DNA of 64,000 nt from Polyangiaceae bacterium (GTDB lineage: Bacteria; Myxococcota_A; Polyangia; Polyangiales; Polyangiaceae). The position numbers and the translations under genes are program-made. This document shows positions 1-64,000 of the stretch, in pieces; within the stretch, counting starts at the first letter, position 1; each line of letters opens with the position of its first letter. The notes below the pieces were generated by a model that saw nothing but the letters and a program-made list of their open reading frames with translations, had not been told where the DNA came from and ran no database searches. The stretch spans positions 3,136,001 through 3,200,000 of the forward strand of contig CBDCTZ010000016.1 in NCBI GenBank assembly GCA_965222375.1, given 5' to 3'.

Positions 1-842
1 GGCCCGTGACGCAGGAACCTCGGTGCCAGGGTCTGCACAGCTCCATAGCCGACGACCCATAGCGCCATATAAGTGCCGACCTGCACGAAGCTGAAGTGCA
101 GTGCTTCGTAGAGGAATACGGGCAAAGCCACCACGAACCATACGTCGCGAGCGCAAAAGAGAAACATGCGAGCCAGAGACAACACGTTGATGGCGCGAGT
201 CTTGGATAGCAGCTGTGAGAACTTCAGCTTGGCTTTGGCGCGACCCAGGTCCGACGGTAGGAATGCACCGGCGACGGCAGCGGCAACTATTACGCTAGCC
301 GCCAGCGCCCACAGGGACTTGTCGAATCCGAGCCAGGCAAGCAGGGCGCCGCCGACGAAGAAGCCCCCGCCTTTGAGGGCATTCTTGGAACCCGTGAGCA
401 GCGCAACCCAGCGGAAGAGGGTGCCGGGCGCGTCCTTGGGCACCACCAGTTTGATCGCGCTCTTGGAGCTGAGCTTGGTCAGATCTTTGGCAATACCGCT
501 GATGCCTTGAGCTAACAGCACGTAGACGACCTGCTGGGCTACGGGCCATTGCGCGCTGAGCAGGCTCAACATGACGAGCGCTGAGACCTGTAGACACAGG
601 CCCGCAATGAGCGTGGTCTTGAGCCCGATGCGCGCAGCTAAGAAGCCGCCGAGCAGATTGGTCACAGCGCCGAATACCTCGTAGAGCACGAACAGCAGCG
701 CCAGGGAAAACGGTGTGTACCCCAGGGCGTGAAAGTGCAGCAGCACCAACATGCGCAGGGCGCCGTCCGTGAGCGTGAAGGCCCAGTAGGCCCCGGTCAC
801 GACCATGTAGTTGCGCACTCCGATGGCGTTTGCGGTCGCCAC
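1..842 (-). CDS. arsJ: Organoarsenical efflux MFS transporter ArsJ (3' end runs off the window)
   Basis: Manual minus-strand translation from GTG at 842: ...RNYMVVTGAYWAFTLTDGALRMLVLLHFH...GIAKDLTKLSSKSAIK...LTGSKNALKG; directly downstream of GAPDH and ArsR. Confidence 0.9.
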   Translation of the reverse strand, partial: MATANAIGVRNYMVVTGAYWAFTLTDGALRMLVLLHFHALGYTPFSLALLFVLYEVFGAVTNLLGGFLAARIGLKTTLIAGLCLQVSALVMLSLLSAQWPVAQQVVYVLLAQGISGIAKDLTKLSSKSAIKLVVPKDAPGTLFRWVALLTGSKNALKGGGFFVGGALLAWLGFDKSLWALAASVIVAAAVAGAFLPSDLGRAKAKLKFSQLLSKTRAINVLSLARMFLFCARDVWFVVALPVFLYEALHFSFVQVGTYMALWVVGYGAVQTLAPRFLRHG

Positions 843-844
843 CG

Positions 845-1858
845 TCAGCTCAGACTGCGCGCCACGAGCCTGGCCAGCTCGCTCATACGATGCACGTAGC
901 CCATCTCGTTATCGTACCAGGCCAGGATCTTCACCTGGGTGCCGTCTACTACCATGGTCGAGGGCCCGTCTACGATGGATGAGCGCGGATCGTTGAGGTA
1001 GTCGATGGACACTAGCGGGCGAGTTTCGAAACCAAGTATCCCAGCCAGGGGACCGCTTTCGGATGCCCCCTGCAGGAGCGAGTTGACTTCCTGTTTGCTG
1101 GTGGCGCTGTCGACTTCGAAGACGCAGTCGGTCAGAGATGCATTGAGCAATGGCACCCGAACCGCGACGCCGTTGAGCCGGCCCTCGAGCTCTGGGTAGA
1201 TCATGCCGATTGCGGTGGCCGAACCCGTGCTGGTCGGGATCAGCGAGAGCAGCGAAGAACGCGCCCGACGCAGGTCCTTGTGGGGCCCATCGACCACGGT
1301 TTGAGTGTTGGTGACGTCGTGGATCGTCGTGATCAGCCCATGACGAATGCCGAGCCCTTCGTGGATGACCTTGACCACCGGAGCGAGACAGTTCGTGGTG
1401 CAGGAGGCCGCCGTGATCATGTGGTGCTTGTCGGGCTGGTACAGGTCGTGATTGACGCCGACTACGATGTTCAGGGCGCCCTCCTTGACCGGAGCAGCGA
1501 CGATGACTTTCTTCACGCCGGCGTCGAAGTAGGGTGCGAGGCTATCGGGGGTGCGAAACTTGCCGCTGCATTCCAACACGATGTCCACGCCATGCTTTTG
1601 CCAGGGCACAGCACCCGGTGTGGTGTTGCGCGTGTAGCCGAGTTTGGATTCGCCGAGGCTCAAACTGGCTTCATCGTGGTTCGGGCTCTGCGAAAAGCGG
1701 CCGTGCACCGAATCGAATTCGAGCAGGTGTGCGGACAGCTCGGCGGTGGCGTTGGGCTCGTTGATGAGCACATAGTCCAGTTCGGGCCAGTCCCAGGACG
1801 TGCGGAGGGCCAATCGCCCCATACGTCCAAAGCCATTGATGCCAATCCGTACGCTCAT
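845..1858 (-). CDS. ArsJ-associated glyceraldehyde-3-phosphate dehydrogenase
   Basis: [11 protein letters not shown]ossmann motif and catalytic [13 protein letters not shown] at 1858 overlaps arsR stop (ATGA). Confidence 0.93.
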
Positions 1859-2187
1859 GCCACTGCTCCCGCTTTGCCCCGCTCTGGCAAACACACTTCG
1901 GGGTTTCCGCCGCAGCAGTCGTTACTCAAAAACCCAATCAATTCGTTCATGGTGTCGAAGCGCGCGACGTAGCGAATGCTTCGCCCCTGCCGCCGCGCCT
2001 TGAGCAGCCCCGCCCGCGTCAGGAGCTTGAGGTGGAAGGACAGCGTGCCCGGTACCACGTGGAGCCGTTCCGCGATCGCGCCGGCGGCGACGCCTTGGGG
2101 CCCCGCGGCGACGAGCAATCGAAACACCTTGAGACGAGATTCTTGAGCGAGAGCGCTCAGAGCATCCAGAGCCTGGTCGGAGTTCAT
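1855..2187 (-). CDS. arsR: ArsR/SmtB family As(III)-responsive repressor with C-terminal cysteines
   Basis: [15 protein letters not shown]...TLSFHLKLL winged HTH; C-terminal CCGGNPEVC. Confidence 0.9.
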
Positions 2188-2188
2188 G

Positions 2189-2223
2189 TTTCGATATTTA
2201 TAATAATATCAAAATATAGTCAA
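2189..2223 (-). promoter_or_regulatory. ars promoter/operator
   Basis: Inverted repeat TTTCGATATT-N6-AATATCAAAA (2189-2214); minus strand TTGACT-N17-TAAATA ends just before the arsR ATG. Confidence 0.7.
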
Positions 2224-2358
2224 GGCCGTACGTCCGAGGAGGGCCCCTCACCACGCCATCCCAGCGGGTCCCCGACGCATTTTCCAGTTGACTCGAACGC
2301 AAAACTGCTCCCCAGCGCAAACCCAGCAGGAGGCCAAGCAGCCGTACTGCGGGGTGCC

Positions 2359-2385
2359 TAAAGGCAACTCCGATCCGACCGAATG
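2359..2385 (+). promoter_or_regulatory. sigma28-like promoter of the che operon
   Basis: TAAA-N15-ACCGAATG upstream of SD GGAG and cheA ATG. Confidence 0.65.
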
Positions 2386-2410
2386 AGATACAGGAAGGAG
2401 TTATTGCTGA

Positions 2411-4705
2411 ATGGCGGAAGAAATCGTCGAGGAGTTCCTCGTCGAGAGCCGTGAGGGGCTCGACCGAGTGGAGCGTGACCTGGTCACTCTCGAGCAGGAT
2501 CCCGCAGCCGGGGAGGTCGTCGATCGCATCTTCCGAGATGTCCACACCATCAAAGGCGTGTGCGGCTTCTTGGCGTTCAATAACCTCGAGCGAGTCGCAC
2601 ACGCCGCCGAAAACGTCCTGGGCAAGATCAGGGCCAACGAACTTGTCGTCTCCAAGCAGGTGATCGGAGCGCTCCTTGGCACGGTCGACGCGATTCGGCG
2701 GATGCTCGAGCTGATCGAGCGGACGGAGTCGGACGGGGATGAGCCCTATGCAGAGCTCGTCGCGCAGCTCACGTCGATGATTGAGCCGGCACCCGAGGCG
2801 TCCGCCCCCGCGGGCGACCAGCCAAGCTCTGTTCGACCCCTTGGCGAGGTGCTTGTTGCCCAGGGCGTGCCGCAACAAGCAATTGACGACGCGATTCGGG
2901 CGCAGGAGGAAGGCGACCCGCGGCGTATTGGCGAGATCCTAGTCCGGCGCGGCAGCGTCCGCCCGAAGGACGTGGCCGATGCTCTCGACGTACAAGACCA
3001 GGCGCGACAAGACATTCTGAGCGCCAAGGACGCGACCATTCGCGTCAGCGTCGATCTGTTGGACAAGTTGATGAACCTGGTGGGAGAGCTCGTCTTGGTT
3101 CGCAACCAGATTCTCCAGACCACGCTCGACACCAATGACGTTGTCGCAGGAAACAACGCGCAGAGGCTGAACCTGGTTACCACCGAGTTGCAGGAAGGTG
3201 TCATGAAGACTCGGATGCAGCCCATCGGTACCGTCTGGGGGAAACTCCCGCGGGTTGTACGTGATCTGGCGAGTGCCTGCGGCAAGCGCGTGCGCCTCGA
3301 GCTCGAAGGCAGGGATACCGAACTCGACAAGACCATCATCGAAGCGATCAAGGACCCGCTCACGCACCTGGTGCGAAACGCTTGCGACCACGGGCTGGAG
3401 ACGCCAGCGGAGCGCACCTCGGCCGGCAAGCCTGCGGAGGGAGTCCTTCGCTTGCGGGCCTACCACGAAGGGGGGCAGGTTATCATCGAGGTCTCTGACG
3501 ATGGCAGGGGCATCGACGCAGGGAAAGTCAGGGAGAAGGCTTTCAAGAAGGGATTTCTCACGCCGGGTCAAGCCTCCGCCATGGGTGAACGCGAGGCACT
3601 GAATCTGGCGTTCCTGCCAGGCTTGTCGACGGCCGAAAAAGTGACGAACGTGTCTGGTCGTGGCGTCGGAATGGACGTCGTCAAAACAAACATCGAGCAC
3701 ATTGGTGGGACAATCGACCTGAACAGCAGCGTGGGCGTGCAGACGACGATCCGCGTCAAGATCCCGCTCACCCTCGCCATCATCCCGGCGCTAGTTGTCG
3801 GCTGCAAAGGCGACAACTACGCGATCCCTCAAGTGAGTCTCGTGGAACTCGTACTCCTCAGGGGAGACGAGCGGGATCGTGTCGAGCACGTGAACGGCAC
3901 GCCAGTCTACCGCCTGCGTGGGAAGCTCCTACCCATCGTCTTTCTCTCAGAGCAGCTCGGCCTTGGGGAGGGCGAAATGGCAGGTCAGGGCGACGTCAAC
4001 ATCGTCGTGCTTCAAGCAGACGGTCGGCAGTTCGGTGTGGTTGTCGACGAGGTGCGCGACACAGAGGAGATCGTCGTCAAGCCCTTGGGCAAGGAACTCA
4101 AAGGCCTCGGCGCGTACGCCGGAGCGACGATCATGGGAGACGGTGCAGTCGCTCTCATTCTTGACGTGCTTGGACTTGCCCAGCGTGCGCGCATCGTCTC
4201 CGAGAAGGGGCAGGGGGTCGTCGAGGATGCTCAGGTTTCGGAGGAGTCCGCGACCGTCGAAGCGGAGTCCCTCTTGCTTTTCGATGCGATCCAAGGGGCG
4301 CCGGTTGCGATCCCCCTTGCGCGGATAGACCGGCTAGAGGAATTCGCCAGCGCACGGGTCCAGACCCTCGGTATGCGCGACGTGGTGCAGTATCGCGGCA
4401 TGATCATGCCGATTGTTCACCTCGGCCAAGCGGTGTACGGGGTCCCTCTGGCCGAGGCGCGCCAAGGTGACACCTGGCAGGTGGTTGTGATTCGGTGCGG
4501 CGAAACCGTGCTTGGGTTGGTCGTTGATCGACTGGTGGACATCCTCGATGCCCGATTCGAGCTTCGCCCCGTGGGGCGGCGCCACGGAATTCTAGGAACG
4601 GGCATTGTTCAGGGACGGGTCGTGGAGATGCTCGACGTGGACACGATCTTGGCGACAGCCGTGCCGGAGCTCACCGAAGGCCAGTCATGGTCGGAGGCTA
4701 GCTGA
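2411..4705 (+). CDS. cheA: Chemotaxis histidine kinase CheA with two CheW-like domains
   Basis: Hpt FRDVHTIKG, LDKLMNLVGELV, HLVRNACDHG, SGRGVGMDVV, KIPLTLAII, then two CheW-like regions. Confidence 0.96.
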   Translation: MAEEIVEEFLVESREGLDRVERDLVTLEQDPAAGEVVDRIFRDVHTIKGVCGFLAFNNLERVAHAAENVLGKIRANELVVSKQVIGALLGTVDAIRRMLELIERTESDGDEPYAELVAQLTSMIEPAPEASAPAGDQPSSVRPLGEVLVAQGVPQQAIDDAIRAQEEGDPRRIGEILVRRGSVRPKDVADALDVQDQARQDILSAKDATIRVSVDLLDKLMNLVGELVLVRNQILQTTLDTNDVVAGNNAQRLNLVTTELQEGVMKTRMQPIGTVWGKLPRVVRDLASACGKRVRLELEGRDTELDKTIIEAIKDPLTHLVRNACDHGLETPAERTSAGKPAEGVLRLRAYHEGGQVIIEVSDDGRGIDAGKVREKAFKKGFLTPGQASAMGEREALNLAFLPGLSTAEKVTNVSGRGVGMDVVKTNIEHIGGTIDLNSSVGVQTTIRVKIPLTLAIIPALVVGCKGDNYAIPQVSLVELVLLRGDERDRVEHVNGTPVYRLRGKLLPIVFLSEQLGLGEGEMAGQGDVNIVVLQADGRQFGVVVDEVRDTEEIVVKPLGKELKGLGAYAGATIMGDGAVALILDVLGLAQRARIVSEKGQGVVEDAQVSEESATVEAESLLLFDAIQGAPVAIPLARIDRLEEFASARVQTLGMRDVVQYRGMIMPIVHLGQAVYGVPLAEARQGDTWQVVVIRCGETVLGLVVDRLVDILDARFELRPVGRRHGILGTGIVQGRVVEMLDVDTILATAVPELTEGQSWSEAS

Positions 4706-4706
4706 G

Positions 4707-5156
4707 ATGGGACAGTACTGCACATTCCATGTGGCGGACCTTCACTTCGGGGTCGAAGTCGAGCGAGTACAGGAGGTTCTGCGCCATCAGTGCATCACGC
4801 GCGTACCCCTCGCAGATGAGGTTGTCCGCGGCCTGATCAACTTGCGGGGAGAGATCGTTACCGCACTCGATTTGCGACGTAGACTCGGGCTCGCCGACGG
4901 CGACAGCATCGAGGAGCTAATGAATGTGGTCGTTCGCACCCCAGATGGCGGTGCGGTCAGTTTCCTCGTCGACAGGATTGGCGATGTTGTTGATGTTCCG
5001 AGCAGCCAGTCGGAGGCACCACCCGAGACTCTAGACGGGGTCACCCGCGCGCTTGTTCGTAGCATTTGCAAGCTCGATGGCAGCTTGCTTCTGATTCTCG
5101 ACACCATCGAAGCGCTGAAGTTTACGAATGGCGAAGAGCGCCAAGGGAGCAACTGA
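4707..5156 (+). CDS. cheW: Chemotaxis adaptor CheW
   Basis: QYCTFHV...ITRVPLA...[13 protein letters not shown] 1 nt after the cheA stop. Confidence 0.93.
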
Positions 5157-7369
5157 TGACGGACCTACTGGATAATGAAACCGCGACGAACATCGAAGTC
5201 CCGCAGACACAAGGTGGCGTCAAGACCAGGAATGGTGCGGGCAAACGAACTACGGCGAGGACGGCAAAACGCGCGTCGACTCGATCGGCTGTAGACGACT
5301 CCGAACTGCTCGACCTTCGTGGTCAAATCGACGCCATCCGCAAGGCGCAGGCGGTGATCGAGTTCAATATGGATGGGACGATCATCGACGCGAACGACAA
5401 CTTCCTCAATGCTGTTGGCTACCGTCTGGAAGAAATCAAGGGGCAGCACCACCGAATGTTCGTGGAGCCGGCCTTCGCACACAGCGCTGAATACGCCGAG
5501 TTCTGGGCGAAGCTCAGTCGGGGTGAACACGAGGCGAAGGAGTACAAGCGCCTCGGCAAGGGCGGCAAGGAAGTATGGATTCAGGCGTCCTACAATCCCA
5601 TCCTCGACCTGAATGGCAAGCCGTTCAAGGTCGTCAAGTACGCCACCGATGTCACCGAGCAGAAGCTGGAGACCGCCAACTTCGAAGGTCAGATCGAGGC
5701 TATTGGCAAGGCGCAGGCGGTGATCGAGTTCAATATGGATGGGACGATCATCGACGCGAACGACAACTTCCTCAATGCTGTTGGCTACCGTCTGGAAGAA
5801 ATCAAGGGGCAGCACCACCGAATGTTCGTGGAGCCGGCCTTCGCACACAGCGCTGAATACGCCGAGTTCTGGGCGAAGCTCAGTCGGGGTGAACACGAGG
5901 CGAAGGAGTACAAGCGCCTCGGCAAGGGCGGCAAGGAAGTATGGATTCAGGCGTCCTACAATCCCATCCTCGACCTGAATGGCAAGCCGTTCAAGGTCGT
6001 CAAGTACGCCACCGATGTTACCAAGCAGAAGCTGGAGACCGCCAACTTCGAAGGTCAGATCGAGGCTATTGGCAAGGCGCAGGCGGTGATCGAGTTCAAT
6101 ATGGATGGGACGATCATCGACGCGAACGACAACTTCCTCAATGCTGTTGGCTACCGTCTGGAAGAAATCAAGGGGCAGCACCACCGAATGTTCGTGGAGC
6201 CGACCTTCGCACACAGCGCGGAGTACGCCGAGTTCTGGGCGAAGCTCAATCGGGGAGAATACGAGACGAAGGAATACAAGCGTCTCGGCAAAGGCGGCAA
6301 GGAAGTTTGGATTCAGGCGTCCTACAATCCCATCCTCGACCTGAATGGCAAGCCGTTCAAGGTCGTCAAGTACGCCACCGATGTTACCAAGCAGAAACTG
6401 GCTGCGGTCGAACTTCAAACAAAGGTCGATTCCATGCTTGTGGTCATTGCGGCCGCGGCGAAGGGGGACCTCACCAAGACCGTCGATACTTGCGGAGACG
6501 ACGCCATCGGTAAGATGGGAGAAGGGCTCGCAGGGTTCCTCGGAGACCTCCGCGAAACGGTAGCCGGTATCGGGCGCCATTCATCTGGTCTTGGTGCATC
6601 CTCGCAGCAACTGCTCGAGGTCAGTCAGACCATGGGGGCCACCGCCGAAGAAACTTCTCGCCAAGCAACTGTCGTGTCGGCCGCCGCCCAGCAAGTTAGT
6701 CAAAACGTCAGCACCGTCGCCGCAGGCGTCGAAGAACTCAACACCAGCGTCCGCGAAATCGCTGAAAATGCCGCGGAGGCATCCTCGGTGGCGACCGAAG
6801 GCGTGCGCGTCGCCGAGTCAACCACCGGCAGCGTTGCGAAGCTAGGTGAGAGTAGCACCGAGATCGGCAAGGTCATCAAGGTCATCACATCTATCGCGCA
6901 GCAGACGAATCTCCTGGCGCTCAATGCAACCATCGAGGCTGCTCGTGCAGGCGAAGCGGGCAAGGGCTTTGCGGTTGTTGCGAACGAGGTGAAGGAGCTT
7001 GCGAAGGAAACCGCCAAAGCCACCGAGGACATCGGGCAGAAGATCGAAGCTATTCAAGGAGATACTGGAGACGCGGTCACCGCCATCGAGCGGATCAGCA
7101 CCATCATTGGGAGAATCAACGAAATACAAACCACCATTGCAACGGCTGTGGAGGAGCAGACGGCGACGACGACAGAGATCAGTCGCAACATTGGAGAGGC
7201 GTCGCGCGGCTCCAGCGACATTGCCGAGAACATCGAGAGCGTCGCGCAAGCCGCACAGAGCACGGCTGAAGGCGCCGCTGCGACGCAGACCGCGGCGCAA
7301 GAGCTTGGCGGAATGTCCAAGGACCTGAATGAGATGGTTGGGCAATTCAGCTACGGTGCGGTCCAATAG
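5156..7369 (+). CDS. Soluble methyl-accepting chemotaxis protein with three PAS domains
   Basis: Three [19 protein letters not shown]...[15 protein letters not shown] units; [34 protein letters not shown] hairpin; no hydrophobic TM segment; TGATG coupling to cheW. Confidence 0.95.
5341..6400 (+). repeat. Near-identical 366-bp tandem repeat (about 2.9 copies) encoding the PAS domains
   Basis: CAAGGCGCAGGCGGTGATCGAGTTCAATATGG begins at 5341, 5707 and 6073. Confidence 0.95.
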
Positions 7370-7499
7370 TGACCCAACACCGCACTGCCCTCGTTGGCGA
7401 GAGTCATGCGTCCTCAGGTTGCGACCGAGATTCCTTCATGAAACGTCTCCCTTCTTGCGAAGTACGGCTGACGATCCAGCTGTTCTGGGCTGTGGCGTC

Positions 7500-8621
7500 G
7501 TGTTGAAGCCGGTTCGAGTCCTGCTGGTCGACGACTCGGTTGTGATCCGCCGGCTCGTGGCGGACGCACTCTCTGCGGATTCGCGGATCGAGATTGTCGG
7601 TACCGCACCCAACGGTCGGATCGGCCTCAGCAAGATCGAGCGCCTGAAGCCAGAAGTCGTCGTGCTTGATGTGGAGATGCCGGTTCTTGACGGCCTGGGT
7701 ACGCTTGCGGAGCTGCGCAAGCTGGTGCGCGCGCCCCGCGTGATCATGTTCAGCACCATAACCACGCAAGGGGCCAAAGCAACTGTAGAGGCGCTCGCTC
7801 TGGGTGCAGCTGACTACGTTACCAAGCCAGCGAATGTCGGGAGCGTCGCGGAAGCGCAGCATCGCGTGCGCGAGGAATTGGTCCCCAAGGTTCTCGCCCT
7901 CGTGCGGCGATACGTCACCGCGGAGCGTGCGGCCCAGAAGAGCCTGCCCTGTGCGAGACCTCGTGTCACTCCGCCTGCCTTTCGCACGCGTCCTGCACCA
8001 GTGGATGTCATCGTGATCGGCTCGTCAACCGGGGGGCCCAACGCGCTCGCCGAAGTGATCTCGCAGCTGCCATCGCCGTTGCCTGTGCCACTGTTGATCG
8101 CGCAACACATGCCCCCGATGTTCACAAAGATGCTGGCAGCACGTCTTGATGAGCTCAGCCCGCTTACCGTGACCGAGGCAAAGTCGGGCGATTCGCTCTC
8201 GCCCGACCGCGCCTACGTAGCGCCGGGTGGGCTTCACCTATCCGTCGCGCCGGGCGGCCTGCAGGGGAGTGGGTATATCACTCGCGTGCACGATGGGCCT
8301 CCCGAGAACTCATGTCGACCCGCGGTGGATGTGCTCTTCCGGTCTGCTGTGGAGGCGTTCGGTGCGCATACGTTGGGTGTCGTGCTCACCGGAATGGGCA
8401 AGGACGGGCTCGTTGGGTGTGAGCTCATCAAGGCGGCCGGCGGGCAGGTGGTGTCTCAGGATGAGGAGACATCTGTGGTCTGGGGAATGCCGGGCTGGGT
8501 AGCGAAGTGCGGGGTGACGGATCGCGTAGCGCCTATTTCGGACATTTCCGTCGAGATCGAGCGCCGGCTCAGACCCCAGCGACCTGGGGTGGGGCAGGTG
8601 CGGTCGCAGAGATCCGCATGA
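7500..8621 (+). CDS. cheB: Chemotaxis methylesterase CheB (REC plus esterase)
   Basis: VRVLLVDDS, LDVEMP, IGSSTGGP, QHMPPMFT, RPAVDVLF, LTGMGKDG; start codon estimated. Confidence 0.95.
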   Translation: MLKPVRVLLVDDSVVIRRLVADALSADSRIEIVGTAPNGRIGLSKIERLKPEVVVLDVEMPVLDGLGTLAELRKLVRAPRVIMFSTITTQGAKATVEALALGAADYVTKPANVGSVAEAQHRVREELVPKVLALVRRYVTAERAAQKSLPCARPRVTPPAFRTRPAPVDVIVIGSSTGGPNALAEVISQLPSPLPVPLLIAQHMPPMFTKMLAARLDELSPLTVTEAKSGDSLSPDRAYVAPGGLHLSVAPGGLQGSGYITRVHDGPPENSCRPAVDVLFRSAVEAFGAHTLGVVLTGMGKDGLVGCELIKAAGGQVVSQDEETSVVWGMPGWVAKCGVTDRVAPISDISVEIERRLRPQRPGVGQVRSQRSA

Positions 8622-9442
8622 CCAAGCCCGTGCTGCACCAGTTCATTCGAGACTTCCTCCGACAGCGCTGTGCGATCGTGCTCGACGCGAATAAGGGATA
8701 TCTCATTGAGTCCCGCCTCGGGCCGCTGTGCCCTTCTCACGACTGCGCCGACCTCGGAGAGCTGGTGGAGACTCTGCGGAAGGAACCGGGCGGAGCCCTG
8801 GCCCAGGACGTGATCGAAGCACTGACCACGAACGAGACCAGCTTCTATCGTGACCCTAACTGCTGGCGCGCCCTCAGGGAAGAAGTCCTCCCCGAGTTGA
8901 TTAGACGTAGAGCGCGCTTTCGTACGTTGAACATCTGGAGCGCCGCGGCGTCTACAGGGCAAGAAGCGTATTCGCTCGCCATGATACTCTACGAAATGCC
9001 AGCCCTTGTAGGCTGGCGTGTCAACATTGTCGCGACAGATATAGACGAACGTGTGCTTGCACATGCTTCCAAGGGTGAGTACTCGCAGCTAGAGGTGAGC
9101 CGGGGACTCCCCAACGCCCTGCTCGAGAAGCACCTTAGCGCGGTGGGTACAGCGTGGCGGGTGCGCGGCCACATTCGTAGGATGGTTACGTTTGAGAAGC
9201 TAAACCTCGCGCAACCATGGTCCAGGAAGGAAACCATGGATCTGGTACTCATGCGCAACGTGCTCATCTATTTCGACCAGGCAACGAAGCGGGACGTCTT
9301 GGTGCGCGTGGCCGACATTCTCCGACCGGACGGGTATCTCTGTCTGGGCGGCGCGGAAACAACTCTCAACATCACTGGCAGATTCATCCCCGTGCGAATG
9401 GGTCGGACGACCATGTATAGGCTGCCAAAAGGAGCACCGTGA
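8618..9442 (+). CDS. cheR: Chemotaxis methyltransferase CheR
   Basis: LTTNETSFYRD, IWSAAASTGQEAYS, RNVLIYFD; ATGA overlap with cheB. Confidence 0.95.
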   Translation: MTKPVLHQFIRDFLRQRCAIVLDANKGYLIESRLGPLCPSHDCADLGELVETLRKEPGGALAQDVIEALTTNETSFYRDPNCWRALREEVLPELIRRRARFRTLNIWSAAASTGQEAYSLAMILYEMPALVGWRVNIVATDIDERVLAHASKGEYSQLEVSRGLPNALLEKHLSAVGTAWRVRGHIRRMVTFEKLNLAQPWSRKETMDLVLMRNVLIYFDQATKRDVLVRVADILRPDGYLCLGGAETTLNITGRFIPVRMGRTTMYRLPKGAP

Positions 9443-9783
9443 CGCGGTCGAAACATACGTGGCGCGGCCTGCCGCCGCGAAGTCGGCGAAACGGTCTGCC
9501 GGCCCCGTCGGGCGAGCAGCGTTGTCCCAAGTGACCGAAGCGCTACCAGCAGACCGAGGTGCCGCCCGTCGAGCCGCACACCACGTGTCAGCGGGCATCC
9601 GAAACAGCGTCTAAGTGGGTGGCATGGCGGTGGTGCCCAGATTTGCGCGTGAGTGAAGCCCAGATTTACGCCATCTGTTTGAGCGCGTGAAATTGGGCCT
9701 GGTCGGGTGGGCGCCTGGAACGGGGGGCAGCCGAGGGGCCAAGAGTGAGGCGGCACGGCACGCCGTCCTCGAGGCCAAGCCCA

Positions 9784-10134
9784 ATGATGCGTCTGTCTGC
9801 CCAGCTTCAGGTTTCGAAAACGGAGATGCAACTTCTGGTGAGGTGTCCGGAAGAAGGCGATGTGCTGAAGGCGAGGCTGTCGCTGCGGCCGTCCCACCCT
9901 CGCGCTCTTCTAACATTGCTCGAAGGGCTAGCGCTGTGGAGCGGAGCGAAACTCTGCGTTGCGATTACTGCGGAGCAGAACTGCCCAAGTTGGCTCGACT
10001 CGGGGCTATTTGGCGACGAGCTATGGCCCGGGGAAAGCCAACTCGTGCAGTACGAGGTCGTCGGCCGCGCCCGCCCAAAGCGCCTGCGCGGCGTGGGTGA
10101 CTTTCGTCGCATACGTGGACGAGGTGCGCGGTGA
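9784..10134 (+). CDS. Hypothetical accessory protein of the IS21 element
   Basis: Intact 116-aa frame (GDVLKARL...[17 protein letters not shown]); stop overlaps the istA GTG (GTGA). Confidence 0.65.
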
Positions 10135-10789
10135 TCAGCAAGGGGCGCAGGGCCGAGATTCTGCGCCTGTACCACGCGGAGAAGTGGAAGATCGGGACGA
10201 TTGCCCAGCAGCTTGGCATCAGTATCGCGATCTCGACGATCTGAATCAGCAGGCGCTCGACTGGTGCCTGGGCACTGCGGCAGAGCGTCGCTGTCCGGAG
10301 GATGGGACCCTGAAGGTCTCGGAGGCCTTCGCCGAGGAAAAGCCGCGCCTGTTGGAGCTGCCGAACCATCCATTCCTGACTGACGAGCGCATCGAGGTTG
10401 CCGTGGGCAAGACGCCTTACGTGCGTTTCGACCTGAACGACTACTCCATTCCGGCGCCATCGTCCCGAAAGCTTTTCAAAGTGCTGGCCGAGCAAGGCAA
10501 GAACCTGGGCGGCGCGACGATTGCGATGCTCAAGTAGCTGGACCGAGTTGGGGCTGCGGAGCTGGAAGCTGCGCTCGCCGAGGTTGTGCAACTCGGCACG
10601 CCACACCTTGCCGCTGTGCACCACGTCCTCGAGCGACGCCGCTACGAGCGCGGCACCCCTCCACCCGTGGGGCGACACCTTCCCGACGACGACCGTGTGC
10701 AAGGCCCGGTCGTCACCCCGCATTCACTCAGCGACTACGACGATATTGGGAGAGACGATGATGACAACGACGACGAGCGATCAGGCTGA
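10131..10789 (+). pseudogene. istA: IS21 transposase IstA relic
   Basis: N-terminal [23 protein letters not shown] jumps frame to post-core [13 protein letters not shown]...VGKTPYVRFDLNDYSIP; DDE core missing; in-frame TAG at 10535. Confidence 0.8.
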
Positions 10790-11180
10790 CAAGGATCCGC
10801 GAGAGCGTGCGCACCGCCTGGGGTTGCACGGTCTTCTGGCCAACTGGGACGACGTGGTGAGCGCAGATTGGCTTGGTCCCTTGCTCGCCTGCGAGGAAGC
10901 CGAACGCACCCGGCGCAGTCTGGAACGTCGCATCAAGCATGCCCGACTGGGTCGATTCAAACTGCTCGCCGACTTCGATTGGAAGTGGCCGAAGAAGATC
11001 GACAAGAGCGCCGTCGACGAACTCTTCCGCCTCAATCTATTCGCCGAAGGCGCCAACGCCGTGTTGCTCGGGCCCAACGGCGTCGGCAAGACGATGTTGC
11101 TCAAGAATCTCGCACATCACTGCGTGATGCGCGGCTACAACGAACGCGCCGCCTCCAAAAAGGCGAACAAGACCAAATAG
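10758..11180 (+). pseudogene. istB: IS21 ATPase IstB, internally deleted
   Basis: RSLERRIKHARLGRFKLLADFDWKWPK and Walker A GPNGVGKT; Walker B region missing. Confidence 0.8.
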
Positions 11181-11301
11181 ACGCCCCCATCTCTGCGCTC
11201 AGACGCTCCATTCCTTCCACCAGTTGCTGACTGTTCGCTGTGTTCGTCATGCGGATTCATTCCCACGACGAACACACTCGCTCAACACCAGGCCTGAAGG
11301 G

Positions 11302-11805
11302 TTACACTACGTCTGCTGTGCGACGGCCACGCAGATACGGCGCTGGTGCTCCGACGCCAAGTTGCCCCCCGTCTTTGCGCAGAACGGAGACACGAAGGGC
11401 CTCCCCTGCGCAGATGAACGCCTGGCGTGCCTGCACCTGCGTTCCAGGAATTGACAGTCCCTCGAACCCTATGGTGACGGTGGGCAAGGACAGCTGACAG
11501 GGGCCTGGTACAAGCGACTTGATGTTGCCACCGATCATGTTCGCTAGTTCCCCGATGGCGTCCACGATGTCACTGTCATGCATCGCTTTGGGGGGCATGT
11601 CGAAGAGCGTGGCGGTCATTTGGCGTGCGAGGATTGTCGAGCAGTCCACAGCTACCGCGAGCTCCCACGCGCCGACGATGTGGATGCAACCCGTCACCAT
11701 CGCTTGGGCGCCCGGCGACCAAGCGGGCGCCAAGTCGGGTTCATCTCCAAGCAGCCCAACCCATACTCGCCGTGTAATTTGAGTAACGTCATCCTCTCCC
11801 AACAC
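11302..11805 (-). CDS. cheX: CheY-P phosphatase CheX
   Basis: IHIVGAWELAV, DAIGELANMIGGNIKS (ExxN), LSLPTV; GTG start estimated. Confidence 0.88.
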   Translation of the reverse strand: MLGEDDVTQITRRVWVGLLGDEPDLAPAWSPGAQAMVTGCIHIVGAWELAVAVDCSTILARQMTATLFDMPPKAMHDSDIVDAIGELANMIGGNIKSLVPGPCQLSLPTVTIGFEGLSIPGTQVQARQAFICAGEALRVSVLRKDGGQLGVGAPAPYLRGRRTADVV

Positions 11806-11900
11806 CGGAGCCCCCTGTGCGCCATCGACCGTCCGGCTCGGCGCGGCCCGACCGCGCGCCCTTTGCAGGAGGTACACTATCTTGCTTCGCCATACCGTTG

Positions 11901-11927
11901 GGAACGGTGCGAGTGGCCGAATCTTGA
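11901..11927 (-). promoter_or_regulatory. sigma28-like promoter of cheX
   Basis: TCAA-N15-ACCGTTCC on the minus strand. Confidence 0.6.
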
Positions 11928-11980
11928 GCAACTACTCATGGGTCGAAGAATCCACTGCTTGTTTCGTTGATTGTTCGGGG

Positions 11981-13240
11981 TCAGAGTGCGTACAGGATTA
12001 TCACGCCGCCGTCTTCATCCGTCATCGCTGCGTGCGTTCGAGCGAGCCTGAGCCAGTCGTGTTTCATCTCTTCGACTTCGGTTAGCGCCCCCACTTTCGA
12101 GTGGCAGTTCTCGGGCATCGTGTTGAACTCCGCGCTGAGCACGTTGCAGATTTCTGCTGTGGCTTCGACGCAGCTTTCTGATGGGACACCGTCTTGAAGC
12201 TGCTGTTGAATCTCGGGCGTCGGCAACATGAGCAAGGTGCCACCCCAGCGTGTGATCGCGTTGGCGTTGAGGGCCATGGCTCCCACCGTTGCGTCACCGT
12301 CGTTTCTCAGTTCGCAAACGTATGCCATCTTCCCCGGCTCCGTGGGATGGAGGGCCACTCTCTCCCCGAGCAGCGCGCCGAGTCGTTCGCCAATCTCTTT
12401 CGCCTGGGGTAGCACGAGTGGCACCTCAGGTATCGGTGGCGCGTCGAGCGCACCGGACATCTCCTCGGAGTTGCCTTTGGACGCCTCGCGACCGTCGAGT
12501 ATGTGCGCAGCCGCCGCCTCTCCCTGGTGAGTGTCGACCCTGGCGTGGTCCGCTGCCGCAGTTGCCTCCGTGCTGACCACGCCGTTGTCAGCGGGCGTTT
12601 GTTCCGCTCTGGCTGGGTGAGCTACGGGGCTCCCTGTCGGGGTTGGCTGGACCACCGTGGCGTCCGACTTAGCTGCCGCTGCTGCGTGTCCCGCCCTTGC
12701 TTTCTCTGGCTCCGAGTCAGTGGCGGGCCGGACTTGCTGATTCGGCCAGGAGGAGTGGCCGAATGTCTTCTGGTTGGTTTCGGACAGCGCCCGTTGCCGT
12801 TCCAGTCTTGCCACCTTCTTTTGCAGACTGACCTGAGATTGTCGCAGGAGCATGAACTCAACCTGCAATTCGGCAATCGACGCCGCGTGAGGACACGGAC
12901 CACAACCACTTAGGTCAGCACCTCCGAGCTGCCTTGCGCGCTCGCCGCTAGCGTTGACAAAAGACGGGCTCTGACCCATCGGCATCCAGGCCTCGCCCCT
13001 AGCTCTATAGGTGGAGTTCTGATGATCTGTGCTTCGAAAGATGGCCTCCGCACCAAGAGCCAACTTTCTGCTGCCCAGATTGCGTAGCTTGCTCAAAATA
13101 GCTACGGCCCCTGACACCAGCGTAGTCTCCGGAGAGAAGACCTGGCCGTCGCTCGACTTCAGTCCGGTAACTTCGAGCACCCATCCGGCGCGGTCCCGCC
13201 AAAGACGGTTCGGTTTCTCATCTAGCGCTGTGCGGGGCAT
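11981..13240 (-). CDS. Hypothetical protein: coiled coil, disordered linker and C-terminal CheC/CheX-like domain (true start probably further downstream)
   Basis: IAELQVEFMLLRQSQVSLQKKVARLE coiled coil; C-terminal EATAEICNVLS ExxN motif; lies between cheY and cheX. Confidence 0.6.
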   Translation of the reverse strand: MPRTALDEKPNRLWRDRAGWVLEVTGLKSSDGQVFSPETTLVSGAVAILSKLRNLGSRKLALGAEAIFRSTDHQNSTYRARGEAWMPMGQSPSFVNASGERARQLGGADLSGCGPCPHAASIAELQVEFMLLRQSQVSLQKKVARLERQRALSETNQKTFGHSSWPNQQVRPATDSEPEKARAGHAAAAAKSDATVVQPTPTGSPVAHPARAEQTPADNGVVSTEATAAADHARVDTHQGEAAAAHILDGREASKGNSEEMSGALDAPPIPEVPLVLPQAKEIGERLGALLGERVALHPTEPGKMAYVCELRNDGDATVGAMALNANAITRWGGTLLMLPTPEIQQQLQDGVPSESCVEATAEICNVLSAEFNTMPENCHSKVGALTEVEEMKHDWLRLARTHAAMTDEDGGVIILYAL

Positions 13241-13510
13241 CCACTAGTACAAGAACGGCAGGTTCGACCAGAACCCTGAGTCCGCACTTGACGACTCCCG
13301 CACGGCTCTTCGATCTTGTTCGCCGTGCATCACCTTCGGGACGGGCGGTGCACAGACTACGTTTTCAGGTTTCACTCTGGGTACCCTGGCGCGACCGCAT
13401 GTCGACGGACAGGAGCTCACGAAGCGGAAGTGCATGGGCGACCTTGGAGACAGGCCGATGGAGATTTCGGGAAGCGTGCTCATGCTCGAAAGCCCCCGCA
13501 GTTCGTACTA

Positions 13511-13876
13511 CTAGTCTTTCAATACGGGCTCTAGCGCCGCTTGCATGTCATCAGCCGTGAACGGCTTGGCAAGCAAGAACGTGGCGCCTGCCTCCTCGGC
13601 GCGAGAACGCATATGAGGCGTAGCTTCTGACGTGACGAAGCCGAAGGGCAGTGTGCACCCTTCCGCGCGCAGCTGGATGAGTAGCTCGATTCCTGTCATC
13701 TCAGGCATGTTCCAGTCACAAAGAACAATCTGGGGCGCGTTTGCCCGGATTGCCTTCAGCGCTTGCTTCCCGTTTTCGAACTCTTCGACTACGTGGCTTC
13801 CCGGTACGGCGTTGCGCAAAGCCCGTTTCACGATGTGCCGCATGACTTTGCTGTCGTCCACTACCATAATGCGCAT
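13511..13876 (-). CDS. cheY: Single-domain response regulator CheY
   Basis: MRIMVVDDS, CDWNMPEMTGIE, VTSE, AKPFT. Confidence 0.88.
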   Translation of the reverse strand: MRIMVVDDSKVMRHIVKRALRNAVPGSHVVEEFENGKQALKAIRANAPQIVLCDWNMPEMTGIELLIQLRAEGCTLPFGFVTSEATPHMRSRAEEAGATFLLAKPFTADDMQAALEPVLKD

Positions 13877-13912
13877 TTTTCTTACTTTCGATTCTTGCTG
13901 CCCTTGCATCAA

Positions 13913-13939
13913 GGAACGGCAGGCAGGAGGAATCCTTGA
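13913..13939 (-). promoter_or_regulatory. sigma28-like promoter of cheY
   Basis: TCAA-N15-GCCGTTCC on the minus strand. Confidence 0.65.
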
Positions 13940-14061
13940 GGAATCCAGTTGGAGTATCGAGTACGGCGTCGAAAGGAACATCCACCGTGACGAGAGCGAC
14001 CCTGTCCGACACGACCTGAGAGGACGGGGCGACTCGGTGCTTGCACAGCTGAACTCTGTGG

Positions 14062-15396
14062 TCACTGAGGAAGGGCGGACTCGCGAATGGCTCCCCAGAG
14101 TTCTGCGACGGCGTCGTCTTCTGGGGCGAGTTGGACCGCTAGTTCTGCCTCGAGGCGCGCGTCTGCCATGCGGCCGTCGCTGAGCAAGAGCCATCCAAAC
14201 GTGACGTGGAACGCCGCGCTGTGGATTTCGCCGTAGGCGCGCAGTCGGTCAAAGACGTGGATGCCCCCCGCGTAGTCACCGCGCTCGGCGCAAATACGTG
14301 CGACCTCACCGGCGACGTCGACCCGATCCGGTGCTAGCGACAGTGCGGTGCGCCATGCGGCGGGCGCGTCGGGGTGGCCAAGCAGCTCGGCGGCGTGGGC
14401 GGCAATGCGAGCTGCGCAGGGCTCCGTGGGCTCGAGCTCCAAAGCGCGGACACTGAGGCCGAGGGCGCCGCGGGGATCATCGGTTAGCAATGCGATTTCG
14501 GCCATGGCGGCGTAGGTTGCTGCGCACTCCGGGTCGGCGGCCTGCGCTGCGTTGAGAGCGCCGACGGCGGCATCTCCCTGGCCCAACTGGATCTCGCACC
14601 GCGCTTCACCTAGGTGGGCTTCTCGCGTTGTCGCGGCGTTGCCTCCTTGAGAGCCCCGGCTGAAGGCGTCCCGCGCGGCCTCGAAGTCCCCGGCGTGCTC
14701 TGCCTGGGCGGCTTCGACCAGAGCGTCAGCCCAGAGCGTACGAACTGGCCAGGCCCAGCAGGCGACGAAGCTGCCCCGCTGCATGATCCAACCGTCGAGT
14801 GCCAGGCCAGCCCGGGTCAGCAGGCGCTGCAGCTCTTGGGACGAAAACGCTCGTCGCAAGGGTGCCGTGAGTCGCTGTCGGACGACGGCGCTCGGTTCCG
14901 CGATCACGATCTGCGCGTGTGCTTCGGCTGCCTCGCGCACATGCATCAATACGGCCAGAGGTTGCTTCACGTGGCCCAATACGTCGGCGATGATGACATG
15001 GCTCGCTTGCAGCTCTGGAAAGGGCTGCTCGATGTCATGACTGACTACTTCGACATCGTCGGTGTATTCCCGCGCGAAGACCAATGCTTCGGAGTCTCGC
15101 TCCAGCCCAATGACCCGGCCTGCGCGTCGCCGCATCACACTTGCCCCTTCGCCAGCCCCACAACCGACATCCAGGCAGACACCGCCCCGGCACCGCCGGG
15201 CGAGCTCCGCGTAGAAGGCACGGGTGGGAGGCGCGCCCCCGCGCAAGCCAGGATAGCTCCGGCTGCGACTACGAGGGGTGCGCACGATGGTGCCCGATTT
15301 GAAGTGGGCGTAGACCTCTGTTCGATTGGCGCTGCCGACGAAGACGGGCTCCCGACCGGGCTGCTCGGTGGGCTGCGTGCTGAGGCGCGTTGTCAT
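14062..15396 (-). CDS. Class I SAM-dependent methyltransferase with C-terminal TPR-like repeats
   Basis: CLDVGCGAGEG, DVLGHVKQP, then Ala-rich helical repeats; ATG abuts the fliS stop. Confidence 0.85.
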   Translation of the reverse strand: MTTRLSTQPTEQPGREPVFVGSANRTEVYAHFKSGTIVRTPRSRSRSYPGLRGGAPPTRAFYAELARRCRGGVCLDVGCGAGEGASVMRRRAGRVIGLERDSEALVFAREYTDDVEVVSHDIEQPFPELQASHVIIADVLGHVKQPLAVLMHVREAAEAHAQIVIAEPSAVVRQRLTAPLRRAFSSQELQRLLTRAGLALDGWIMQRGSFVACWAWPVRTLWADALVEAAQAEHAGDFEAARDAFSRGSQGGNAATTREAHLGEARCEIQLGQGDAAVGALNAAQAADPECAATYAAMAEIALLTDDPRGALGLSVRALELEPTEPCAARIAAHAAELLGHPDAPAAWRTALSLAPDRVDVAGEVARICAERGDYAGGIHVFDRLRAYGEIHSAAFHVTFGWLLLSDGRMADARLEAELAVQLAPEDDAVAELWGAIRESALPQ

Positions 15397-15789
15397 CTAC
15401 TTGTTGGCTTTCTCCTTCTGCGCTTCGACCACGGCGACCGCCCAAGCCTCGCGCAGAGGCGTCAGAACTCGAATGACTTCATCCACGACTTCCGGGGTTC
15501 CTTTGAGATTGGCAAAGGTGATCTTGTCCATGCAAAAGCCGTACACGCCTTCGAGGTTGGCGCAGAGCTCTGGGTTCACGTCGTGGTCGAGGGCGATGTA
15601 GAGTTCGGAGACCACCGAGTAGGCCTTGCTCAGCAGTTCGCCCCCTCGGGCTTTGTCGCCCTTTGCCAAGCAGATCCGAGCTCCCTTCAAGAACCGAAAC
15701 AGCCCATCGTACAGAGCGATGAGCAGCTCTCCAGGGTTGGAGGTGTTGGCTTGGACTTCTTGGTAACGGAGCGCGGCTGTTTGCATCAT
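15397..15789 (-). CDS. fliS: Flagellin export chaperone FliS
   Basis: YQEVQANTSNPGELLIALYDG...LREAW; downstream of fliD. Confidence 0.93.
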   Translation of the reverse strand: MMQTAALRYQEVQANTSNPGELLIALYDGLFRFLKGARICLAKGDKARGGELLSKAYSVVSELYIALDHDVNPELCANLEGVYGFCMDKITFANLKGTPEVVDEVIRVLTPLREAWAVAVVEAQKEKANK

Positions 15790-15802
15790 GATGTCAATAT
15801 GT

Positions 15803-15829
15803 TGACCGGCTGCAGGGCGCCGAACCTGA
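15803..15829 (-). promoter_or_regulatory. sigma28-like promoter of fliS, flanked by GTCA-N6-TGAC boxes (15793-15806, 15840-15853)
   Basis: TCAG-N15-GCCGGTCA on the minus strand; two palindromic boxes. Confidence 0.55.
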
Positions 15830-15865
15830 GCCCCCGAGAGTCATTCTTTTGACGCTGAGCGAGCG

Positions 15866-17200
15866 TCAACCACCTGAATACAGCTGGATCAGGTAGTCCA
15901 TCTGCGCGTTCGACGCCGCTACGCGCGTGTCCATGGAGGAGAACTGCTTGCGGAGCAGATCGGCGTAGCGCTCCAGGCGCTTTTCCTCCGCGGCAACCCG
16001 GTCGTCCAGGCTGTCGGCGCGCTCTTCGAGGGTCTCTTTGCGCATGTCGAGCAGTCCGGTGCCGGTTTCCGTGAAGTTGCCGACGACATCCCGGAATACA
16101 TCCATGGCGCCATCGTTTCCGGTCACTCCCGCGAGCATCTGCTTCACGGAGTCTGGGTCCGTTTGGACCGCCGTAGAGAACTTGGCTGAGTCCAGACTGA
16201 GCTTGCCGGATTTGTCGGCGGTGAGGCCGATGCTACCGAGCGTCTGGTAGTTGCCGGAGCCTGCGACGACGGTCTGCAGGGCGGCAGAGAGCTTGGTGCC
16301 GAGGCCTCGCAGCATGGAATCCCCGGCTAGTACCGGATTGGTGGGTTTGATGCTGCCGTAACCCGCCGTGGCTTGGATCTTGTCCACGACGGCGTTGTAG
16401 GCGGTCACGAGGCTTTCGAGTTTGGTTTGAAGGCCGTCGGGGTCTGCGGCGACGCTCACGGTGACCGGTGAAGTCGTCGTCTCGGTCAAGTCGAGGGTCA
16501 GGCCTTGGATGGCGCCGCTGATTTGGTTGGTGGACCGGGTGACCGTGAAACCGTCGATGCTGACTACAGCGTCCGACGCGGCTTGTTTGGTATTGGCTGG
16601 GGTAGTCAGCCCCAGAGTGGTCGTGGTTTCTGCGAAGCTGATGGCGTTGGCGGTACCCGTGTCCTGGCCGGACACCTGCATGTAGTAGTTCGTGCCGTCG
16701 TAGAATACCGAGGCGTTGACTCGCGCGGAGCTGGAGTTGATCTTGCCAACAATGTCCTCAAGGGTGTCCGCCGCATCGATGGTGATGCTCACCGGGCCGT
16801 CGGTACCTACGGTGATATCCAGGTTTCCGGACTGGCCGAGGGCCGTCGTGCTGGAGGCGAAGGCATCCGTATAGGTGCGCTGCTCCTTGGCCAAGCTCGT
16901 GACGTCGATGGCGTAGCTGCCGGGTTGGGCCGTGCCCAGTGCTGAAACTCCGATGGCCGTCGATGAAGACGACGCGGTGTAGCTGGCGGCGTCTGACGGC
17001 TCGTCCAAGGCTTCCAAGGACGTCTTCAGAGTTGCCAGCATGCTGCCCAAGTCCGACAGGGTGCTGACGGCAGCATGAGTCGAGGCTGCACGACTCTTGA
17101 GGGAAGACACCGCACCGCTGGAAGCGCCGACCAGGCCATTGACGATACCTTCCGTATCGATTCCTGAACCGATGCCGCCGAAAGAAATGGTACCGGGCAT
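15866..17200 (-). CDS. fliD: Flagellar filament cap FliD
   Basis: FGGIGSGIDTEGIV N-terminus; LRKQFSSMD C-terminus. Confidence 0.95.
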   Translation of the reverse strand: MPGTISFGGIGSGIDTEGIVNGLVGASSGAVSSLKSRAASTHAAVSTLSDLGSMLATLKTSLEALDEPSDAASYTASSSSTAIGVSALGTAQPGSYAIDVTSLAKEQRTYTDAFASSTTALGQSGNLDITVGTDGPVSITIDAADTLEDIVGKINSSSARVNASVFYDGTNYYMQVSGQDTGTANAISFAETTTTLGLTTPANTKQAASDAVVSIDGFTVTRSTNQISGAIQGLTLDLTETTTSPVTVSVAADPDGLQTKLESLVTAYNAVVDKIQATAGYGSIKPTNPVLAGDSMLRGLGTKLSAALQTVVAGSGNYQTLGSIGLTADKSGKLSLDSAKFSTAVQTDPDSVKQMLAGVTGNDGAMDVFRDVVGNFTETGTGLLDMRKETLEERADSLDDRVAAEEKRLERYADLLRKQFSSMDTRVAASNAQMDYLIQLYSGG

Positions 17201-17231
17201 CTATCAACTACCTTCCGTGTGCTGGGCGTTC

Positions 17232-17276
17232 AAAAAGAGAAAAGGCCGGATCGAGTCGGTTGACCCGATCCGGCTT
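17232..17276 (-). terminator. Intrinsic terminator after the flagellin gene
   Basis: Minus strand GCCGGATCGGGTC-AACC-GACTCGATCCGGC followed by CTTTTCTCTTTTT. Confidence 0.8.
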
Positions 17277-17286
17277 GGTGTTGTCG

Positions 17287-18120
17287 CTATCGTCCGATCA
17301 GCCCGAAGGCCATTTGTGGCAACTGATTGGCCTGAGCAAGGACGGAGATGCCCGCCTGACTCAATACCTGGTTGCGGCTCATTGCGGCGGTTTCCTCGGC
17401 CACGTCCACGTCGCGGATGCGCGAGTTGGCGGCAGAGAGGTTCAGACGCATGGTTTGGATGTTGCTGGTTGCGACTTCCAAGCGGTTCATCGCAGCACCG
17501 AACTTGGAGCGAGCGCTTGACGTTGTCGCGATCGCAGTGTCGATGCGGCCCAAGGCGGCTAGGGCTGCCGTGGTACCGGCACCGGATACGACGGTCGTAC
17601 CGGCCAGAAGCGCGGTATAGCCGACGCCGCCGAAGGTCACCGTGATCTTGTCCGCTGCGGTGTTGTTCAGGCCGACCTGGAAGGTGACGCTGGACGCGGT
17701 CGCGCCGACCACTGCCTTGCCGTTGAACTTCGCCGAGCCCTGAATACGAGTGATTTCGCTCTTCAGGAGTCCGAACTCGGTGTTGAGGTAACCGCGGTCG
17801 CTGGAGCTGAGAGAACCGTTCGAGGCCTGCATGGCGAGTTCGCGCATGCGGCCCAAGGCGTTGTGGACCTCGCCCAACGCGCCCTCTGCTGTCTGGGCCA
17901 TGGAGACGCCGTCTCCTGCGTTGCGCTCTGCCACCGTGTACGAACGGATCTGCGACTTCATGCTCTCGCTGATGGCGAGGCCGGCCGCGTCGTCCGCTGC
18001 GGAGTTGATTCGGAATCCACTGGAGAGCTTCGCGAAGCTGCCCATCAGGGATTTCTGGTTGGTGTAGACTGATTTCTGGGCCTGGAGAGATGCGACGTTC
18101 GTCTGAATATTCAGTGCCAT
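17287..18120 (-). CDS. fliC: Flagellin (277 aa, D0/D1 only)
   Basis: MALNIQTNVASL, LSSGFRINSAADDAAGLAISE, SRIRDVDVAEE, LAQANQLPQ; SD AAGGAG. Confidence 0.97.
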   Translation of the reverse strand: MALNIQTNVASLQAQKSVYTNQKSLMGSFAKLSSGFRINSAADDAAGLAISESMKSQIRSYTVAERNAGDGVSMAQTAEGALGEVHNALGRMRELAMQASNGSLSSSDRGYLNTEFGLLKSEITRIQGSAKFNGKAVVGATASSVTFQVGLNNTAADKITVTFGGVGYTALLAGTTVVSGAGTTAALAALGRIDTAIATTSSARSKFGAAMNRLEVATSNIQTMRLNLSAANSRIRDVDVAEETAAMSRNQVLSQAGISVLAQANQLPQMAFGLIGR

Positions 18121-18190
18121 GGGTAGACTCCTTCTTGGAGAGAACCGATGGCGAATGCCACCGGGGGGCTTCATTGCCCGTCAGTCCATG

Positions 18191-18241
18191 CGAACGGTCG
18201 CTTCGACCCTGGCTTGAGAAAAAAAACGTCATCTCGCTGAC
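18191..18241 (-). promoter_or_regulatory. sigma28-like flagellin promoter with upstream GTCA-N6-TGAC box
   Basis: TCAA-N15-ACCGTTCG (18217-18191); GTCATCTCGCTGAC at 18228-18241. Confidence 0.6.
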
Positions 18242-18429
18242 GCGGGCGCTCTCCCTTAGAACTCCAGGCGAAAGTCCCGGGCAAACCCCCAGGACGCCTT
18301 GGGCGCCCTGACCCGGGATTTTCACGTGGTCCGTCCGTTGGGCGCGGACGTGCCGCGCCCTGCCATCGAGGGCACCCGGGAGTACGGGTGGCGACTCGAT
18401 GTGTAGGTTCACATCAGGCTCCCGGCGGC

Positions 18430-19266
18430 CTAGCCACCGCGGACCAGGTTCAAAGCGAGCTGGGGCAACTGGTTCGCTTGCGCCAACACCGCCACACCTG
18501 CCTGGCTGAGCACCTGACTTCGCGCCAGCTGCGCCGTTTCCTCGGCGACATCCACGTCTCGGATCCGGCTGTTCGCCGCCGAGATGTTGAGGCGCATGGT
18601 CTGGATGTTGCTGGTGACGATCTCGAGCCGGTTCATGGCCGCACCGTACTTGGCGCGGGAGGTCGAGATGTTCGACAAGGCCCCATCGATCCGGCTCAGC
18701 GCTGCCAGGGACGCGGTCGTGCCCGCACCCGCGAGGGTGGTGGTTGCCGCTAGAATGGTAGTCAGTCCGGGCCCGCCGAAGGTGACTTGAAGCTGGTCGC
18801 TAGCAGTGTTGTTGAGGCCAATCTGGAACGTGACCGACGTCGCCGTGTTGGACAGCAGCTTCACGCCGTTGAACTTGGTCGAGTCCTGGATCCGGGTCAG
18901 CTCGTTTTGAAGCAGCTTGAACTCCGTGTCCAGATAGCCTCGGTCCGTGGAGCTCATGGCGCCGTTTGCGCCTTGCATGGCCATCTCACGCATTCGGCCG
19001 ATGATGTTGTGCATCTCGCCCAGTGCGGCTTCACCGGTCTGGGTCATGCTGATGGCGTCGTTGGCGTTGCGCTCCGCGACGACGTAGGAGCGGATCTGGG
19101 TCTTCATACTTTCGCTGATCGCGAGTCCCGCGGCATCGTCAGCTGCGCTGTTGATCCGAAAGCCGCTAGACAAGCGCTCGAAGCTCTTGGCCAGCTTCAT
19201 TTGCGTCTTGCTTATGTTCTTCTGGGTTGAAAGTGACGAAACGTTGGTTTGGGTCACCAGAGCCAT
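18430..19266 (-). CDS. fliC: Second flagellin (278 aa, D0/D1 only)
   Basis: LSSGFRINSAADDAAGLAISE, SRIRDVDVAEET, LAQANQLPQ. Confidence 0.97.
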   Translation of the reverse strand: MALVTQTNVSSLSTQKNISKTQMKLAKSFERLSSGFRINSAADDAAGLAISESMKTQIRSYVVAERNANDAISMTQTGEAALGEMHNIIGRMREMAMQGANGAMSSTDRGYLDTEFKLLQNELTRIQDSTKFNGVKLLSNTATSVTFQIGLNNTASDQLQVTFGGPGLTTILAATTTLAGAGTTASLAALSRIDGALSNISTSRAKYGAAMNRLEIVTSNIQTMRLNISAANSRIRDVDVAEETAQLARSQVLSQAGVAVLAQANQLPQLALNLVRGG

Positions 19267-19284
19267 GGTTGGGTTTCCTCTCGT

Positions 19285-21204
19285 TTATGGGTTCGGACGG
19301 CTCTCCGGCATCGCTTCGATTGCTGCGGCGACGGAGAGAAACTTGTTGCGGAGTTGCTTGCTGGCGTGGGAGATCGCCAGCGCAACGATGGTTTCCCGCT
19401 TCAAGGACACACGAGCTTCGTCGGCGGCATCACCGATCCTCACGTCGTGCTTTTCCTGCAGCGCGGCGTCGACCGCAGCGAAGCTGAAGGTGTCTACGAG
19501 CGGGGCCTTGCGAACTGCGTCCCGCAGGGCTCGTTCCGCTTTCTCCAACTTGGAGAACAGGCCGGCGATCTTGTTGCGCTTGCCCAGGCGCATTGCCTCC
19601 ATCGCCCCTTCCGCCAGCACCCGCGCCTGGCGTGCGCGGCGCCCGACATTGCCCGCGCTCTCCGCTTTGTCACGTAGATAGCTCACGAGCTCGGCTCGGC
19701 TGATGGCGCGCATTCGCTCGCGCGCGCGGCGCTCCAGGTCTGCCGCACTTAGTGGGTGCTCCGCTAACCCTGCAAGCACCTCGCTCAGCGTGCGTTCCGT
19801 GAAGTCCTCTATCCGCGCTCCGCCCTCGGTCGCGTTGATCAGGGAAAGGGTGGGGCGCTGTCGAGCCAGCACGCGCGCGGCGTCTCCGAACCACGCGCGC
19901 ACGGGCGTGAAGGACATGCCCGTGGGCACGATGCCGTCGCCGCCCCAGGCCGTAACCCACTCCACGGCTTCCTTGTCATGCATCGGCGTCGTGCCGGCGT
20001 CGTGGGTCTGGCGCAAGGTCTTGCACCAATCGAGCTCGAGGTTCTTTCCGTCTTCAGAGACCCGCGCTCGAGACTCGGCATAGGCGGTTCCCGGCGCGTA
20101 GGCTTGGCCATCGGTGTAGGCGAGGTCCTGACCAACGAGGACGATGGGATTGCAACCAAGACGCTCCGCCAGAGAGAATGCGGCGGTCGTGACGCTGCCG
20201 CAGACCGGAAGCCCGACGTGCCCGGTCAGCTCTTCCATTGGCTGAGAAATCTCTGGAAGTGCCTCGTATACCGGCAGCAGAGGCCCGTTGCCGGTCCGCA
20301 GCGTCTTTGGATGGGCCGTCAGGCTGAAGGCCCGGACGACGCGGTCGATGAATGGCAGGTCTTTCAGCAAATGTGAAACGTCGACGGACTCGAGACACGC
20401 GAGTACTTGAGGTTCGACGTCATAGCTGGCCAGCGCCCGAGCACTGGTGTTGACGCAGATGACCAGACCCTTCTTGCTCGCTTCCGCTAGGAGTGCGCCA
20501 TTTTTTCCCAGGGAAGGGCCGGCGCCGACGATGAAGGCTGGGACGTTGGGTAGTGCCCCGGCCAGCGCAAGAGCCGTGGGCTGGTCCACGAGGAGTTCGA
20601 TGTTGTCGAGCAAGTCTTCGACCCAAACCTGCGCCCGGGTACGAAACGTGTTCATGTTCACGCCGATCCGGGCGACCAGTTCTTCCAGTTTCTCGGTGAG
20701 CGCCAGCTCTTGCTCTGGGAACTGCGCGCTGTAGCCGGAGGTTCGCACCACCGTAGCGGTGCTCTGACTCTGAGCGATCCCCGGCCAGATCTGACTCAAG
20801 TCGAAGAGATCCGTGACGAGCTCCACGTCGCCCAAGTCGATGGGGCCGTGCTCGAGGACTGCCCGCGCGATGCCTGGGTCGGGCTCGAAGACGACGACGC
20901 GCCCTAGCGTCTGGGCACGTGCCGCTCGTGCGGCATTACCCGCTCCGAGCCCGAAGACCACGACGATCGCGTCTGAGTCCCCAGGCACGGAGAGCTCCGT
21001 AGGTGTGTCGAGCAGTCCGCTTGCAGTACGTACGACCAGATCCCCAGATGAGAGCCGTGTGAGGTCACCGCCCGTGCTGGCCGCCTGCACCGCTTTGAGG
21101 GTCAGGGGCGCGAGCCCCAAACAGCGCAGGTTGTCGTCGAAGACATCTTCTCGGAAGTCGGGCTCCCGCCGAGCAATGACAGCTGACGCAGTCGACACGT
21201 TCAC
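19285..21204 (-). CDS. Motility-associated factor (Maf) family flagellin glycosyltransferase
   Basis: AFIVGAGPSL, GSVTTAAFSLAERLGCNPIVLVGQDLAY, INATEGGARI; adjacent to flagellins. Confidence 0.85.
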   Translation of the reverse strand: MNVSTASAVIARREPDFREDVFDDNLRCLGLAPLTLKAVQAASTGGDLTRLSSGDLVVRTASGLLDTPTELSVPGDSDAIVVVFGLGAGNAARAARAQTLGRVVVFEPDPGIARAVLEHGPIDLGDVELVTDLFDLSQIWPGIAQSQSTATVVRTSGYSAQFPEQELALTEKLEELVARIGVNMNTFRTRAQVWVEDLLDNIELLVDQPTALALAGALPNVPAFIVGAGPSLGKNGALLAEASKKGLVICVNTSARALASYDVEPQVLACLESVDVSHLLKDLPFIDRVVRAFSLTAHPKTLRTGNGPLLPVYEALPEISQPMEELTGHVGLPVCGSVTTAAFSLAERLGCNPIVLVGQDLAYTDGQAYAPGTAYAESRARVSEDGKNLELDWCKTLRQTHDAGTTPMHDKEAVEWVTAWGGDGIVPTGMSFTPVRAWFGDAARVLARQRPTLSLINATEGGARIEDFTERTLSEVLAGLAEHPLSAADLERRARERMRAISRAELVSYLRDKAESAGNVGRRARQARVLAEGAMEAMRLGKRNKIAGLFSKLEKAERALRDAVRKAPLVDTFSFAAVDAALQEKHDVRIGDAADEARVSLKRETIVALAISHASKQLRNKFLSVAAAIEAMPESRPNP

Positions 21205-21216
21205 TTCCGCGAGTAC

Positions 21217-21232
21217 TTCACGTCCCGTGCCA
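21217..21232 (-). promoter_or_regulatory. sigma54-like promoter of maf and the second flagellin
   Basis: TGGCAC-GGGAC-GTGAA (-12 variant GA) on the minus strand. Confidence 0.55.
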
Positions 21233-21357
21233 ACGCGGTATTTGCGGGTGAGGGCCCTGATGCGGCGACAGCGTCGCCTTTGTCCACAGGTTTGTCCCCT
21301 TCCGTCGCTGGCCTGACGCCCGTCAGCGCCAGGGGCGTGACGCTGGCGCAGTGTTCG

Positions 21358-21606
21358 TCACTCGGCGCCGGCGGCAGGCGTCGCTGCCACCGGGTCGAGC
21401 TGCTCGAGGGCGTCGTCAGCACTCATGGACAGCGCTTCGCGGTTGGCGCGCTCGATGTCATCAAAAAGCTCGCCGCGCAGTATCGTCGTCGACTTGGGTG
21501 CGACGATTCCGACCTTCACCTGGCGCCTGCTGATGTCGGCAATGACGACTTCAATGCCGCCGCCGATGACGATCCGCTGGCCCCTCCGTCGCGCGATCAC
21601 GAGCAT
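21358..21606 (-). CDS. csrA: Carbon storage regulator CsrA with C-terminal extension
   Basis: MLVIARRRGQRIVIG...VKVGIVAPKSTTILRGEL...ANREA. Confidence 0.92.
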   Translation of the reverse strand: MLVIARRRGQRIVIGGGIEVVIADISRRQVKVGIVAPKSTTILRGELFDDIERANREALSMSADDALEQLDPVAATPAAGAE

Positions 21607-21620
21607 TGAGCTACTAGCGA

Positions 21621-21636
21621 AGCAGTGACCATGCCA
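21621..21636 (-). promoter_or_regulatory. sigma54-like promoter of csrA
   Basis: TGGCAT-GGTCA-CTGCT (GG-N10-GC). Confidence 0.6.
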
Positions 21637-21640
21637 TGTC

Positions 21641-22522
21641 TCAGCCGAAGCGATGCAAGGCGCTCAGATCCAGTATCTGACGCGACACGGTGACGGCCTG
21701 CTCCAAAGATTGATTCAGGGACATCATCTTGGAATAGGACGAGAAGGGGTCGGCCTGGCTCACGCGTTGGTCTTGAGCGGCCAGGCCCAAATTGGTTTGC
21801 TCGAGGAGAGCGTCACTGGTCCGGAGCTTTTCGCTCAGCAAGCCCACCTTGGAGCGAGCCTGGATGAGCTGTTTTTGAGACGCTTCCAATCCGTCCAGGG
21901 TTGCCGCGACGGCGGCCGGGTCGTCGTTGCTGAGGGCAGTTTCGAGGGCGTCGAGGTCGGCAAAAACGTCGCGCCCGCCTGCCATGGTGAAGGCTTCGGC
22001 GCCGGCAAGATCGATCACGGTCGGCCCGCTCGCACCCAGGTCAACCACGAGGTCCGTGGCATCCCCGGAATACACGCCAGCCGCGTCGAAGGGCGCCGTG
22101 GCAGTTTGACTGCCTCCGAATAGGTAGCCGCGAGTGCCTTCGGTATTGCCCACGGTGACCAGCTGATCTCGGAGGTTTCGCACGGCTTCGGCCAAGGAAT
22201 TGCGCTCGTCAGCGGACAGACTGCCATTGGCGCCCTGGATGGCGATTTCGCGCGCGCGGGCGAACAGGTCGGAGGCTTCCGCCAGGGAGCTCTCGGCTTG
22301 CTCTGTGTCCCCAAGGGTGTGGCGTACGGTTTGGCGTTGGGCTTCGACCCGAGCCTGGGCTGAGCGATTGCGTATCAGCTCTGCCGCCGCGATAGGATCG
22401 TCGGAAGGCGCGGAGACTCGAGAGCCCGATAGCGCCTCGCGCGCAGCTTCGTTCTGTCGGGAGCTCAGCTCAGCCAAGGTGCGCGACACGTTGGCGTACT
22501 TCAGGCCTTCGGTGACTCTCAT
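21641..22522 (-). CDS. flgL: Hook-filament junction protein FlgL
   Basis: MRVT, SGSRVSAPSDDP, YLFGG; overlaps the flgK stop. Confidence 0.93.
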   Translation of the reverse strand: MRVTEGLKYANVSRTLAELSSRQNEAAREALSGSRVSAPSDDPIAAAELIRNRSAQARVEAQRQTVRHTLGDTEQAESSLAEASDLFARAREIAIQGANGSLSADERNSLAEAVRNLRDQLVTVGNTEGTRGYLFGGSQTATAPFDAAGVYSGDATDLVVDLGASGPTVIDLAGAEAFTMAGGRDVFADLDALETALSNDDPAAVAATLDGLEASQKQLIQARSKVGLLSEKLRTSDALLEQTNLGLAAQDQRVSQADPFSSYSKMMSLNQSLEQAVTVSRQILDLSALHRFG

Positions 22523-23913
22523 GACCCGACTCTCGCCATCAGCTCACGCAACAGTTCATCCACGGTGCTGATGACTTTCGCGGCGGCTTCGTAGCCTCGC
22601 TGGTAGCGTGTCAGGGAGATCATCTCTTCATCCAAAGACACCCCGCTCTCGCTCTCTCGCAGAGCTTCGACTTGAGCCAGTACACCCTGGCGAAGCTGGC
22701 CTTCGCTTGCGGCACTGGCCTTGCGCATTCCGAAGTCGCCCACGATGTCCGAGTACGCTTCCGTGAAGGTGCGGGTGCCTCCGCTTGCGGCGTTCGCGGT
22801 CGAAAGCGCGGACAGCAGCGCCGCATTGTCACTGCCCCCGGGGAGGTCGGCGACGTTGGCAGAGGCGGCCACGCGATCGGGTTGCCCCGCGAGCTGCGGG
22901 TCCACGCGAATGGCCCGGGCGGCGCCGGCTGCCGTTGCCGTGATCTCGAATAGGGGGCGGCCGCCCACGCCATCGAGGCCGACGCCTGCGGCATGCTGGG
23001 TGTTGACTGCCGTGGCCAGATCGAAGGCGAGCTGATCCAGCCGCTGCGCGGTGGCCGCAAGGTCTACGTCCCGAGCATCTCGGATCCCGGCCAGCGCGCC
23101 GCCGCTCAGGTATTTCGTGATTTCCGTGGGTTGTCCGCTTCCGGAGCTGGCAAAGAGTCGAATGTTGCCGTTCGCAGCCAAGTCGATGGAAAGGGAGCGT
23201 GCGTTTTCACCCTCGACCAAGGTCGTTCCCGCAGCCTGTACGACCAAGTGCCCCTCCCCGTCGGTGAAGGTGTGCACGTCGACTTGGTTGGACAGCCCGA
23301 GCAGCATTTGATTGAGGCGGTCTTTGAGGTCCGCAGCGTCCTGACCCGAAGCTTCTGCCAAGGAGATCTGCCGGTTCAGCTCCGAGAGCTGGATCGCCTT
23401 CTGATTGATTTCGTCGACCACGGCGCGCCCGCGAGACAGCTGCTCTTCCCGAGCACTGGCGATGCCGTCGGCGATGTCGCGGATGTGGCTGGTGAGCTGC
23501 TCCGCGCGCTGCAGCAAATTGACTCGCGTGGTGGGATCCGACGGATTGGACGCGACGGAGCTGAACGCGCCGAAGAGCTGGTCCAAGGAACTGCCTAGGC
23601 CGGTGCCCAAGAAGTCGTTGAGAAGCGGTTCCACCCGGCCCAGCTGGCCATCTCGTTCACTCGCCGCCGAGGCCAAGCTGGCGGCTGCGTAGTAACGCCG
23701 GTCCACATACTGATCCGCCGCGCGGCGCAGCCCCACGGCTTCGACCCCGCCGTAGGTTTGAGTTCCCAAGACGACGTTCTGGAGGATGGCCTCCCGGCGG
23801 ACGTAGCCGCCCGTGTTGGCGTTGGCGACATTCTGCCCGGCGACACCGAGCCCATAGGACTGTGCGGAAAGCGCGTCGCGGGCCGTATAAAGAAGCTGCG
23901 ACAGGGAGCCCAT
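22519..23913 (-). CDS. flgK: Hook-associated protein FlgK
   Basis: GQNVANANTGGYVRR; SGVSLDEEMISLTRYQRGYEAAAKVI. Confidence 0.95.
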   Translation of the reverse strand: MGSLSQLLYTARDALSAQSYGLGVAGQNVANANTGGYVRREAILQNVVLGTQTYGGVEAVGLRRAADQYVDRRYYAAASLASAASERDGQLGRVEPLLNDFLGTGLGSSLDQLFGAFSSVASNPSDPTTRVNLLQRAEQLTSHIRDIADGIASAREEQLSRGRAVVDEINQKAIQLSELNRQISLAEASGQDAADLKDRLNQMLLGLSNQVDVHTFTDGEGHLVVQAAGTTLVEGENARSLSIDLAANGNIRLFASSGSGQPTEITKYLSGGALAGIRDARDVDLAATAQRLDQLAFDLATAVNTQHAAGVGLDGVGGRPLFEITATAAGAARAIRVDPQLAGQPDRVAASANVADLPGGSDNAALLSALSTANAASGGTRTFTEAYSDIVGDFGMRKASAASEGQLRQGVLAQVEALRESESGVSLDEEMISLTRYQRGYEAAAKVISTVDELLRELMARVGS

Positions 23914-23917
23914 GGGA

Positions 23918-24274
23918 CTAGACCTTCACGTCCAAGCGAACGGGTGCCGTACTCTGGCGCGCCAGCGGATGCTCTATGCTGGGAGCTCCGGTCATGGTTG
24001 CGATCACTCCCCGCACGGTGTCTCTGGCGTGCACCAGCAACATCTGGTTGTTGAGTGCTGCGACTCGCACGCGTTCGGCGATCTCGCGATCTTCTTGCGC
24101 CAGGGGACCAGCCTGAGCAAGCCCGCGCTCGACTTTCAGTTTGCGCGCGGCGATTTGCTCCAGCTCCTCCCCCTTGGGGCTGCGAAGCGCGAGGGCCTCT
24201 TCAGCCAGGATGACCTCGAGTTCTTCGAGGAGCTTGCGCGGCGTTTTTGGCGTTCTCTGTGGCCCTGATTCCAT
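23918..24274 (-). CDS. flgN: FlgN-like export chaperone
   Basis: Small helical protein (EEALAL...LNNQMLL) between flgM and flgK. Confidence 0.6.
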   Translation of the reverse strand: MESGPQRTPKTPRKLLEELEVILAEEALALRSPKGEELEQIAARKLKVERGLAQAGPLAQEDREIAERVRVAALNNQMLLVHARDTVRGVIATMTGAPSIEHPLARQSTAPVRLDVKV

Positions 24275-24297
24275 GACTACCTTCCCCCCACCCCGTG

Positions 24298-24585
24298 CTA
24301 TCCGAGCTCGTCCAAAATGCGACCTGCGATCTGATGCGGGTCAACCTGGAACGAACCGTCTTGAATGCGCGCTTTGAGCGCCTCCACCTTTTGTGTGTCC
24401 ACGACTCCCCCAGTTCCACTGGCTGCAAGATCTCGGGCTTCCGCGGAGATGCTCACTTTTGCTGCCTCTGCTGGAGCTTGGGGTGAGCTCGCGTCCACCT
24501 TCTCCGCCGGGCGTGCCTCCTTCACCGGTGACACCGCCATGCGGTGGTAAGCGTCGAGCGCCGGGTTCCCAGTGATGCCTTTCAT
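24298..24585 (-). CDS. flgM: Anti-sigma28 factor FlgM
   Basis: KVSISAEA...DTQKVEALKARIQDGSFQVDPHQIAGRI. Confidence 0.92.
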   Translation of the reverse strand: MKGITGNPALDAYHRMAVSPVKEARPAEKVDASSPQAPAEAAKVSISAEARDLAASGTGGVVDTQKVEALKARIQDGSFQVDPHQIAGRILDELG

Positions 24586-24998
24586 TCTGTCCTCCGATTG
24601 ACCGGGGTCGACTCGCTAGGGGTCGCCCTAACATGGGTGATCGGCACCGCATCAGAAGCCTTGAGGGGAATTCGTGGACCCGTGCCTAAGTCATTGGAAG
24701 TATTGACTAATTTTCCTGACGCGGGGGCCAGCTGAGTGACCATGTCGCGGGCGAGGCCCAGCCCTCCAGCCTGGGCAATGGCGTCCGAAAGGGCCTCGAC
24801 CACCATGGAGCCATAGGCCGTCGCCCCAGCGGGACCCGAACCCGTGCCGGAGACCCGAGCAGATTTTTCCAACGCGGAGAGCACCCGCCGGAGCAGCATC
24901 GATTCAAACTGCTGGCTCGCCTGGTTCAACTTCGCATTGCGCTGCTGCTCTCGGGCAGCGTGCAAAGCGAGATTGGGCGTGGGGCTAACGTTGGTCAT
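24582..24998 (-). CDS. flgJ: Rod-binding FlgJ without a muramidase domain
   Basis: KLNQASQQFESMLL...GGLGLARDM; follows flgI. Confidence 0.75.
   Translation of the reverse strand: MTNVSPTPNLALHAAREQQRNAKLNQASQQFESMLLRRVLSALEKSARVSGTGSGPAGATAYGSMVVEALSDAIAQAGGLGLARDMVTQLAPASGKLVNTSNDLGTGPRIPLKASDAVPITHVRATPSESTPVNRRTE
24638..24664 (-). promoter_or_regulatory. sigma28 promoter of flgM, inside flgJ
   Basis: TCAA-N15-GCCGATCA. Confidence 0.75.
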
Positions 24999-25008
24999 GA
25001 ATCCATAC

Positions 25009-26145
25009 CTATTGGACGACGATCTCTGCACGAAGCGCGCCAGCTGTGCGAAGGGCTTGCAGCAAACTTGCAAGCTCGCGCGGAGGAACCCCGAATGCGC
25101 TCAGGGCTTGAGCCACGTCTGCCAGTGATGCGGCGCCTCCCACATAGGAGAGGGTAGGTGGAGTCTTCTCCGCAGCTTCGACCTCCGTGCGGTTGACCAC
25201 GGTTGTCTCGCCTCCCGCGAGGGCCTCGGGCTGGCTCACCACCGGGGCCTCCTTGATCGTGATGGTGATTCCGCCTTGAGCGATCGCAACTGGAGAAAGC
25301 TGCACGTTGCCACCCGCAACGATGGTGCCCGTGCGTTCGTTGATGACCACCCTCGCGTTCGAAGACGGCGCAACGTCCACGTTGCCGACCCTAGCCAGAA
25401 GCTCTACGGGCTTGTTCTTCAGCTTCGCGGGAGCCTTGACGACGACCGTGCCGCCATCCACAGCTCGGGCGGAGCCCTTGCCGAATTCTTTGTTGACCGC
25501 TTCGACGATGCGTTGGGCGTTCGCAAAGTCCGGCGCACGCAAAGCCAGCTGGATCTTGCCCTTGCTCGAGAAAGTCGTCTTGATTTCGCGCTCCACCAAG
25601 GCCCCGGAGGGAATGCGCCCCGTCGTGGTGGAGTTGCTCTGCACCGAGCTGCCCGAGGCGCCACCTGCCGAAAACCCACCGACCAGTAGCGGTCCTTGAG
25701 ACACCGCATAGGTACGCCGGTCTGCGCCGCGCAGGGGCGTCTGCACCAAGACACCGCCCCGCAGGCTGCGGGCGTTTCCTATGGACGAGACCGTGACGTC
25801 CAGTTTGGAGCCCGCCCGAGAGAAGGGCGGAATCGTCGACGTGACTAGAACGGCCGCCACATTGCGAAGCCGCAATTGGCGGGCGCCGACCTGGACCCCG
25901 AGCCGACGCAGCAAAGACATCAAGGACTGTGCGGCAAACGGGGCTGATACGTCGTCGCCGGTACCGTTGAGGCCCACGACGACGCCGTAACCGACCAGCT
26001 GGTTGTCTCGGGCTCCCACCACATCGCACAGATCCCGGATCTTGTCGGCTTGCGCCGGCCTTGGAGCCAAGACGATGCCGAGCAATAGGGTGGCCGTCAG
26101 GGCTACGCGAGGCAGAGTGGTCAAGAATGTCGATGGCTGGTGCAT
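25009..26145 (-). CDS. flgI: Flagellar P-ring protein FlgI
   Basis: Signal peptide, GARDNQLVGYGVVVGLNGTGD, VVINERTGTIV. Confidence 0.96.
   Translation of the reverse strand: MHQPSTFLTTLPRVALTATLLLGIVLAPRPAQADKIRDLCDVVGARDNQLVGYGVVVGLNGTGDDVSAPFAAQSLMSLLRRLGVQVGARQLRLRNVAAVLVTSTIPPFSRAGSKLDVTVSSIGNARSLRGGVLVQTPLRGADRRTYAVSQGPLLVGGFSAGGASGSSVQSNSTTTGRIPSGALVEREIKTTFSSKGKIQLALRAPDFANAQRIVEAVNKEFGKGSARAVDGGTVVVKAPAKLKNKPVELLARVGNVDVAPSSNARVVINERTGTIVAGGNVQLSPVAIAQGGITITIKEAPVVSQPEALAGGETTVVNRTEVEAAEKTPPTLSYVGGAASLADVAQALSAFGVPPRELASLLQALRTAGALRAEIVVQ
25027..25042 (-). promoter_or_regulatory. sigma54-like promoter of flgJ, inside the flgI 3' end
   Basis: TGGCGC-GCTTC-GTGCA. Confidence 0.45.
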
Positions 26146-26157
26146 GGGTGTGGTTGT

Positions 26158-26856
26158 TCAGAATGGATTGATGGAGTCCAGGATCTTGGTCAGCCAGCCA
26201 CGCTCCACTTGGTCGGCGATATCCCCTCGTCCCGTGAACTCGACGCGAGCGTCGGCGATGCGAGTCGAGGCCACGGAGTTGTCTTGGTCGATGTCCGACG
26301 GGCGGATCACGCCGGAGATGTAGAGGTGGTATTCTTCCAGATTGAGCATCACGACCTTCGTGCCCTCGACGAATAGGTCACCGTTGGGCAGCTCCTTCTT
26401 GACCCGAACGCCGATCATGCCTTTGAGCTTTCCGGCGCGTTGGGTCTTGCCCTCGCCCGCAAAGTCAAACTCGCTGGCCATGGCCAGGAGGTTCTCGGGG
26501 TCGATATTGGGATAGGCTTTCTGGATCGCGGGCACCAAGCCGAGCAGGGCGCTCACGTTGGCCTCTCGGCTGGAGCCCTTGGCCAAGTTGGTTGACGCGC
26601 CGCCTTTGGCATCGGCTTCTTCTTGAATGCGGACTAGTACGACGTCTCCCACCCGCAGCGCGCGCGTGTCCTCGAGGTAGCCGGGCTGTGCTTCCGAGTA
26701 GATGGAACCCGTAGAAGGTTCGTAGTCCTTCTGGGTGGCCGCATACTCTCCCACGTCGTATTTGCGTTGGCGTGGCTTGAATGGACGAATGTGGGGTGGC
26801 CCACATGCACCCAGGGTGAGTACGGCAAGGCCGAGCAGTGCGCTACGGCGGTTCAA
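26158..26856 (-). CDS. flgH: Flagellar L-ring lipoprotein FlgH
   Basis: Lipobox LGAC, DTRALRVGDVV, LPNGDLFVEG, SGVIRPSDI. Confidence 0.95.
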   Translation of the reverse strand: MNRRSALLGLAVLTLGACGPPHIRPFKPRQRKYDVGEYAATQKDYEPSTGSIYSEAQPGYLEDTRALRVGDVVLVRIQEEADAKGGASTNLAKGSSREANVSALLGLVPAIQKAYPNIDPENLLAMASEFDFAGEGKTQRAGKLKGMIGVRVKKELPNGDLFVEGTKVVMLNLEEYHLYISGVIRPSDIDQDNSVASTRIADARVEFTGRGDIADQVERGWLTKILDSINPF

Positions 26857-27596
26857 GCGCCGCCTCCCACTACCTTGGCCGTACTTCCGGAGGTGACGCG
26901 GGCTCGAAGGATCTTCTTCGTGGACTCGACGCGAAATCGACCCACTTCATGCAGGTCCACGTCTGCCAGCGCCACCGCGGTTGCGGCCACACGGGCAGGT
27001 CCACGTTCGATCACCAGATAGACCCGGGCGCCCCGGGCGATGGTTGAGCGGGCGCCGTTCTCGTCGATGTCCAGGACCGCGGCCACGGGCGCGCGCGCGA
27101 CGATCCGCCCGTCCGCCCGCCACGCAATCGTCACCGTGGTCGTGGTCGTGCCGACGCGCTTGGGCAGCTTGGGGATCTTGGCCACCGTGAGCTTGGCGGA
27201 TTTGGGAGTGGTCACGCTCCGGCGAACCGACAGCCGCTTGAGCACGATCCCCTGGCTGAGGCGAGCCGTGATCAGCGGTGACGCCGCGCTCTCGATATCC
27301 GCGGGGCCCCAGCGCTTGGAGGCTGTGACGATGCGCACGACCTTTGGCAACTTGACTTCCTTGGGTTTGGCACCGGCGCTACGAATCGCTCGGGCGAGCT
27401 CCGCGCGGGCGATCAACCTCGAGCTGCCCGCGGGCGGCGCGGGCCCTAGATCGATACCGGCGAGATCCTCGGGTGCCGTCGGAACGACGTCCTTCAGCGT
27501 CACCCGCGCCCCGTCGACGGTGCGTTCGGGCTGTGCGCTACTGGCCGGACGTGCCGCCAGCAGAATGAATGCAAGGAGCCAGGCCGAGCGCTTCAC
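26853..27596 (-). CDS. flgA: P-ring assembly chaperone FlgA-like
   Basis: Signal peptide, VTLKDV...LGPAPPAG, IARGARV; between flgG and flgH. Confidence 0.75.
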   Translation of the reverse strand: MKRSAWLLAFILLAARPASSAQPERTVDGARVTLKDVVPTAPEDLAGIDLGPAPPAGSSRLIARAELARAIRSAGAKPKEVKLPKVVRIVTASKRWGPADIESAASPLITARLSQGIVLKRLSVRRSVTTPKSAKLTVAKIPKLPKRVGTTTTTVTIAWRADGRIVARAPVAAVLDIDENGARSTIARGARVYLVIERGPARVAATAVALADVDLHEVGRFRVESTKKILRARVTSGSTAKVVGGGA

Positions 27597-27598
27597 CG

Positions 27599-28384
27599 TT
27601 ACCTCATTTGAGAAGCTGCACGCAGCATCTCGTCGGCGGTGCTGATGACCTTGGAGTTGATCTCGTAGGCGCGCTGGGCGCTGATGAGCCCAATCATCTC
27701 CTCGACAATGTCGACGTTGGCTTGCTCCAACGCCCCCTGAAGCAGCGTGCCGCGTCCGTCACTGCCAGGTTCGCCGAGCTGCGCCTCTCCGCTCGCGGCC
27801 GACGGCAAAAATAGGTTGTGCCCCACGGCGTTGAGCCCCGCAGGATTGACGAAAGTCGCGATGGAGAGTTGTCCCAACTCGACGGGTGCGGGCTGACCGT
27901 TGACGGTCGCGGAAATGGTTCCATTAGCCGCGACGGAAATCCCTGTCGCCTCCGCCGGTACACTGACCGGCGGGTCGAGGGGGTAGCCCTCGGCGTTGAC
28001 GACGCGGCCATCCCCATCCAGGCGCAGCGCGCCGTTTCGAGTGTAGGCCGGCGTACCGTCGGGCTGTTGCACCACGAAGAAGCCTTGCCCCTCGACAGCC
28101 ACGTCTAGGGGATTGTTGGTGGTTGTAATGGTGCCCTGCTCGAAGAGCTTGACCATGCCGATGACGCGAACGCCGTTTCCGATCTGGAGCCCCGTGGGCG
28201 ACCGGGTCGTGGGACCTGTCGGTGCGCCCGGCGCGCGCACCGTTTGGTACAGCAAGTCTTGAAAGTCGACTCGCTGCTTCTTGTAGCCAACGGTGTTTGC
28301 GTTGGCGATGTTGTGCGAGATCCCTTCGAGGTGCATCTCTTGGGCGGACATGCCGGTTGCGGCGATGTTCAGCGATCGGAACAT
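27599..28384 (-). CDS. flgG: Distal rod protein FlgG
   Basis: MFRSLNIAATGM, FQDLLYQ, GLQIGNG, AQRAYEINSKVISTADEML. Confidence 0.96.
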   Translation of the reverse strand: MFRSLNIAATGMSAQEMHLEGISHNIANANTVGYKKQRVDFQDLLYQTVRAPGAPTGPTTRSPTGLQIGNGVRVIGMVKLFEQGTITTTNNPLDVAVEGQGFFVVQQPDGTPAYTRNGALRLDGDGRVVNAEGYPLDPPVSVPAEATGISVAANGTISATVNGQPAPVELGQLSIATFVNPAGLNAVGHNLFLPSAASGEAQLGEPGSDGRGTLLQGALEQANVDIVEEMIGLISAQRAYEINSKVISTADEMLRAASQMR

Positions 28385-28396
28385 ACGAGCTAGTTG

Positions 28397-28412
28397 TGCA
28401 ACTAAGGTGCCA
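28397..28412 (-). promoter_or_regulatory. sigma54 promoter of flgG
   Basis: TGGCAC-CTTAG-TTGCA, matches consensus. Confidence 0.8.
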
Positions 28413-28432
28413 GTGCGCTGGCGGCTTCAGAC

Positions 28433-28801
28433 TCAGCCGTCCGCGCTGGCGTCGCTGGCGTCACTTTCGCCGCTATCTGCCGCGTCTACATCAGCTGCGT
28501 CGTCTAAAGAATCCGTGGGGGCGTCCGTTGAGGCATCTGTAGGAGCGCTGGCATCCGCGTCGATCGACGCATCCTTGGCGCTCGCTTCCGTCAAAGCGTC
28601 GACGCCGACATCTTTGGCCGCGTCCAGGTCGGGCCCTGCGTCAGTCGCGGCTGCAGGGGTTTCCGATACACAGCTGCCTGATTGGCAAACTTCTCCACTC
28701 GCGCAATCCGAGTGCCGCAAGCAGGACCCATCCTCCGCACACCCTGGAGTGATGACGCTTAGGGCTAGCGCGAGCAGGCCGTGACTGGTTCTACAGGCCA
28801 A
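28433..28801 (-). CDS. Hypothetical Cys-rich lipoprotein with Asp/Ala-rich tail
   Basis: Lipobox-like ITPGC, CLRHSDCASGEVCQSGSC, DAG/DAS repeats. Confidence 0.65.
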   Translation of the reverse strand: MACRTSHGLLALALSVITPGCAEDGSCLRHSDCASGEVCQSGSCVSETPAAATDAGPDLDAAKDVGVDALTEASAKDASIDADASAPTDASTDAPTDSLDDAADVDAADSGESDASDASADG

Positions 28802-29312
28802 GGCGCACTCCCGCCGAAAGCAGTCCCCACATCAGCACGCTATCGCCGGGCAAGTCGCTCCCTAGCGGCATGGCCGAGAAAGACGGCTCGACAAAGATGC
28901 CGACTCGCTCCCCAAAGGGGATGATGAAGTGGCCTCCGAAGGTGCCCCCGAACAGCGTTTCTGGCGCGATCGTTCCGATCACCCCGGCATAGACGCCCAC
29001 TGTGGGATGGATCCACCGGGCGTAGCGTGCTTCCCCACCAACGCTGCCGCGCTTTTCGATCTCGGCAAAGGCCCGAAAGGCAGTGCCGTCGCTTTCGTTT
29101 TCGTCCGTGCGAAGTTGGAGCCCCGCGACGATGCGGGTTCGAGCTCGTTGCCACTCGAGACTTCCGCTTCCTGGGTCCGCACCTTCCACCCCGGTGGCAA
29201 GCCCCGCCTCTCCGTCAATCAGCCAACCCTCACCGGCCCAGGCTGACGTGGCCCAGAGCAAAGACAGCGCGGCGGCCGACGCCTTGGGGAGCCAATTCGA
29301 ACAGGAGCGCAT
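28791..29312 (-). CDS. Hypothetical secreted protein, possibly a small beta-barrel
   Basis: Signal peptide (ATSAWA), alternating amphipathic beta patterns, ends GVRLGL. Confidence 0.65.
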   Translation of the reverse strand: MRSCSNWLPKASAAALSLLWATSAWAGEGWLIDGEAGLATGVEGADPGSGSLEWQRARTRIVAGLQLRTDENESDGTAFRAFAEIEKRGSVGGEARYARWIHPTVGVYAGVIGTIAPETLFGGTFGGHFIIPFGERVGIFVEPSFSAMPLGSDLPGDSVLMWGLLSAGVRLGL

Positions 29313-29370
29313 CGCATCGACACAGAGAGCAAGCTTCGAGCCAGATCGGTTCGATGACGCGCTCGTAACC

Positions 29371-30489
29371 TCACGCTGCTTTCGGCGCGATGCGCTTACG
29401 CTTGAGCATCTCGACCAGCGTGGTGCGGTTGAGGCCAAGCAGCTCAGCCGCCTGCTTCTTATTCCAATTGGTTCGCTCGAGGGCCTGGCGGATCAGGTGG
29501 TTTTCGAAGGATTCCACCGTGTTGCGCAGGTCGAGCCCGGTGTCCGGTAGGCGCGGGGACACGCGGCGCTCTTGGCCCAGTCCGCAAACCCGCGAGGGCA
29601 AGTCCCGCGGCATGATCGTGTCGCTGTTGCAGAGCAGGACGGCACGTTCGATGGTGTTCTCGAGCTCGCGAACGTTGCCGGGCCAGGGGTACTCCGCGAG
29701 GAGTTGCGCGGCGGAACGGTTGATCTGCGAGACGCTGCGTCCAGTTTTTTCGTTCGCGCGCTTGAGAAAGTGGTGGACCAGTAGCGGAATGTCCTCCTGC
29801 CGCTCCCGCATTGGGGGCACGTGCAAGTGAATGACGTTGAGTCGGTAGTACAAGTCCTCGCGAAATCGACCGTCTCGGACAGCTTCTTCGAGGTTGATGT
29901 TGGTTGCCGCGACGATGCGCACATCCGCGTTCATGGTGCGAGTGTCGCCCACCGGCGAGAACTCACGGCTTTGCAGGACCCGGAGCAGCTTGACCTGCAG
30001 CGACAGAGGCAGCTCCCCAATCTCGTCCAAGAAGAGCGTGCCACCCTGGGCTTGTGCTATCCGACCGACCTTGTTCGCGTGGGCGCCGGTGAAGGCGCCA
30101 CGGGCGTGGCCGAAGAGTTCACTCTCGAGCAATGCTTCCGGGATGGCGCCACAGTTCACGGCGACGAAGGGCTTGTCCACTCGCGGGCTGGCATTGTGCA
30201 CGGCGCGGGCGACGAGCTCTTTTCCGGTTCCGCTATCCCCGGTGACCAAGATCGTGCAGGTCGTATCCGCGACCCGGTCGACCACTCGGTACACGTCGAC
30301 GAGGGATTCGGCGCTACCGATCACTCCGGACATGCTCTTGGGGTGAGCGGGAAGATCGAGGTCATCCTCGACCACCGGCGTCTGCGCTAGTTTCCGCGTG
30401 CAGGATGCCGGGTAGACCCCGGAGTCGAATTCTTCGAAGTTGTGTTGGCCCCCCAAGTTCTCGTCTTGCATCCGCGCCGCTTCGAGCAT
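29371..30489 (-). CDS. FleQ/FlrA-like sigma54 enhancer-binding protein without a REC domain
   Basis: GDSGTGKE, ESELFGH, GAFTGA, WPGNVRELEN, HTH NRTTLVEML; SD AGGAGG before ATG 30489. Confidence 0.92.
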   Translation of the reverse strand: MLEAARMQDENLGGQHNFEEFDSGVYPASCTRKLAQTPVVEDDLDLPAHPKSMSGVIGSAESLVDVYRVVDRVADTTCTILVTGDSGTGKELVARAVHNASPRVDKPFVAVNCGAIPEALLESELFGHARGAFTGAHANKVGRIAQAQGGTLFLDEIGELPLSLQVKLLRVLQSREFSPVGDTRTMNADVRIVAATNINLEEAVRDGRFREDLYYRLNVIHLHVPPMRERQEDIPLLVHHFLKRANEKTGRSVSQINRSAAQLLAEYPWPGNVRELENTIERAVLLCNSDTIMPRDLPSRVCGLGQERRVSPRLPDTGLDLRNTVESFENHLIRQALERTNWNKKQAAELLGLNRTTLVEMLKRKRIAPKAA

Positions 30490-30558
30490 TTTGAGCCTCC
30501 TTAAGTTCCCGTGAATGTCGGTAGCGGGAGTGCACCAAAGCAATGCGCGGTCCATCAT

Positions 30559-30992
30559 GTCGAAAGGCTGACGATCACCGGGAAATACGTTGGCGCGTCA
30601 GGCCGCTGACTGGGTCGCCGAGGTCAGGAATGACCCACCCTTCGCCTGTGGATAAGTCTTGGATCCCCCGGCTTTTCCACAGTTTGTTCACGGCGTCCAA
30701 AGGGGGGTCACAATTGACCCAGGGTGGGTCAGCGGCGCGTGCGATTGTGCTCCATGTGACCCAACGGTCGTGGCCGACAAACCTTGAGCGCGTCTGGAGC
30801 ACTCGACCTCCCGCGCGGCTGACCTCGGTGGGTAGCGATCAGGAGATGAGTTGGGTTTGGGGTCGAGCACAGCTGCACGTTGGGCCACTGCTCCCGAGCT
30901 AGGCCACGGCTGACGCCGGCGTACTTCCGCGTCCCCGGACGCGCGGCTCGGGGGAGCGACAGATCCGCCCAAGGCGGCGTCAGGGGGTTGCC
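30559..30992. promoter_or_regulatory. Divergent control region with palindromic GTCA...TGAC boxes and DnaA-like boxes
   Basis: GTCG-N6-TGAC 30559, GTCA-N6-TGAC 30597, GGTCA-N4-TGACC 30622 and 30706, GTCA-N6-TGCC 30979; TGTGGATAA 30647; TTTTCCACA 30673. Confidence 0.55.
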
Positions 30993-31069
30993 GCGACGGC
31001 GGGGTGGCACGACCCCATGCGAGAGTAGCGACCCAGCGCCGCCCTAGTGCCGCGACCCAAACCCAAAGC

Positions 31070-31085
31070 TGGCATGGCGTGTGCT
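31070..31085 (+). promoter_or_regulatory. sigma54 promoter of the flgB operon
   Basis: TGGCAT-GGCGT-GTGCT. Confidence 0.7.
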
Positions 31086-31098
31086 CGTTGCTTGCGGC

Positions 31099-31494
31099 GT
31101 GAGTGATCTGTTTGCGTCGATAGCCCCATTGAATGTCGCGATGGACTACCACCTCGAGCGGCACAACGTGCTCGCGTCGAACATCGCGCACGTGGATACA
31201 CCGGGGTATCGCCCTAAGGACATGGCACGGGTCGAGGGCTTCGACGCTGTGTTTGGCGTTGCCTTGCGGCGCACCAGTGAGCGTCACTTGCTTGGCGGCG
31301 CCGTCGGCACGCCGACGTTCGGCCGGGTTTTCGACGACCCGACAGCAGGAGCCGGCAACGATGGCAACTACGTCTCCATCGACCGCGAAGCTTCCAAGAT
31401 TGCCGCAAACCACCTGCGCTACGACGTCACTAGCGCGATTGTGCGGGCTGAACTGCGTCAACTTCGTTTTGCCGCCAATGAGGGCCGCGGATGA
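31099..31494 (+). CDS. flgB: Proximal rod protein FlgB
   Basis: RHNVLASNIAHVDTPGYRPKD, DGNYVSIDRE. Confidence 0.94.
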   Translation: MSDLFASIAPLNVAMDYHLERHNVLASNIAHVDTPGYRPKDMARVEGFDAVFGVALRRTSERHLLGGAVGTPTFGRVFDDPTAGAGNDGNYVSIDREASKIAANHLRYDVTSAIVRAELRQLRFAANEGRG

Positions 31495-31518
31495 CCTCTG
31501 AGCTGAAAGGATCCTGAA

Positions 31519-31953
31519 ATGCTGGGCGTTTTTAGTGCAATGGAAGTCGCCGCCTCTGGGCTCTCGGCCCAGCGGATCCGGATGAACACGATCGCGGGGA
31601 ATCTGGCGAACGCTCGGACGACTCAGACCGCCGAAGGCGGTCCTTACCGCCGTATTGATCCCCTGTTCGAGGCGGTTGGGCTGGATCGCAGCCGCGGCGC
31701 TTTCGCTCAGAGCCGCGGGGTGTCCAAGGTCCAAGTCACGCGTTTGGTGGCGGATGAGCGACCCGGCCAGATGATGTTCGAGCCCGGGCATCCCGATGCA
31801 AATGCCGACGGATACGTAGAGTATCCCAACGTCAACGCCGTCGAGGAGATGGTCAACATGATCACGGCTTCCCGTGCTTATGAGGCGGGAGTGACCTCCA
31901 TCGACACTATCAAGCAGATGGCCCGGTCAGCGGTCGAAATCGGTAAGGGCTGA
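31519..31953 (+). CDS. flgC: Proximal rod protein FlgC
   Basis: ASGLSAQRIRMN, PGHPDANADGYVEYPNVN, ASRAYEA. Confidence 0.96.
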   Translation: MLGVFSAMEVAASGLSAQRIRMNTIAGNLANARTTQTAEGGPYRRIDPLFEAVGLDRSRGAFAQSRGVSKVQVTRLVADERPGQMMFEPGHPDANADGYVEYPNVNAVEEMVNMITASRAYEAGVTSIDTIKQMARSAVEIGKG

Positions 31954-31955
31954 TC

Positions 31956-32258
31956 GTGATTGTCGTTGACGGCCCGACGATCCCTCTGCGGATCCCTGAG
32001 CAATCTCCGACGCCGGAACTAGCTCCGGCGCCTGATACCGGCGGATTTGGCGAGGTCCTCGAGGGCATGGTGGTTGGTGCAAACAACCAAATTCGGGCCG
32101 CGGAATCCGCCGCGGAGGCATTCGCGGCCGGCCAGCGAGACGACATTCACGGGACCATGCTTGCCCTCAGCAAGGCTGACATCGAACTGCGCGTCGTTGG
32201 AACCATGAGGAACAAGATCGTGGACGCATTCTATGAACTTTGGCGCATGCAAGTCTGA
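31956..32258 (+). CDS. fliE: Hook-basal body protein FliE
   Basis: DIHGTMLA...RNKIVDAFYELWRMQV. Confidence 0.93.
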   Translation: MIVVDGPTIPLRIPEQSPTPELAPAPDTGGFGEVLEGMVVGANNQIRAAESAAEAFAAGQRDDIHGTMLALSKADIELRVVGTMRNKIVDAFYELWRMQV

Positions 32259-32268
32259 TTGAGGAACC

Positions 32269-33942
32269 ATGCCATCCAAGGTGCAGACCGTTATCGAGCA
32301 GCTGAAGACGTTTTGGGCGGGGCTTTCGACCCCCAAGCGTTTGGCGTTGGTGACGCTGACCGTGGGCGCCCTGGTCGCCGTTCTGGCCATCACAACCTTC
32401 GGCAGCCGGCCAAATATGGCGTACCTGTACACCGAGCTATCGACGGAAGATGCCGCCTCGATCGTGCAGAAGCTCGACAGCTTGAAGGTGGAGCACGAGC
32501 TCGAGAGCGACGGAACCGCGATCAAGGTTCCAGAGGACCGCGTACACGCGCTGCGCCTGGAACTGGCCGCCGCGGGTCTGCCCCGAGGGGCGGGAGTTGG
32601 CTTCGAGCTATTCGACAAGTCGCAGATCGGTGCGACCGAGTTCGAGCAGAACGTGAATCTGCGCCGGGCCCTAGAAGGCGAGTTGTCGCGCTCCATCGCT
32701 ACGGTGGACGGTGTGCAGCGTGCGCGCGTGCATCTGGTCATGCCGGAGCGCCGGCTGTTCTCTGCCCGAGGCGATGCGGCCAGCGCGTCGGTCGTGCTCA
32801 AACTGCGCAATTCCGGGGCATTTGGTAAGCGCGAGGTTGCGGCCGTCGTGCACTTGGTCTCGGCGGCGGTTCCCGGGCTGGGGCGGGACAGGGTCTCCGT
32901 CGTCAGCACTGAGGGCTTGACGCTACACCGTCCGGTTTCTGACACCGGTACGGGCGTTGGCGACTTGGCGGACGCTCATACGGAGAACGCTAGGAGCGTG
33001 GCAGCGCAGCTGGAAGCCCACGTTCGAGAACAACTGGAGCGGGTGGTGGGGCCTGGAAACGCCGACGTCCGGACCAGCGTATCCTTGGATCCGCGCTCCA
33101 AGGAGCGCACTGAAGAGCACTACGAGCCCAGCAAGACTGCGCTGCGCAGCGAACACAAAGTAGAGGAGGGTGCAGGTGACCAGGAGGGCGGCGTCGCAGG
33201 GGTGCCCGGGGCGCGCGCCAACTTGCCCGATGCGATACCCGAGGGAGAAACGGCGCCTCCCGAGGAAGCCCTGGCTGGGCCCGCGGCGGGTGGCCCCGGT
33301 GGCGGTCGGCGCAGCCATACACGCAACTGGGAGGTGGACAAGGTCACCGAGAAGACCCTGACTCCCCCCGGCGGAATCGAGCGTCTATCTGTCGCGGTTC
33401 TGCTCAATGGCCGCTACGAGAACAAGGATGGCGCCCAGGTCTACGTGGGTCGCAGCAAGGAGGAGCTCGCGAAGCTCGAGCAAATCGTAAAGAACGCGGT
33501 CGGATTCTCTGCAGCCCGAGGGGACAGCGTCGAGCTGCAGACCCTGGAGTTTGCCCGCCTCGGTGGCGAGGAGCCTACACCCCTGCCGCCGGCACCTTGG
33601 TGGCAGAAGCACTGGAAGATCTTGGCGGCTGCTGCCGGCGCTGCGATGTTGCTGCTGGTGACCATCATCTTGGTTTGGCGACGCAAGCGAGCCAAGAAGA
33701 AGGCTGCCGCGGCGGCCAAGACCAAAGCGCTAGCGCAGAAAGGTGAGCTTCCTGTCGCGGCCTTGGGTCCTGGTGCGGAGCCCAGCGCCGAATTGGAGGC
33801 CGTGGAAGAGCCCGAACTGGACGGCGAAGAACTCAAATCCCGTGCGCTGGAGTTGGCAGCGCATGATCCCGCAACGGCCGCCGTTGTTCTTCGGCGCTGG
33901 CTGAACGCCCCGAACCCGGCCGGAACGCCGGCACGTTCTTAG
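32269..33942 (+). CDS. fliF: MS-ring protein FliF
   Basis: GFELFD, RALEGELSRSI, ARVHLVMP, two TM segments, C-terminal AAVVLRRWL. Confidence 0.96.
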   Translation: MPSKVQTVIEQLKTFWAGLSTPKRLALVTLTVGALVAVLAITTFGSRPNMAYLYTELSTEDAASIVQKLDSLKVEHELESDGTAIKVPEDRVHALRLELAAAGLPRGAGVGFELFDKSQIGATEFEQNVNLRRALEGELSRSIATVDGVQRARVHLVMPERRLFSARGDAASASVVLKLRNSGAFGKREVAAVVHLVSAAVPGLGRDRVSVVSTEGLTLHRPVSDTGTGVGDLADAHTENARSVAAQLEAHVREQLERVVGPGNADVRTSVSLDPRSKERTEEHYEPSKTALRSEHKVEEGAGDQEGGVAGVPGARANLPDAIPEGETAPPEEALAGPAAGGPGGGRRSHTRNWEVDKVTEKTLTPPGGIERLSVAVLLNGRYENKDGAQVYVGRSKEELAKLEQIVKNAVGFSAARGDSVELQTLEFARLGGEEPTPLPPAPWWQKHWKILAAAAGAAMLLLVTIILVWRRKRAKKKAAAAAKTKALAQKGELPVAALGPGAEPSAELEAVEEPELDGEELKSRALELAAHDPATAAVVLRRWLNAPNPAGTPARS

Positions 33943-33949
33943 CATCCAA

Positions 33950-34942
33950 ATGACTCCATCAATGGAGCTCACGGGTGCAGAGAAGGCGGTGCTGATGCTC
34001 TTGTCGCTGGACGAGACGGCCGCGACGCCCATTCTGGCGGAGCTTGATCCGGCCGACGTGCGCCGGTTGCGGGAAGTGGCGTCCATGATGCGCTCCGTGC
34101 CCGTCGTCGCCTTGGACCACGTGTACAAGGAGTTCATCGATACGGCGCAAGAAGCGGTCGCCGTGCCCCGCGGCGGCGTGCGCTACTTGCGTCGTATCGC
34201 CACGAAGGCCTTGGGTGAAGCAAAAACCCAGGAAATTTTCGTGGACGCGCCCCAAAGCGCCATGGAGCGGCTGTCCACCTCGACCCCCCAGGGCATCGCG
34301 GCTGTGCTCGAGGGTGAGCACCCGCAGATCGCGGCGGCAATCCTGTCCCAACTCGACACAGAAAAGGCCGCGGCCGTTCTGGAACAGATGCCCGAGGCGA
34401 CCCGGCCCGTCGTCTTGGAGCGACTCGGTAACATGCGCGACGTTCCAGCAGGTCTGCTGGAAGAAGTGGCGGAAGCACTGGGCGCCGAGCTGCCACCCAC
34501 TATGGCGGAAGCCAGCGTTTCCGTGAACGGTGTAGCCCAATCTGCAGCGTTGGTCCGGCGCATGGGTCGGGAGACCGGCGAGCTACTGCTGACGGTGTTA
34601 CAGGAAGACAACGAGGACTTGGCCGGGGAAATCCGCCGCGCCATGTACTCCTTCGAGGATCTCAGCGTACTCGATGCCCGGGGGATCCGCTCGGTACTCG
34701 AGGCCGTGCCCTCGGAGCGGCTCACGGTTGCCCTCAAGACGGCCAGCGACAGTCTGCGCGAGCACATCTTCAGCGGCATGAGCAAGCGGGCCGGAGATCG
34801 CATCCGCGAAGACATGGAAATCCTGGGCAGCGTCAAACTATCCGATGTCGAAGCCGCCCAAATGGAGATTGTCGAGGTGGCGCTCCGGCTGGAGTCGGAG
34901 GGCGTGATCTCGCTGGAAGGGAACGAGGGCGGTGTCGTCTGA
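33950..34942 (+). CDS. fliG: Motor switch protein FliG
   Basis: LTGAEKA, EHPQ, MYSFEDL, MSKRAGDRIREDM torque helix. Confidence 0.95.
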   Translation: MTPSMELTGAEKAVLMLLSLDETAATPILAELDPADVRRLREVASMMRSVPVVALDHVYKEFIDTAQEAVAVPRGGVRYLRRIATKALGEAKTQEIFVDAPQSAMERLSTSTPQGIAAVLEGEHPQIAAAILSQLDTEKAAAVLEQMPEATRPVVLERLGNMRDVPAGLLEEVAEALGAELPPTMAEASVSVNGVAQSAALVRRMGRETGELLLTVLQEDNEDLAGEIRRAMYSFEDLSVLDARGIRSVLEAVPSERLTVALKTASDSLREHIFSGMSKRAGDRIREDMEILGSVKLSDVEAAQMEIVEVALRLESEGVISLEGNEGGVV

Positions 34943-35687
34943 GAGCACACCTGTCGCGCGTTTCGCCGATGTTACGCCGAGCAATCGCCGCTGTCCGTCG
35001 TGGATCGCGAAGCAGCACAGTACCGCGGAGGTGCTCGCTCCCAAGGCAGCGCGGTTGCCGCGAGAGTTTGTCGCGGCATTCCAGCAGGAAATCCAATCGG
35101 CATCGGAGGTTCCACCGCCGTCCATGCCTCCACCACCGCCTCCGCTGGCGCCGCCGGAAGAAAAGGAGCCCCCGGAGGTCGAAACGGTTGCCTTGCGCGA
35201 GACAGTCGCGAGCATCTTGCCGCCGGCTCCTGCGCCAGAGGAGGAAGCGGAGCCGGAACAGGATCCTCGACTGGTCGAGGCGCTCATGGGGGCCATCGAG
35301 CAGGTGATGCAGTCTCGCGCCGAGGTGTTGGCGCAAACCGCCAGCCAATTGGCGGAACTTGCGGTGATGATCGCCCGCCGAGTCATCGCCCGTGAGCTGT
35401 CGATTGGTGCAGAAGTCGTGCACAGCCTGGTCGCAGAGGGGTTGGACGCCCTCGGCAACCATGACCGGGTGCTCGTGCGCTTGGGAGGCGGGTTTTCCGA
35501 GCTTCGAGACGACGTTCAGTCACGCCTGCTCAGAAATGGCGCATCCTGTGAGGTCCGTGTGGACACGAGCCTCGCCAAGTGGGGATGCGTTGTGGAGACG
35601 GAGCTCGGCCGCGTCGACGAGTCGGTGGAATCCCGGTTGGCAACGTTGTTGCAGGCATTGAAGCCGGACTCGAACCCACCCACCTGA
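34932..35687 (+). CDS. fliH: Export protein FliH
   Basis: IARRVIAREL, GCVVETELGRVDESVESRL; between fliG and fliI. Confidence 0.85.
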   Translation: MSSESTPVARFADVTPSNRRCPSWIAKQHSTAEVLAPKAARLPREFVAAFQQEIQSASEVPPPSMPPPPPPLAPPEEKEPPEVETVALRETVASILPPAPAPEEEAEPEQDPRLVEALMGAIEQVMQSRAEVLAQTASQLAELAVMIARRVIARELSIGAEVVHSLVAEGLDALGNHDRVLVRLGGGFSELRDDVQSRLLRNGASCEVRVDTSLAKWGCVVETELGRVDESVESRLATLLQALKPDSNPPT

Positions 35688-35702
35688 GGGTTCGACCGAG
35701 CC

Positions 35703-37022
35703 ATGCTAGAGCGACTAATCGAGCGCGCCACCACCGCCCCGGTGCACCGCCCCCACGGCGTCGTGCTGGATGTGGTCGGACTGATCGTCGAAGTGGGCGG
35801 ATTGCGCGCAGCGGTGGGCGACACCCTGGTGGTTCAGGCCGAGGGAGGCCAGCTCGAGCTCGAGGTGGTCGGCTTCAAATCCGGGCGGCTGCTGACGACT
35901 CCCCTGGGGTCGCTCTCGGGTATCCGCCCCGGGGCCAGGGTGAGCCGAACCAACCGCGGTGCCACGGTTCCGGTTGCCCCAGCCCTGCTCGGACGTGTCG
36001 TCGACGCTTTCGGGCGGCCGCTGGATGGGCTGCCGGCCGTGGAGACCGAGCGGGTCTACCCTGTGCACGCCGCGCCCCCACCGCCCTTCGCACGCAAGCC
36101 CATCGCGGATCCCTTCGCCACGGGCATCAGAGCGATTGACGGGCTCCTGCCCTTGGGAGTCGGGCAGCGCATGGGCATCTTCGCTGGCGCTGGCGTCGGC
36201 AAGAGCACCCTTCTGGGCATGATCTGCCGATCTTCTCAGGCGGATGTGAACGTCGTTGCTCTGGTTGGTGAGCGTGGCCGTGAGCTGAACGACTTCATTC
36301 GCAATGCACTCGGCGCGGAGGGCTTGGCCCGGTCCGTCGTCGTGGCCGCGACGAGCGATCAGCCCCCGCTGGTGAGAGCGCGAGGCGCGGAAGCGGCTAC
36401 CGCACTCGCTGAATACTTCCGCAACCAGGGCAAGAGCGTGCTGCTCGTCATGGATTCGGTCACCCGATACGCCATGGCGCTGCGAGAAGCGGCGCTCGCG
36501 GCCGGGGAGCCGCCCGCAACCAAGGGCTACCCCCCCAGCGTGTTCGCGGCGCTTCCGCGACTCTTGGAGCGAGCGGGTACAGGCTCTGGCCCCGGCGTCA
36601 TCACGGCCTTGTACACCGTGCTGGTCGAGGGTGATGACCTGTCCGATCCCGTTGCGGACGCCGTGCGATCCATCCTCGACGGCCACATCGTCCTGTCGCG
36701 AGAATTGGCGGAGCGCGGGCATTTCCCCGCGATCGACGTGCTTTCCAGCGTGTCTCGCCTGGCACCAGACATCGCCGACGCCGGCGACCTGCGGATGGCG
36801 AGTTGGGTGCGGGATCTGATGGGCGCTCACCGAGAGGTAGCCGATCTGATTCAGGTCGGGGCGTACGTCGCGGGCAGCGATCCCCGGGTCGAAACCGCAC
36901 TGGCTGCGATGCCACAGATCGAGTCGTTCTTGCGTCAGGACGTTCGGGACGCCACTCCAGCGGATGAAAGCCGTGCGCGCTTGGCAGCGCTGACCCGAGC
37001 CATCGAGCGGAGGGGTGGATGA
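35703..37022 (+). CDS. fliI: Flagellar export ATPase FliI
   Basis: GQRMGIFAGAGVGKSTL, GERGRE, MDSVTRYA, GEPPATKGYPPS. Confidence 0.96.
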   Translation: MLERLIERATTAPVHRPHGVVLDVVGLIVEVGGLRAAVGDTLVVQAEGGQLELEVVGFKSGRLLTTPLGSLSGIRPGARVSRTNRGATVPVAPALLGRVVDAFGRPLDGLPAVETERVYPVHAAPPPPFARKPIADPFATGIRAIDGLLPLGVGQRMGIFAGAGVGKSTLLGMICRSSQADVNVVALVGERGRELNDFIRNALGAEGLARSVVVAATSDQPPLVRARGAEAATALAEYFRNQGKSVLLVMDSVTRYAMALREAALAAGEPPATKGYPPSVFAALPRLLERAGTGSGPGVITALYTVLVEGDDLSDPVADAVRSILDGHIVLSRELAERGHFPAIDVLSSVSRLAPDIADAGDLRMASWVRDLMGAHREVADLIQVGAYVAGSDPRVETALAAMPQIESFLRQDVRDATPADESRARLAALTRAIERRGG

Positions 37023-37465
37023 GCGGTCGCTTGGGGCGCCTCAAGAAGCTGCTCGACCTCCGGCAGAAGCAATTGGACGAGTGTGTCGGCGAACTCAAGC
37101 GGTCCCAAGAGCGTGAACTCCACGCTCGAGCGCGAGTGGACGACGAGCAGCAAGAGCTGAACACTGCGCTGACGCGTCGCGCAAATCTGACGACTCAGGC
37201 GGCGAACAACGATTGCTGGGAAAGCGAAAACGACTGGCTCGAACTGCGTGGCATGTACCACCAGGCGGCCGCGGCGGCTCTGGGCAAGGCTGCGCTGGCC
37301 CGTGAGCGCGCTCATGCAGAGGTCATGACCGCTCGCGCACAGCTCAAGAAGATCGAAATCCTCCACGAGCGTTTGCGCCGCGAGCAAAGGCGAGATCAGG
37401 AGCGCCAGGATCGGCGGCTCCATGACGAACTCGCGCAGAAAGCGGCAAGCCGAGGCCCCCGATGA
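37019..37465 (+). CDS. fliJ: Export protein FliJ
   Basis: 148-aa coiled coil overlapping the fliI stop. Confidence 0.75.
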   Translation: MSGRLGRLKKLLDLRQKQLDECVGELKRSQERELHARARVDDEQQELNTALTRRANLTTQAANNDCWESENDWLELRGMYHQAAAAALGKAALARERAHAEVMTARAQLKKIEILHERLRREQRRDQERQDRRLHDELAQKAASRGPR

Positions 37466-38061
37466 GCATCGAGCACCCCTTACCTCCACCCACCCAAGGG
37501 GACATGACCGCCCATGAACTCACCGATCTGCGTCGCCGAGAGCGCGAAGCCGAGCGCTGGGCGCAGGCCTTGGGTGCGTCTTTGGCGTCCGCGGTAGAGC
37601 CGCCCCGGCCGAAACTCGGCCAATCCGCTGCAACGCCGACGGGTTGGCAGGGGAGCGACGGTTCCATGACGCAGTCCAAGGACGTGACGAAAATCGTGTC
37701 GGGCAGGGACAGCGAGAACGAAAACCCCCTCGATCGAATTCGGCTGGATGTTCGAACCGGGGAGTTGGGCGAAGTGGCACTCGTCGTCGACCGCTCGAAA
37801 GCCGGAGTTCGCGTGTTTATCGGCCTGGAACAGGACAAAGCGAAGTCTCTCGTCGAGCCTGAGCGGGCTCTGCTGGAGCAAGCCCTGCGGGCGTCCGGAC
37901 TCAGCGTTCGTTCAGTTGAGGTCGTGCGTTCCAACACACTCGGCACCGTCCTTGCAGAACGGCGAGAGAGGCAGAGGTTTTCCGATGCAAGCGAAACACC
38001 CCAACGACACGATGAGACACGAAAGCGGCGCGACGCGCGGCGCTTGAACTTGATTGGGTAA
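37462..38061 (+). CDS. fliK: Short FliK-like hook-length control protein
   Basis: C-terminal IRLDVRTGELGEVALVV...LEQALRASGLSVRSVEV resembles the FliK C domain; between fliJ and flgD. Confidence 0.65.
   Translation: MSIEHPLPPPTQGDMTAHELTDLRRREREAERWAQALGASLASAVEPPRPKLGQSAATPTGWQGSDGSMTQSKDVTKIVSGRDSENENPLDRIRLDVRTGELGEVALVVDRSKAGVRVFIGLEQDKAKSLVEPERALLEQALRASGLSVRSVEVVRSNTLGTVLAERRERQRFSDASETPQRHDETRKRRDARRLNLIG
37941..37956 (+). promoter_or_regulatory. Internal sigma54-like promoter of flgDE
   Basis: CGGCAC-CGTCC-TTGCA. Confidence 0.6.
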
Positions 38062-38065
38062 CGAC

Positions 38066-38740
38066 ATGGTTGATCCAGTGACAGGTCCCGCTTCGACGAC
38101 TTCTTTGAGCTCCAGTCTGACCGGCGGGCAGGCGATGGGGCAGGACGCCTTCTTGAAGTTGCTCGTGGCGCAGTTGAAGCACCAGGACCCTCTGAAGCCT
38201 CAGGACGGCTCCGAGTTCGTTGCAGAACTGGCCCAGTTCTCCTCCCTGGAGCAGACCATGGGCATCAATGAGCGCCTGGACACCTTGGCGCTGCAGAACC
38301 AAGGCCTCGCCAACACCGAAGTGGTGGCTCTGGTGGGCAAGCAGGCAACCGTTCGTGGCAACTTGGTCACCTCCGACGGCACGGGAGTTGGCACTCCCCT
38401 GGCATTCGACCTGGCCAGCGCGGCGAGCGAGGTCACGGTGACGATTCGCAACCAAGCCGGACAGGTCGTGCGTAGTTTCGACGTGGGCGCGAAGAACGCC
38501 GGTACCGTGCAACTGCAATGGGACGGTCGTAACGATGCGGGCATCGTACAGCCCGCTGGTAGCTACAGCGTCGCAGTGACTGCGAAGGACGCCGGAGACA
38601 ACCCGGTGGGGGTCACTCAAGAAACCAAGGGCATCGTGACCGCGGTGTCCTTCGACAAGGGTTATCCGGTCCTGCATCTCGGAAACGGGATCAGTGTGCC
38701 GGTATCCGACCTGCTGCGGGTCGACACAGTAAACAAATAA
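38066..38740 (+). CDS. flgD: Hook cap FlgD
   Basis: FLKLLVAQLKHQDPLKP, LAQFSSLEQ, WDGRN. Confidence 0.95.
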   Translation: MVDPVTGPASTTSLSSSLTGGQAMGQDAFLKLLVAQLKHQDPLKPQDGSEFVAELAQFSSLEQTMGINERLDTLALQNQGLANTEVVALVGKQATVRGNLVTSDGTGVGTPLAFDLASAASEVTVTIRNQAGQVVRSFDVGAKNAGTVQLQWDGRNDAGIVQPAGSYSVAVTAKDAGDNPVGVTQETKGIVTAVSFDKGYPVLHLGNGISVPVSDLLRVDTVNK

Positions 38741-38775
38741 CCAAGAGCGAGGAAATGCGAGAGCAGGAGGCCTAA

Positions 38776-40071
38776 ATGGTATTGCGGGCAATGTATTCAG
38801 GAGTTTCAGGCTTGCGCGCGGAAGGCGAAGCGCTCGGTGTGGTTGGTGACAACATCTCCAACGTCAACACCGTGGGTTTCAAGGGCCAGCGCGTGATCTT
38901 TCACGATGTGCTCGGGCACTCGATTCTGGCGGGCAGCGCTTCTGCCCTTCCGGGATCTGGCGTTCGTGTCGGCGGGATTCAACAGCTCTTCACCCAGGGC
39001 TCGTTGGCGAACACCGGCGTCGCTACGGACCTCGCCTTGAACGGCGACGGCTTCTTCGTAGTGGAAGGCTCGGTCGCAGGGGTGTCGGGTAACTTCTACT
39101 CGCGCGCCGGACAATTCGTGATCAACAACGAGGGCTACCTCGTCAACTCGAGTGACCTCAAGGTGCAGGGCTATGCGGCCAACCCGGATGGCACTTTTGC
39201 GGCGAGCATTTCGTCGCTGAAGGTTCCAACCGCGGCGCTGCCACCCAACGCCACCACAGCCGTCGAGATGACTGCGAACCTAGACTCGGCGGCCACCGTG
39301 CCGACGCTGCCCTGGGACGCGCAGGATCCGGCGAACACTTCGAACTTCTCGAGTTCGATTACCGTCTACGACTCTCTCGGCAACTCCCACAGCCTTGACG
39401 TCTACTTCCGAAAGACGGGTGCAAACACCTGGGAGTATCACGCGCTTGCGAATGGCGACGAACTTCAGCCGCCGTCCCCCGGTCTGAACGTGGAAGTTGG
39501 TACCGGCAGTCTCGACTTCACCACTAGTGGTGCGTTGAACACGGTCACCGCTGGCACGCCAATCAGCGTCTCCTTCGATGGAGCGACAGCGGCCCAGGCC
39601 ATCACCCTCGACTTCGGCACGCCGATCGCTGGTGGTGGAACAGGCTTGGACGGCACGACGCAGTTCGCGTCACCCTCCAACATCTCGGCACAGTCCCAGG
39701 ACGGTTACTCGTCCGGAGACTTCGCTGGTGTTGCCGTCGACGGCCAAGGCGTCGTCATGGGTCTGTACACCAATGGTGAGAAGGTTGCCGTCGGTCAGCT
39801 TGGAATCGCAAAGTTCCGAGCCAACGAAGGGCTCGGCCGAGCTGGCCAAGGCCTTTGGATCGAAACCCGGGAGAGCGGCAACGCTGCGATGGGTACAGCC
39901 GCCAGCGGCGGCCGAGCAGCGGTCTCAGCTGGAGCACTCGAGAGCTCGAACGTGGACTTGGCGGAGGAATTCGTCGGGCTGATTCAGCATCAGCGCTCGT
40001 TCTCCGCGAACTCCAAGACCATCACTACCGCTGACGAGATGTTGCAGGAACTCATCAACATCAAGCGGTAA
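38776..40071 (+). CDS. flgE: Hook protein FlgE
   Basis: VGDNISNVNTVGFK, VYDSLGNSH, LESSNVDLAEEF. Confidence 0.96.
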   Translation: MVLRAMYSGVSGLRAEGEALGVVGDNISNVNTVGFKGQRVIFHDVLGHSILAGSASALPGSGVRVGGIQQLFTQGSLANTGVATDLALNGDGFFVVEGSVAGVSGNFYSRAGQFVINNEGYLVNSSDLKVQGYAANPDGTFAASISSLKVPTAALPPNATTAVEMTANLDSAATVPTLPWDAQDPANTSNFSSSITVYDSLGNSHSLDVYFRKTGANTWEYHALANGDELQPPSPGLNVEVGTGSLDFTTSGALNTVTAGTPISVSFDGATAAQAITLDFGTPIAGGGTGLDGTTQFASPSNISAQSQDGYSSGDFAGVAVDGQGVVMGLYTNGEKVAVGQLGIAKFRANEGLGRAGQGLWIETRESGNAAMGTAASGGRAAVSAGALESSNVDLAEEFVGLIQHQRSFSANSKTITTADEMLQELINIKR

Positions 40072-40115
40072 TAGACAAACCATACGACCCGCACCACGAG
40101 GCACTTCGTTCTGAA

Positions 40116-40145
40116 GCCGGTCGGGGACGTAAGTCCCCGGCCGGC
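40116..40145 (+). other. Strong GC hairpin after flgE (terminator or mRNA stabiliser)
   Basis: GCCGGTCGGGGAC-GTAA-GTCCCCGGCCGGC, no U tract. Confidence 0.55.
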
Positions 40146-40171
40146 GACTCGCGGCCCACGGGAGTAGTCAG

Positions 40172-40660
40172 ATGGCAGAAGACGAACAAGAGACCCAAGA
40201 ACCGCCGAAGAAGAAAGGCAAACTGGTTTTCATCATTGTGGGCGTCGTTGTGGTCCTCGGCGTTGGTGCCGGAGGTGTTTTCTTGGGATCCAAGATCATG
40301 CCGGCCAAGGCAGAGGTCGCAGCGGAACCGGCGCCTTCAGCTCAAGAAGCCCAAATTTCCTCCACAGCCAAGTTTCACCCGATCGTAGTGGACGTGCGCG
40401 GTGAGGAGGGCTCTGTCCACCACATGAAGGTCGTGCTGAGCTTCGAGCTCGCCGACGGTGTCAGCGAAGAGGAGTTCAAGAAGTTCGCGCCGCGCGGCCG
40501 GGAAGCCGCGATCAGTTACCTGCGCGCTCAGACCTTCGAATTCGTGACTGACCCAAAGAATTTCGAGAAAGTGACCACGGAACTTACCAAGCGCGCGACT
40601 GAAGGCATCGGTGCCAAGCGGATTGAGCGCGCCCTGATCACGGACTTCGTGTCCCAGTGA
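40172..40660 (+). CDS. fliL: Basal-body associated protein FliL
   Basis: KKKGKL followed by a TM segment; ends ITDFVSQ. Confidence 0.85.
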   Translation: MAEDEQETQEPPKKKGKLVFIIVGVVVVLGVGAGGVFLGSKIMPAKAEVAAEPAPSAQEAQISSTAKFHPIVVDVRGEEGSVHHMKVVLSFELADGVSEEEFKKFAPRGREAAISYLRAQTFEFVTDPKNFEKVTTELTKRATEGIGAKRIERALITDFVSQ

Positions 40661-40661
40661 C

Positions 40662-41648
40662 ATGATCCGGTCTCTCTCTCCAGGTACCTTACCCGGCAGC
40701 GTCGCTCCCGGTGCGCAGCCCGAAGGCCCGGTGGTACCGTCTCATCGTCCCGTCAATCTATCGGAAAGGCCACGCCGGCGTTCGGAGCACGCAGGCCCCA
40801 GGTTACTCGACCTTACCGGCAAAGAGCGCCACTTGCGTGCGGCGTTGCACGCGATGGGGCTGGTGGCGCAGAACTTCTGCAGAGCGGCGCGCCGAACACT
40901 TCCGTTTCTGGTCCGCCGACGGGCGCGTCTGGTGCCCGCTGCAGTGGCCATCAGTGACGCGTTTTCGTATTCCGATACCGCTCCAGAGCTTTCCTTCGAG
41001 GTGCGGCTAGAAGACCACGATAGCCCTGCCTGGGGGCGACTGACCGTGGACCCGCGGGCTCTGGGCTTGCTGTTGGATGGCGCGCTGGGCGGAGATTCCA
41101 GCGACGTTTCGGCCCTGGATGCTGACCTCACGTTGGCGCAAGCGGCGTTGGTCGGGCGCATTGCTCGCTCCTTGGCCGATGATCTTTGCACAGCTGTGGA
41201 AGAGGAAGTCGGCCTCGGCATGAAGGTCGTGTCCTCTCGCTGTCTGCGCGCGGGGGAGCACCTGGATGCCCCGGACACGGACGGGCTCAGTGTCAATTGT
41301 CTGTTCGAGGGCATCGGCGACGGAGCCGCCATTCGCATTGCGGTTAGCGCAGAAGTTCTGGAAGCGGCGGTACGAGAACAGAACGGCGAAGACGAACCCG
41401 TCGCGGGCGACCCACGCATGGCCGACGCAATCCAAGAGGTCCCTCTCGAGGTCGTCGCTGTGCTCGGAACTTTGACACTTGGACTGAGGCAAGTTTTGAC
41501 ACTTCACACCGGTCAGGTGCTTCGGCTGCCCGCCGCAGTGGATGACCCTGTCACGGTGCGAGTGGCTGGTTTGCCGAAGTTTTGGGCCGTTCCGGTGGTG
41601 TCGCGAGGGCAAATTGGCGTGCGGGTGCACGGTCGGCACGAAGAATGA
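40662..41648 (+). CDS. fliM: Divergent C-ring protein FliM
   Basis: LLDGALGG middle motif and C-terminal SpoA domain (VPLEVVAVLG...GQVLRL); between fliL and fliN. Confidence 0.75.
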   Translation: MIRSLSPGTLPGSVAPGAQPEGPVVPSHRPVNLSERPRRRSEHAGPRLLDLTGKERHLRAALHAMGLVAQNFCRAARRTLPFLVRRRARLVPAAVAISDAFSYSDTAPELSFEVRLEDHDSPAWGRLTVDPRALGLLLDGALGGDSSDVSALDADLTLAQAALVGRIARSLADDLCTAVEEEVGLGMKVVSSRCLRAGEHLDAPDTDGLSVNCLFEGIGDGAAIRIAVSAEVLEAAVREQNGEDEPVAGDPRMADAIQEVPLEVVAVLGTLTLGLRQVLTLHTGQVLRLPAAVDDPVTVRVAGLPKFWAVPVVSRGQIGVRVHGRHEE

Positions 41649-41666
41649 ATGTAGCAGTCGATCAGC

Positions 41667-42068
41667 ATGAGCGACTCGAGCGTCAGTCCCCCGCCCAGCC
41701 CGGCAACGGCTGAGCGCCGTCCTTCCGTTTTGCCTACCGCCGATGGGTCGGTGTCACCCATCGCGGCCACCGTAGCCGAGGCCCCGCCGCCGCCAGCGTT
41801 GCGCGGGATCGACTCCCTCGGCTTCGTGATGGATGTGCCCGTCGAACTGACCATCGAGTTGGGGCGGAAGGCGGTCAAGATCTCGGAGGTACTGCGACTC
41901 GGCCCCGGTTCCGTCATAGAACTGTCGAAGGCCAACGGGGAACCCCTCGACATCTATGTCAACAACCGACTCATTGCTCGCGGCGAGGCGGTGGTTCTCG
42001 GCGAGCGATACGGCATCCGGTTGACCGAGGTGCTCGTCAACGACGACGGGCGGAAGGGCGCGCAATGA
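41667..42068 (+). CDS. fliN: C-ring protein FliN
   Basis: DVPVELTIELGR, GSVIEL, IARGEAVV, YGIRLTE. Confidence 0.95.
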   Translation: MSDSSVSPPPSPATAERRPSVLPTADGSVSPIAATVAEAPPPPALRGIDSLGFVMDVPVELTIELGRKAVKISEVLRLGPGSVIELSKANGEPLDIYVNNRLIARGEAVVLGERYGIRLTEVLVNDDGRKGAQ

Positions 42069-42829
42069 ATCGAGCCATTCCAGCAGTGCTTGCCGTCGCG
42101 CTCATGCTCGTGTCGGGGGTTGCCTCGTCGCAGACGGCAGATGCGCCGGACGCGTCCGTTGAGGGGTCGCGCTCGTGGCTGTCATCGCGTTCCAGTGCGC
42201 CCCCGCTGTCGGTCGCCACCAAAGACACGGCACCGAGCCCTTGGCGCAGCGCCGCCCTGCTGTTGGTGCTGGCTGGGCTTGGCGGTGGAGCGCTTTATAT
42301 GCGTTACAAGCGGCGCAAGACAGTCCCGAGGCGTGAGACGCCAGCGCTGTCGATCGTTGCTTCCACCCGAGTAGGTCCGAAGGCGCACGCGGTCATGGCC
42401 CGCGTGGGTGGCCGCACACTTTTACTCGGAGTCACGGACCACTCGGTTCAGCGGATCGCGTGGTTGGAGGACGAACCAGAACCCGAGGCAGAAGCCGTGG
42501 AGGACGAGCAGCCTGATCTTTGGGACGGGCCTACGACGACCGCGCTGCACGCACCGCCCGAGCGCCAGCGACGCGTCATGCGTCCCACCGTTCCCATTGC
42601 CACGACCACGCAGAGCCCTCAGCGCGCAGGGTTTCGGGATGTGCTCATGACAGCGTTGGGGCGCCCCGCGGACGCCGCACCAGTCACGGCTCCCGCTCCG
42701 CGGACCGCCGCCCTCGCTATCGCAGAAGAAACCCAGGACCGCTACGTTCCTAGTCGACGACGCGAAGAAGTCTTGGAGGTCGAGAGTCAAGCCGCTGGGC
42801 TGATTGCCCGGTTGGACGGATTGTCATGA
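42065..42829 (+). CDS. fliO: Export scaffold FliO
   Basis: Signal-like N-terminus, TM segment, VGPK...VGGRTLLLGVT. Confidence 0.8.
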   Translation: MNRAIPAVLAVALMLVSGVASSQTADAPDASVEGSRSWLSSRSSAPPLSVATKDTAPSPWRSAALLLVLAGLGGGALYMRYKRRKTVPRRETPALSIVASTRVGPKAHAVMARVGGRTLLLGVTDHSVQRIAWLEDEPEPEAEAVEDEQPDLWDGPTTTALHAPPERQRRVMRPTVPIATTTQSPQRAGFRDVLMTALGRPADAAPVTAPAPRTAALAIAEETQDRYVPSRRREEVLEVESQAAGLIARLDGLS

Positions 42830-43482
42830 ACGGCGTGGACGGGCTTCTGCAAGGGCAACAGCTCGCGCCATCCCTCAAGATCCTCGCGATCGTCACGATA
42901 CTCTCGCTGCTGCCGGCGATTGTTCTGACCTGTACGTCCTTCGTGCGCACGGTGATCGTGCTGTCCTTCGTACGTCAAGGCATCGGCACGCAGACTCCGC
43001 CAAGCCAGGTGATCATCGGCTTGTCGCTATTCCTCACGCTGTTCACCATGGCTCCCGTCTTCGACGAAATGAAGAAGGCTGCCTATGACCCCTACCAGGC
43101 GGGACAGATCACTGAGACCCAGGCCTTGGACAAGGCCGTTGTTCCCCTGAAAAGGTTCATGCTGCGCCAGACCCGGGAGGCAGATCTGCGCCTCTTCTAC
43201 GACGTGACCAAGGAACCACTGCCCGCGACGGCGGATGAGGTGCCTCTGCGTTTGGCAGTGCCAGCCTTCGTGGTTTCGGAACTGACCACTGCGTTCCAAA
43301 TGGGCGTGATCGTTCTCTTGCCCTTCTTGGTTGTGGACCTGGCCGTTGCTTCTCTGCTCATGAGCATGGGCATGATGATGGTCCCGCCGACTACCTTGTC
43401 CCTACCCATCAAGTTACTCCTATTCGTACTAGTTGACGGATGGAGCCTACTTGCCGGCTCGTTGCTGCGGAGTTTCGTATGA
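42826..43482 (+). CDS. fliP: Export gate FliP
   Basis: TSFVRTVIVLS, QTPPSQV, PAFVVSEL, MGMMMVPP, LFVLVDGW. Confidence 0.95.
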   Translation: MNGVDGLLQGQQLAPSLKILAIVTILSLLPAIVLTCTSFVRTVIVLSFVRQGIGTQTPPSQVIIGLSLFLTLFTMAPVFDEMKKAAYDPYQAGQITETQALDKAVVPLKRFMLRQTREADLRLFYDVTKEPLPATADEVPLRLAVPAFVVSELTTAFQMGVIVLLPFLVVDLAVASLLMSMGMMMVPPTTLSLPIKLLLFVLVDGWSLLAGSLLRSFV

Positions 43483-43748
43483 GCACTGACGGTGCAGTCG
43501 AGCTCCTCCGTAATGCCATGATCGTCACGGCCATGGTAGCCGGCCCGTTGTTGTTGGCCGCTCTGCTCATGGGCCTGGTGGTTGGCGTGTTGCAGGCGGC
43601 GACCCAAGTCAACGAAGCCAGCATCAGCTTCGTGACCAAACTGATCGCAATCGCAACGATGTTCCTGCTGCTCGGCTCTTGGACCTTGCGCCAAATGGTC
43701 GACTACACGCACCGCACGATTGCATCCATTTCCGATGTGACGCGGTGA
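43479..43748 (+). CDS. fliQ: Export gate FliQ
   Basis: GLVVGVLQAATQVNEASISFVTK. Confidence 0.95.
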   Translation: MSTDGAVELLRNAMIVTAMVAGPLLLAALLMGLVVGVLQAATQVNEASISFVTKLIAIATMFLLLGSWTLRQMVDYTHRTIASISDVTR

Positions 43749-44527
43749 ACACTCTCAATCAGATCGCGACCCTGGAACTATACGCCTTCCTCTTGGAAGG
43801 CGTCCGCATATTGGGCGTGCTGCTGATCGCTCCCCTGTCTTGGTCCGTGGCCCCGGCGCGAGTGCGCGCTGGCTTGGTCATCGTGCTGGCGGTCGTTGCG
43901 CACGGGCAAACCCCCGCGGACTCGGCTGTGCTCGACTCCCTCGTCGCCCTGGCCCTGGCATTGGGCGCCGAGTTTGTCTTGGGCCTGGCGATGGGCTTCG
44001 TCGTGCGGCTCAGCATCGCTGTCGCTGAGATTGCCGCCGAGGGTGTGGCGCCACTGATTGGTTTGGGCATCGCCCAAGTGTTCGACCCGGCCATCTCGGG
44101 CAGCCAAAACGTGCTTGCGAAGTTGTTCCGCAATTTCGCCATCTTGTTGGCCGTCGTTGCCGGAGTGCATCGCGTGGTGCTGGGCGCCTTGTTGCAGAGC
44201 TTCAGGATCCTGCCCCCAGGAACACCGTCCTCGGTTCACCTCACGGTGCCGTCCATCTTGCAGTTGAGTGCGGATGCTCTGGCGTCGGGCGTGCGCATCG
44301 CCGTTCCCCTTATCGCCATCCTCTTCATGACCCAGATCGCTCTCGCGTTCATTTCCCGAGCTGCGCCTGCGATGCAGATTTTTTCGATCGGCTTCGCAGT
44401 CACGTTGCTCGTTGGAATGAGCGTGCTGATTCTCGCCTCCCCGGATATGGGGCATCAAATTCTCGTTGACCTCTCCCACGTCGGGCGGCGAATCGAAACG
44501 CTGCTCCTCGTTCTGACGACTGGATGA
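43745..44527 (+). CDS. fliR: Export gate FliR
   Basis: Hydrophobic; GLGIAQVFDP, SRAAPAMQIFSIGF. Confidence 0.93.
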   Translation: MNTLNQIATLELYAFLLEGVRILGVLLIAPLSWSVAPARVRAGLVIVLAVVAHGQTPADSAVLDSLVALALALGAEFVLGLAMGFVVRLSIAVAEIAAEGVAPLIGLGIAQVFDPAISGSQNVLAKLFRNFAILLAVVAGVHRVVLGALLQSFRILPPGTPSSVHLTVPSILQLSADALASGVRIAVPLIAILFMTQIALAFISRAAPAMQIFSIGFAVTLLVGMSVLILASPDMGHQILVDLSHVGRRIETLLLVLTTG

Positions 44528-44531
44528 GCCG

Positions 44532-45599
44532 ATGTCCCAGAACGACGATGCCGAAAAAACAGAGGAGGCAACTCCAGAACGGAGGAAAAAGGCTCGCGAG
44601 GAAGGCCAGATCCCCAAAGCGAAGGATGCCGGCGCCGTCGCCGCATCCTTCGCCGTGCTGTTGGGATTGGTGGCGTTCGGTGATGAGCTTGTCGCCGCCG
44701 TTCGGGTCTTTGCGACCAGCTGCCTCGGGCAACCCCGGGAGCTTTCCCAAGGCGGGTTCGACCGAGTGGGCCAGATGGCGGGTGGAGTCCTTGCCGTGAC
44801 GTCCATTCCTCTCGCCATGGCTGCAGCAATAGCGGCTACCGGCATGGGATTCCTTGAAGCTGGATACATGCCTCGCGCGGAGCTGGTGGCGCCGAAATGG
44901 AACCGCTTGTCACCCTTGAACAAGCTCAAGCAGCTGTTCTCGCCGGTGTCCGGCACGACGAACACCCTGCTTGCTCTCGCTCGGGTGGGCGTTGTGGGTG
45001 GGGTCGCCTACTACGTATGCGCCGATGCATTTCCTGCGCTGACGCGCATGTCTCGGGCGCCCCTGTCTGGAAGCATCATCGCGATTGCAGATGTGGCGGC
45101 GCGATTGGCTCTATGGGCGACTCTCGCGTTGGCGGCCCTGGCCGTCGTCGACTACGCGCAAGCCTGGTTCAAGCACGAAAAGCAGATCCGCATGAGCCGC
45201 CAAGAGGTCAAGGACGAGATGAAGCAGCAAGAGGGCGACCCTCAGCTGAAGTCACGCCAGCGGGCAAAGGCTCGGGAGTTGGCCAAACGCAACATTGCAA
45301 AGGAACTCAAGACTGCCGACGTCGTCATCACCAACCCAACCCACGTGGCCGTTGCTGTGCGCTATCGGCCTCAGGAGGGAGCGCCGGTAGTGGTAGCCAA
45401 AGGTTTCGACGACGTTGCCCAGTACATCAAGGAGTTGGCCAAGGAGCTAGAGATCCCGACTGTGGAGAACGTCCCCCTAGCCCGTGGTTTGGCGGACCAG
45501 GTGCGAGTCGGTCGCGCTATTCCCGTGGAGCTCTATGCAGCCGTCGCCGAAGTGCTCGCCTTCGTCTACAGACTGCAGGGGCGCGGGCGGAGGGCCTAG
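44532..45599 (+). CDS. flhB: Export switch protein FlhB
   Basis: EKTEEAT, EGDPQLK, NPTH autocleavage site, VAEVLAFVY. Confidence 0.96.
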   Translation: MSQNDDAEKTEEATPERRKKAREEGQIPKAKDAGAVAASFAVLLGLVAFGDELVAAVRVFATSCLGQPRELSQGGFDRVGQMAGGVLAVTSIPLAMAAAIAATGMGFLEAGYMPRAELVAPKWNRLSPLNKLKQLFSPVSGTTNTLLALARVGVVGGVAYYVCADAFPALTRMSRAPLSGSIIAIADVAARLALWATLALAALAVVDYAQAWFKHEKQIRMSRQEVKDEMKQQEGDPQLKSRQRAKARELAKRNIAKELKTADVVITNPTHVAVAVRYRPQEGAPVVVAKGFDDVAQYIKELAKELEIPTVENVPLARGLADQVRVGRAIPVELYAAVAEVLAFVYRLQGRGRRA

Positions 45600-45626
45600 C
45601 TATCATGCAGGTACCGGACTTTGTCC

Positions 45627-45652
45627 TCAAGTTCTGCCTGCCAGGCCGTTCC
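45627..45652 (+). promoter_or_regulatory. sigma28-like promoter (14-nt spacer) of the REC-HDOD gene
   Basis: TCAA-N14-GCCGTTCC. Confidence 0.45.
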
Positions 45653-45777
45653 ATTCCCGTAGGAGCAGATGTTACGCGGGGCAAACTGGCGGGCGTCGCG
45701 CTGCATGTGGGGATGAACGCTGTGGGCCGATCTGACGACTTCGACAACCGACTCGCCACGGGCGCCGGGAGCCCTCG

Positions 45778-47067
45778 ATGAAGTTGCTCTTCGTCGACGA
45801 CGAACCCAATGTGCTGCGAGGCCTCTCACGCTTGCTTTTTCAGTACAGCGACGAGTGGGACATGCACTTTTCGTCCAGTGGGGAGGAGGCATTGCGTGTC
45901 TTGAGCGAGGACCCCATCGACGTCCTGGTGACCGACATGCGCATGCCCGGGATGGACGGCGCCAAGCTGCTCGAGATCGTGCACGAGAAACACCCTCGGG
46001 TCGCGCGGGTCGTGCTTTCCGGTCATACGGAGCTGGAAGTTGCGCTGCGAGCCATGCCCGTGGCGCATCAATTTCTCGCCAAGCCGTGTCCAGCCGAGGC
46101 GCTGCGTGGCGTCCTGGAGAGGGCTGCGCGTTTGCATACCTTGGTTGAAGATCCGGTTCTTCAACAGCTCGTCGGCGGGCTTTCGGCCTTGCCCGCTCGA
46201 CCGACGGTGTTCTTCGAGTTGAATCGAGTGCTGGCTCAAGACAAGGCCGGCGCGCGGGATGTTGCCAAGGTGATCGGTGACGACGTCGGTATCAGCGCGA
46301 CGGTGTTGCACTTGGTCAACTCTGCCTTCTTTGGTGCGTCATCCCAGATAAGGGCCGTGGACGCCGCCGTGGCGCGCCTGGGAGTCAACGTGGTCAAGTC
46401 AGTTGTCCTGAGCGCAGAAGTTGCCCGAGCATTCCAAGTGGCACCGGCCCACGCCGACTACATCGACGCGGTCACCCAAGCCTCGCTCAGGGTCGCCCGC
46501 GTCGCCCAGGCCATCGCACCAAAGCTCGTGACCCGTCGCGGAGCCGCGGATGCCGTCTCGGATGTGTTCATGTCGGGCATTCTGCACCGCGTGGGTCTGT
46601 TGGTGCTGGCCGCCAAGGCGCCCGCGCGCTTGCTCGAACTGCGAGAAGCTCGAGAAGGCTCGGACGAGTCGGAAGCCGAGCTGGAACGCAGGATTCTGGG
46701 CACGACCCATCCGGACATCGGCGCCTATCTGTTGGGCCTGTGGGGGTTGCCCTACGACATCAGCGAGGCGGTGCAGTTTCATCGCCTGCCCGAGGCGCTT
46801 GCTGGCCAGGGTTGGTCCCCAGGAGCGGTGCTCGCTCTGGCGCGCGCCCTGGTCGACGAGCTCGACGCACCTTCAGAAGCCCCAGATGTCGAAGTCACCG
46901 TCGATGCACTGCGATGCGACGCGAACCTCAGCGAGCTGCGCGAGGTTCGAGATCGTGTCTGCTGCGCTGAGCACGACAGCGGGCGTCGGAGCGGTGACGA
47001 CCTACGGCGCCAGTCCTCTGGCGCTTCAGGCCGCAAGCGCCGCCATCCAGGCAGCGGCGATGTGTGA
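45778..47067 (+). CDS. Response regulator with REC and HDOD domains
   Basis: LLFVDDEP, TDMRMPGMDG, LHLVNSAFF, GAYLLGLWGLP. Confidence 0.9.
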   Translation: MKLLFVDDEPNVLRGLSRLLFQYSDEWDMHFSSSGEEALRVLSEDPIDVLVTDMRMPGMDGAKLLEIVHEKHPRVARVVLSGHTELEVALRAMPVAHQFLAKPCPAEALRGVLERAARLHTLVEDPVLQQLVGGLSALPARPTVFFELNRVLAQDKAGARDVAKVIGDDVGISATVLHLVNSAFFGASSQIRAVDAAVARLGVNVVKSVVLSAEVARAFQVAPAHADYIDAVTQASLRVARVAQAIAPKLVTRRGAADAVSDVFMSGILHRVGLLVLAAKAPARLLELREAREGSDESEAELERRILGTTHPDIGAYLLGLWGLPYDISEAVQFHRLPEALAGQGWSPGAVLALARALVDELDAPSEAPDVEVTVDALRCDANLSELREVRDRVCCAEHDSGRRSGDDLRRQSSGASGRKRRHPGSGDV

Positions 47068-47115
47068 ACCGCGTGCTTTGTTGGTGGACGTGGACACAGC
47101 GCGCGCCTGAACACG

Positions 47116-47131
47116 TGGCACGCTTCTGGCA
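47116..47131 (+). promoter_or_regulatory. sigma54-like promoter of flhA-flhF-fliA
   Basis: TGGCAC-GCTTC-TGGCA (GG-N10-GC). Confidence 0.65.
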
Positions 47132-47143
47132 CTCGCTTGGTGC

Positions 47144-49237
47144 GTGGCCTCCAGCATCGCTGCGAATGATACGACGAGTACCGTCAAGGAATTGACGATA
47201 CCTCTCGCCATCGTCGGCATCGTGCTGATGATGGTCTTGCCGCTGCCGGCGTTCTTCATCGACCTGCTTTTGGCGTTCTCCTTGGCTGTGTCCATCGGGG
47301 TTTTCCTGATTGGGCTATTCATGGAGTCTCCCCTTCAGTTCAGCTCCTTTCCCGCGGTCATTCTCGTCGCCACGTTGTTGCGACTGAGCCTGAACGTTGC
47401 GACGACGCGGCTGATTCTGCTCAAGGGTCACGAGGGTCATAACGCTGCGGGGCAGGTCGTCGAGACCTTCGGGAAGTTCGTCGTCGGCGGCAACGTGGTT
47501 GTCGGCCTGGTCGTGTTCCTGATTCTGGTCGTGATCAACTTCGTGGTGATCACCAAGGGTGCGGGCCGCGTCGCAGAAGTCGCCGCGCGCTTTGCCTTGG
47601 ACGGCATGCCCGGCAAGCAGATGGCAATCGACGCTGACATGAATGCTGGGATCATTTCAGCGGACGTTGCCCGCGATCGCCGCCGCGGCATCGAGCGAGA
47701 AGCCGATTTCTACGGCGCCATGGATGGCGCGAGCAAGTTCGTCAAGGGTGACGCCATCGCCGGCCTGTTGATCACCGCGATCAACCTGATCGGTGGCTTG
47801 TTGATTGGCGTAGGTGGTGGGATGAGCCTCGCGAGTGCCGCCGAGACCTTCTCGATTCTGTCCGTAGGCGACGCGCTGGTATCCCAGATGCCCTCGCTGT
47901 TGGTTTCCACGGCCGCTGGTGTGGTGGTGACACGGTCAGCGACCGGACAGCAACTGGGGCGAGCATTCCGTTCACAACTGTTGGGCAGTCATCGTGCTGC
48001 CGCGGCAACCGCGGGCGTGCTCGCCGTGTTCGCGGTTCTGCCGGGAATGCCAGCGCTGCCGTTCTTGGCCATCGCGGGCGCGCTGATCTGGACGGCCAAG
48101 AATGCCAAGGCCCTCGAGCCCGTGGAAGCCACCCCGGAGGACGCTCCAGAAGAGTCTGGGCCGCAGCCGGCGTCTCAAGAAGACATCGAGGCTTCACTGC
48201 CTCTCGACGTCATGTCGCTCGAGGTCGGCTACGAGCTCATTCACATCGTCGATCCTAAGATGGGCGGCTCCTTGGTGGATCGCATCGCTGCTCTTCGCAA
48301 GCAGATCGCCATGGACCTGGGCATTGTGATCCCTCCAGTTCACATTCGCGACAACCTTGCCCTCGGCCCAGGAGCCTACCGCTTCATGCTGTTAGGCACG
48401 GAGATCACAGGTGGCGAAGTGCGCGGTGGAAAGCTCCTGGCCATGGACGCCACGGGAACCGCGGCTCCCATCGAAGGCGAAGAAACCAAAGACCCTGCCT
48501 TCGGCACGCCGGCGCGCTGGGTCACGACACGCGACCGCGAGCTAGCGGAAGCGCTCGGCTACACCGTTGTCGATCACACCACCATCGTCGCCACTCACCT
48601 GGCGGAGATCGTCCGACGCCACGCTCACGAGATAGTCGGGCGTTCCGAGCTTTCCCACCTATTCGAGGTGTTCTCTCGTTCGACGCCGAAGCTGGTCGAA
48701 GACCTGATCCCGAACCAATTGTCCCTGGGCGAGACGCTCAAGGTCGTGCGCAACCTGTTGCGCGAGAGCGTCTCGATTCGGGACCTGCGCACGCTACTGG
48801 AAGCGCTGATTGAGCTTTCCGTGGGCACGCGGGATCCCGAGCAGCTCACCGAGATGGTTCGCCAGCGGCTGTCGCGTCAACTGACCACTCAAGTCAGCAG
48901 CGCCGATGGCACCGTGTCCACCTTGGTGCTCGACGCGGCCGTGGAGGAGATCTTCCGCCGCTCTTTGCGCGAGATTGCCAGTGGCACCGGCGGTGCCCTG
49001 GACCCAGAGCAAGCAAAGACTCTGGGACAAGCTCTGGAGGCGGCCTGTCAACGCATGTTGGCGGCAGGTCGCCCTCCATTGGTCGTGACTGGGCCGGACG
49101 TTCGGCGCTACGTGCGTGCGTTCGCAGAGCGCCGCTGCCCTATGCTCACGGTGCTTTCGTTCCGCGAGATCGAACCGGAAGCGACGATTCGTCCTTTCGA
49201 GGTGATTCAGCTGGAGGAGCAGGTGCAGAGCCAATGA
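47144..49237 (+). CDS. flhA: Export gate protein FlhA
   Basis: RLSLNVATTR, EVAARFALDGMPGKQMAIDAD, FYGAMDGASKFVKGDA. Confidence 0.97.
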   Translation: MASSIAANDTTSTVKELTIPLAIVGIVLMMVLPLPAFFIDLLLAFSLAVSIGVFLIGLFMESPLQFSSFPAVILVATLLRLSLNVATTRLILLKGHEGHNAAGQVVETFGKFVVGGNVVVGLVVFLILVVINFVVITKGAGRVAEVAARFALDGMPGKQMAIDADMNAGIISADVARDRRRGIEREADFYGAMDGASKFVKGDAIAGLLITAINLIGGLLIGVGGGMSLASAAETFSILSVGDALVSQMPSLLVSTAAGVVVTRSATGQQLGRAFRSQLLGSHRAAAATAGVLAVFAVLPGMPALPFLAIAGALIWTAKNAKALEPVEATPEDAPEESGPQPASQEDIEASLPLDVMSLEVGYELIHIVDPKMGGSLVDRIAALRKQIAMDLGIVIPPVHIRDNLALGPGAYRFMLLGTEITGGEVRGGKLLAMDATGTAAPIEGEETKDPAFGTPARWVTTRDRELAEALGYTVVDHTTIVATHLAEIVRRHAHEIVGRSELSHLFEVFSRSTPKLVEDLIPNQLSLGETLKVVRNLLRESVSIRDLRTLLEALIELSVGTRDPEQLTEMVRQRLSRQLTTQVSSADGTVSTLVLDAAVEEIFRRSLREIASGTGGALDPEQAKTLGQALEAACQRMLAAGRPPLVVTGPDVRRYVRAFAERRCPMLTVLSFREIEPEATIRPFEVIQLEEQVQSQ

Positions 49238-49249
49238 TGGAGGTGACCG

Positions 49250-50380
49250 TTGCAGTACCAGTTGTTTAGGGGAGTTGACGTGCGGGAAGCCCTCAAGGCA
49301 GTCAAGGCCGCCTTTGGACCCGACGCCGTGATTCATTCCACGCGGGAAATCAGCAATGGCCGTGGCGGTGCGCTTGGCGCGACCTTCATCGAGGTTGCGG
49401 CCGCGCCGGCGACGGAGGTCCAACGCTGGCCTTTCAAGGAGGCCCGCGGCCGCGGTGACGGCGCCCGGCGCGAGAGCACTCGCGCGCGGGCTCGCTCCCT
49501 GGGCAAGGGCATGGGCGTTACCCGCACCCTCGGGCTCGATGCCCGAGAGATCGAGCGGGAACTCTCGGTGTTGCGCTCGATGTTGGAAGACCTGAATGCG
49601 AGTCGGCCGCCCCGCCAGCGCGCCTATTCGATGCTGGCTGGGCTCGGCGTCGAGGGCACGCTGGCTCGGGAACTCGCGAACGGTTCAGCGCGAGCAGCAC
49701 GTCGCGGGGAGGACGCCCTGAAGACATGGCTGCGCCAGCGGCTCACGGAGCGGCTTTGCGAGTGCGATGACGTCATCTTGTCGCAGGAGCCGACACTGAT
49801 CGCAGCTGTGGGGCAAACGGGCGTTGGCAAGACCACCACCCTGGCCAAGCTCGCCGCGCGCGCGCGACTTGACCACGGTCGCTCTGTGGCGATCATCAGT
49901 CTGGATACCTACCGGGTTGGCGCGGTCGAGCAGTGGCAACGCTACGCGACCTTGATGGGTCTGCCGTTCTTCACGGCGCAGGACGAATCCGAGTTTCAGG
50001 CAGCGCTGGCCGAGTGCCGTACGGACATCGTCCTCGTGGACACGGCGGGTCGCAGTACGCTCGCCGACGACCAACGTTGGACCGTGCCGGCGTGTCTGCA
50101 GCTGGCTTCAGGGCGCATACCTCACGTCCTGTTGGTGATGCCGGCTTGGACGCGGGGCAGCGACGCTGAACGTGCAGTGTCCGCGTACGCGGAGGCAGGC
50201 GTCACGGGCCTATGCGTCACGAAGTTGGACGAGACGTTGCAAGCGGGCGGAGTGCTGCACGCCGCCATCCCCGCCGATCTCCCCTTCTACTACCTCTGCG
50301 ATGGCCCTCGGGTACCCGAGGACATTCGCTCCGCGTCCGTCAACGCCGTCGTTGACGCCCTATTCGAAAGTGCGCCGTGA
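49250..50380 (+). CDS. flhF: SRP-type GTPase FlhF
   Basis: GQTGVGKTTT, DTYRVGA, DTAGRS, TKLDE, RVPEDI. Confidence 0.93.
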   Translation: MQYQLFRGVDVREALKAVKAAFGPDAVIHSTREISNGRGGALGATFIEVAAAPATEVQRWPFKEARGRGDGARRESTRARARSLGKGMGVTRTLGLDAREIERELSVLRSMLEDLNASRPPRQRAYSMLAGLGVEGTLARELANGSARAARRGEDALKTWLRQRLTERLCECDDVILSQEPTLIAAVGQTGVGKTTTLAKLAARARLDHGRSVAIISLDTYRVGAVEQWQRYATLMGLPFFTAQDESEFQAALAECRTDIVLVDTAGRSTLADDQRWTVPACLQLASGRIPHVLLVMPAWTRGSDAERAVSAYAEAGVTGLCVTKLDETLQAGGVLHAAIPADLPFYYLCDGPRVPEDIRSASVNAVVDALFESAP

Positions 50381-51111
50381 CGACCACTCAAGCAGCCGGA
50401 ACCAAGAAAATGAGTACAGCAGCCCTGAAGCGGGATCCGCTCGCGGACCGTGACACAGCGAGTCGCTACATGCCGCTCGTACGGAGAATTGCCATCCGAA
50501 CCGCACGAACGTTGCCATCGAGCGTCAGCTTTGACGACGTACTCAGCGCGGGCTGGGTTGGAATGGCCGAGGCGCTCACCCGGCGTCGCCCAGACATGGA
50601 CGAGGAGCACTTCGAGGCGTACGCCTCGCATCGCGTGCGCGGCGCCATCTTGGATTACCTCCGCGGACTGGATCCGTTGTCCCGCAAGCTGCGAGGGGCG
50701 TCACGGAAGATCACGGAGGCTGTCCGGGATTTGTCGCGGCGTTTCGAACGAAACCCAACGGAAGACGAGGTTGCCGGTGAGCTTGGGCTTGAGCTGGCGG
50801 AGTACCAGAAGCTCTTGGCGCAAATCTCCGAGGCTGGATACGCCCGGCTGGAACTGTCTGGCGACGAGCGAACCGACGACCCATCACCCGAGGCGATGGC
50901 TTCCCGCAGCGAAATGGTCGGGGCGGTGACCGCTGCGATTCAAACTCTGTCCGAGCGCCTGCAAATGGTCTTGGGGCTCTACTATCAGGAGGACTGTAGC
51001 TTCCGGGAAATCGGTGAAATCCTCGGAGTCACAGAGTCCCGAGTCTGCCAGCTTCACTCCGAAGCGGTTCACCTGATTCGCGCTCGACTCGGGCGCTCTA
51101 GACCCTCCTGA
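50377..51111 (+). CDS. fliA: Flagellar sigma factor FliA (sigma28)
   Basis: RVRGAILDYLR, YYQED, EIGEILGVTESRVCQLH. Confidence 0.94.
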   Translation: MTTTQAAGTKKMSTAALKRDPLADRDTASRYMPLVRRIAIRTARTLPSSVSFDDVLSAGWVGMAEALTRRRPDMDEEHFEAYASHRVRGAILDYLRGLDPLSRKLRGASRKITEAVRDLSRRFERNPTEDEVAGELGLELAEYQKLLAQISEAGYARLELSGDERTDDPSPEAMASRSEMVGAVTAAIQTLSERLQMVLGLYYQEDCSFREIGEILGVTESRVCQLHSEAVHLIRARLGRSRPS

Positions 51112-51143
51112 ACCACGGGCGATCCGGCGGCCAAAGTTTTTGC

Positions 51144-51170
51144 TCAAGGATCAGCGGAGGGCGCCGATGG
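51144..51170 (+). promoter_or_regulatory. sigma28 promoter of the histidine kinase gene
   Basis: TCAA-N15-GCCGATGG. Confidence 0.72.
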
Positions 51171-51190
51171 ACTCTGGTGGAGCAAAGTTC

Positions 51191-51940
51191 GTGTCTGCTG
51201 CCAAGAAATTGGGGGAGGTCGACCCCGAAAATGCCAGTGGGGTCTACCCCGTGCAGTCTCGCTTGGCCTCCAGCGAAACCACGACTTTCGCCCTGCATGA
51301 CGCCAAGAACCTGACCTGTGCCCTTGCGGCGAGCGTGGAGTGGCTCAGGAGTCAGTACTCCGTCGCGAGTGCAGATCGAGAAGTCGTGGAAGCCGTGCGC
51401 GACATGTCCAACACCTGCACGGAACTCACTGAGTTGCTCTCCCAGGCCCTCGCGGCCTCTCGCTCGGGGCGCGCGGCACTGTCTCTTCGTCGAGAGCGCG
51501 CGAGAGCATCCGAGCTGACTCGCCAGGTGCAGCGCCGCTACCGTGCCCGCGCGGCAATCCTCGGCGTCGAGCTCGCAGTCGAGGGCGGGGAGGACGCGGC
51601 ATTGTCGGTGGATCGCGTGCTGTGGGTCCGAGTTATCGATAATCTGGTAGACAACGCGCTCCGTGCTGCGCCGCCCGGCTCTCAGGTGAGCTTGTTCTAC
51701 GGGCAGGTGGGTGACGACGTGGTCTTCAGCGTGTCGGACCAAGGCCGCGGCGTGCCCGAGGCACAGCGCGACGGCATCTTCGGTATGTTCGCAGGTTCCG
51801 CACCCAAGACAGAGCGCACGGCGTTCGGTGTGGGGCTTGCGTTCTGTCGCCGCGTTGTCGAAGCGCATGGCGGAGAATTGACGGTTTCCGATTCGCCCGG
51901 TGGCGGAGCGACGTTTGTTGCTAAAATTCCAACGGTGTAG
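51191..51940 (+). CDS. Cytoplasmic histidine kinase with no sensor domain
   Basis: H box LHDAKN, N box NLVDNALR, DQGRG, GVGLAFC; GTG start chosen downstream of the promoter. Confidence 0.85.
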   Translation: MSAAKKLGEVDPENASGVYPVQSRLASSETTTFALHDAKNLTCALAASVEWLRSQYSVASADREVVEAVRDMSNTCTELTELLSQALAASRSGRAALSLRRERARASELTRQVQRRYRARAAILGVELAVEGGEDAALSVDRVLWVRVIDNLVDNALRAAPPGSQVSLFYGQVGDDVVFSVSDQGRGVPEAQRDGIFGMFAGSAPKTERTAFGVGLAFCRRVVEAHGGELTVSDSPGGGATFVAKIPTV

Positions 51941-51953
51941 AGCATGAAAAAAC

Positions 51954-51969
51954 TGGCATCCCGTTTGCA
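51954..51969 (+). promoter_or_regulatory. sigma54 promoter of fliW
   Basis: TGGCAT-CCCGT-TTGCA. Confidence 0.7.
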
Positions 51970-52021
51970 CAACCCTGATACGGACGACGATTCCTCGTCC
52001 CCAAAGCAAGGGTGCTCAGTA

Positions 52022-52528
52022 ATGAGGATAGAAACGGATAGATTCGGCATGATCGAGCTAGAGAGCTCGGAGGTGATCAACTTCCCGGCAGGGGTGATCG
52101 GGTTCCCCAGCGACAAGAACTTCGCCCTGATTCCCCACGGCAGTTCGGAGTGCATTGGCTGGCTCCAGTCCCTCGACAACGGGGATCTGGCGCTCCCAGT
52201 GGTTTCCGCCCACGGTCTTGGCGCGGAGTACCCGGACGTGCCCATCGACGGTGCGGCTCGGGAAGCTGGTATCGCGGAAGACCCGACGGAGGTTGCCGTG
52301 CTTGCGGTGCTGTGCGCTCCGCGGGGCCAACCCGCGACGGTCAACCTCATGGCGCCTATCGTCGTCAACTCCAACACGCGGACGGGCGCACAGGTCGCTC
52401 TGGATGGCACGCGGTTTTCTACCCGCGAACTATTCCTACTCGGGCCCACTGCCGACGACAACAACGCCGCTCCCGGGGAGCGTGAAGCCGAGCAAGCGGC
52501 GGGACCAGCTATTGTCCCAGCGGAGTAG
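52022..52528 (+). CDS. fliW: Flagellar assembly factor FliW
   Basis: IETDRFG...FPAGVIGF, WLQSLD, TVNLMAPIVVN. Confidence 0.92.
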   Translation: MRIETDRFGMIELESSEVINFPAGVIGFPSDKNFALIPHGSSECIGWLQSLDNGDLALPVVSAHGLGAEYPDVPIDGAAREAGIAEDPTEVAVLAVLCAPRGQPATVNLMAPIVVNSNTRTGAQVALDGTRFSTRELFLLGPTADDNNAAPGEREAEQAAGPAIVPAE

Positions 52529-52629
52529 GACCAGGCAGTGACCCGAGCTGGATCGGCGAGGTGCGCGGCCTTAGAGCCCGCGCGCCTCGTCCTTCTTTGT
52601 GCTGTGGACAACCACCAATCCGGAACCCC

Positions 52630-52656
52630 TCAAGCACCACCCCTAGTGGCCGTATT
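52630..52656 (+). promoter_or_regulatory. sigma28-like promoter
   Basis: TCAA-N15-GCCGTATT; DnaA-like TGTGGACAA at 52603. Confidence 0.65.
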
Positions 52657-52668
52657 GATCAAGCGAGT

Positions 52669-53124
52669 ATGCGACTAGTTCGAGACAGCGGAATCTTTCG
52701 ACGCATTCAGCGAGACCCCAGGGAACGGGCACGTCGCGGCGCCGAGGAAGTGACCGGCCACCCCTGCGTGGTCGTGGATCTAACCGGGGATTCACCTGGG
52801 CTGGTCAGTCAGCGCGTTGCCGGACCGAGCTGGCGTGCCACCCGCTTGCTGGCCCTGCTCGCTGAACTCGAAGGGCCCAAGCTACTCCGGGGCTTCTGCG
52901 CTGGCTGCTTCGGCCTCGACGGTATTTGGGCCGTTCCCGTTCAGTCTCCGGCGCGCGACTGCGGCTACTTGATCGTCTTGGGGCAAATCACGGCCCCGGG
53001 CTTGAAGGAACTCGAGGCCATTGCCGCGGAATTGAGCCTTGAGCTCGAAGCAGAAGAGCGCAGGACCGGTCTGATGCTGCCCCAAGAGCAGGAGTGTTGC
53101 CTCTCGACGCGGCGAGTTGCCTAG
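52669..53124 (+). CDS. Hypothetical protein, possibly GAF-like
   Basis: Open frame directly after a sigma28-like promoter; WAVPV...GYLIV...LEAIAAELS pattern. Confidence 0.6.
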   Translation: MRLVRDSGIFRRIQRDPRERARRGAEEVTGHPCVVVDLTGDSPGLVSQRVAGPSWRATRLLALLAELEGPKLLRGFCAGCFGLDGIWAVPVQSPARDCGYLIVLGQITAPGLKELEAIAAELSLELEAEERRTGLMLPQEQECCLSTRRVA

Positions 53125-53187
53125 CGCAGCGCTGAGAAGAGACGATTAGCGCACAGCCCCTCGATGGGCACGCCCCTTCTTTTTCCC

Positions 53188-53214
53188 TAAAGATCCTGGG
53201 CTGACGGCCGCTCA
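53188..53214 (+). promoter_or_regulatory. sigma28-like promoter
   Basis: TAAA-N15-GCCGCTCA. Confidence 0.65.
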
Positions 53215-53265
53215 TCTCAGTATGCGCGTGAGTGTCCAGTGCCTGTCGTTCGAGAGGCGACCTGA

Positions 53266-53523
53266 ATGAAGCCGGTGGGGCACGTGATGCACGTCGCTGC
53301 CGCAGGTGTGGTCCGCGCCCAAGACGCATTCACCAAAGCAGCCACGGAGCTTCCGAAGTCCCTCATCGTCGACTCCGTGTCCCTCACTGGCGAGGCACGC
53401 CCGGACCCTGCCCAGACCATGATGGACATGCGAGTGGCCAAGTACGCCTTCGTTGCGAATCTGCGAGTGCTTCAGACCGCTGACGAAAACCAGCGAGAGC
53501 TGGCGGATATTCTGAAGCGCTGA
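53266..53523 (+). CDS. Miniature rod/hook-like protein (terminal D0 helices only)
   Basis: MHVAAAGVVRAQ start; DPAQTMMDMRVAKYAFVANLRVLQTADE resembles the rod C-terminal motif. Confidence 0.7.
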   Translation: MKPVGHVMHVAAAGVVRAQDAFTKAATELPKSLIVDSVSLTGEARPDPAQTMMDMRVAKYAFVANLRVLQTADENQRELADILKR

Positions 53524-53528
53524 GGGTG

Positions 53529-54584
53529 TCAGCGGCGCGGCCAGCGGCGGCGCAGGTGAGTGCGGAGTACTTGTCGATACACACCGAAGTGCGCGCAGTG
53601 GTCCATTTTGTCGTTGCCTGCAAAACCACGCATGTGGAAGTTGCCCCGGGCGTACCAGCGAATCAGATCCAAGCCCATCGGGTCGCTGGGGCGAGATTTG
53701 GAGGGGCGGGGTTTGCCGCCGACACTTGCGACCAAAAAGGCACTCGTCTCGGTAGTGGATGCGTAGCCGGGCGGGATGATCGACGAATGGGATACGAACA
53801 TCAGTCGCTTCCGACGCGCCGCCAGCCGGGCGAAATCCGAGAATGGGCGGAGTTGACGCTCGTTCAGAGTGCCCCCCCGCCGCTGGTAGCCCGAGTGCAG
53901 GCCATCCAGCAAGATGACAGTGTCCACCCGCTTCTTGCCCAGCGGCTGCGACAGAATTCGGCCAACGGCGCCATAACCCGCACTCCACGCCGACAGGCCG
54001 ATGTAGCGCGCCTTGGCCTGCTCGAGGCCGCTCTCCTTCGCCACCGCCACTTCCACGCTCGCTAGGAGATCGGCGAACACATAGCCAGCGGAAAACCTGC
54101 GTTCGTAAGGGCCCGACCCCGTGCCCAGGTCGATGCCGACGAATACCGGGCCGTCCATGGTGCGAACCCACTCCTTGCGCGCGGCTTCATGGCCATGGAA
54201 ATGAACGACCAGGTCGAAAGTTCCGCGACGCGACAGCCGGCGAGGCAGCATCATCTGGCCCAGTGTCGGCGACTTGTCCCAGCGACGGTACGCACCGAAG
54301 CCCGGGTCTGGGGTCTTGCACGGATTGACGCCCCCACGCTCTGCGGGGCTCTTCTGGGTCTGCGTGCTGGCCGGGGGCCGCTCTAGAACCCAGCGCGCGG
54401 TGACGCGGGGGCCGCTCCCTTGCGCGGCAGCGGGGGTGCCCAGTCCAAGAGCAGCGCCGGCGACGGCCACTGCGGTGACGGCGGCTCCACGCACTGGTGT
54501 CAATCGCTTGGCACCGCCTGAGCTAACAACTCGCTCCGGCCTCGGAAGTTGTGCGCCCGGATCTTGCTTGGGTTTGGTCTTCAT
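53529..54584 (-). CDS. Hypothetical secreted alpha/beta-hydrolase-like protein
   Basis: Signal-like segment, VVHFHG, LSAWSAGYGAV, LLDGLH, DHCAH. Confidence 0.65.
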   Translation of the reverse strand: MKTKPKQDPGAQLPRPERVVSSGGAKRLTPVRGAAVTAVAVAGAALGLGTPAAAQGSGPRVTARWVLERPPASTQTQKSPAERGGVNPCKTPDPGFGAYRRWDKSPTLGQMMLPRRLSRRGTFDLVVHFHGHEAARKEWVRTMDGPVFVGIDLGTGSGPYERRFSAGYVFADLLASVEVAVAKESGLEQAKARYIGLSAWSAGYGAVGRILSQPLGKKRVDTVILLDGLHSGYQRRGGTLNERQLRPFSDFARLAARRKRLMFVSHSSIIPPGYASTTETSAFLVASVGGKPRPSKSRPSDPMGLDLIRWYARGNFHMRGFAGNDKMDHCAHFGVYRQVLRTHLRRRWPRR

Positions 54585-54650
54585 GACGAATGCCTCTATG
54601 CGCAGCAAGAGCCGAGCCACCTCTGCCTCGAGCATGCCGCCAGTTTTCAC

Positions 54651-54677
54651 TCAAGGTCGGGGGACATCGTCCGTTCC
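54651..54677 (+). promoter_or_regulatory. sigma28-like promoter of the HDOD gene
   Basis: TCAA-N15-TCCGTTCC, 7 nt before the in-frame GTG. Confidence 0.55.
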
Positions 54678-54684
54678 TCAGGAC

Positions 54685-56688
54685 GTGCAAGCTGTAGAAG
54701 CGAGTTGGTTCGGGGAAGGGGACGGTGGTGAGTCCGAGCGCCTAGCCGAGCAGAGTATGGCCGCCATGGTCGGCCGGGTGCTCGGTGCCAAGCCGTTTCC
54801 TGAAGCCGCCCGGGAGCTCGACCAGCTCACCCGCTCTGAGGCTCACATCGACAAGGTCGTGCGCGTGCTAGAAAGCGACCCTGCGTTGAGCGCGCGGCTG
54901 CTGCGCCTGGTCAACTCCGCGGGCTACGCCCTGAGAATTCGCTGTACCTCCGTTCGCCACGCTGCCGCCTTAGTGGGCACCGCGCGCCTGCGTCAGGTCG
55001 CGACGACCGCAGCTATCCTGGACATGTTTGCGGCCGGGTCACAACGCGCCAGAGAAATCACGCGTCACGCGGCCACAGTGGGCTCCTTGTGTCGCTACCT
55101 GGCGGTGCACTTTGGTTTGCCCCGGGACGAGCTAGCCACCTGCGGCTTCCTGCATGACATCGGTAAGCTGATGCTGCTCGAGACCGAGGGCGCGGCGTAC
55201 TCCGAGTTGCTCAGCGCGACCGACTCCGCGGACCAAGTCCATGAGCTGGAGCGCGCCCGCTACGGCTTCGACCACGGGATGCTCGGCTCTCACGTGCTCG
55301 CGTCCTGGAACATCCCAGAGCCTGTGCCCCAGGTCGTGGCGTGGCACCACAGCCCGGCTCGCGCCATGAAGAAGGGCGGTCCCATCGCGTCCATGGTGCA
55401 GGTGCTGCGCTTGGCCGATCAATTGAGCCAAGCCCTACAGGAAGATCGATCCGGAGCGTGCGCTTGTGACATAGCGGCCAGTGAGGCCGCCCAGTACCTG
55501 GACATCTCCGAGCCTCAGCTTGCAGCGATGTGGCCTGAGCTAGTTGCCATCCACGACGAGAGTTGCAGTGGAGGTGCCGACGCCAGCCAGAACATTGCGC
55601 CGCGAACCAGCGTCTCACCTTCGCTGCGCTCCAAGCCCAAGCCCTCCAAGACACCGAAGCAGTTCCCCTGTGGCGTGTGTGAAAAGCCCTCCTTTGGCTC
55701 GACGTGTTCCGCCTGTGGGCACTACGTCTGCCCGGAGCACCAGGTAGGGCCCGACGCATGGTGCGCCAACTGTGCCGCTGAGTTCTCGCAGAGCGAAGAA
55801 GAGGCCTCCATCTCGGGCGAAACCCGCAACCTGCTGATCGTTGCGGGCCTGGTGCTGGCTGCGGTCGCCGCCATTTCGGCCTGGGTATCCGGTGCATCCA
55901 CGGCGGCGATCATCGTTTCACCGGTGCTGGTTTGGGCCGTTTTGGGGGTCGGCAGCGTCGTGGGGTTGGTCGCGTGGAAGCGCATGTCGTTCTTGCGCAG
56001 CCGTCGGCAGCTTCCCGAGTCGAGCTTGAAAGACCTGGACCCGATGCCCTCCGAATCGATCCCCGACGATGCTTGGACTGAGTCCGTGCGCTCCATCGCG
56101 CCGCCGGCGGAAAGCGATTCAACTACGTTGAACGACTTCGAGACTCGCGATACCCACGTCCACGAGCCTCCCACCGAGGTCGCCGAGCCCCCCAGCGAAG
56201 CTGCCGAATCGGTTCTTTCTCGGAACAGCACCCGCGCTTTCGCGCTGGGCGACGTATTTCCACAGTCCGCAATCACCGAACTCGACGCCGTCGGCGACGG
56301 GGAGTCCTTCCCCGAGCCGACCGAGCCGACCGAGCCGACCGAGCGGAAGTCGGAGGCAGCCGCGCTGGGGCGGCGCCCGTCGCAAAGCCCCGATACCAAA
56401 GAGAGCCCGCGAATCTCCCGTGGCGCGCGTGGTTACAACGACCCCGCGCCCGCCCTTTCGTCCTGCATGGCACCGTTTCCGTGGAAGGCGTGCTCGATGT
56501 TCTCTGACGCTCGCTCCCCCGAGGACGCCGTTCGCAGTCAGCCCACTCTGCCGGCACCACCGAGCAAGCCGGCCGCGAAAGAGACCCCCTCCTTCGCGTC
56601 CGTCGCAGCCTTCGAGCAGTGGGCCGAGTCCATGCCGCCCTCGGATATCGTCGTCACCGAAGAAGAGCGCGCGGCGGGTTGGATCTAG
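54685..56688 (+). CDS. HDOD-domain protein with zinc finger, two TM helices and a disordered tail
   Basis: DPALSARLLRLVNSA, LHDIGKL, WNIPE; CGVC-CSAC-CPEH-CANC; two hydrophobic segments. Confidence 0.85.
   Translation: MQAVEASWFGEGDGGESERLAEQSMAAMVGRVLGAKPFPEAARELDQLTRSEAHIDKVVRVLESDPALSARLLRLVNSAGYALRIRCTSVRHAAALVGTARLRQVATTAAILDMFAAGSQRAREITRHAATVGSLCRYLAVHFGLPRDELATCGFLHDIGKLMLLETEGAAYSELLSATDSADQVHELERARYGFDHGMLGSHVLASWNIPEPVPQVVAWHHSPARAMKKGGPIASMVQVLRLADQLSQALQEDRSGACACDIAASEAAQYLDISEPQLAAMWPELVAIHDESCSGGADASQNIAPRTSVSPSLRSKPKPSKTPKQFPCGVCEKPSFGSTCSACGHYVCPEHQVGPDAWCANCAAEFSQSEEEASISGETRNLLIVAGLVLAAVAAISAWVSGASTAAIIVSPVLVWAVLGVGSVVGLVAWKRMSFLRSRRQLPESSLKDLDPMPSESIPDDAWTESVRSIAPPAESDSTTLNDFETRDTHVHEPPTEVAEPPSEAAESVLSRNSTRAFALGDVFPQSAITELDAVGDGESFPEPTEPTEPTERKSEAAALGRRPSQSPDTKESPRISRGARGYNDPAPALSSCMAPFPWKACSMFSDARSPEDAVRSQPTLPAPPSKPAAKETPSFASVAAFEQWAESMPPSDIVVTEEERAAGWI
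56312..56344 (+). repeat. 9-bp in-frame tandem repeat (EPT)n
   Basis: CCGAGCCGA about 3.7 copies. Confidence 0.85.
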
Positions 56689-57344
56689 CTGCGAGCGTCC
56701 GCCCAATCGAGCAGTGACGCTTTGGGCACCGATGCGCCAAGGCTACTCGCCACGTCTCGGATGATGCGCGGCGACGCCGCTTCGACCGCCTCCCGCGTGT
56801 CCTCTGTCCAGGTTCGGAGTTGGGGCAAGTCCCGACGGGCCAGCGCCAGTCGTCTGCGGCCGCGAGTCGCGTAGTCGATGCGGCGAGCCACCGCGTCGGC
56901 GGAGGTGTGCGCCCGCTCGACGCCTCGACCGTGCAGTGATGCGACCACCGACAGCAGCGCCGGGCTTGGACAATGATCGACTAGCAAGTCGGACCCCGAC
57001 GCGACGCTCGCCAAGTAGTGCTCGCGACCATGTTCGTCGTCGTAGAGCCAGCCGTCGATCAAGAGTTCCACGCCGATATGTGCACTTGCCCGCGCGCTAC
57101 CACGAGACAACCCCAGCTTCTGCAAGCGCTCGAAGGCTGCCGAGCAGAGCCGGTGGAAGTCCGAGTGCCGGTGGAATACGTCATCAGCGCGTTCATGACA
57201 GTCAATGCCACGCCCCACCATGCCACCCACCTCCAGCGGCTTGTCACCCGCCATTCGACACAAGTCGGGCAACATCGAGCCCAGCACGAAGCCCCGCTCT
57301 GGCGAGACCCAGCTGGCGACGACCGCGTGGGAGTAGAAGTTCAT
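56685..57344 (-). CDS. AcpH-like (ACP phosphodiesterase) metal-dependent hydrolase
   Basis: MNFYSH, GSMLPD, GIDCHERADDVFH, HIGVELLIDG. Confidence 0.6.
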   Translation of the reverse strand: MNFYSHAVVASWVSPERGFVLGSMLPDLCRMAGDKPLEVGGMVGRGIDCHERADDVFHRHSDFHRLCSAAFERLQKLGLSRGSARASAHIGVELLIDGWLYDDEHGREHYLASVASGSDLLVDHCPSPALLSVVASLHGRGVERAHTSADAVARRIDYATRGRRRLALARRDLPQLRTWTEDTREAVEAASPRIIRDVASSLGASVPKASLLDWADARS

Positions 57345-58048
57345 CAGCGGGGGTCCAAGAGCCGATCCACCATGGCTTTCGTCTCATCGGAAACCCAGAC
57401 CGGCAGCCCGTGGGTCAGGAAGTCTACTTTCTCTCTGGTAGTGCAGCTCAGCTCTCCACTGCGCAAGTCACGCTTGTTCGCTGCGTAGGCGACCGGCGGA
57501 TGTTTCGCCATCGCCCCCAAGCGTTCCCCGGCGATCTCGCTCGCGTTAGGACCGACCTCGTCGACCAAGCCTAGCTCGAGGGCGGCGTCTGCGTCGTACA
57601 GCAGTGCGCCCAACACGATCTGCTCTCGATTGCGCACCGAGAGGCGGGCCTTGGCCAGCCGCGCGACTACTGGCGGTAGCGGCAAGCCAATTGCAGTTTC
57701 GTTGAGACCGATGCGTCCGCCGCTCTCCGAATTCATCACTCGGTAGTCGCAGGCGAGCGTCGCTACGCAGCCGCCCGCAATGGCGTGGCCGTTGACGAGG
57801 GCCACAGTCGGACCCGGGTATTCATACAGCTCCACCACGAGCGAATCCAGACGCTCCAAGAACTCCCGCGCCGAGTCCAGCGTGAAGTCTCGCACCTCTT
57901 TCAGATTCAATCCGGCACTGAAGGCATCACCGGCGCCAGTGAGCAGCACGGGTTGACTGTCGGCCTCTTTCAGGGCCTCCCGAGTTCTTTGGATCAAGTC
58001 GGTGCTGAGAGCGTTCTTCCCGGGGGCGTCGAGAATGATTTCCTTCAC
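57344..58048 (-). CDS. Enoyl-CoA hydratase/isomerase family protein
   Basis: AFSAGLNLKE, VNGHAIAGG, IGLNETAIG, ALELGLVDE. Confidence 0.9.
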   Translation of the reverse strand: MKEIILDAPGKNALSTDLIQRTREALKEADSQPVLLTGAGDAFSAGLNLKEVRDFTLDSAREFLERLDSLVVELYEYPGPTVALVNGHAIAGGCVATLACDYRVMNSESGGRIGLNETAIGLPLPPVVARLAKARLSVRNREQIVLGALLYDADAALELGLVDEVGPNASEIAGERLGAMAKHPPVAYAANKRDLRSGELSCTTREKVDFLTHGLPVWVSDETKAMVDRLLDPR

Positions 58049-58258
58049 GTTCTTTCCTCCTTGGCACTGAGAGCAGATCCCAAAACCTACTCGCGGTTGC
58101 TTTCCGCCGGGGGGGCCGTCTGCGGCGTTGACGCTCCTCGAAATACTCTGGGTATTCCTTCGTCGCGCCGCTTTGCATCCGGTACCGCCGCGGCTCGAAA
58201 TCAGCTCTCTCGAGGTTCGGAGGTCTGCTCTAGCCGTGGAGCGTACACTAGCCTCCGG

Positions 58259-59446
58259 ATGCGAGCACCCTCTCCGAAGCAGCGCTTGGGCACCCTGGTC
58301 GAAACCTACTCGGCGCTGCGCGACATCATTGATGGGCGGGTGGTCGAGCCCGTGCCCCCCGAGTGGTGCGTGCGCCGTGGGCTGAGCGAGTACCTGCTGT
58401 CTCTGAGCGACGAGGCGCTGCTGCTAGCTGAGACTCAGGGCCTGGCGCGAGTTCGGGACCGCTTGCCGCCAGCACCGGCGGAACTCACGAAGATCTGCGA
58501 CTGGGTGCAGAGCCAGCATGACGCCTGGGAGCGACTCGATGTCGTCGAGCGTCCCTTGGAAACCACTCACGTCAACGCGCGCAAACGAGTGCAGATTGCG
58601 ACCTTCGTTAGCCATGCAACTCGCCGACTGCCCAAGCCGCGCCGCGTCGTGGACGTCGGCGCGGGCCTCGGACATCTCACCCGCGCCCTTGCGGACAGCA
58701 TGCAGGTCGAAGCTATCGGCGTGGACGTGGATAGTGCCCGCTCCAAGCGGGCTGCGGTTCTGTCCGCCGGGCGCGTGCGCTTCGACGCCAAGGACGCGCG
58801 CACGACGCCGGTGATCGGATATGGGGACTTTGCCGTGGGGCTTCACGCCTGCGGCGATCTCGGCGACGCCATGCTTCGTCAAGCCGCCGACGTTCGCGCC
58901 CACGTCATGCTCGTCTCATGTTGTCTACAGAAAGTGCGTGCCCCCCAGCGTCCTGCGCTTTCGCTCACGGGTCAGCAGGCCGGCCTGGTGTTTTCCAAGC
59001 TGTCTCTGGGGCTATCCAACCTGAGCAATTGGGAAGAGCCAGAGAAGATCCAAGCCATTCACCTGGGGCGTAAGACCCGCCATGCCCTCAAACGGTTGCT
59101 ACGAGCTCGGGGCGAGCAAGTTGCCACCGGCGAGGAGACCCACGGCGTGCACCGTCGCAAGTTTCGCCGGGGCTTGGCCGAGGCTGCACGTCTGGCCTGC
59201 GCGCGGCGAGGGCTGTCACCGCCAACTGAAGAAGAAGTCCAGTACTTCGAAGGCCTTGCTGACCAACACTATGCGGTGATGCGCCGTCTTAGCCTGCCCC
59301 GCGCCATGTTGGGGCGTGTCGTCGAATGCGCGGTGGTGCTCGACCGTGGCGCGTTTCTAGAAGAGGCCGGCTACCAAGTCGATCTGGGCGTTCTAGTGCC
59401 GAATGAAGTGACGCCCCGAAACTTGGCGATCATCGCGCGAGCCTGA
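58259..59446 (+). CDS. SAM-dependent methyltransferase (METTL25/RRNAD1-like)
   Basis: RKRVQI, VDVGAGLGHL, GLHACGDL, SCC, TPRN. Confidence 0.8.
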   Translation: MRAPSPKQRLGTLVETYSALRDIIDGRVVEPVPPEWCVRRGLSEYLLSLSDEALLLAETQGLARVRDRLPPAPAELTKICDWVQSQHDAWERLDVVERPLETTHVNARKRVQIATFVSHATRRLPKPRRVVDVGAGLGHLTRALADSMQVEAIGVDVDSARSKRAAVLSAGRVRFDAKDARTTPVIGYGDFAVGLHACGDLGDAMLRQAADVRAHVMLVSCCLQKVRAPQRPALSLTGQQAGLVFSKLSLGLSNLSNWEEPEKIQAIHLGRKTRHALKRLLRARGEQVATGEETHGVHRRKFRRGLAEAARLACARRGLSPPTEEEVQYFEGLADQHYAVMRRLSLPRAMLGRVVECAVVLDRGAFLEEAGYQVDLGVLVPNEVTPRNLAIIARA

Positions 59447-59448
59447 AG

Positions 59449-61434
59449 CTATTCGCCGGCGTCCCCTTCGGGGGCCACCACGGCCAAGACCACATCCGCG
59501 TCCACCTGATCGCCCTCGGACACGTCGAGGGCTGTCACCTTGCCCTCATGGGCGGCCTTCACGCTGTGCTCCATCTTCATTGCTTCAAGGATGACGAGGG
59601 TCTGCCCAGCCTCGACTTCGTCGCCCACGGCAACTTCCACCCGAACCACCTTGCCCGGCATGGGCGCAACGCAGGCACCCGCAGCGGCGCCACTGTCCTT
59701 CACCGGAAAACGCGGCTGCTCTTGGAGCGCAAAAGCGGCGCCGTCGAGCTGCACGAACCAAGTGTCCCGCCAACTGCCCACGCTTACTCGGCGCACCACG
59801 CCGTCAGAGGCCTCGAAGCTGAGCGACGCGCCATCTCTCTTTACCCGTCGGACCACGCTTTCCTGATCGCCCACCCACAGCGCAACCTCTTGCCCCCGAG
59901 GAACGTACTCGACCTTCAGTTCGGTGCTGCCACAGCGATAGGAGACGCGTTCAGCGCTGAAGCGGTTGTTGGAGTAACCCGGGGTCAGCCCCGGCAAGCG
60001 GGTTTGCGACGCTTGGCGTAGGTCCCGAGCGTAGAGCGTCGCGGCGATGGCCGCCCAGGGCAAGAGCTGCTCCCGCGCCGCACTGGGCCGCAGGGACTCT
60101 TGATGTTCATCGATGAAGTGCGTGTGGGAGTTGCCTGCACCAAACTCCGGATGCCCCAATACGCGACCGAGGAACTCGCGGTTGGTCACCACGCCCAACA
60201 CCACCAAGCGGTCCAGGGCTCCCCGCAACCGGCGAATCGCGTCGCCCCGCGTGTCGCCGTGAGCGATCACCTTCGCGAGCATGGGATCATAGTGGATGCC
60301 GATCTCCGACCCGGCTTCGATACCACTATCCATGCGGACCCCGTCAGGCTCTCGATACTCGACCACGTGCCCCGTCGTGGGCAAAAAGCCCGCGTCGGCA
60401 TCCTCTGCGTACAGCCGCACTTCGATCGCTGCCCCGCGGATGCGCAGCTCGTCTTGAGTGAACGACAGCGGCCGCCCTTCCGCGATACGCAATTGCTCGG
60501 CGACGAGATCGACTCCCGTCGTGAGCTCGGTTACCGGGTGCTCCACCTGCAGCCGGGTGTTGACCTCCAAAAAGTAGAACTCGCCATCCGGCGCCAGAAT
60601 GAACTCCACGGTGCCCGCGTTGGTGTAGTCCACGGCGCGACCCACGCTGACCGCTGCCGCGCCCATGCGCTCCCGAAGCGCGGTGTCCACAGCCGGCGAG
60701 GGCGCCTCTTCCACGATCTTCTGGTGGCGCCGCTGAATCGAACATTCTCGCTCGAAGAGGTGCACCAAGTTGCCGTGGCTATCGCCGAGGATCTGCAGCT
60801 CCACGTGGCGCGGCTTGTCGATGTACTTCTCGATCAAGATCGTTTCATCACCGAAGGCGCTTTTGGCTTCGCGCTTGCCCGCCTCGATGGCGTGGGTCAG
60901 CTCGTCTTCGGAGCGTACGATGCGCATGCCCTTGCCGCCGCCACCCGCGCTCGCCTTGATCAACACTGGGAAGCCAACAGTCTTGGCCGATTCGCACAGC
61001 GCCTTCACACTCTGGTCCGAGGCGTCGCCACCAGGAATCACGGCCACGCCAGCTTCGCTGACCAAGCGTTTTGCCTCGCGTTTGAGGCCCATGGCGCGGA
61101 TCGCTTTCGGGCTTGGCCCCACCCAAGTGAGCCCCGCATCCACTACGGCCTGGGCGAAGTCAGCGTTCTCCGCCAGGAAGCCGAAGCCAGGGTGGATCGC
61201 ATCAGCGCCAGTACGCTTGGCTGCGTCGACGATGCGCTCCACCTTCAAGTAGCTCTCGCTACTCGCGGCGGGCCCGATCCTCACCGCCATGTCTGCACTA
61301 CGAACGAAGGGCGCGTCCGCGTCCGCGTCGGAAAAAACCGCGACCGTGCGAATGCCCATGTCTCGGGTCGTGCGTTGGATGCGCGACGCGATCTCACTCC
61401 GATTCGCGATCAGCAGACACTGAATTTCAGGCAT
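59449..61434 (-). CDS. Acyl-CoA carboxylase alpha subunit (biotin carboxylase plus biotin carrier)
   Basis: LIANRSEIA, GGGGKGM, ERECSIQRRHQK, EVNTRLQVEHP, EAMKME. Confidence 0.95.
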   Translation of the reverse strand: MPEIQCLLIANRSEIASRIQRTTRDMGIRTVAVFSDADADAPFVRSADMAVRIGPAASSESYLKVERIVDAAKRTGADAIHPGFGFLAENADFAQAVVDAGLTWVGPSPKAIRAMGLKREAKRLVSEAGVAVIPGGDASDQSVKALCESAKTVGFPVLIKASAGGGGKGMRIVRSEDELTHAIEAGKREAKSAFGDETILIEKYIDKPRHVELQILGDSHGNLVHLFERECSIQRRHQKIVEEAPSPAVDTALRERMGAAAVSVGRAVDYTNAGTVEFILAPDGEFYFLEVNTRLQVEHPVTELTTGVDLVAEQLRIAEGRPLSFTQDELRIRGAAIEVRLYAEDADAGFLPTTGHVVEYREPDGVRMDSGIEAGSEIGIHYDPMLAKVIAHGDTRGDAIRRLRGALDRLVVLGVVTNREFLGRVLGHPEFGAGNSHTHFIDEHQESLRPSAAREQLLPWAAIAATLYARDLRQASQTRLPGLTPGYSNNRFSAERVSYRCGSTELKVEYVPRGQEVALWVGDQESVVRRVKRDGASLSFEASDGVVRRVSVGSWRDTWFVQLDGAAFALQEQPRFPVKDSGAAAGACVAPMPGKVVRVEVAVGDEVEAGQTLVILEAMKMEHSVKAAHEGKVTALDVSEGDQVDADVVLAVVAPEGDAGE

Positions 61435-61626
61435 GTCAGCGGCGGCATCCTATCCTGCTTTGCCGGAGAGTTGTCCACCGCATCCAGCCTGGAAAAACGC
61501 GCGACCAGCGCTTTCCTATCCCTGGGTAGACCCCAGAAGATCCCCAGGTTTTCCCCAATGCGCAGGCGGGATCTGAGCGGCACCGGCGTTGCGACCCGGG
61601 CCGGTACTGGTCTATCAGGAGCGCCC

Positions 61627-62319
61627 ATGGCCGGCAGCTCGCAGTTTTCCGTCGAGCTTACCTACGCGAAGAGTCTGTCACCCCGCGTGCGTGGATTGAC
61701 CTTGCGCGCTTTGGGGTCGCCGCCCTTCGAGTGGCGTCCGGGACAGCACGTGAAGGTCGCGTTCCAAGAGTCTGCGCCAGCCTACCCGTACTCCATCGCG
61801 TCTGCGCCCAACGCCGAGCGGCCAGGTGAATTCGAACTCGCCATCTCCCGTTCTCCAGCCGCGCCAGATCTCGCAGTCGGCGCCGTGCTCCAGGCCGAGG
61901 GCCCCTTCGGATCGCTTTTGCGGCGCGAGCCCCGCGGCGCCCCCGTCCTCTTGGTGGCTGGCGGAACCGGCCTCGCCCCCTTGCGTGCATTGCTCCAAGA
62001 CGACATTGCCCGAGGCGGAGAGCACGCCGTCACGCTGCTTTTCGGTTGCCGCAACGAAGCTGAGATCTTGTGGCGCAAAGAGCTCGAGGCATTGAACGAT
62101 TCCGAGCCCCGCTTCACCTTCGAGCCCAGCCTATCCCGCGCCGAAAACGGCTGGACCCGTCGCCGCGGCTACGTCCAGAAGCACCTCGCAGAGATCTTGG
62201 ATCGCATGCCCGACGCCGAAGTGTACCTCTGCGGTCTGCCCGAAATGGTCCGAGATTGCCGCGCTCTGCTCGAAGGGCGCGGCACCCCAGCCGAACTCGT
62301 CATCGGCGAAGCCTATTAG
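61627..62319 (+). CDS. FAD/NAD(P)-binding ferredoxin reductase-like oxidoreductase
   Basis: PGQHV, YSIAS, GPFG, AGGTGLAP, YLCGLPEMV. Confidence 0.88.
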   Translation: MAGSSQFSVELTYAKSLSPRVRGLTLRALGSPPFEWRPGQHVKVAFQESAPAYPYSIASAPNAERPGEFELAISRSPAAPDLAVGAVLQAEGPFGSLLRREPRGAPVLLVAGGTGLAPLRALLQDDIARGGEHAVTLLFGCRNEAEILWRKELEALNDSEPRFTFEPSLSRAENGWTRRRGYVQKHLAEILDRMPDAEVYLCGLPEMVRDCRALLEGRGTPAELVIGEAY

Positions 62320-62431
62320 TTTGGGTTTTTGGGGGTCGAGCACTGGGGCGGCCCTGGTGCCCTAATCTCGCACCTGCACCCGCGGTGCATGGACGCGCGC
62401 GTCGCCGACGTGAGTGGCTCCCTTCGCCGCC

Positions 62432-62541
62432 GTAGCCTAAGCTCAGAGCTACTGACATGCGTTGGCTGCTGCTCCACATCCAGCGGCGTGACGCCGTTGT
62501 TGAGGTAGCCTAAGCTCAGAGCTACTGACATGCGTTGGCTG
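62432..62541 (+). repeat. Two perfect 37-bp direct repeats separated by 36 bp
   Basis: GTAGCCTAAGCTCAGAGCTACTGACATGCGTTGGCTG at 62432-62468 and 62505-62541. Confidence 0.9.
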
Positions 62542-63255
62542 AGCACTGTCGGCGTTGCCGCGGTAGTTGTCTTCCTGGGCGCCTCCTGCTCCCGCAGACC
62601 GCCGCCTCCTTCCCGAAACAGCGTCGCCTCTTCCGCCCCGGCCATCGCTGGCCCCACCGAATCCGCTCCTGCCGCGCGGCCGTCGTCGAGCCCGCTAGAT
62701 CGGCGCGTGCGGCGTTTCCTCGACGACAACCGGGAGTCATGGCGCGACTTCAACGTGCCCTACGAAGATGGGCGCGTGCTGCATGACCTGGTAGTTCGGG
62801 GAAAGTTCCGCTCGATTCTCGAAGTCGGCACGTCGACCGGGCACTCGACGGTGTGGCTGGCGTGGGCGGCGAGCAAGACCGGTGGCAAGGTGCAGACTAT
62901 CGAGATCGACAAGCGCCGCTACGACATTGCCCTCGCCAACGTCGAGAAAGCCGGTCTCAGCTCCTACGTCGAGGCCTTCCACGCCGATGCCCACGAGTTG
63001 GTGAAGACGCTCCCCGGGCCCTTCGACTTCGTATTCTCTGACGCGGACAAGGCCTGGTACATCCAGTACTTCGAGGACGTTCACCCGCGCATTTCGCCGG
63101 GGGGCTGTATCGCTGCGCACAATGCTCTGAACGGCTTCAGCGGCGTCGACCGCTACATCGCGCACGTGAAAAGGCACCCAGCCTACGTGACTCGAATCGA
63201 ACGGTCGAGTCCGTCCGGCTTCGCAATCAGCTGCAAGAAGCCGGCGTCAAATTGA
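62530..63255 (+). CDS. O-methyltransferase family protein with lipoprotein-like N-terminus
   Basis: LGASC, LEVGTSTGHS, FDFVFSDADK, AHN. Confidence 0.88.
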   Translation: MRWLSTVGVAAVVVFLGASCSRRPPPPSRNSVASSAPAIAGPTESAPAARPSSSPLDRRVRRFLDDNRESWRDFNVPYEDGRVLHDLVVRGKFRSILEVGTSTGHSTVWLAWAASKTGGKVQTIEIDKRRYDIALANVEKAGLSSYVEAFHADAHELVKTLPGPFDFVFSDADKAWYIQYFEDVHPRISPGGCIAAHNALNGFSGVDRYIAHVKRHPAYVTRIERSSPSGFAISCKKPASN

Positions 63256-63556
63256 GCGCGACGGGCTTGACCCAGGCACGGCCCTTGTTCGTATGCTGTG
63301 CTCGAGACAAACGCAGCACCAGTGTCGTGGCCCTCAAAGAACCCCGAAGCGCTGCTCGCTCCATTCCTCAGACGTTGCTAGCCGCACTGAGGGGAACAAG
63401 CCTCTTGGCACTTTCGCACGCGTCGTGTCCGTTACGGTGCGCTTCTTCATTGGTTGCTGATTGTCCGAGGGTGGCTCAGAGTGGCGCCTACGGGAGGGAA
63501 GGCACGAGAGTAGTGCCCCAACGCCGCCCCAGGGATGCGACCCAAACAACAGCAAC

Positions 63557-63964
63557 TCAACCTCGCGGGCGCACGCTTCGGGGACCGATCACGATGGCCC
63601 CAAGTCTCTCGACGCGAGCCGATAGCTCGCGGTCGGCAGTCGCGACGAAACACGGCTGGTCTTCGAACGAGTCGCCCACGACCTCGACGATGGTGTCGTC
63701 TCCGGATCCGGGCGACGCCACGACACGGACCCCCGGCACGCCAGCCACGCTCTTGGCGGCGCCTTCGACGACCAACACGACATCGATTGGGCCCACGCGC
63801 AACGCATCCGGAGCGCGTCTTGCGTCGAGGCCGTGCGAGGCGACCGCCGCCAGGCTGTCTCGCAGCCGGACCGTGGCGCCCACGCGATCGCGCCACCAGC
63901 CGTCGGGAACGGAACCGACGACGTTCGCGGCGTCGACCACGAGCAGTGGAGCGTCATCAGCCAT
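63557..63964 (-). CDS. PIN/NYN-like domain protein
   Basis: LVVDAANVVG, GSGDDTIV, VATADREL. Confidence 0.7.
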   Translation of the reverse strand: MADDAPLLVVDAANVVGSVPDGWWRDRVGATVRLRDSLAAVASHGLDARRAPDALRVGPIDVVLVVEGAAKSVAGVPGVRVVASPGSGDDTIVEVVGDSFEDQPCFVATADRELSARVERLGAIVIGPRSVRPRG

Positions 63965-64000
63965 GAGTCAGTCTACCCGTGGAACTCGCTAGCGTGCGTT

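Follow-up and report, generated by a model that had tools for sequence, protein, structure and literature searches.

A flagellar gene cluster with predicted stator genes just upstream in an uncultured Polyangiaceae-type myxobacterium

The window, a 64-kb stretch of a 3.48-Mb contig (C16), carries an uninterrupted set of about 40 flagellar genes at 15397-53523, which were named by Pfam and NCBIfam profiles and run from fliS to fliW in Table 1, the sigma-54 activator included. All of the roughly 50 ORFs were intact, and several of the Pfam profiles were covered nearly end to end (FlhA 1-656 of 657, FlgI 1-343 of 343, FliP 1-191 of 191 and FlhB 2-335 of 335). Every part looked for that distinguishes a flagellum from a type III injectisome was found: flagellin, the FliD cap, the hook FlgE, the junction proteins FlgK and FlgL, the rod proteins FlgB, FlgC, FlgF and FlgG, the P and L rings, FliG and MotAB. 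The preliminary description of this DNA was thus right in treating the flagellar gene set as real and intact. It had also described the cluster as having non-flagellar genes on either side, which does not hold for the left flank, where CheA, PAS-MCP, CheB, CheR and the CheY-like receiver separate the structural cluster from the stator genes. Including the parts that lie before the window, the supercluster extends over about 70 kb (C16:3119963-3189523).

Table 1. Features of the flagellar supercluster. Positions are those of the window unless prefixed with L012 (upstream locus) or C16 (contig).
Feature	Position	Strand	Evidence
flgF-type rod gene, 244 aa	C16:3119963-3120697 = L012:3963-4697	-	Three rod domains
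Response regulator with HDOD	L012:4694-6073, before window	-	
NeuB/cytidylyltransferase/HAD-SIS sugar genes	L012:8111-13669, before window	+	
motA, 254 aa	L012:13678-14442 = C16:3129678-3130442	+	MotA_N and MotA_ExbB
motB, 266 aa	L012:14456-15256	+	MotB_plug and OmpA
CheA with CheW domains	2411-4705	+	Pfam
PAS-MCP	5066-7369	+	Pfam
CheB	7329-8621	+	Pfam
CheR	8507-9442	+	Pfam
CheY-like single-domain response regulator	13511-13900	-	Pfam Response_reg 90 bits, 129-aa form; best NCBIfam model CheY, 77 bits, below cut-off
SAM methyltransferase with TPR repeats, 444 aa, abuts fliS	14062-15396	-	Pfam Methyltransf_23/11 and TPR
fliS	15397-15789	-	Pfam FliS 94.7 bits
fliD	15866-17200	-	Pfam FliD_N and FliD_C 166 bits
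Two short flagellin genes	17287-18174; 18430-19266	-	Flagellin_N and Flagellin_C in each
maf (MptE-like motility accessory factor, 639 aa)	19285-21204	-	Pfam MptE-like 99 bits; NCBIfam PseD flagellin-modification domain 68.9 bits, far under model cut-off
csrA	21358-21606	-	CsrA 63.6 bits
flgL, flgK, flgN (weak), flgM, flgJ-like rod-binding	21641-25073	-	Profile matches: flgL TIGR02550 158.9 bits, above cut-off; FlgK_D1 169.9 and FlgM 49.5 bits (Pfam); flgN 22.1 and flgJ-like Rod-binding 23.5 bits, each below Pfam cut-off
flgI (P ring), flgH (L ring), flgA, flgG	25009-28384	-	Profile matches: FlgI 430.8, FlgH 164.9 and, below cut-off, flgA ChapFlgA 20.4 bits (Pfam); flgG TIGR02488 348.9 bits, above cut-off
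Sigma-54 enhancer-binding activator, 395 aa, divergent from flgB operon	29371-30558	-	Pfam Sigma54_activat 242 bits and HTH_8; FlbD and FlgR models far under cut-offs
flgB, flgC, fliE, fliF, fliG, fliH, fliI, fliJ, fliK, flgD, flgE	31081-40071	+	Pfam; by NCBIfam flgB (TIGR01396 66.2 bits) and flgC (TIGR01395 162.9 bits), each above cut-off
fliL, fliM, fliN, fliO, fliP, fliQ, fliR, flhB	40172-45599	+	Pfam
Response regulator with HDOD, 429 aa, between flhB and flhA	45778-47067	+	Pfam
flhA, flhF, fliA, histidine-kinase-type ATPase protein, fliW	47144-52528	+	Profiles: flhA FHIPEP 834 bits (Pfam); flhF TIGR03499 204.5 and FliA PRK06986 204.8 bits, each above cut-off
85-aa ORF, uncertain status	53266-53523	+	Flg_bbr_C 26.3 bits, cut-off 23 (weak rod C-terminal match); no NCBIfam match

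The preliminary description had suggested that several parts of the machine are simplified together. This stands for FliK, which looks short (199 aa; 29.1 bits, slightly below the Pfam cut-off of 29.8), but not for FliM (328 aa, compared to 334 aa in the Salmonella chain of 8umd), for FliP with its full profile or for flagellin, which matched a 282-position flagellin model end to end. FliG aligned over its full length with the FliG proteins of Vibrio and Aquifex, and the charged torque-helix residues that had been noted before are retained, since the string MSKRAGDRIREDM aligns with MSKRAAEMMRDDI of Vibrio FliG. In FliM, Pfam recognized only the C-terminal FliMN_C domain and did not see the middle domain, the alignment to residues 39-317 of Salmonella FliM was weak (E 6e-4), and a regex search found no recognisable N-terminal CheY-docking motif. 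Switching control may therefore depart from the textbook. A 402-aa ORF at 17204-18412 was rejected as a wrong frame (GC3 of 0.56 vs 0.77), and the 85-aa ORF at the right end is separated from the upstream ORF by three stops.

Within the 64-kb window there is no motA, motB, flgF or flhG. However, a search of the whole genome, which is 98% complete, found a motA-motB pair on the same contig (G000:C16:3129678-3131256, or L012:13678-15256), which ends 4.7 kb short of the window and 18.8 kb short of the cluster, and the FlgF-type rod gene 15 kb before the window. Canonical motAB and flgF are thus present elsewhere in the genome, and the earlier statements that the system has no stator genes and no flgF reflect the edge of the window. 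The motB gene starts 14 bp past the end of motA, and neither MotA_N nor MotB_plug was matched anywhere else in the genome. MotA matched PF20560 (31-33 bits) and PF01618 (102-105 bits), each above cut-off; its NCBIfam matches were all PomA, MotP or MotA models (best PomA 260 bits, MotP 236 bits), no non-flagellar model scored higher for it than the stator models, and its 10 PDB matches were all stator A subunits. Residues 1-248 align to Vibrio PomA (E 1e-56), and R88, R89, E96, E99, P151, T158, T185, T186 and P199, counted on the alignment, occupy the same-numbered PomA positions, which we take to be functionally important. MotB (PF13677, 58-61 bits; PF00691, 61 bits) has a plug, a transmembrane Asp (Asp23, aligned with the Asp of Clostridium MotB) and an OmpA-like peptidoglycan-binding domain. 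By these features the pair is predicted to be a canonical flagellar stator of the PomA/MotP-like type.

Among flagellar ion transporters, stators of the PomAB/MotPS type form the 'TGI4' group (PMC12505986). Our pair is like Vibrio PomAB and Bacillus MotPS in the full-length alignment of the A subunit and in the three features of the B subunit, and differs from them in scoring below the NCBIfam equivalog cut-offs, which are 341 and 394 bits. The best PomA score thus stays below 341 bits, the MotB family reaches 209 of 259 bits, and the best NCBIfam models of the rod gene, all FlgF, reach 139 bits, again below cut-offs, so that MotA, MotB and FlgF are divergent members of their families. Because the motor genes that seemed to be absent lie a short way beyond the window, we consider it highly likely that the supercluster of this uncultured Polyangiaceae-type myxobacterium encodes an ordinary rotary flagellum of the Gram-negative type.

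Such an organism would not be the first of its phylum to be flagellated. According to the description of Anaeromyxobacter dehalogenans 2CP-C by Thomas et al. (2008, PMC2330069), the flagellar cluster of this cultured bacterium spans 55.7 kb and contains motA, motB and fliC, with motAB followed by che genes and then by fli genes, and strain K was observed to swim; a 2026 preprint (10.64898/2026.06.16.732483) lists Myxococcota among the flagellum-motile phyla. The premise of novelty is therefore weak. As far as that paper describes it, the 2CP-C system resembles ours in belonging to the same phylum, in forming one large cluster and in having che genes between motAB and fli. It differs in belonging elsewhere in the phylum, as the FlhA loci nearest to ours bear titles with Polyangiaceae or Myxococcales, and no Anaeromyxobacter locus was found among the best 80 FlhA loci listed. 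By the paper's description, fliJ, flgN, flgA, flgJ and fliK are missing in Anaeromyxobacter, whereas all five were at least weakly matched here.

The stator and the flagellum travel together among the relatives. Of 41 related genomes, 21 have FlgI and 20 have MotB_plug; every genome with MotB_plug also carries FlgI, and MotB_plug is absent from all 20 genomes that lack FlgI. In 11 of the 20 genomes with both, the two genes share a contig at a distance of 4-31 kb, and in the remaining nine, which are fragmented assemblies, they are on separate contigs. The only FlgI genome without MotB_plug was G014, whose flgI is broken into three pieces and carries a TAG stop. Among five other genomes of the same genus, one (G004, 98% complete) had neither gene, so the flagellar trait can be lost. 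The gene set as such occurs in most members of the family. In the whole phylum, flgI occurred in 166 of 401 sampled genomes. The genes tested here are under purifying selection: dN/dS (NG86) was 0.053 for FlhA, 0.057 for FlhF and 0.030 for FliA against the related locus L022, and 0.067 and 0.083 for MotA and 0.146 and 0.264 for MotB against two same-genus genomes, although these values are rough because dS exceeded 1 in most comparisons. That the system shows no decay, as the preliminary description held, agrees with this range of 0.03-0.26 in five genes.

It is conceivable that the cluster is a cryptic relic, intact in sequence and yet either silent or retained for a function other than swimming, for instance secretion. 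Cultured fruiting myxobacteria are non-swimming and swimming is 'not commonly observed' in 2CP-C, both as stated in PMC2330069, and flgI is missing from G004 and from about half of the sampled family. We nevertheless regard this explanation as improbable, because no reading frame is broken, purifying selection extends to MotA and MotB, which are filament-independent and serve the motor only, and genes for chemotaxis, glycosylation and regulation have been retained alongside. Decay, where it is seen in G014, looks otherwise, with flgI in pieces and motB gone. Since the gene set of the flagellum is complete and selected, it is very probable that this organism swims at some stage, as Anaeromyxobacter does.

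The host is a myxobacterium (phylum Myxococcota), as had been supposed before. Its genome gave 92 matches to MYXO-CTERM and 28 to myxo_disulf_rpt, MYXO-CTERM matches occurred in none of 14 control genomes, and 10 of the 15 closest FlhA loci among the matches listed, which come from MAGs, name Polyangiaceae, Myxococcales or Sorangiineae in their titles. The cluster would be uninformative on myxobacteria if it had been acquired recently from a flagellated phylum or if the contig were mis-binned, and we find either very improbable. FlhA is at most 41-53% identical to anything found outside its own clade and the deeper branching is poorly supported, which leaves some room for a foreign source. However, an FlhA tree of 76 rows groups the window with 14 related loci in a single clade (SH-aLRT 100), which is nested in no other phylum's clade, and FlgI identity drops with taxonomic distance, from 56-69% in the family to 51-56% in the order and 43-51% in the class. 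A binning artefact is rejected because rpoB and many MYXO-CTERM matches share C16 with the cluster and the GC content is 0.60-0.65 throughout the window.

The central idea of the preliminary description, a stator-less machine that is either a non-rotating secretion or adhesion appendage or driven by TolQR/AglRQS-type channels, drew on the lack of motAB in the window and could draw on the eight other MotA_ExbB-family genes in the genome, but it is hardly credible and fails the test that the preliminary description had itself set for it, because motAB with all its stator features and flgF lie just beyond the window and motB, itself under purifying selection, tracks flgI one to one in the relatives. 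What the data describe is a flagellated member of a phylum for which flagella have already been published, and the presence of motAB refutes a stator-less machine.

If the flagellum works as its genes suggest, ion flow through MotAB would turn the FliG ring. The charged loop of MotA and the torque helix of FliG are conserved in sequence. Expression would be ordered by the sigma-54 activator and then by FliA/FlgM, and CsrA and FliW would act on flagellin. Maf may glycosylate the filament with nonulosonic acid made by the products of the NeuB genes, and FlhF would set the polar position of the flagellum. The polar systems of Vibrio, Pseudomonas, Campylobacter and Shewanella are similar in having a sigma-54 activator, FlhF, FliA/FlgM and Maf-type flagellin modification, and short flagellins occur here too; our cluster differs from them in lacking flhG and in a sigma-54 activator in which Pfam found neither a receiver nor a FleQ domain.

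Among the three genes named as absent in the preliminary description (motAB being counted as one), only flhG is truly missing, here and throughout the whole family. The flhF stop overlaps the fliA start with no gene between them. Genome-wide, seven ORFs with a deviant Walker A motif were found, none of them in a flagellar context or with a DQAxxLR-like N-terminus. The best match to Bdellovibrionales FlhG here had an E of 1.8e-9, compared to 1e-32 to 1e-46 in sister families, and none of 25 genomes of the family gave a strong match. Strong matches came from the four flagellated sister-family genomes, in which flhG is next to flagellar genes, and from G037, which has no flgI. With flhG missing family-wide, flagellar number must be set in some other way. 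A broader proposal is that a whole uncultured, large-genome family of the Polyangiaceae type has lost flhG and kept flhF together with a selected, complete flagellum and an unobserved swimming stage, its control layer being rewired, with flagellar number and placement perhaps set by one of the ParA-like ATPases whose genes adjoin Roadblock/response-regulator polarity genes, and its switching perhaps non-textbook; we put this forward as a tentative and rather unlikely reading. The HDOD response regulator between flhB and flhA was found, among 15 related loci, only in L022 (90% identical).

The genes described here very probably encode, as judged from their sequences, a conventional rotary flagellum that is driven by ions and controlled by chemotaxis, in which a sigma-54 activator would act on FliA/FlgM in an expression cascade, CsrA/FliW would control the flagellin, Maf/NeuB would glycosylate the filament and FlhF would place the flagellum and set its presumed polarity. 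A coupling ion flowing through the stator would drive the rotation, and the cells would be expected to swim. This reading is supported directly by the gene content, by conserved domains and residues, by the co-occurrence of genes among genomes and by purifying selection. The only feature of note is the loss of flhG throughout the family, together perhaps with an atypical FliM.

When the long ORFs of the window (C16:3136001-3200000, in an assembly of 10.56 Mb, 16 contigs and 98% completeness) were scanned with Pfam and NCBIfam, a dense set of flagellar genes was found. The large proteins matched their profiles over the full length and all genes were uninterrupted, and thus the preliminary description, a model's reading of the window, was right to call the cluster intact; weak matches, below the curated cut-offs, were obtained for the small proteins FlgN, FlgA, FliJ, FliK and FlgJ-like. 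That description was also right on the absence of flhG, and it failed on the stator, flgF, the left boundary and most of the parts that it called simplified. We searched the whole genome for the stator families PF01618 (MotA_ExbB), PF13677 (MotB_plug) and PF20560 (MotA_N). PF01618 had nine matches, one of them just 6 kb before the window, and the single match of each of the other two families fell at the same site, where motA and motB are neighbors. A gene of the flgF type, likewise reported as missing, lies in the 20 kb directly before the window, as motA and motB do. Because che genes are located between motAB and the cluster, the left boundary of the latter is not formed by non-flagellar genes. 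The motility region measures about 70 kb in all (C16:3119963-3189523) and is interrupted by unrelated genes for GAPDH, an MFS transporter, a BNR-repeat protein and an IstB-like fragment. A flagellum without a stator, if true, would have been remarkable; the motor genes were merely outside the window.

Features of the motility region and of related stretches (positions without prefix are those of the window; L012, the 20 kb directly before the window; L100 and L101, stretches of contigs C5 and C15 of the same genome; G014, a related genome)
Feature	Position	Strand	Remarks
Cysteine-rich repeat protein	L012:1888-3798	-	636 aa; three Stig1-like repeats; adjoins flgF
flgF-type rod gene	L012:3963-4697	-	244 aa; best NCBIfam models are FlgF
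Response-regulator-HDOD gene	L012:4694-6073		receiver domain; adjoins flgF
NeuB/cytidylyltransferase sugar operon			in L012
motA	L012:13678-14442		254 aa; MotA_N and MotA_ExbB
motB	L012:14456-15256		266 aa; MotB_plug and OmpA; adjacent to motA
CheA, PAS-MCP, CheB, CheR	2411-9442		between motAB/flgF and cluster
IstB-like (IS21 helper ATPase) fragment	10521-11180		219 aa; profile positions 26-122 of 238 only; between che genes and cluster
CheY-like receiver	13511-13900		between motAB/flgF and cluster
fliS, fliD, two flagellins, maf, csrA, flgL, flgK, flgN, flgM, flgJ-like, flgI, flgH, flgA, flgG		-	in this order
Flagellin genes	17287-18174; 18430-19266	-
Two small ORFs	28433-29438	-	between flgG and sigma-54 activator; no family match above cut-off
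Sigma-54 activator			after flgG and the two small ORFs
flgB, flgC, fliE, fliF, fliG, fliH, fliI, fliJ, fliK, flgD, flgE		+	divergent from the minus-strand set
fliL, fliM, fliN, fliO, fliP, fliQ, fliR, flhB		+	after flgE
fliM	40662-41648	+	Pfam match through C-terminal FliMN_C domain only
Response-regulator-HDOD gene, flhA, flhF, fliA, histidine-kinase-type ATPase gene, fliW		+	after flhB
Response-regulator-HDOD gene	45778-47067	+	receiver domain; between flhB and flhA
flhF/fliA	49250-51111	+	flhF stop overlaps fliA start
Small ORF at cluster end	53266-53523	+	85 aa; weak match (26.3 bits) to rod-protein C-terminal domain
HDOD-HD protein	54274-56688		804 aa; directly after cluster
ParA-like ATPase, C5	L100:2762-4897		behind Roadblock/LC7 gene and response-regulator gene with DUF4388
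ParA-like ATPase, C15	L101:3998-5826		behind response-regulator gene; paralog of the C5 copy
Decayed flgI	G014:C108:17975-18639		three pieces, TAG stop

Several minor elements were seen in and around the region. The IstB-like fragment may be the mark of an old insertion or rearrangement. Cysteine-rich repeat proteins such as that adjoining flgF are common in the genome. Three HDOD-domain proteins surround the region, and the insertion of one between flhB and flhA was shared, among the 15 related FlhA loci, with the 90% identical locus only. Of the two ORFs before the sigma-54 activator, one (122 aa) begins rich in Cys and ends in an acidic stretch of low complexity, and the other (215 aa) is rich in Gly and Ala; the ORF at the cluster end could encode a small protein associated with the rod, or its match could be due to chance. 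Three candidates were rejected. A 402-aa ORF at 17204-18412 matched no family, its GC3 was 0.56 and its translation was rich in Arg; it was taken as a wrong frame, the second flagellin lying in another. A 367-aa ORF at 30688-31791 on the minus strand lacks any family match and overlaps with both flgB and flgC, for which reasons it was judged spurious. Two ORFs in one frame at 52561-53523 were considered as a single flgF broken by a stop codon; there are three stops between them, the upstream ORF has no rod domain and a translation of non-coding appearance, and the intact gene is instead that before the window.

The cluster could be a cryptic relic that the cells no longer use. We consider this unlikely, since genes that serve the motor only are under selection and since another member of the family, G014, shows what decay looks like. 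When the genome was compared with 40 relatives, FlgI was detected in 21 of the 41 and MotB_plug in 20, all of which had FlgI, while none of the 20 genomes negative for FlgI had MotB_plug; G014, whose flgI is in pieces, was the sole FlgI genome with no match to MotB_plug and is helpful as a comparison for the intact cluster. In the 20 genomes with MotB_plug, flgI and motB were on one contig in 11 cases, at a distance of 4-31 kb. Pairwise NG86 estimates of dN/dS, which are rough because dS exceeded 1 in most pairs, were 0.053 for FlhA, 0.057 for FlhF and 0.030 for FliA against the 90% identical locus, and 0.067 and 0.083 for MotA and 0.146 and 0.264 for MotB against two genomes of the same genus. 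All five genes are clearly under purifying selection.

The host was also taken to be a myxobacterium in the preliminary description, and this part of its interpretation stood; the idea of a stator-less machine was contradicted, under the refuting condition that the description itself had set, by motAB and flgF, which are both present on the contig. The MYXO-CTERM sorting signal was matched 92 times in the genome and never in 14 control genomes, and the myxobacterial cysteine-rich repeat was matched 28 times. Of the 15 loci in public genomes whose FlhA is most similar to that of the window (61-90% identity), ten came from MAGs with titles naming Polyangiaceae (5), Myxococcales (4) or Sorangiineae (1); the remaining titles were Proteobacteria (2), delta proteobacterium (2) and uncultured bacterium (1). 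A recent transfer of the cluster, or its mis-binning, is very improbable. The rpoB gene is on the same contig, and the identity to the window's FlgI drops with taxonomic distance, from 56-69% in the family to 51-56% in the order, 43-51% in the class and 37-48% in the rest of the phylum. An FlhA tree of 76 rows, with five partial loci left out, placed the window and 14 of the 15 closest loci in one clade (SH-aLRT 100) that was nested in no clade of another phylum; the deeper branches were unresolved, with a long-branch warning. Because this group was set by locus number before the tree was built and its members were picked by similarity to the query, the tree shows coherence, not origin.

That the machine works with no stator is hardly credible in view of what MotA and MotB look like. 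Vibrio PomA aligned with residues 1-248 of MotA (E 1e-56), all ten PDB sequence matches of MotA were flagellar stator A subunits, and its NCBIfam matches were all PomA, MotP or MotA models, each below the equivalog cut-off. Counted along the alignment, R88, R89, E96 and E99 of the cytoplasmic loop and P151, T158, T185, T186 and P199 of the channel helices are at the same-numbered positions in PomA, which we take to matter for FliG contact and ion passage. MotB carries the plug and an OmpA-like domain, and the Asp of its ATFSDM string, D23, corresponds in the alignment to the transmembrane Asp in MotB of Clostridium. FliG is full-length, with a torque helix that can be aligned with that of Vibrio FliG.

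Among the parts that had been described as simplified, only FliK (199 aa) is clearly short. The Pfam profile of FliP is covered in full, a flagellin model of 282 positions is matched over its entire length by the product of 18430-19266, and FliM, at 328 aa, is not short. FliM aligned weakly with residues 39-317 of Salmonella FliM, and a regular-expression search for an LSQxEIDxLL-like motif, presumably the CheY-docking motif of FliM, found none in its first ~50 residues or in any frame of the window.

The lineage belongs to a phylum with known flagellated members, as published cases indicate. In Anaeromyxobacter dehalogenans, motA, motB and fliC belong to a flagellar cluster of 55.7 kb, in which che genes lie between motAB and the fli genes; swimming was described for strain K, and a flagellated myxobacterial ancestor was proposed (Thomas et al. 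2008, PMC2330069). Flagellar assembly is listed for Myxococcota MAGs from Zodletone (Murphy et al., 10.1101/2021.07.06.451402), a seamount study mentions highly expressed flagellins among Myxococcota and Bdellovibrionota MAGs (PMC11937823), and a 2026 preprint counts Myxococcota among the flagellum-motile phyla (10.64898/2026.06.16.732483). Our case is one more, and a well-assembled one, in support of the view that flagella are common among the uncultured Myxococcota. Among the relatives, four of five in the genus had FlgI, as did 16 of 24 in the family and four of 16 from the other families of the order. In a sample of 401 genomes of the phylum, flgI was present at E <= 1e-10 in 166, which cover 127 of 254 genera (one family had 0 of 29), a frequency at odds with the textbook view, which is based on fruiting isolates.

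The absence of flhG, by contrast with that of the stator, was confirmed. The genes flhA, flhF and fliA are contiguous, with no room for a further one, in each of the 15 related loci, compared to a MinD-type ORF after flhF in at least 33 of 65 outgroup loci, among them a Bdellovibrionales locus (L039) where it lies between flhF and fliA. The Walker A motif KGGxGK[ST] occurs in just seven ORFs of the genome, none of which has a DQAxxLR-like N-terminus or a flagellar neighborhood. With the L039 FlhG as query against the 41 genomes, strong and near-full-length matches (E 1e-32 to 1e-46) were obtained in five genomes only, all from other families of the order, and in three of them (G026, G029 and G038) the match and flgI were near each other on one contig. 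In the window's family, strong matches were absent from all 25 genomes, which reached only the generic ParA level (E 1e-7 to 1e-14); the sequences therefore indicate that flhG was lost throughout the family while flhF was kept. A phrase search on the lack of FlhG returned no report of a natural FlhF-only lineage, which is no proof that none has been published, and the literature that it found on the absence of FlhG concerned mutants, by title and abstract. A family that has FlhF without FlhG, beside sister families with both, is a clean natural experiment and could show how the number of flagella is controlled without FlhG.

Four ParA-like genes elsewhere in the genome were considered as flhG, and none scored beyond generic ParA/MinD-like. 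One is behind a Roadblock/LC7 gene and a response-regulator-DUF4388 gene, one is behind another response regulator, one adjoins parB and one has a long N-terminus. The modules on C5 and C15 look like those of the polarity type, and it is pure speculation that their ATPases might be candidates to stand in for FlhG.
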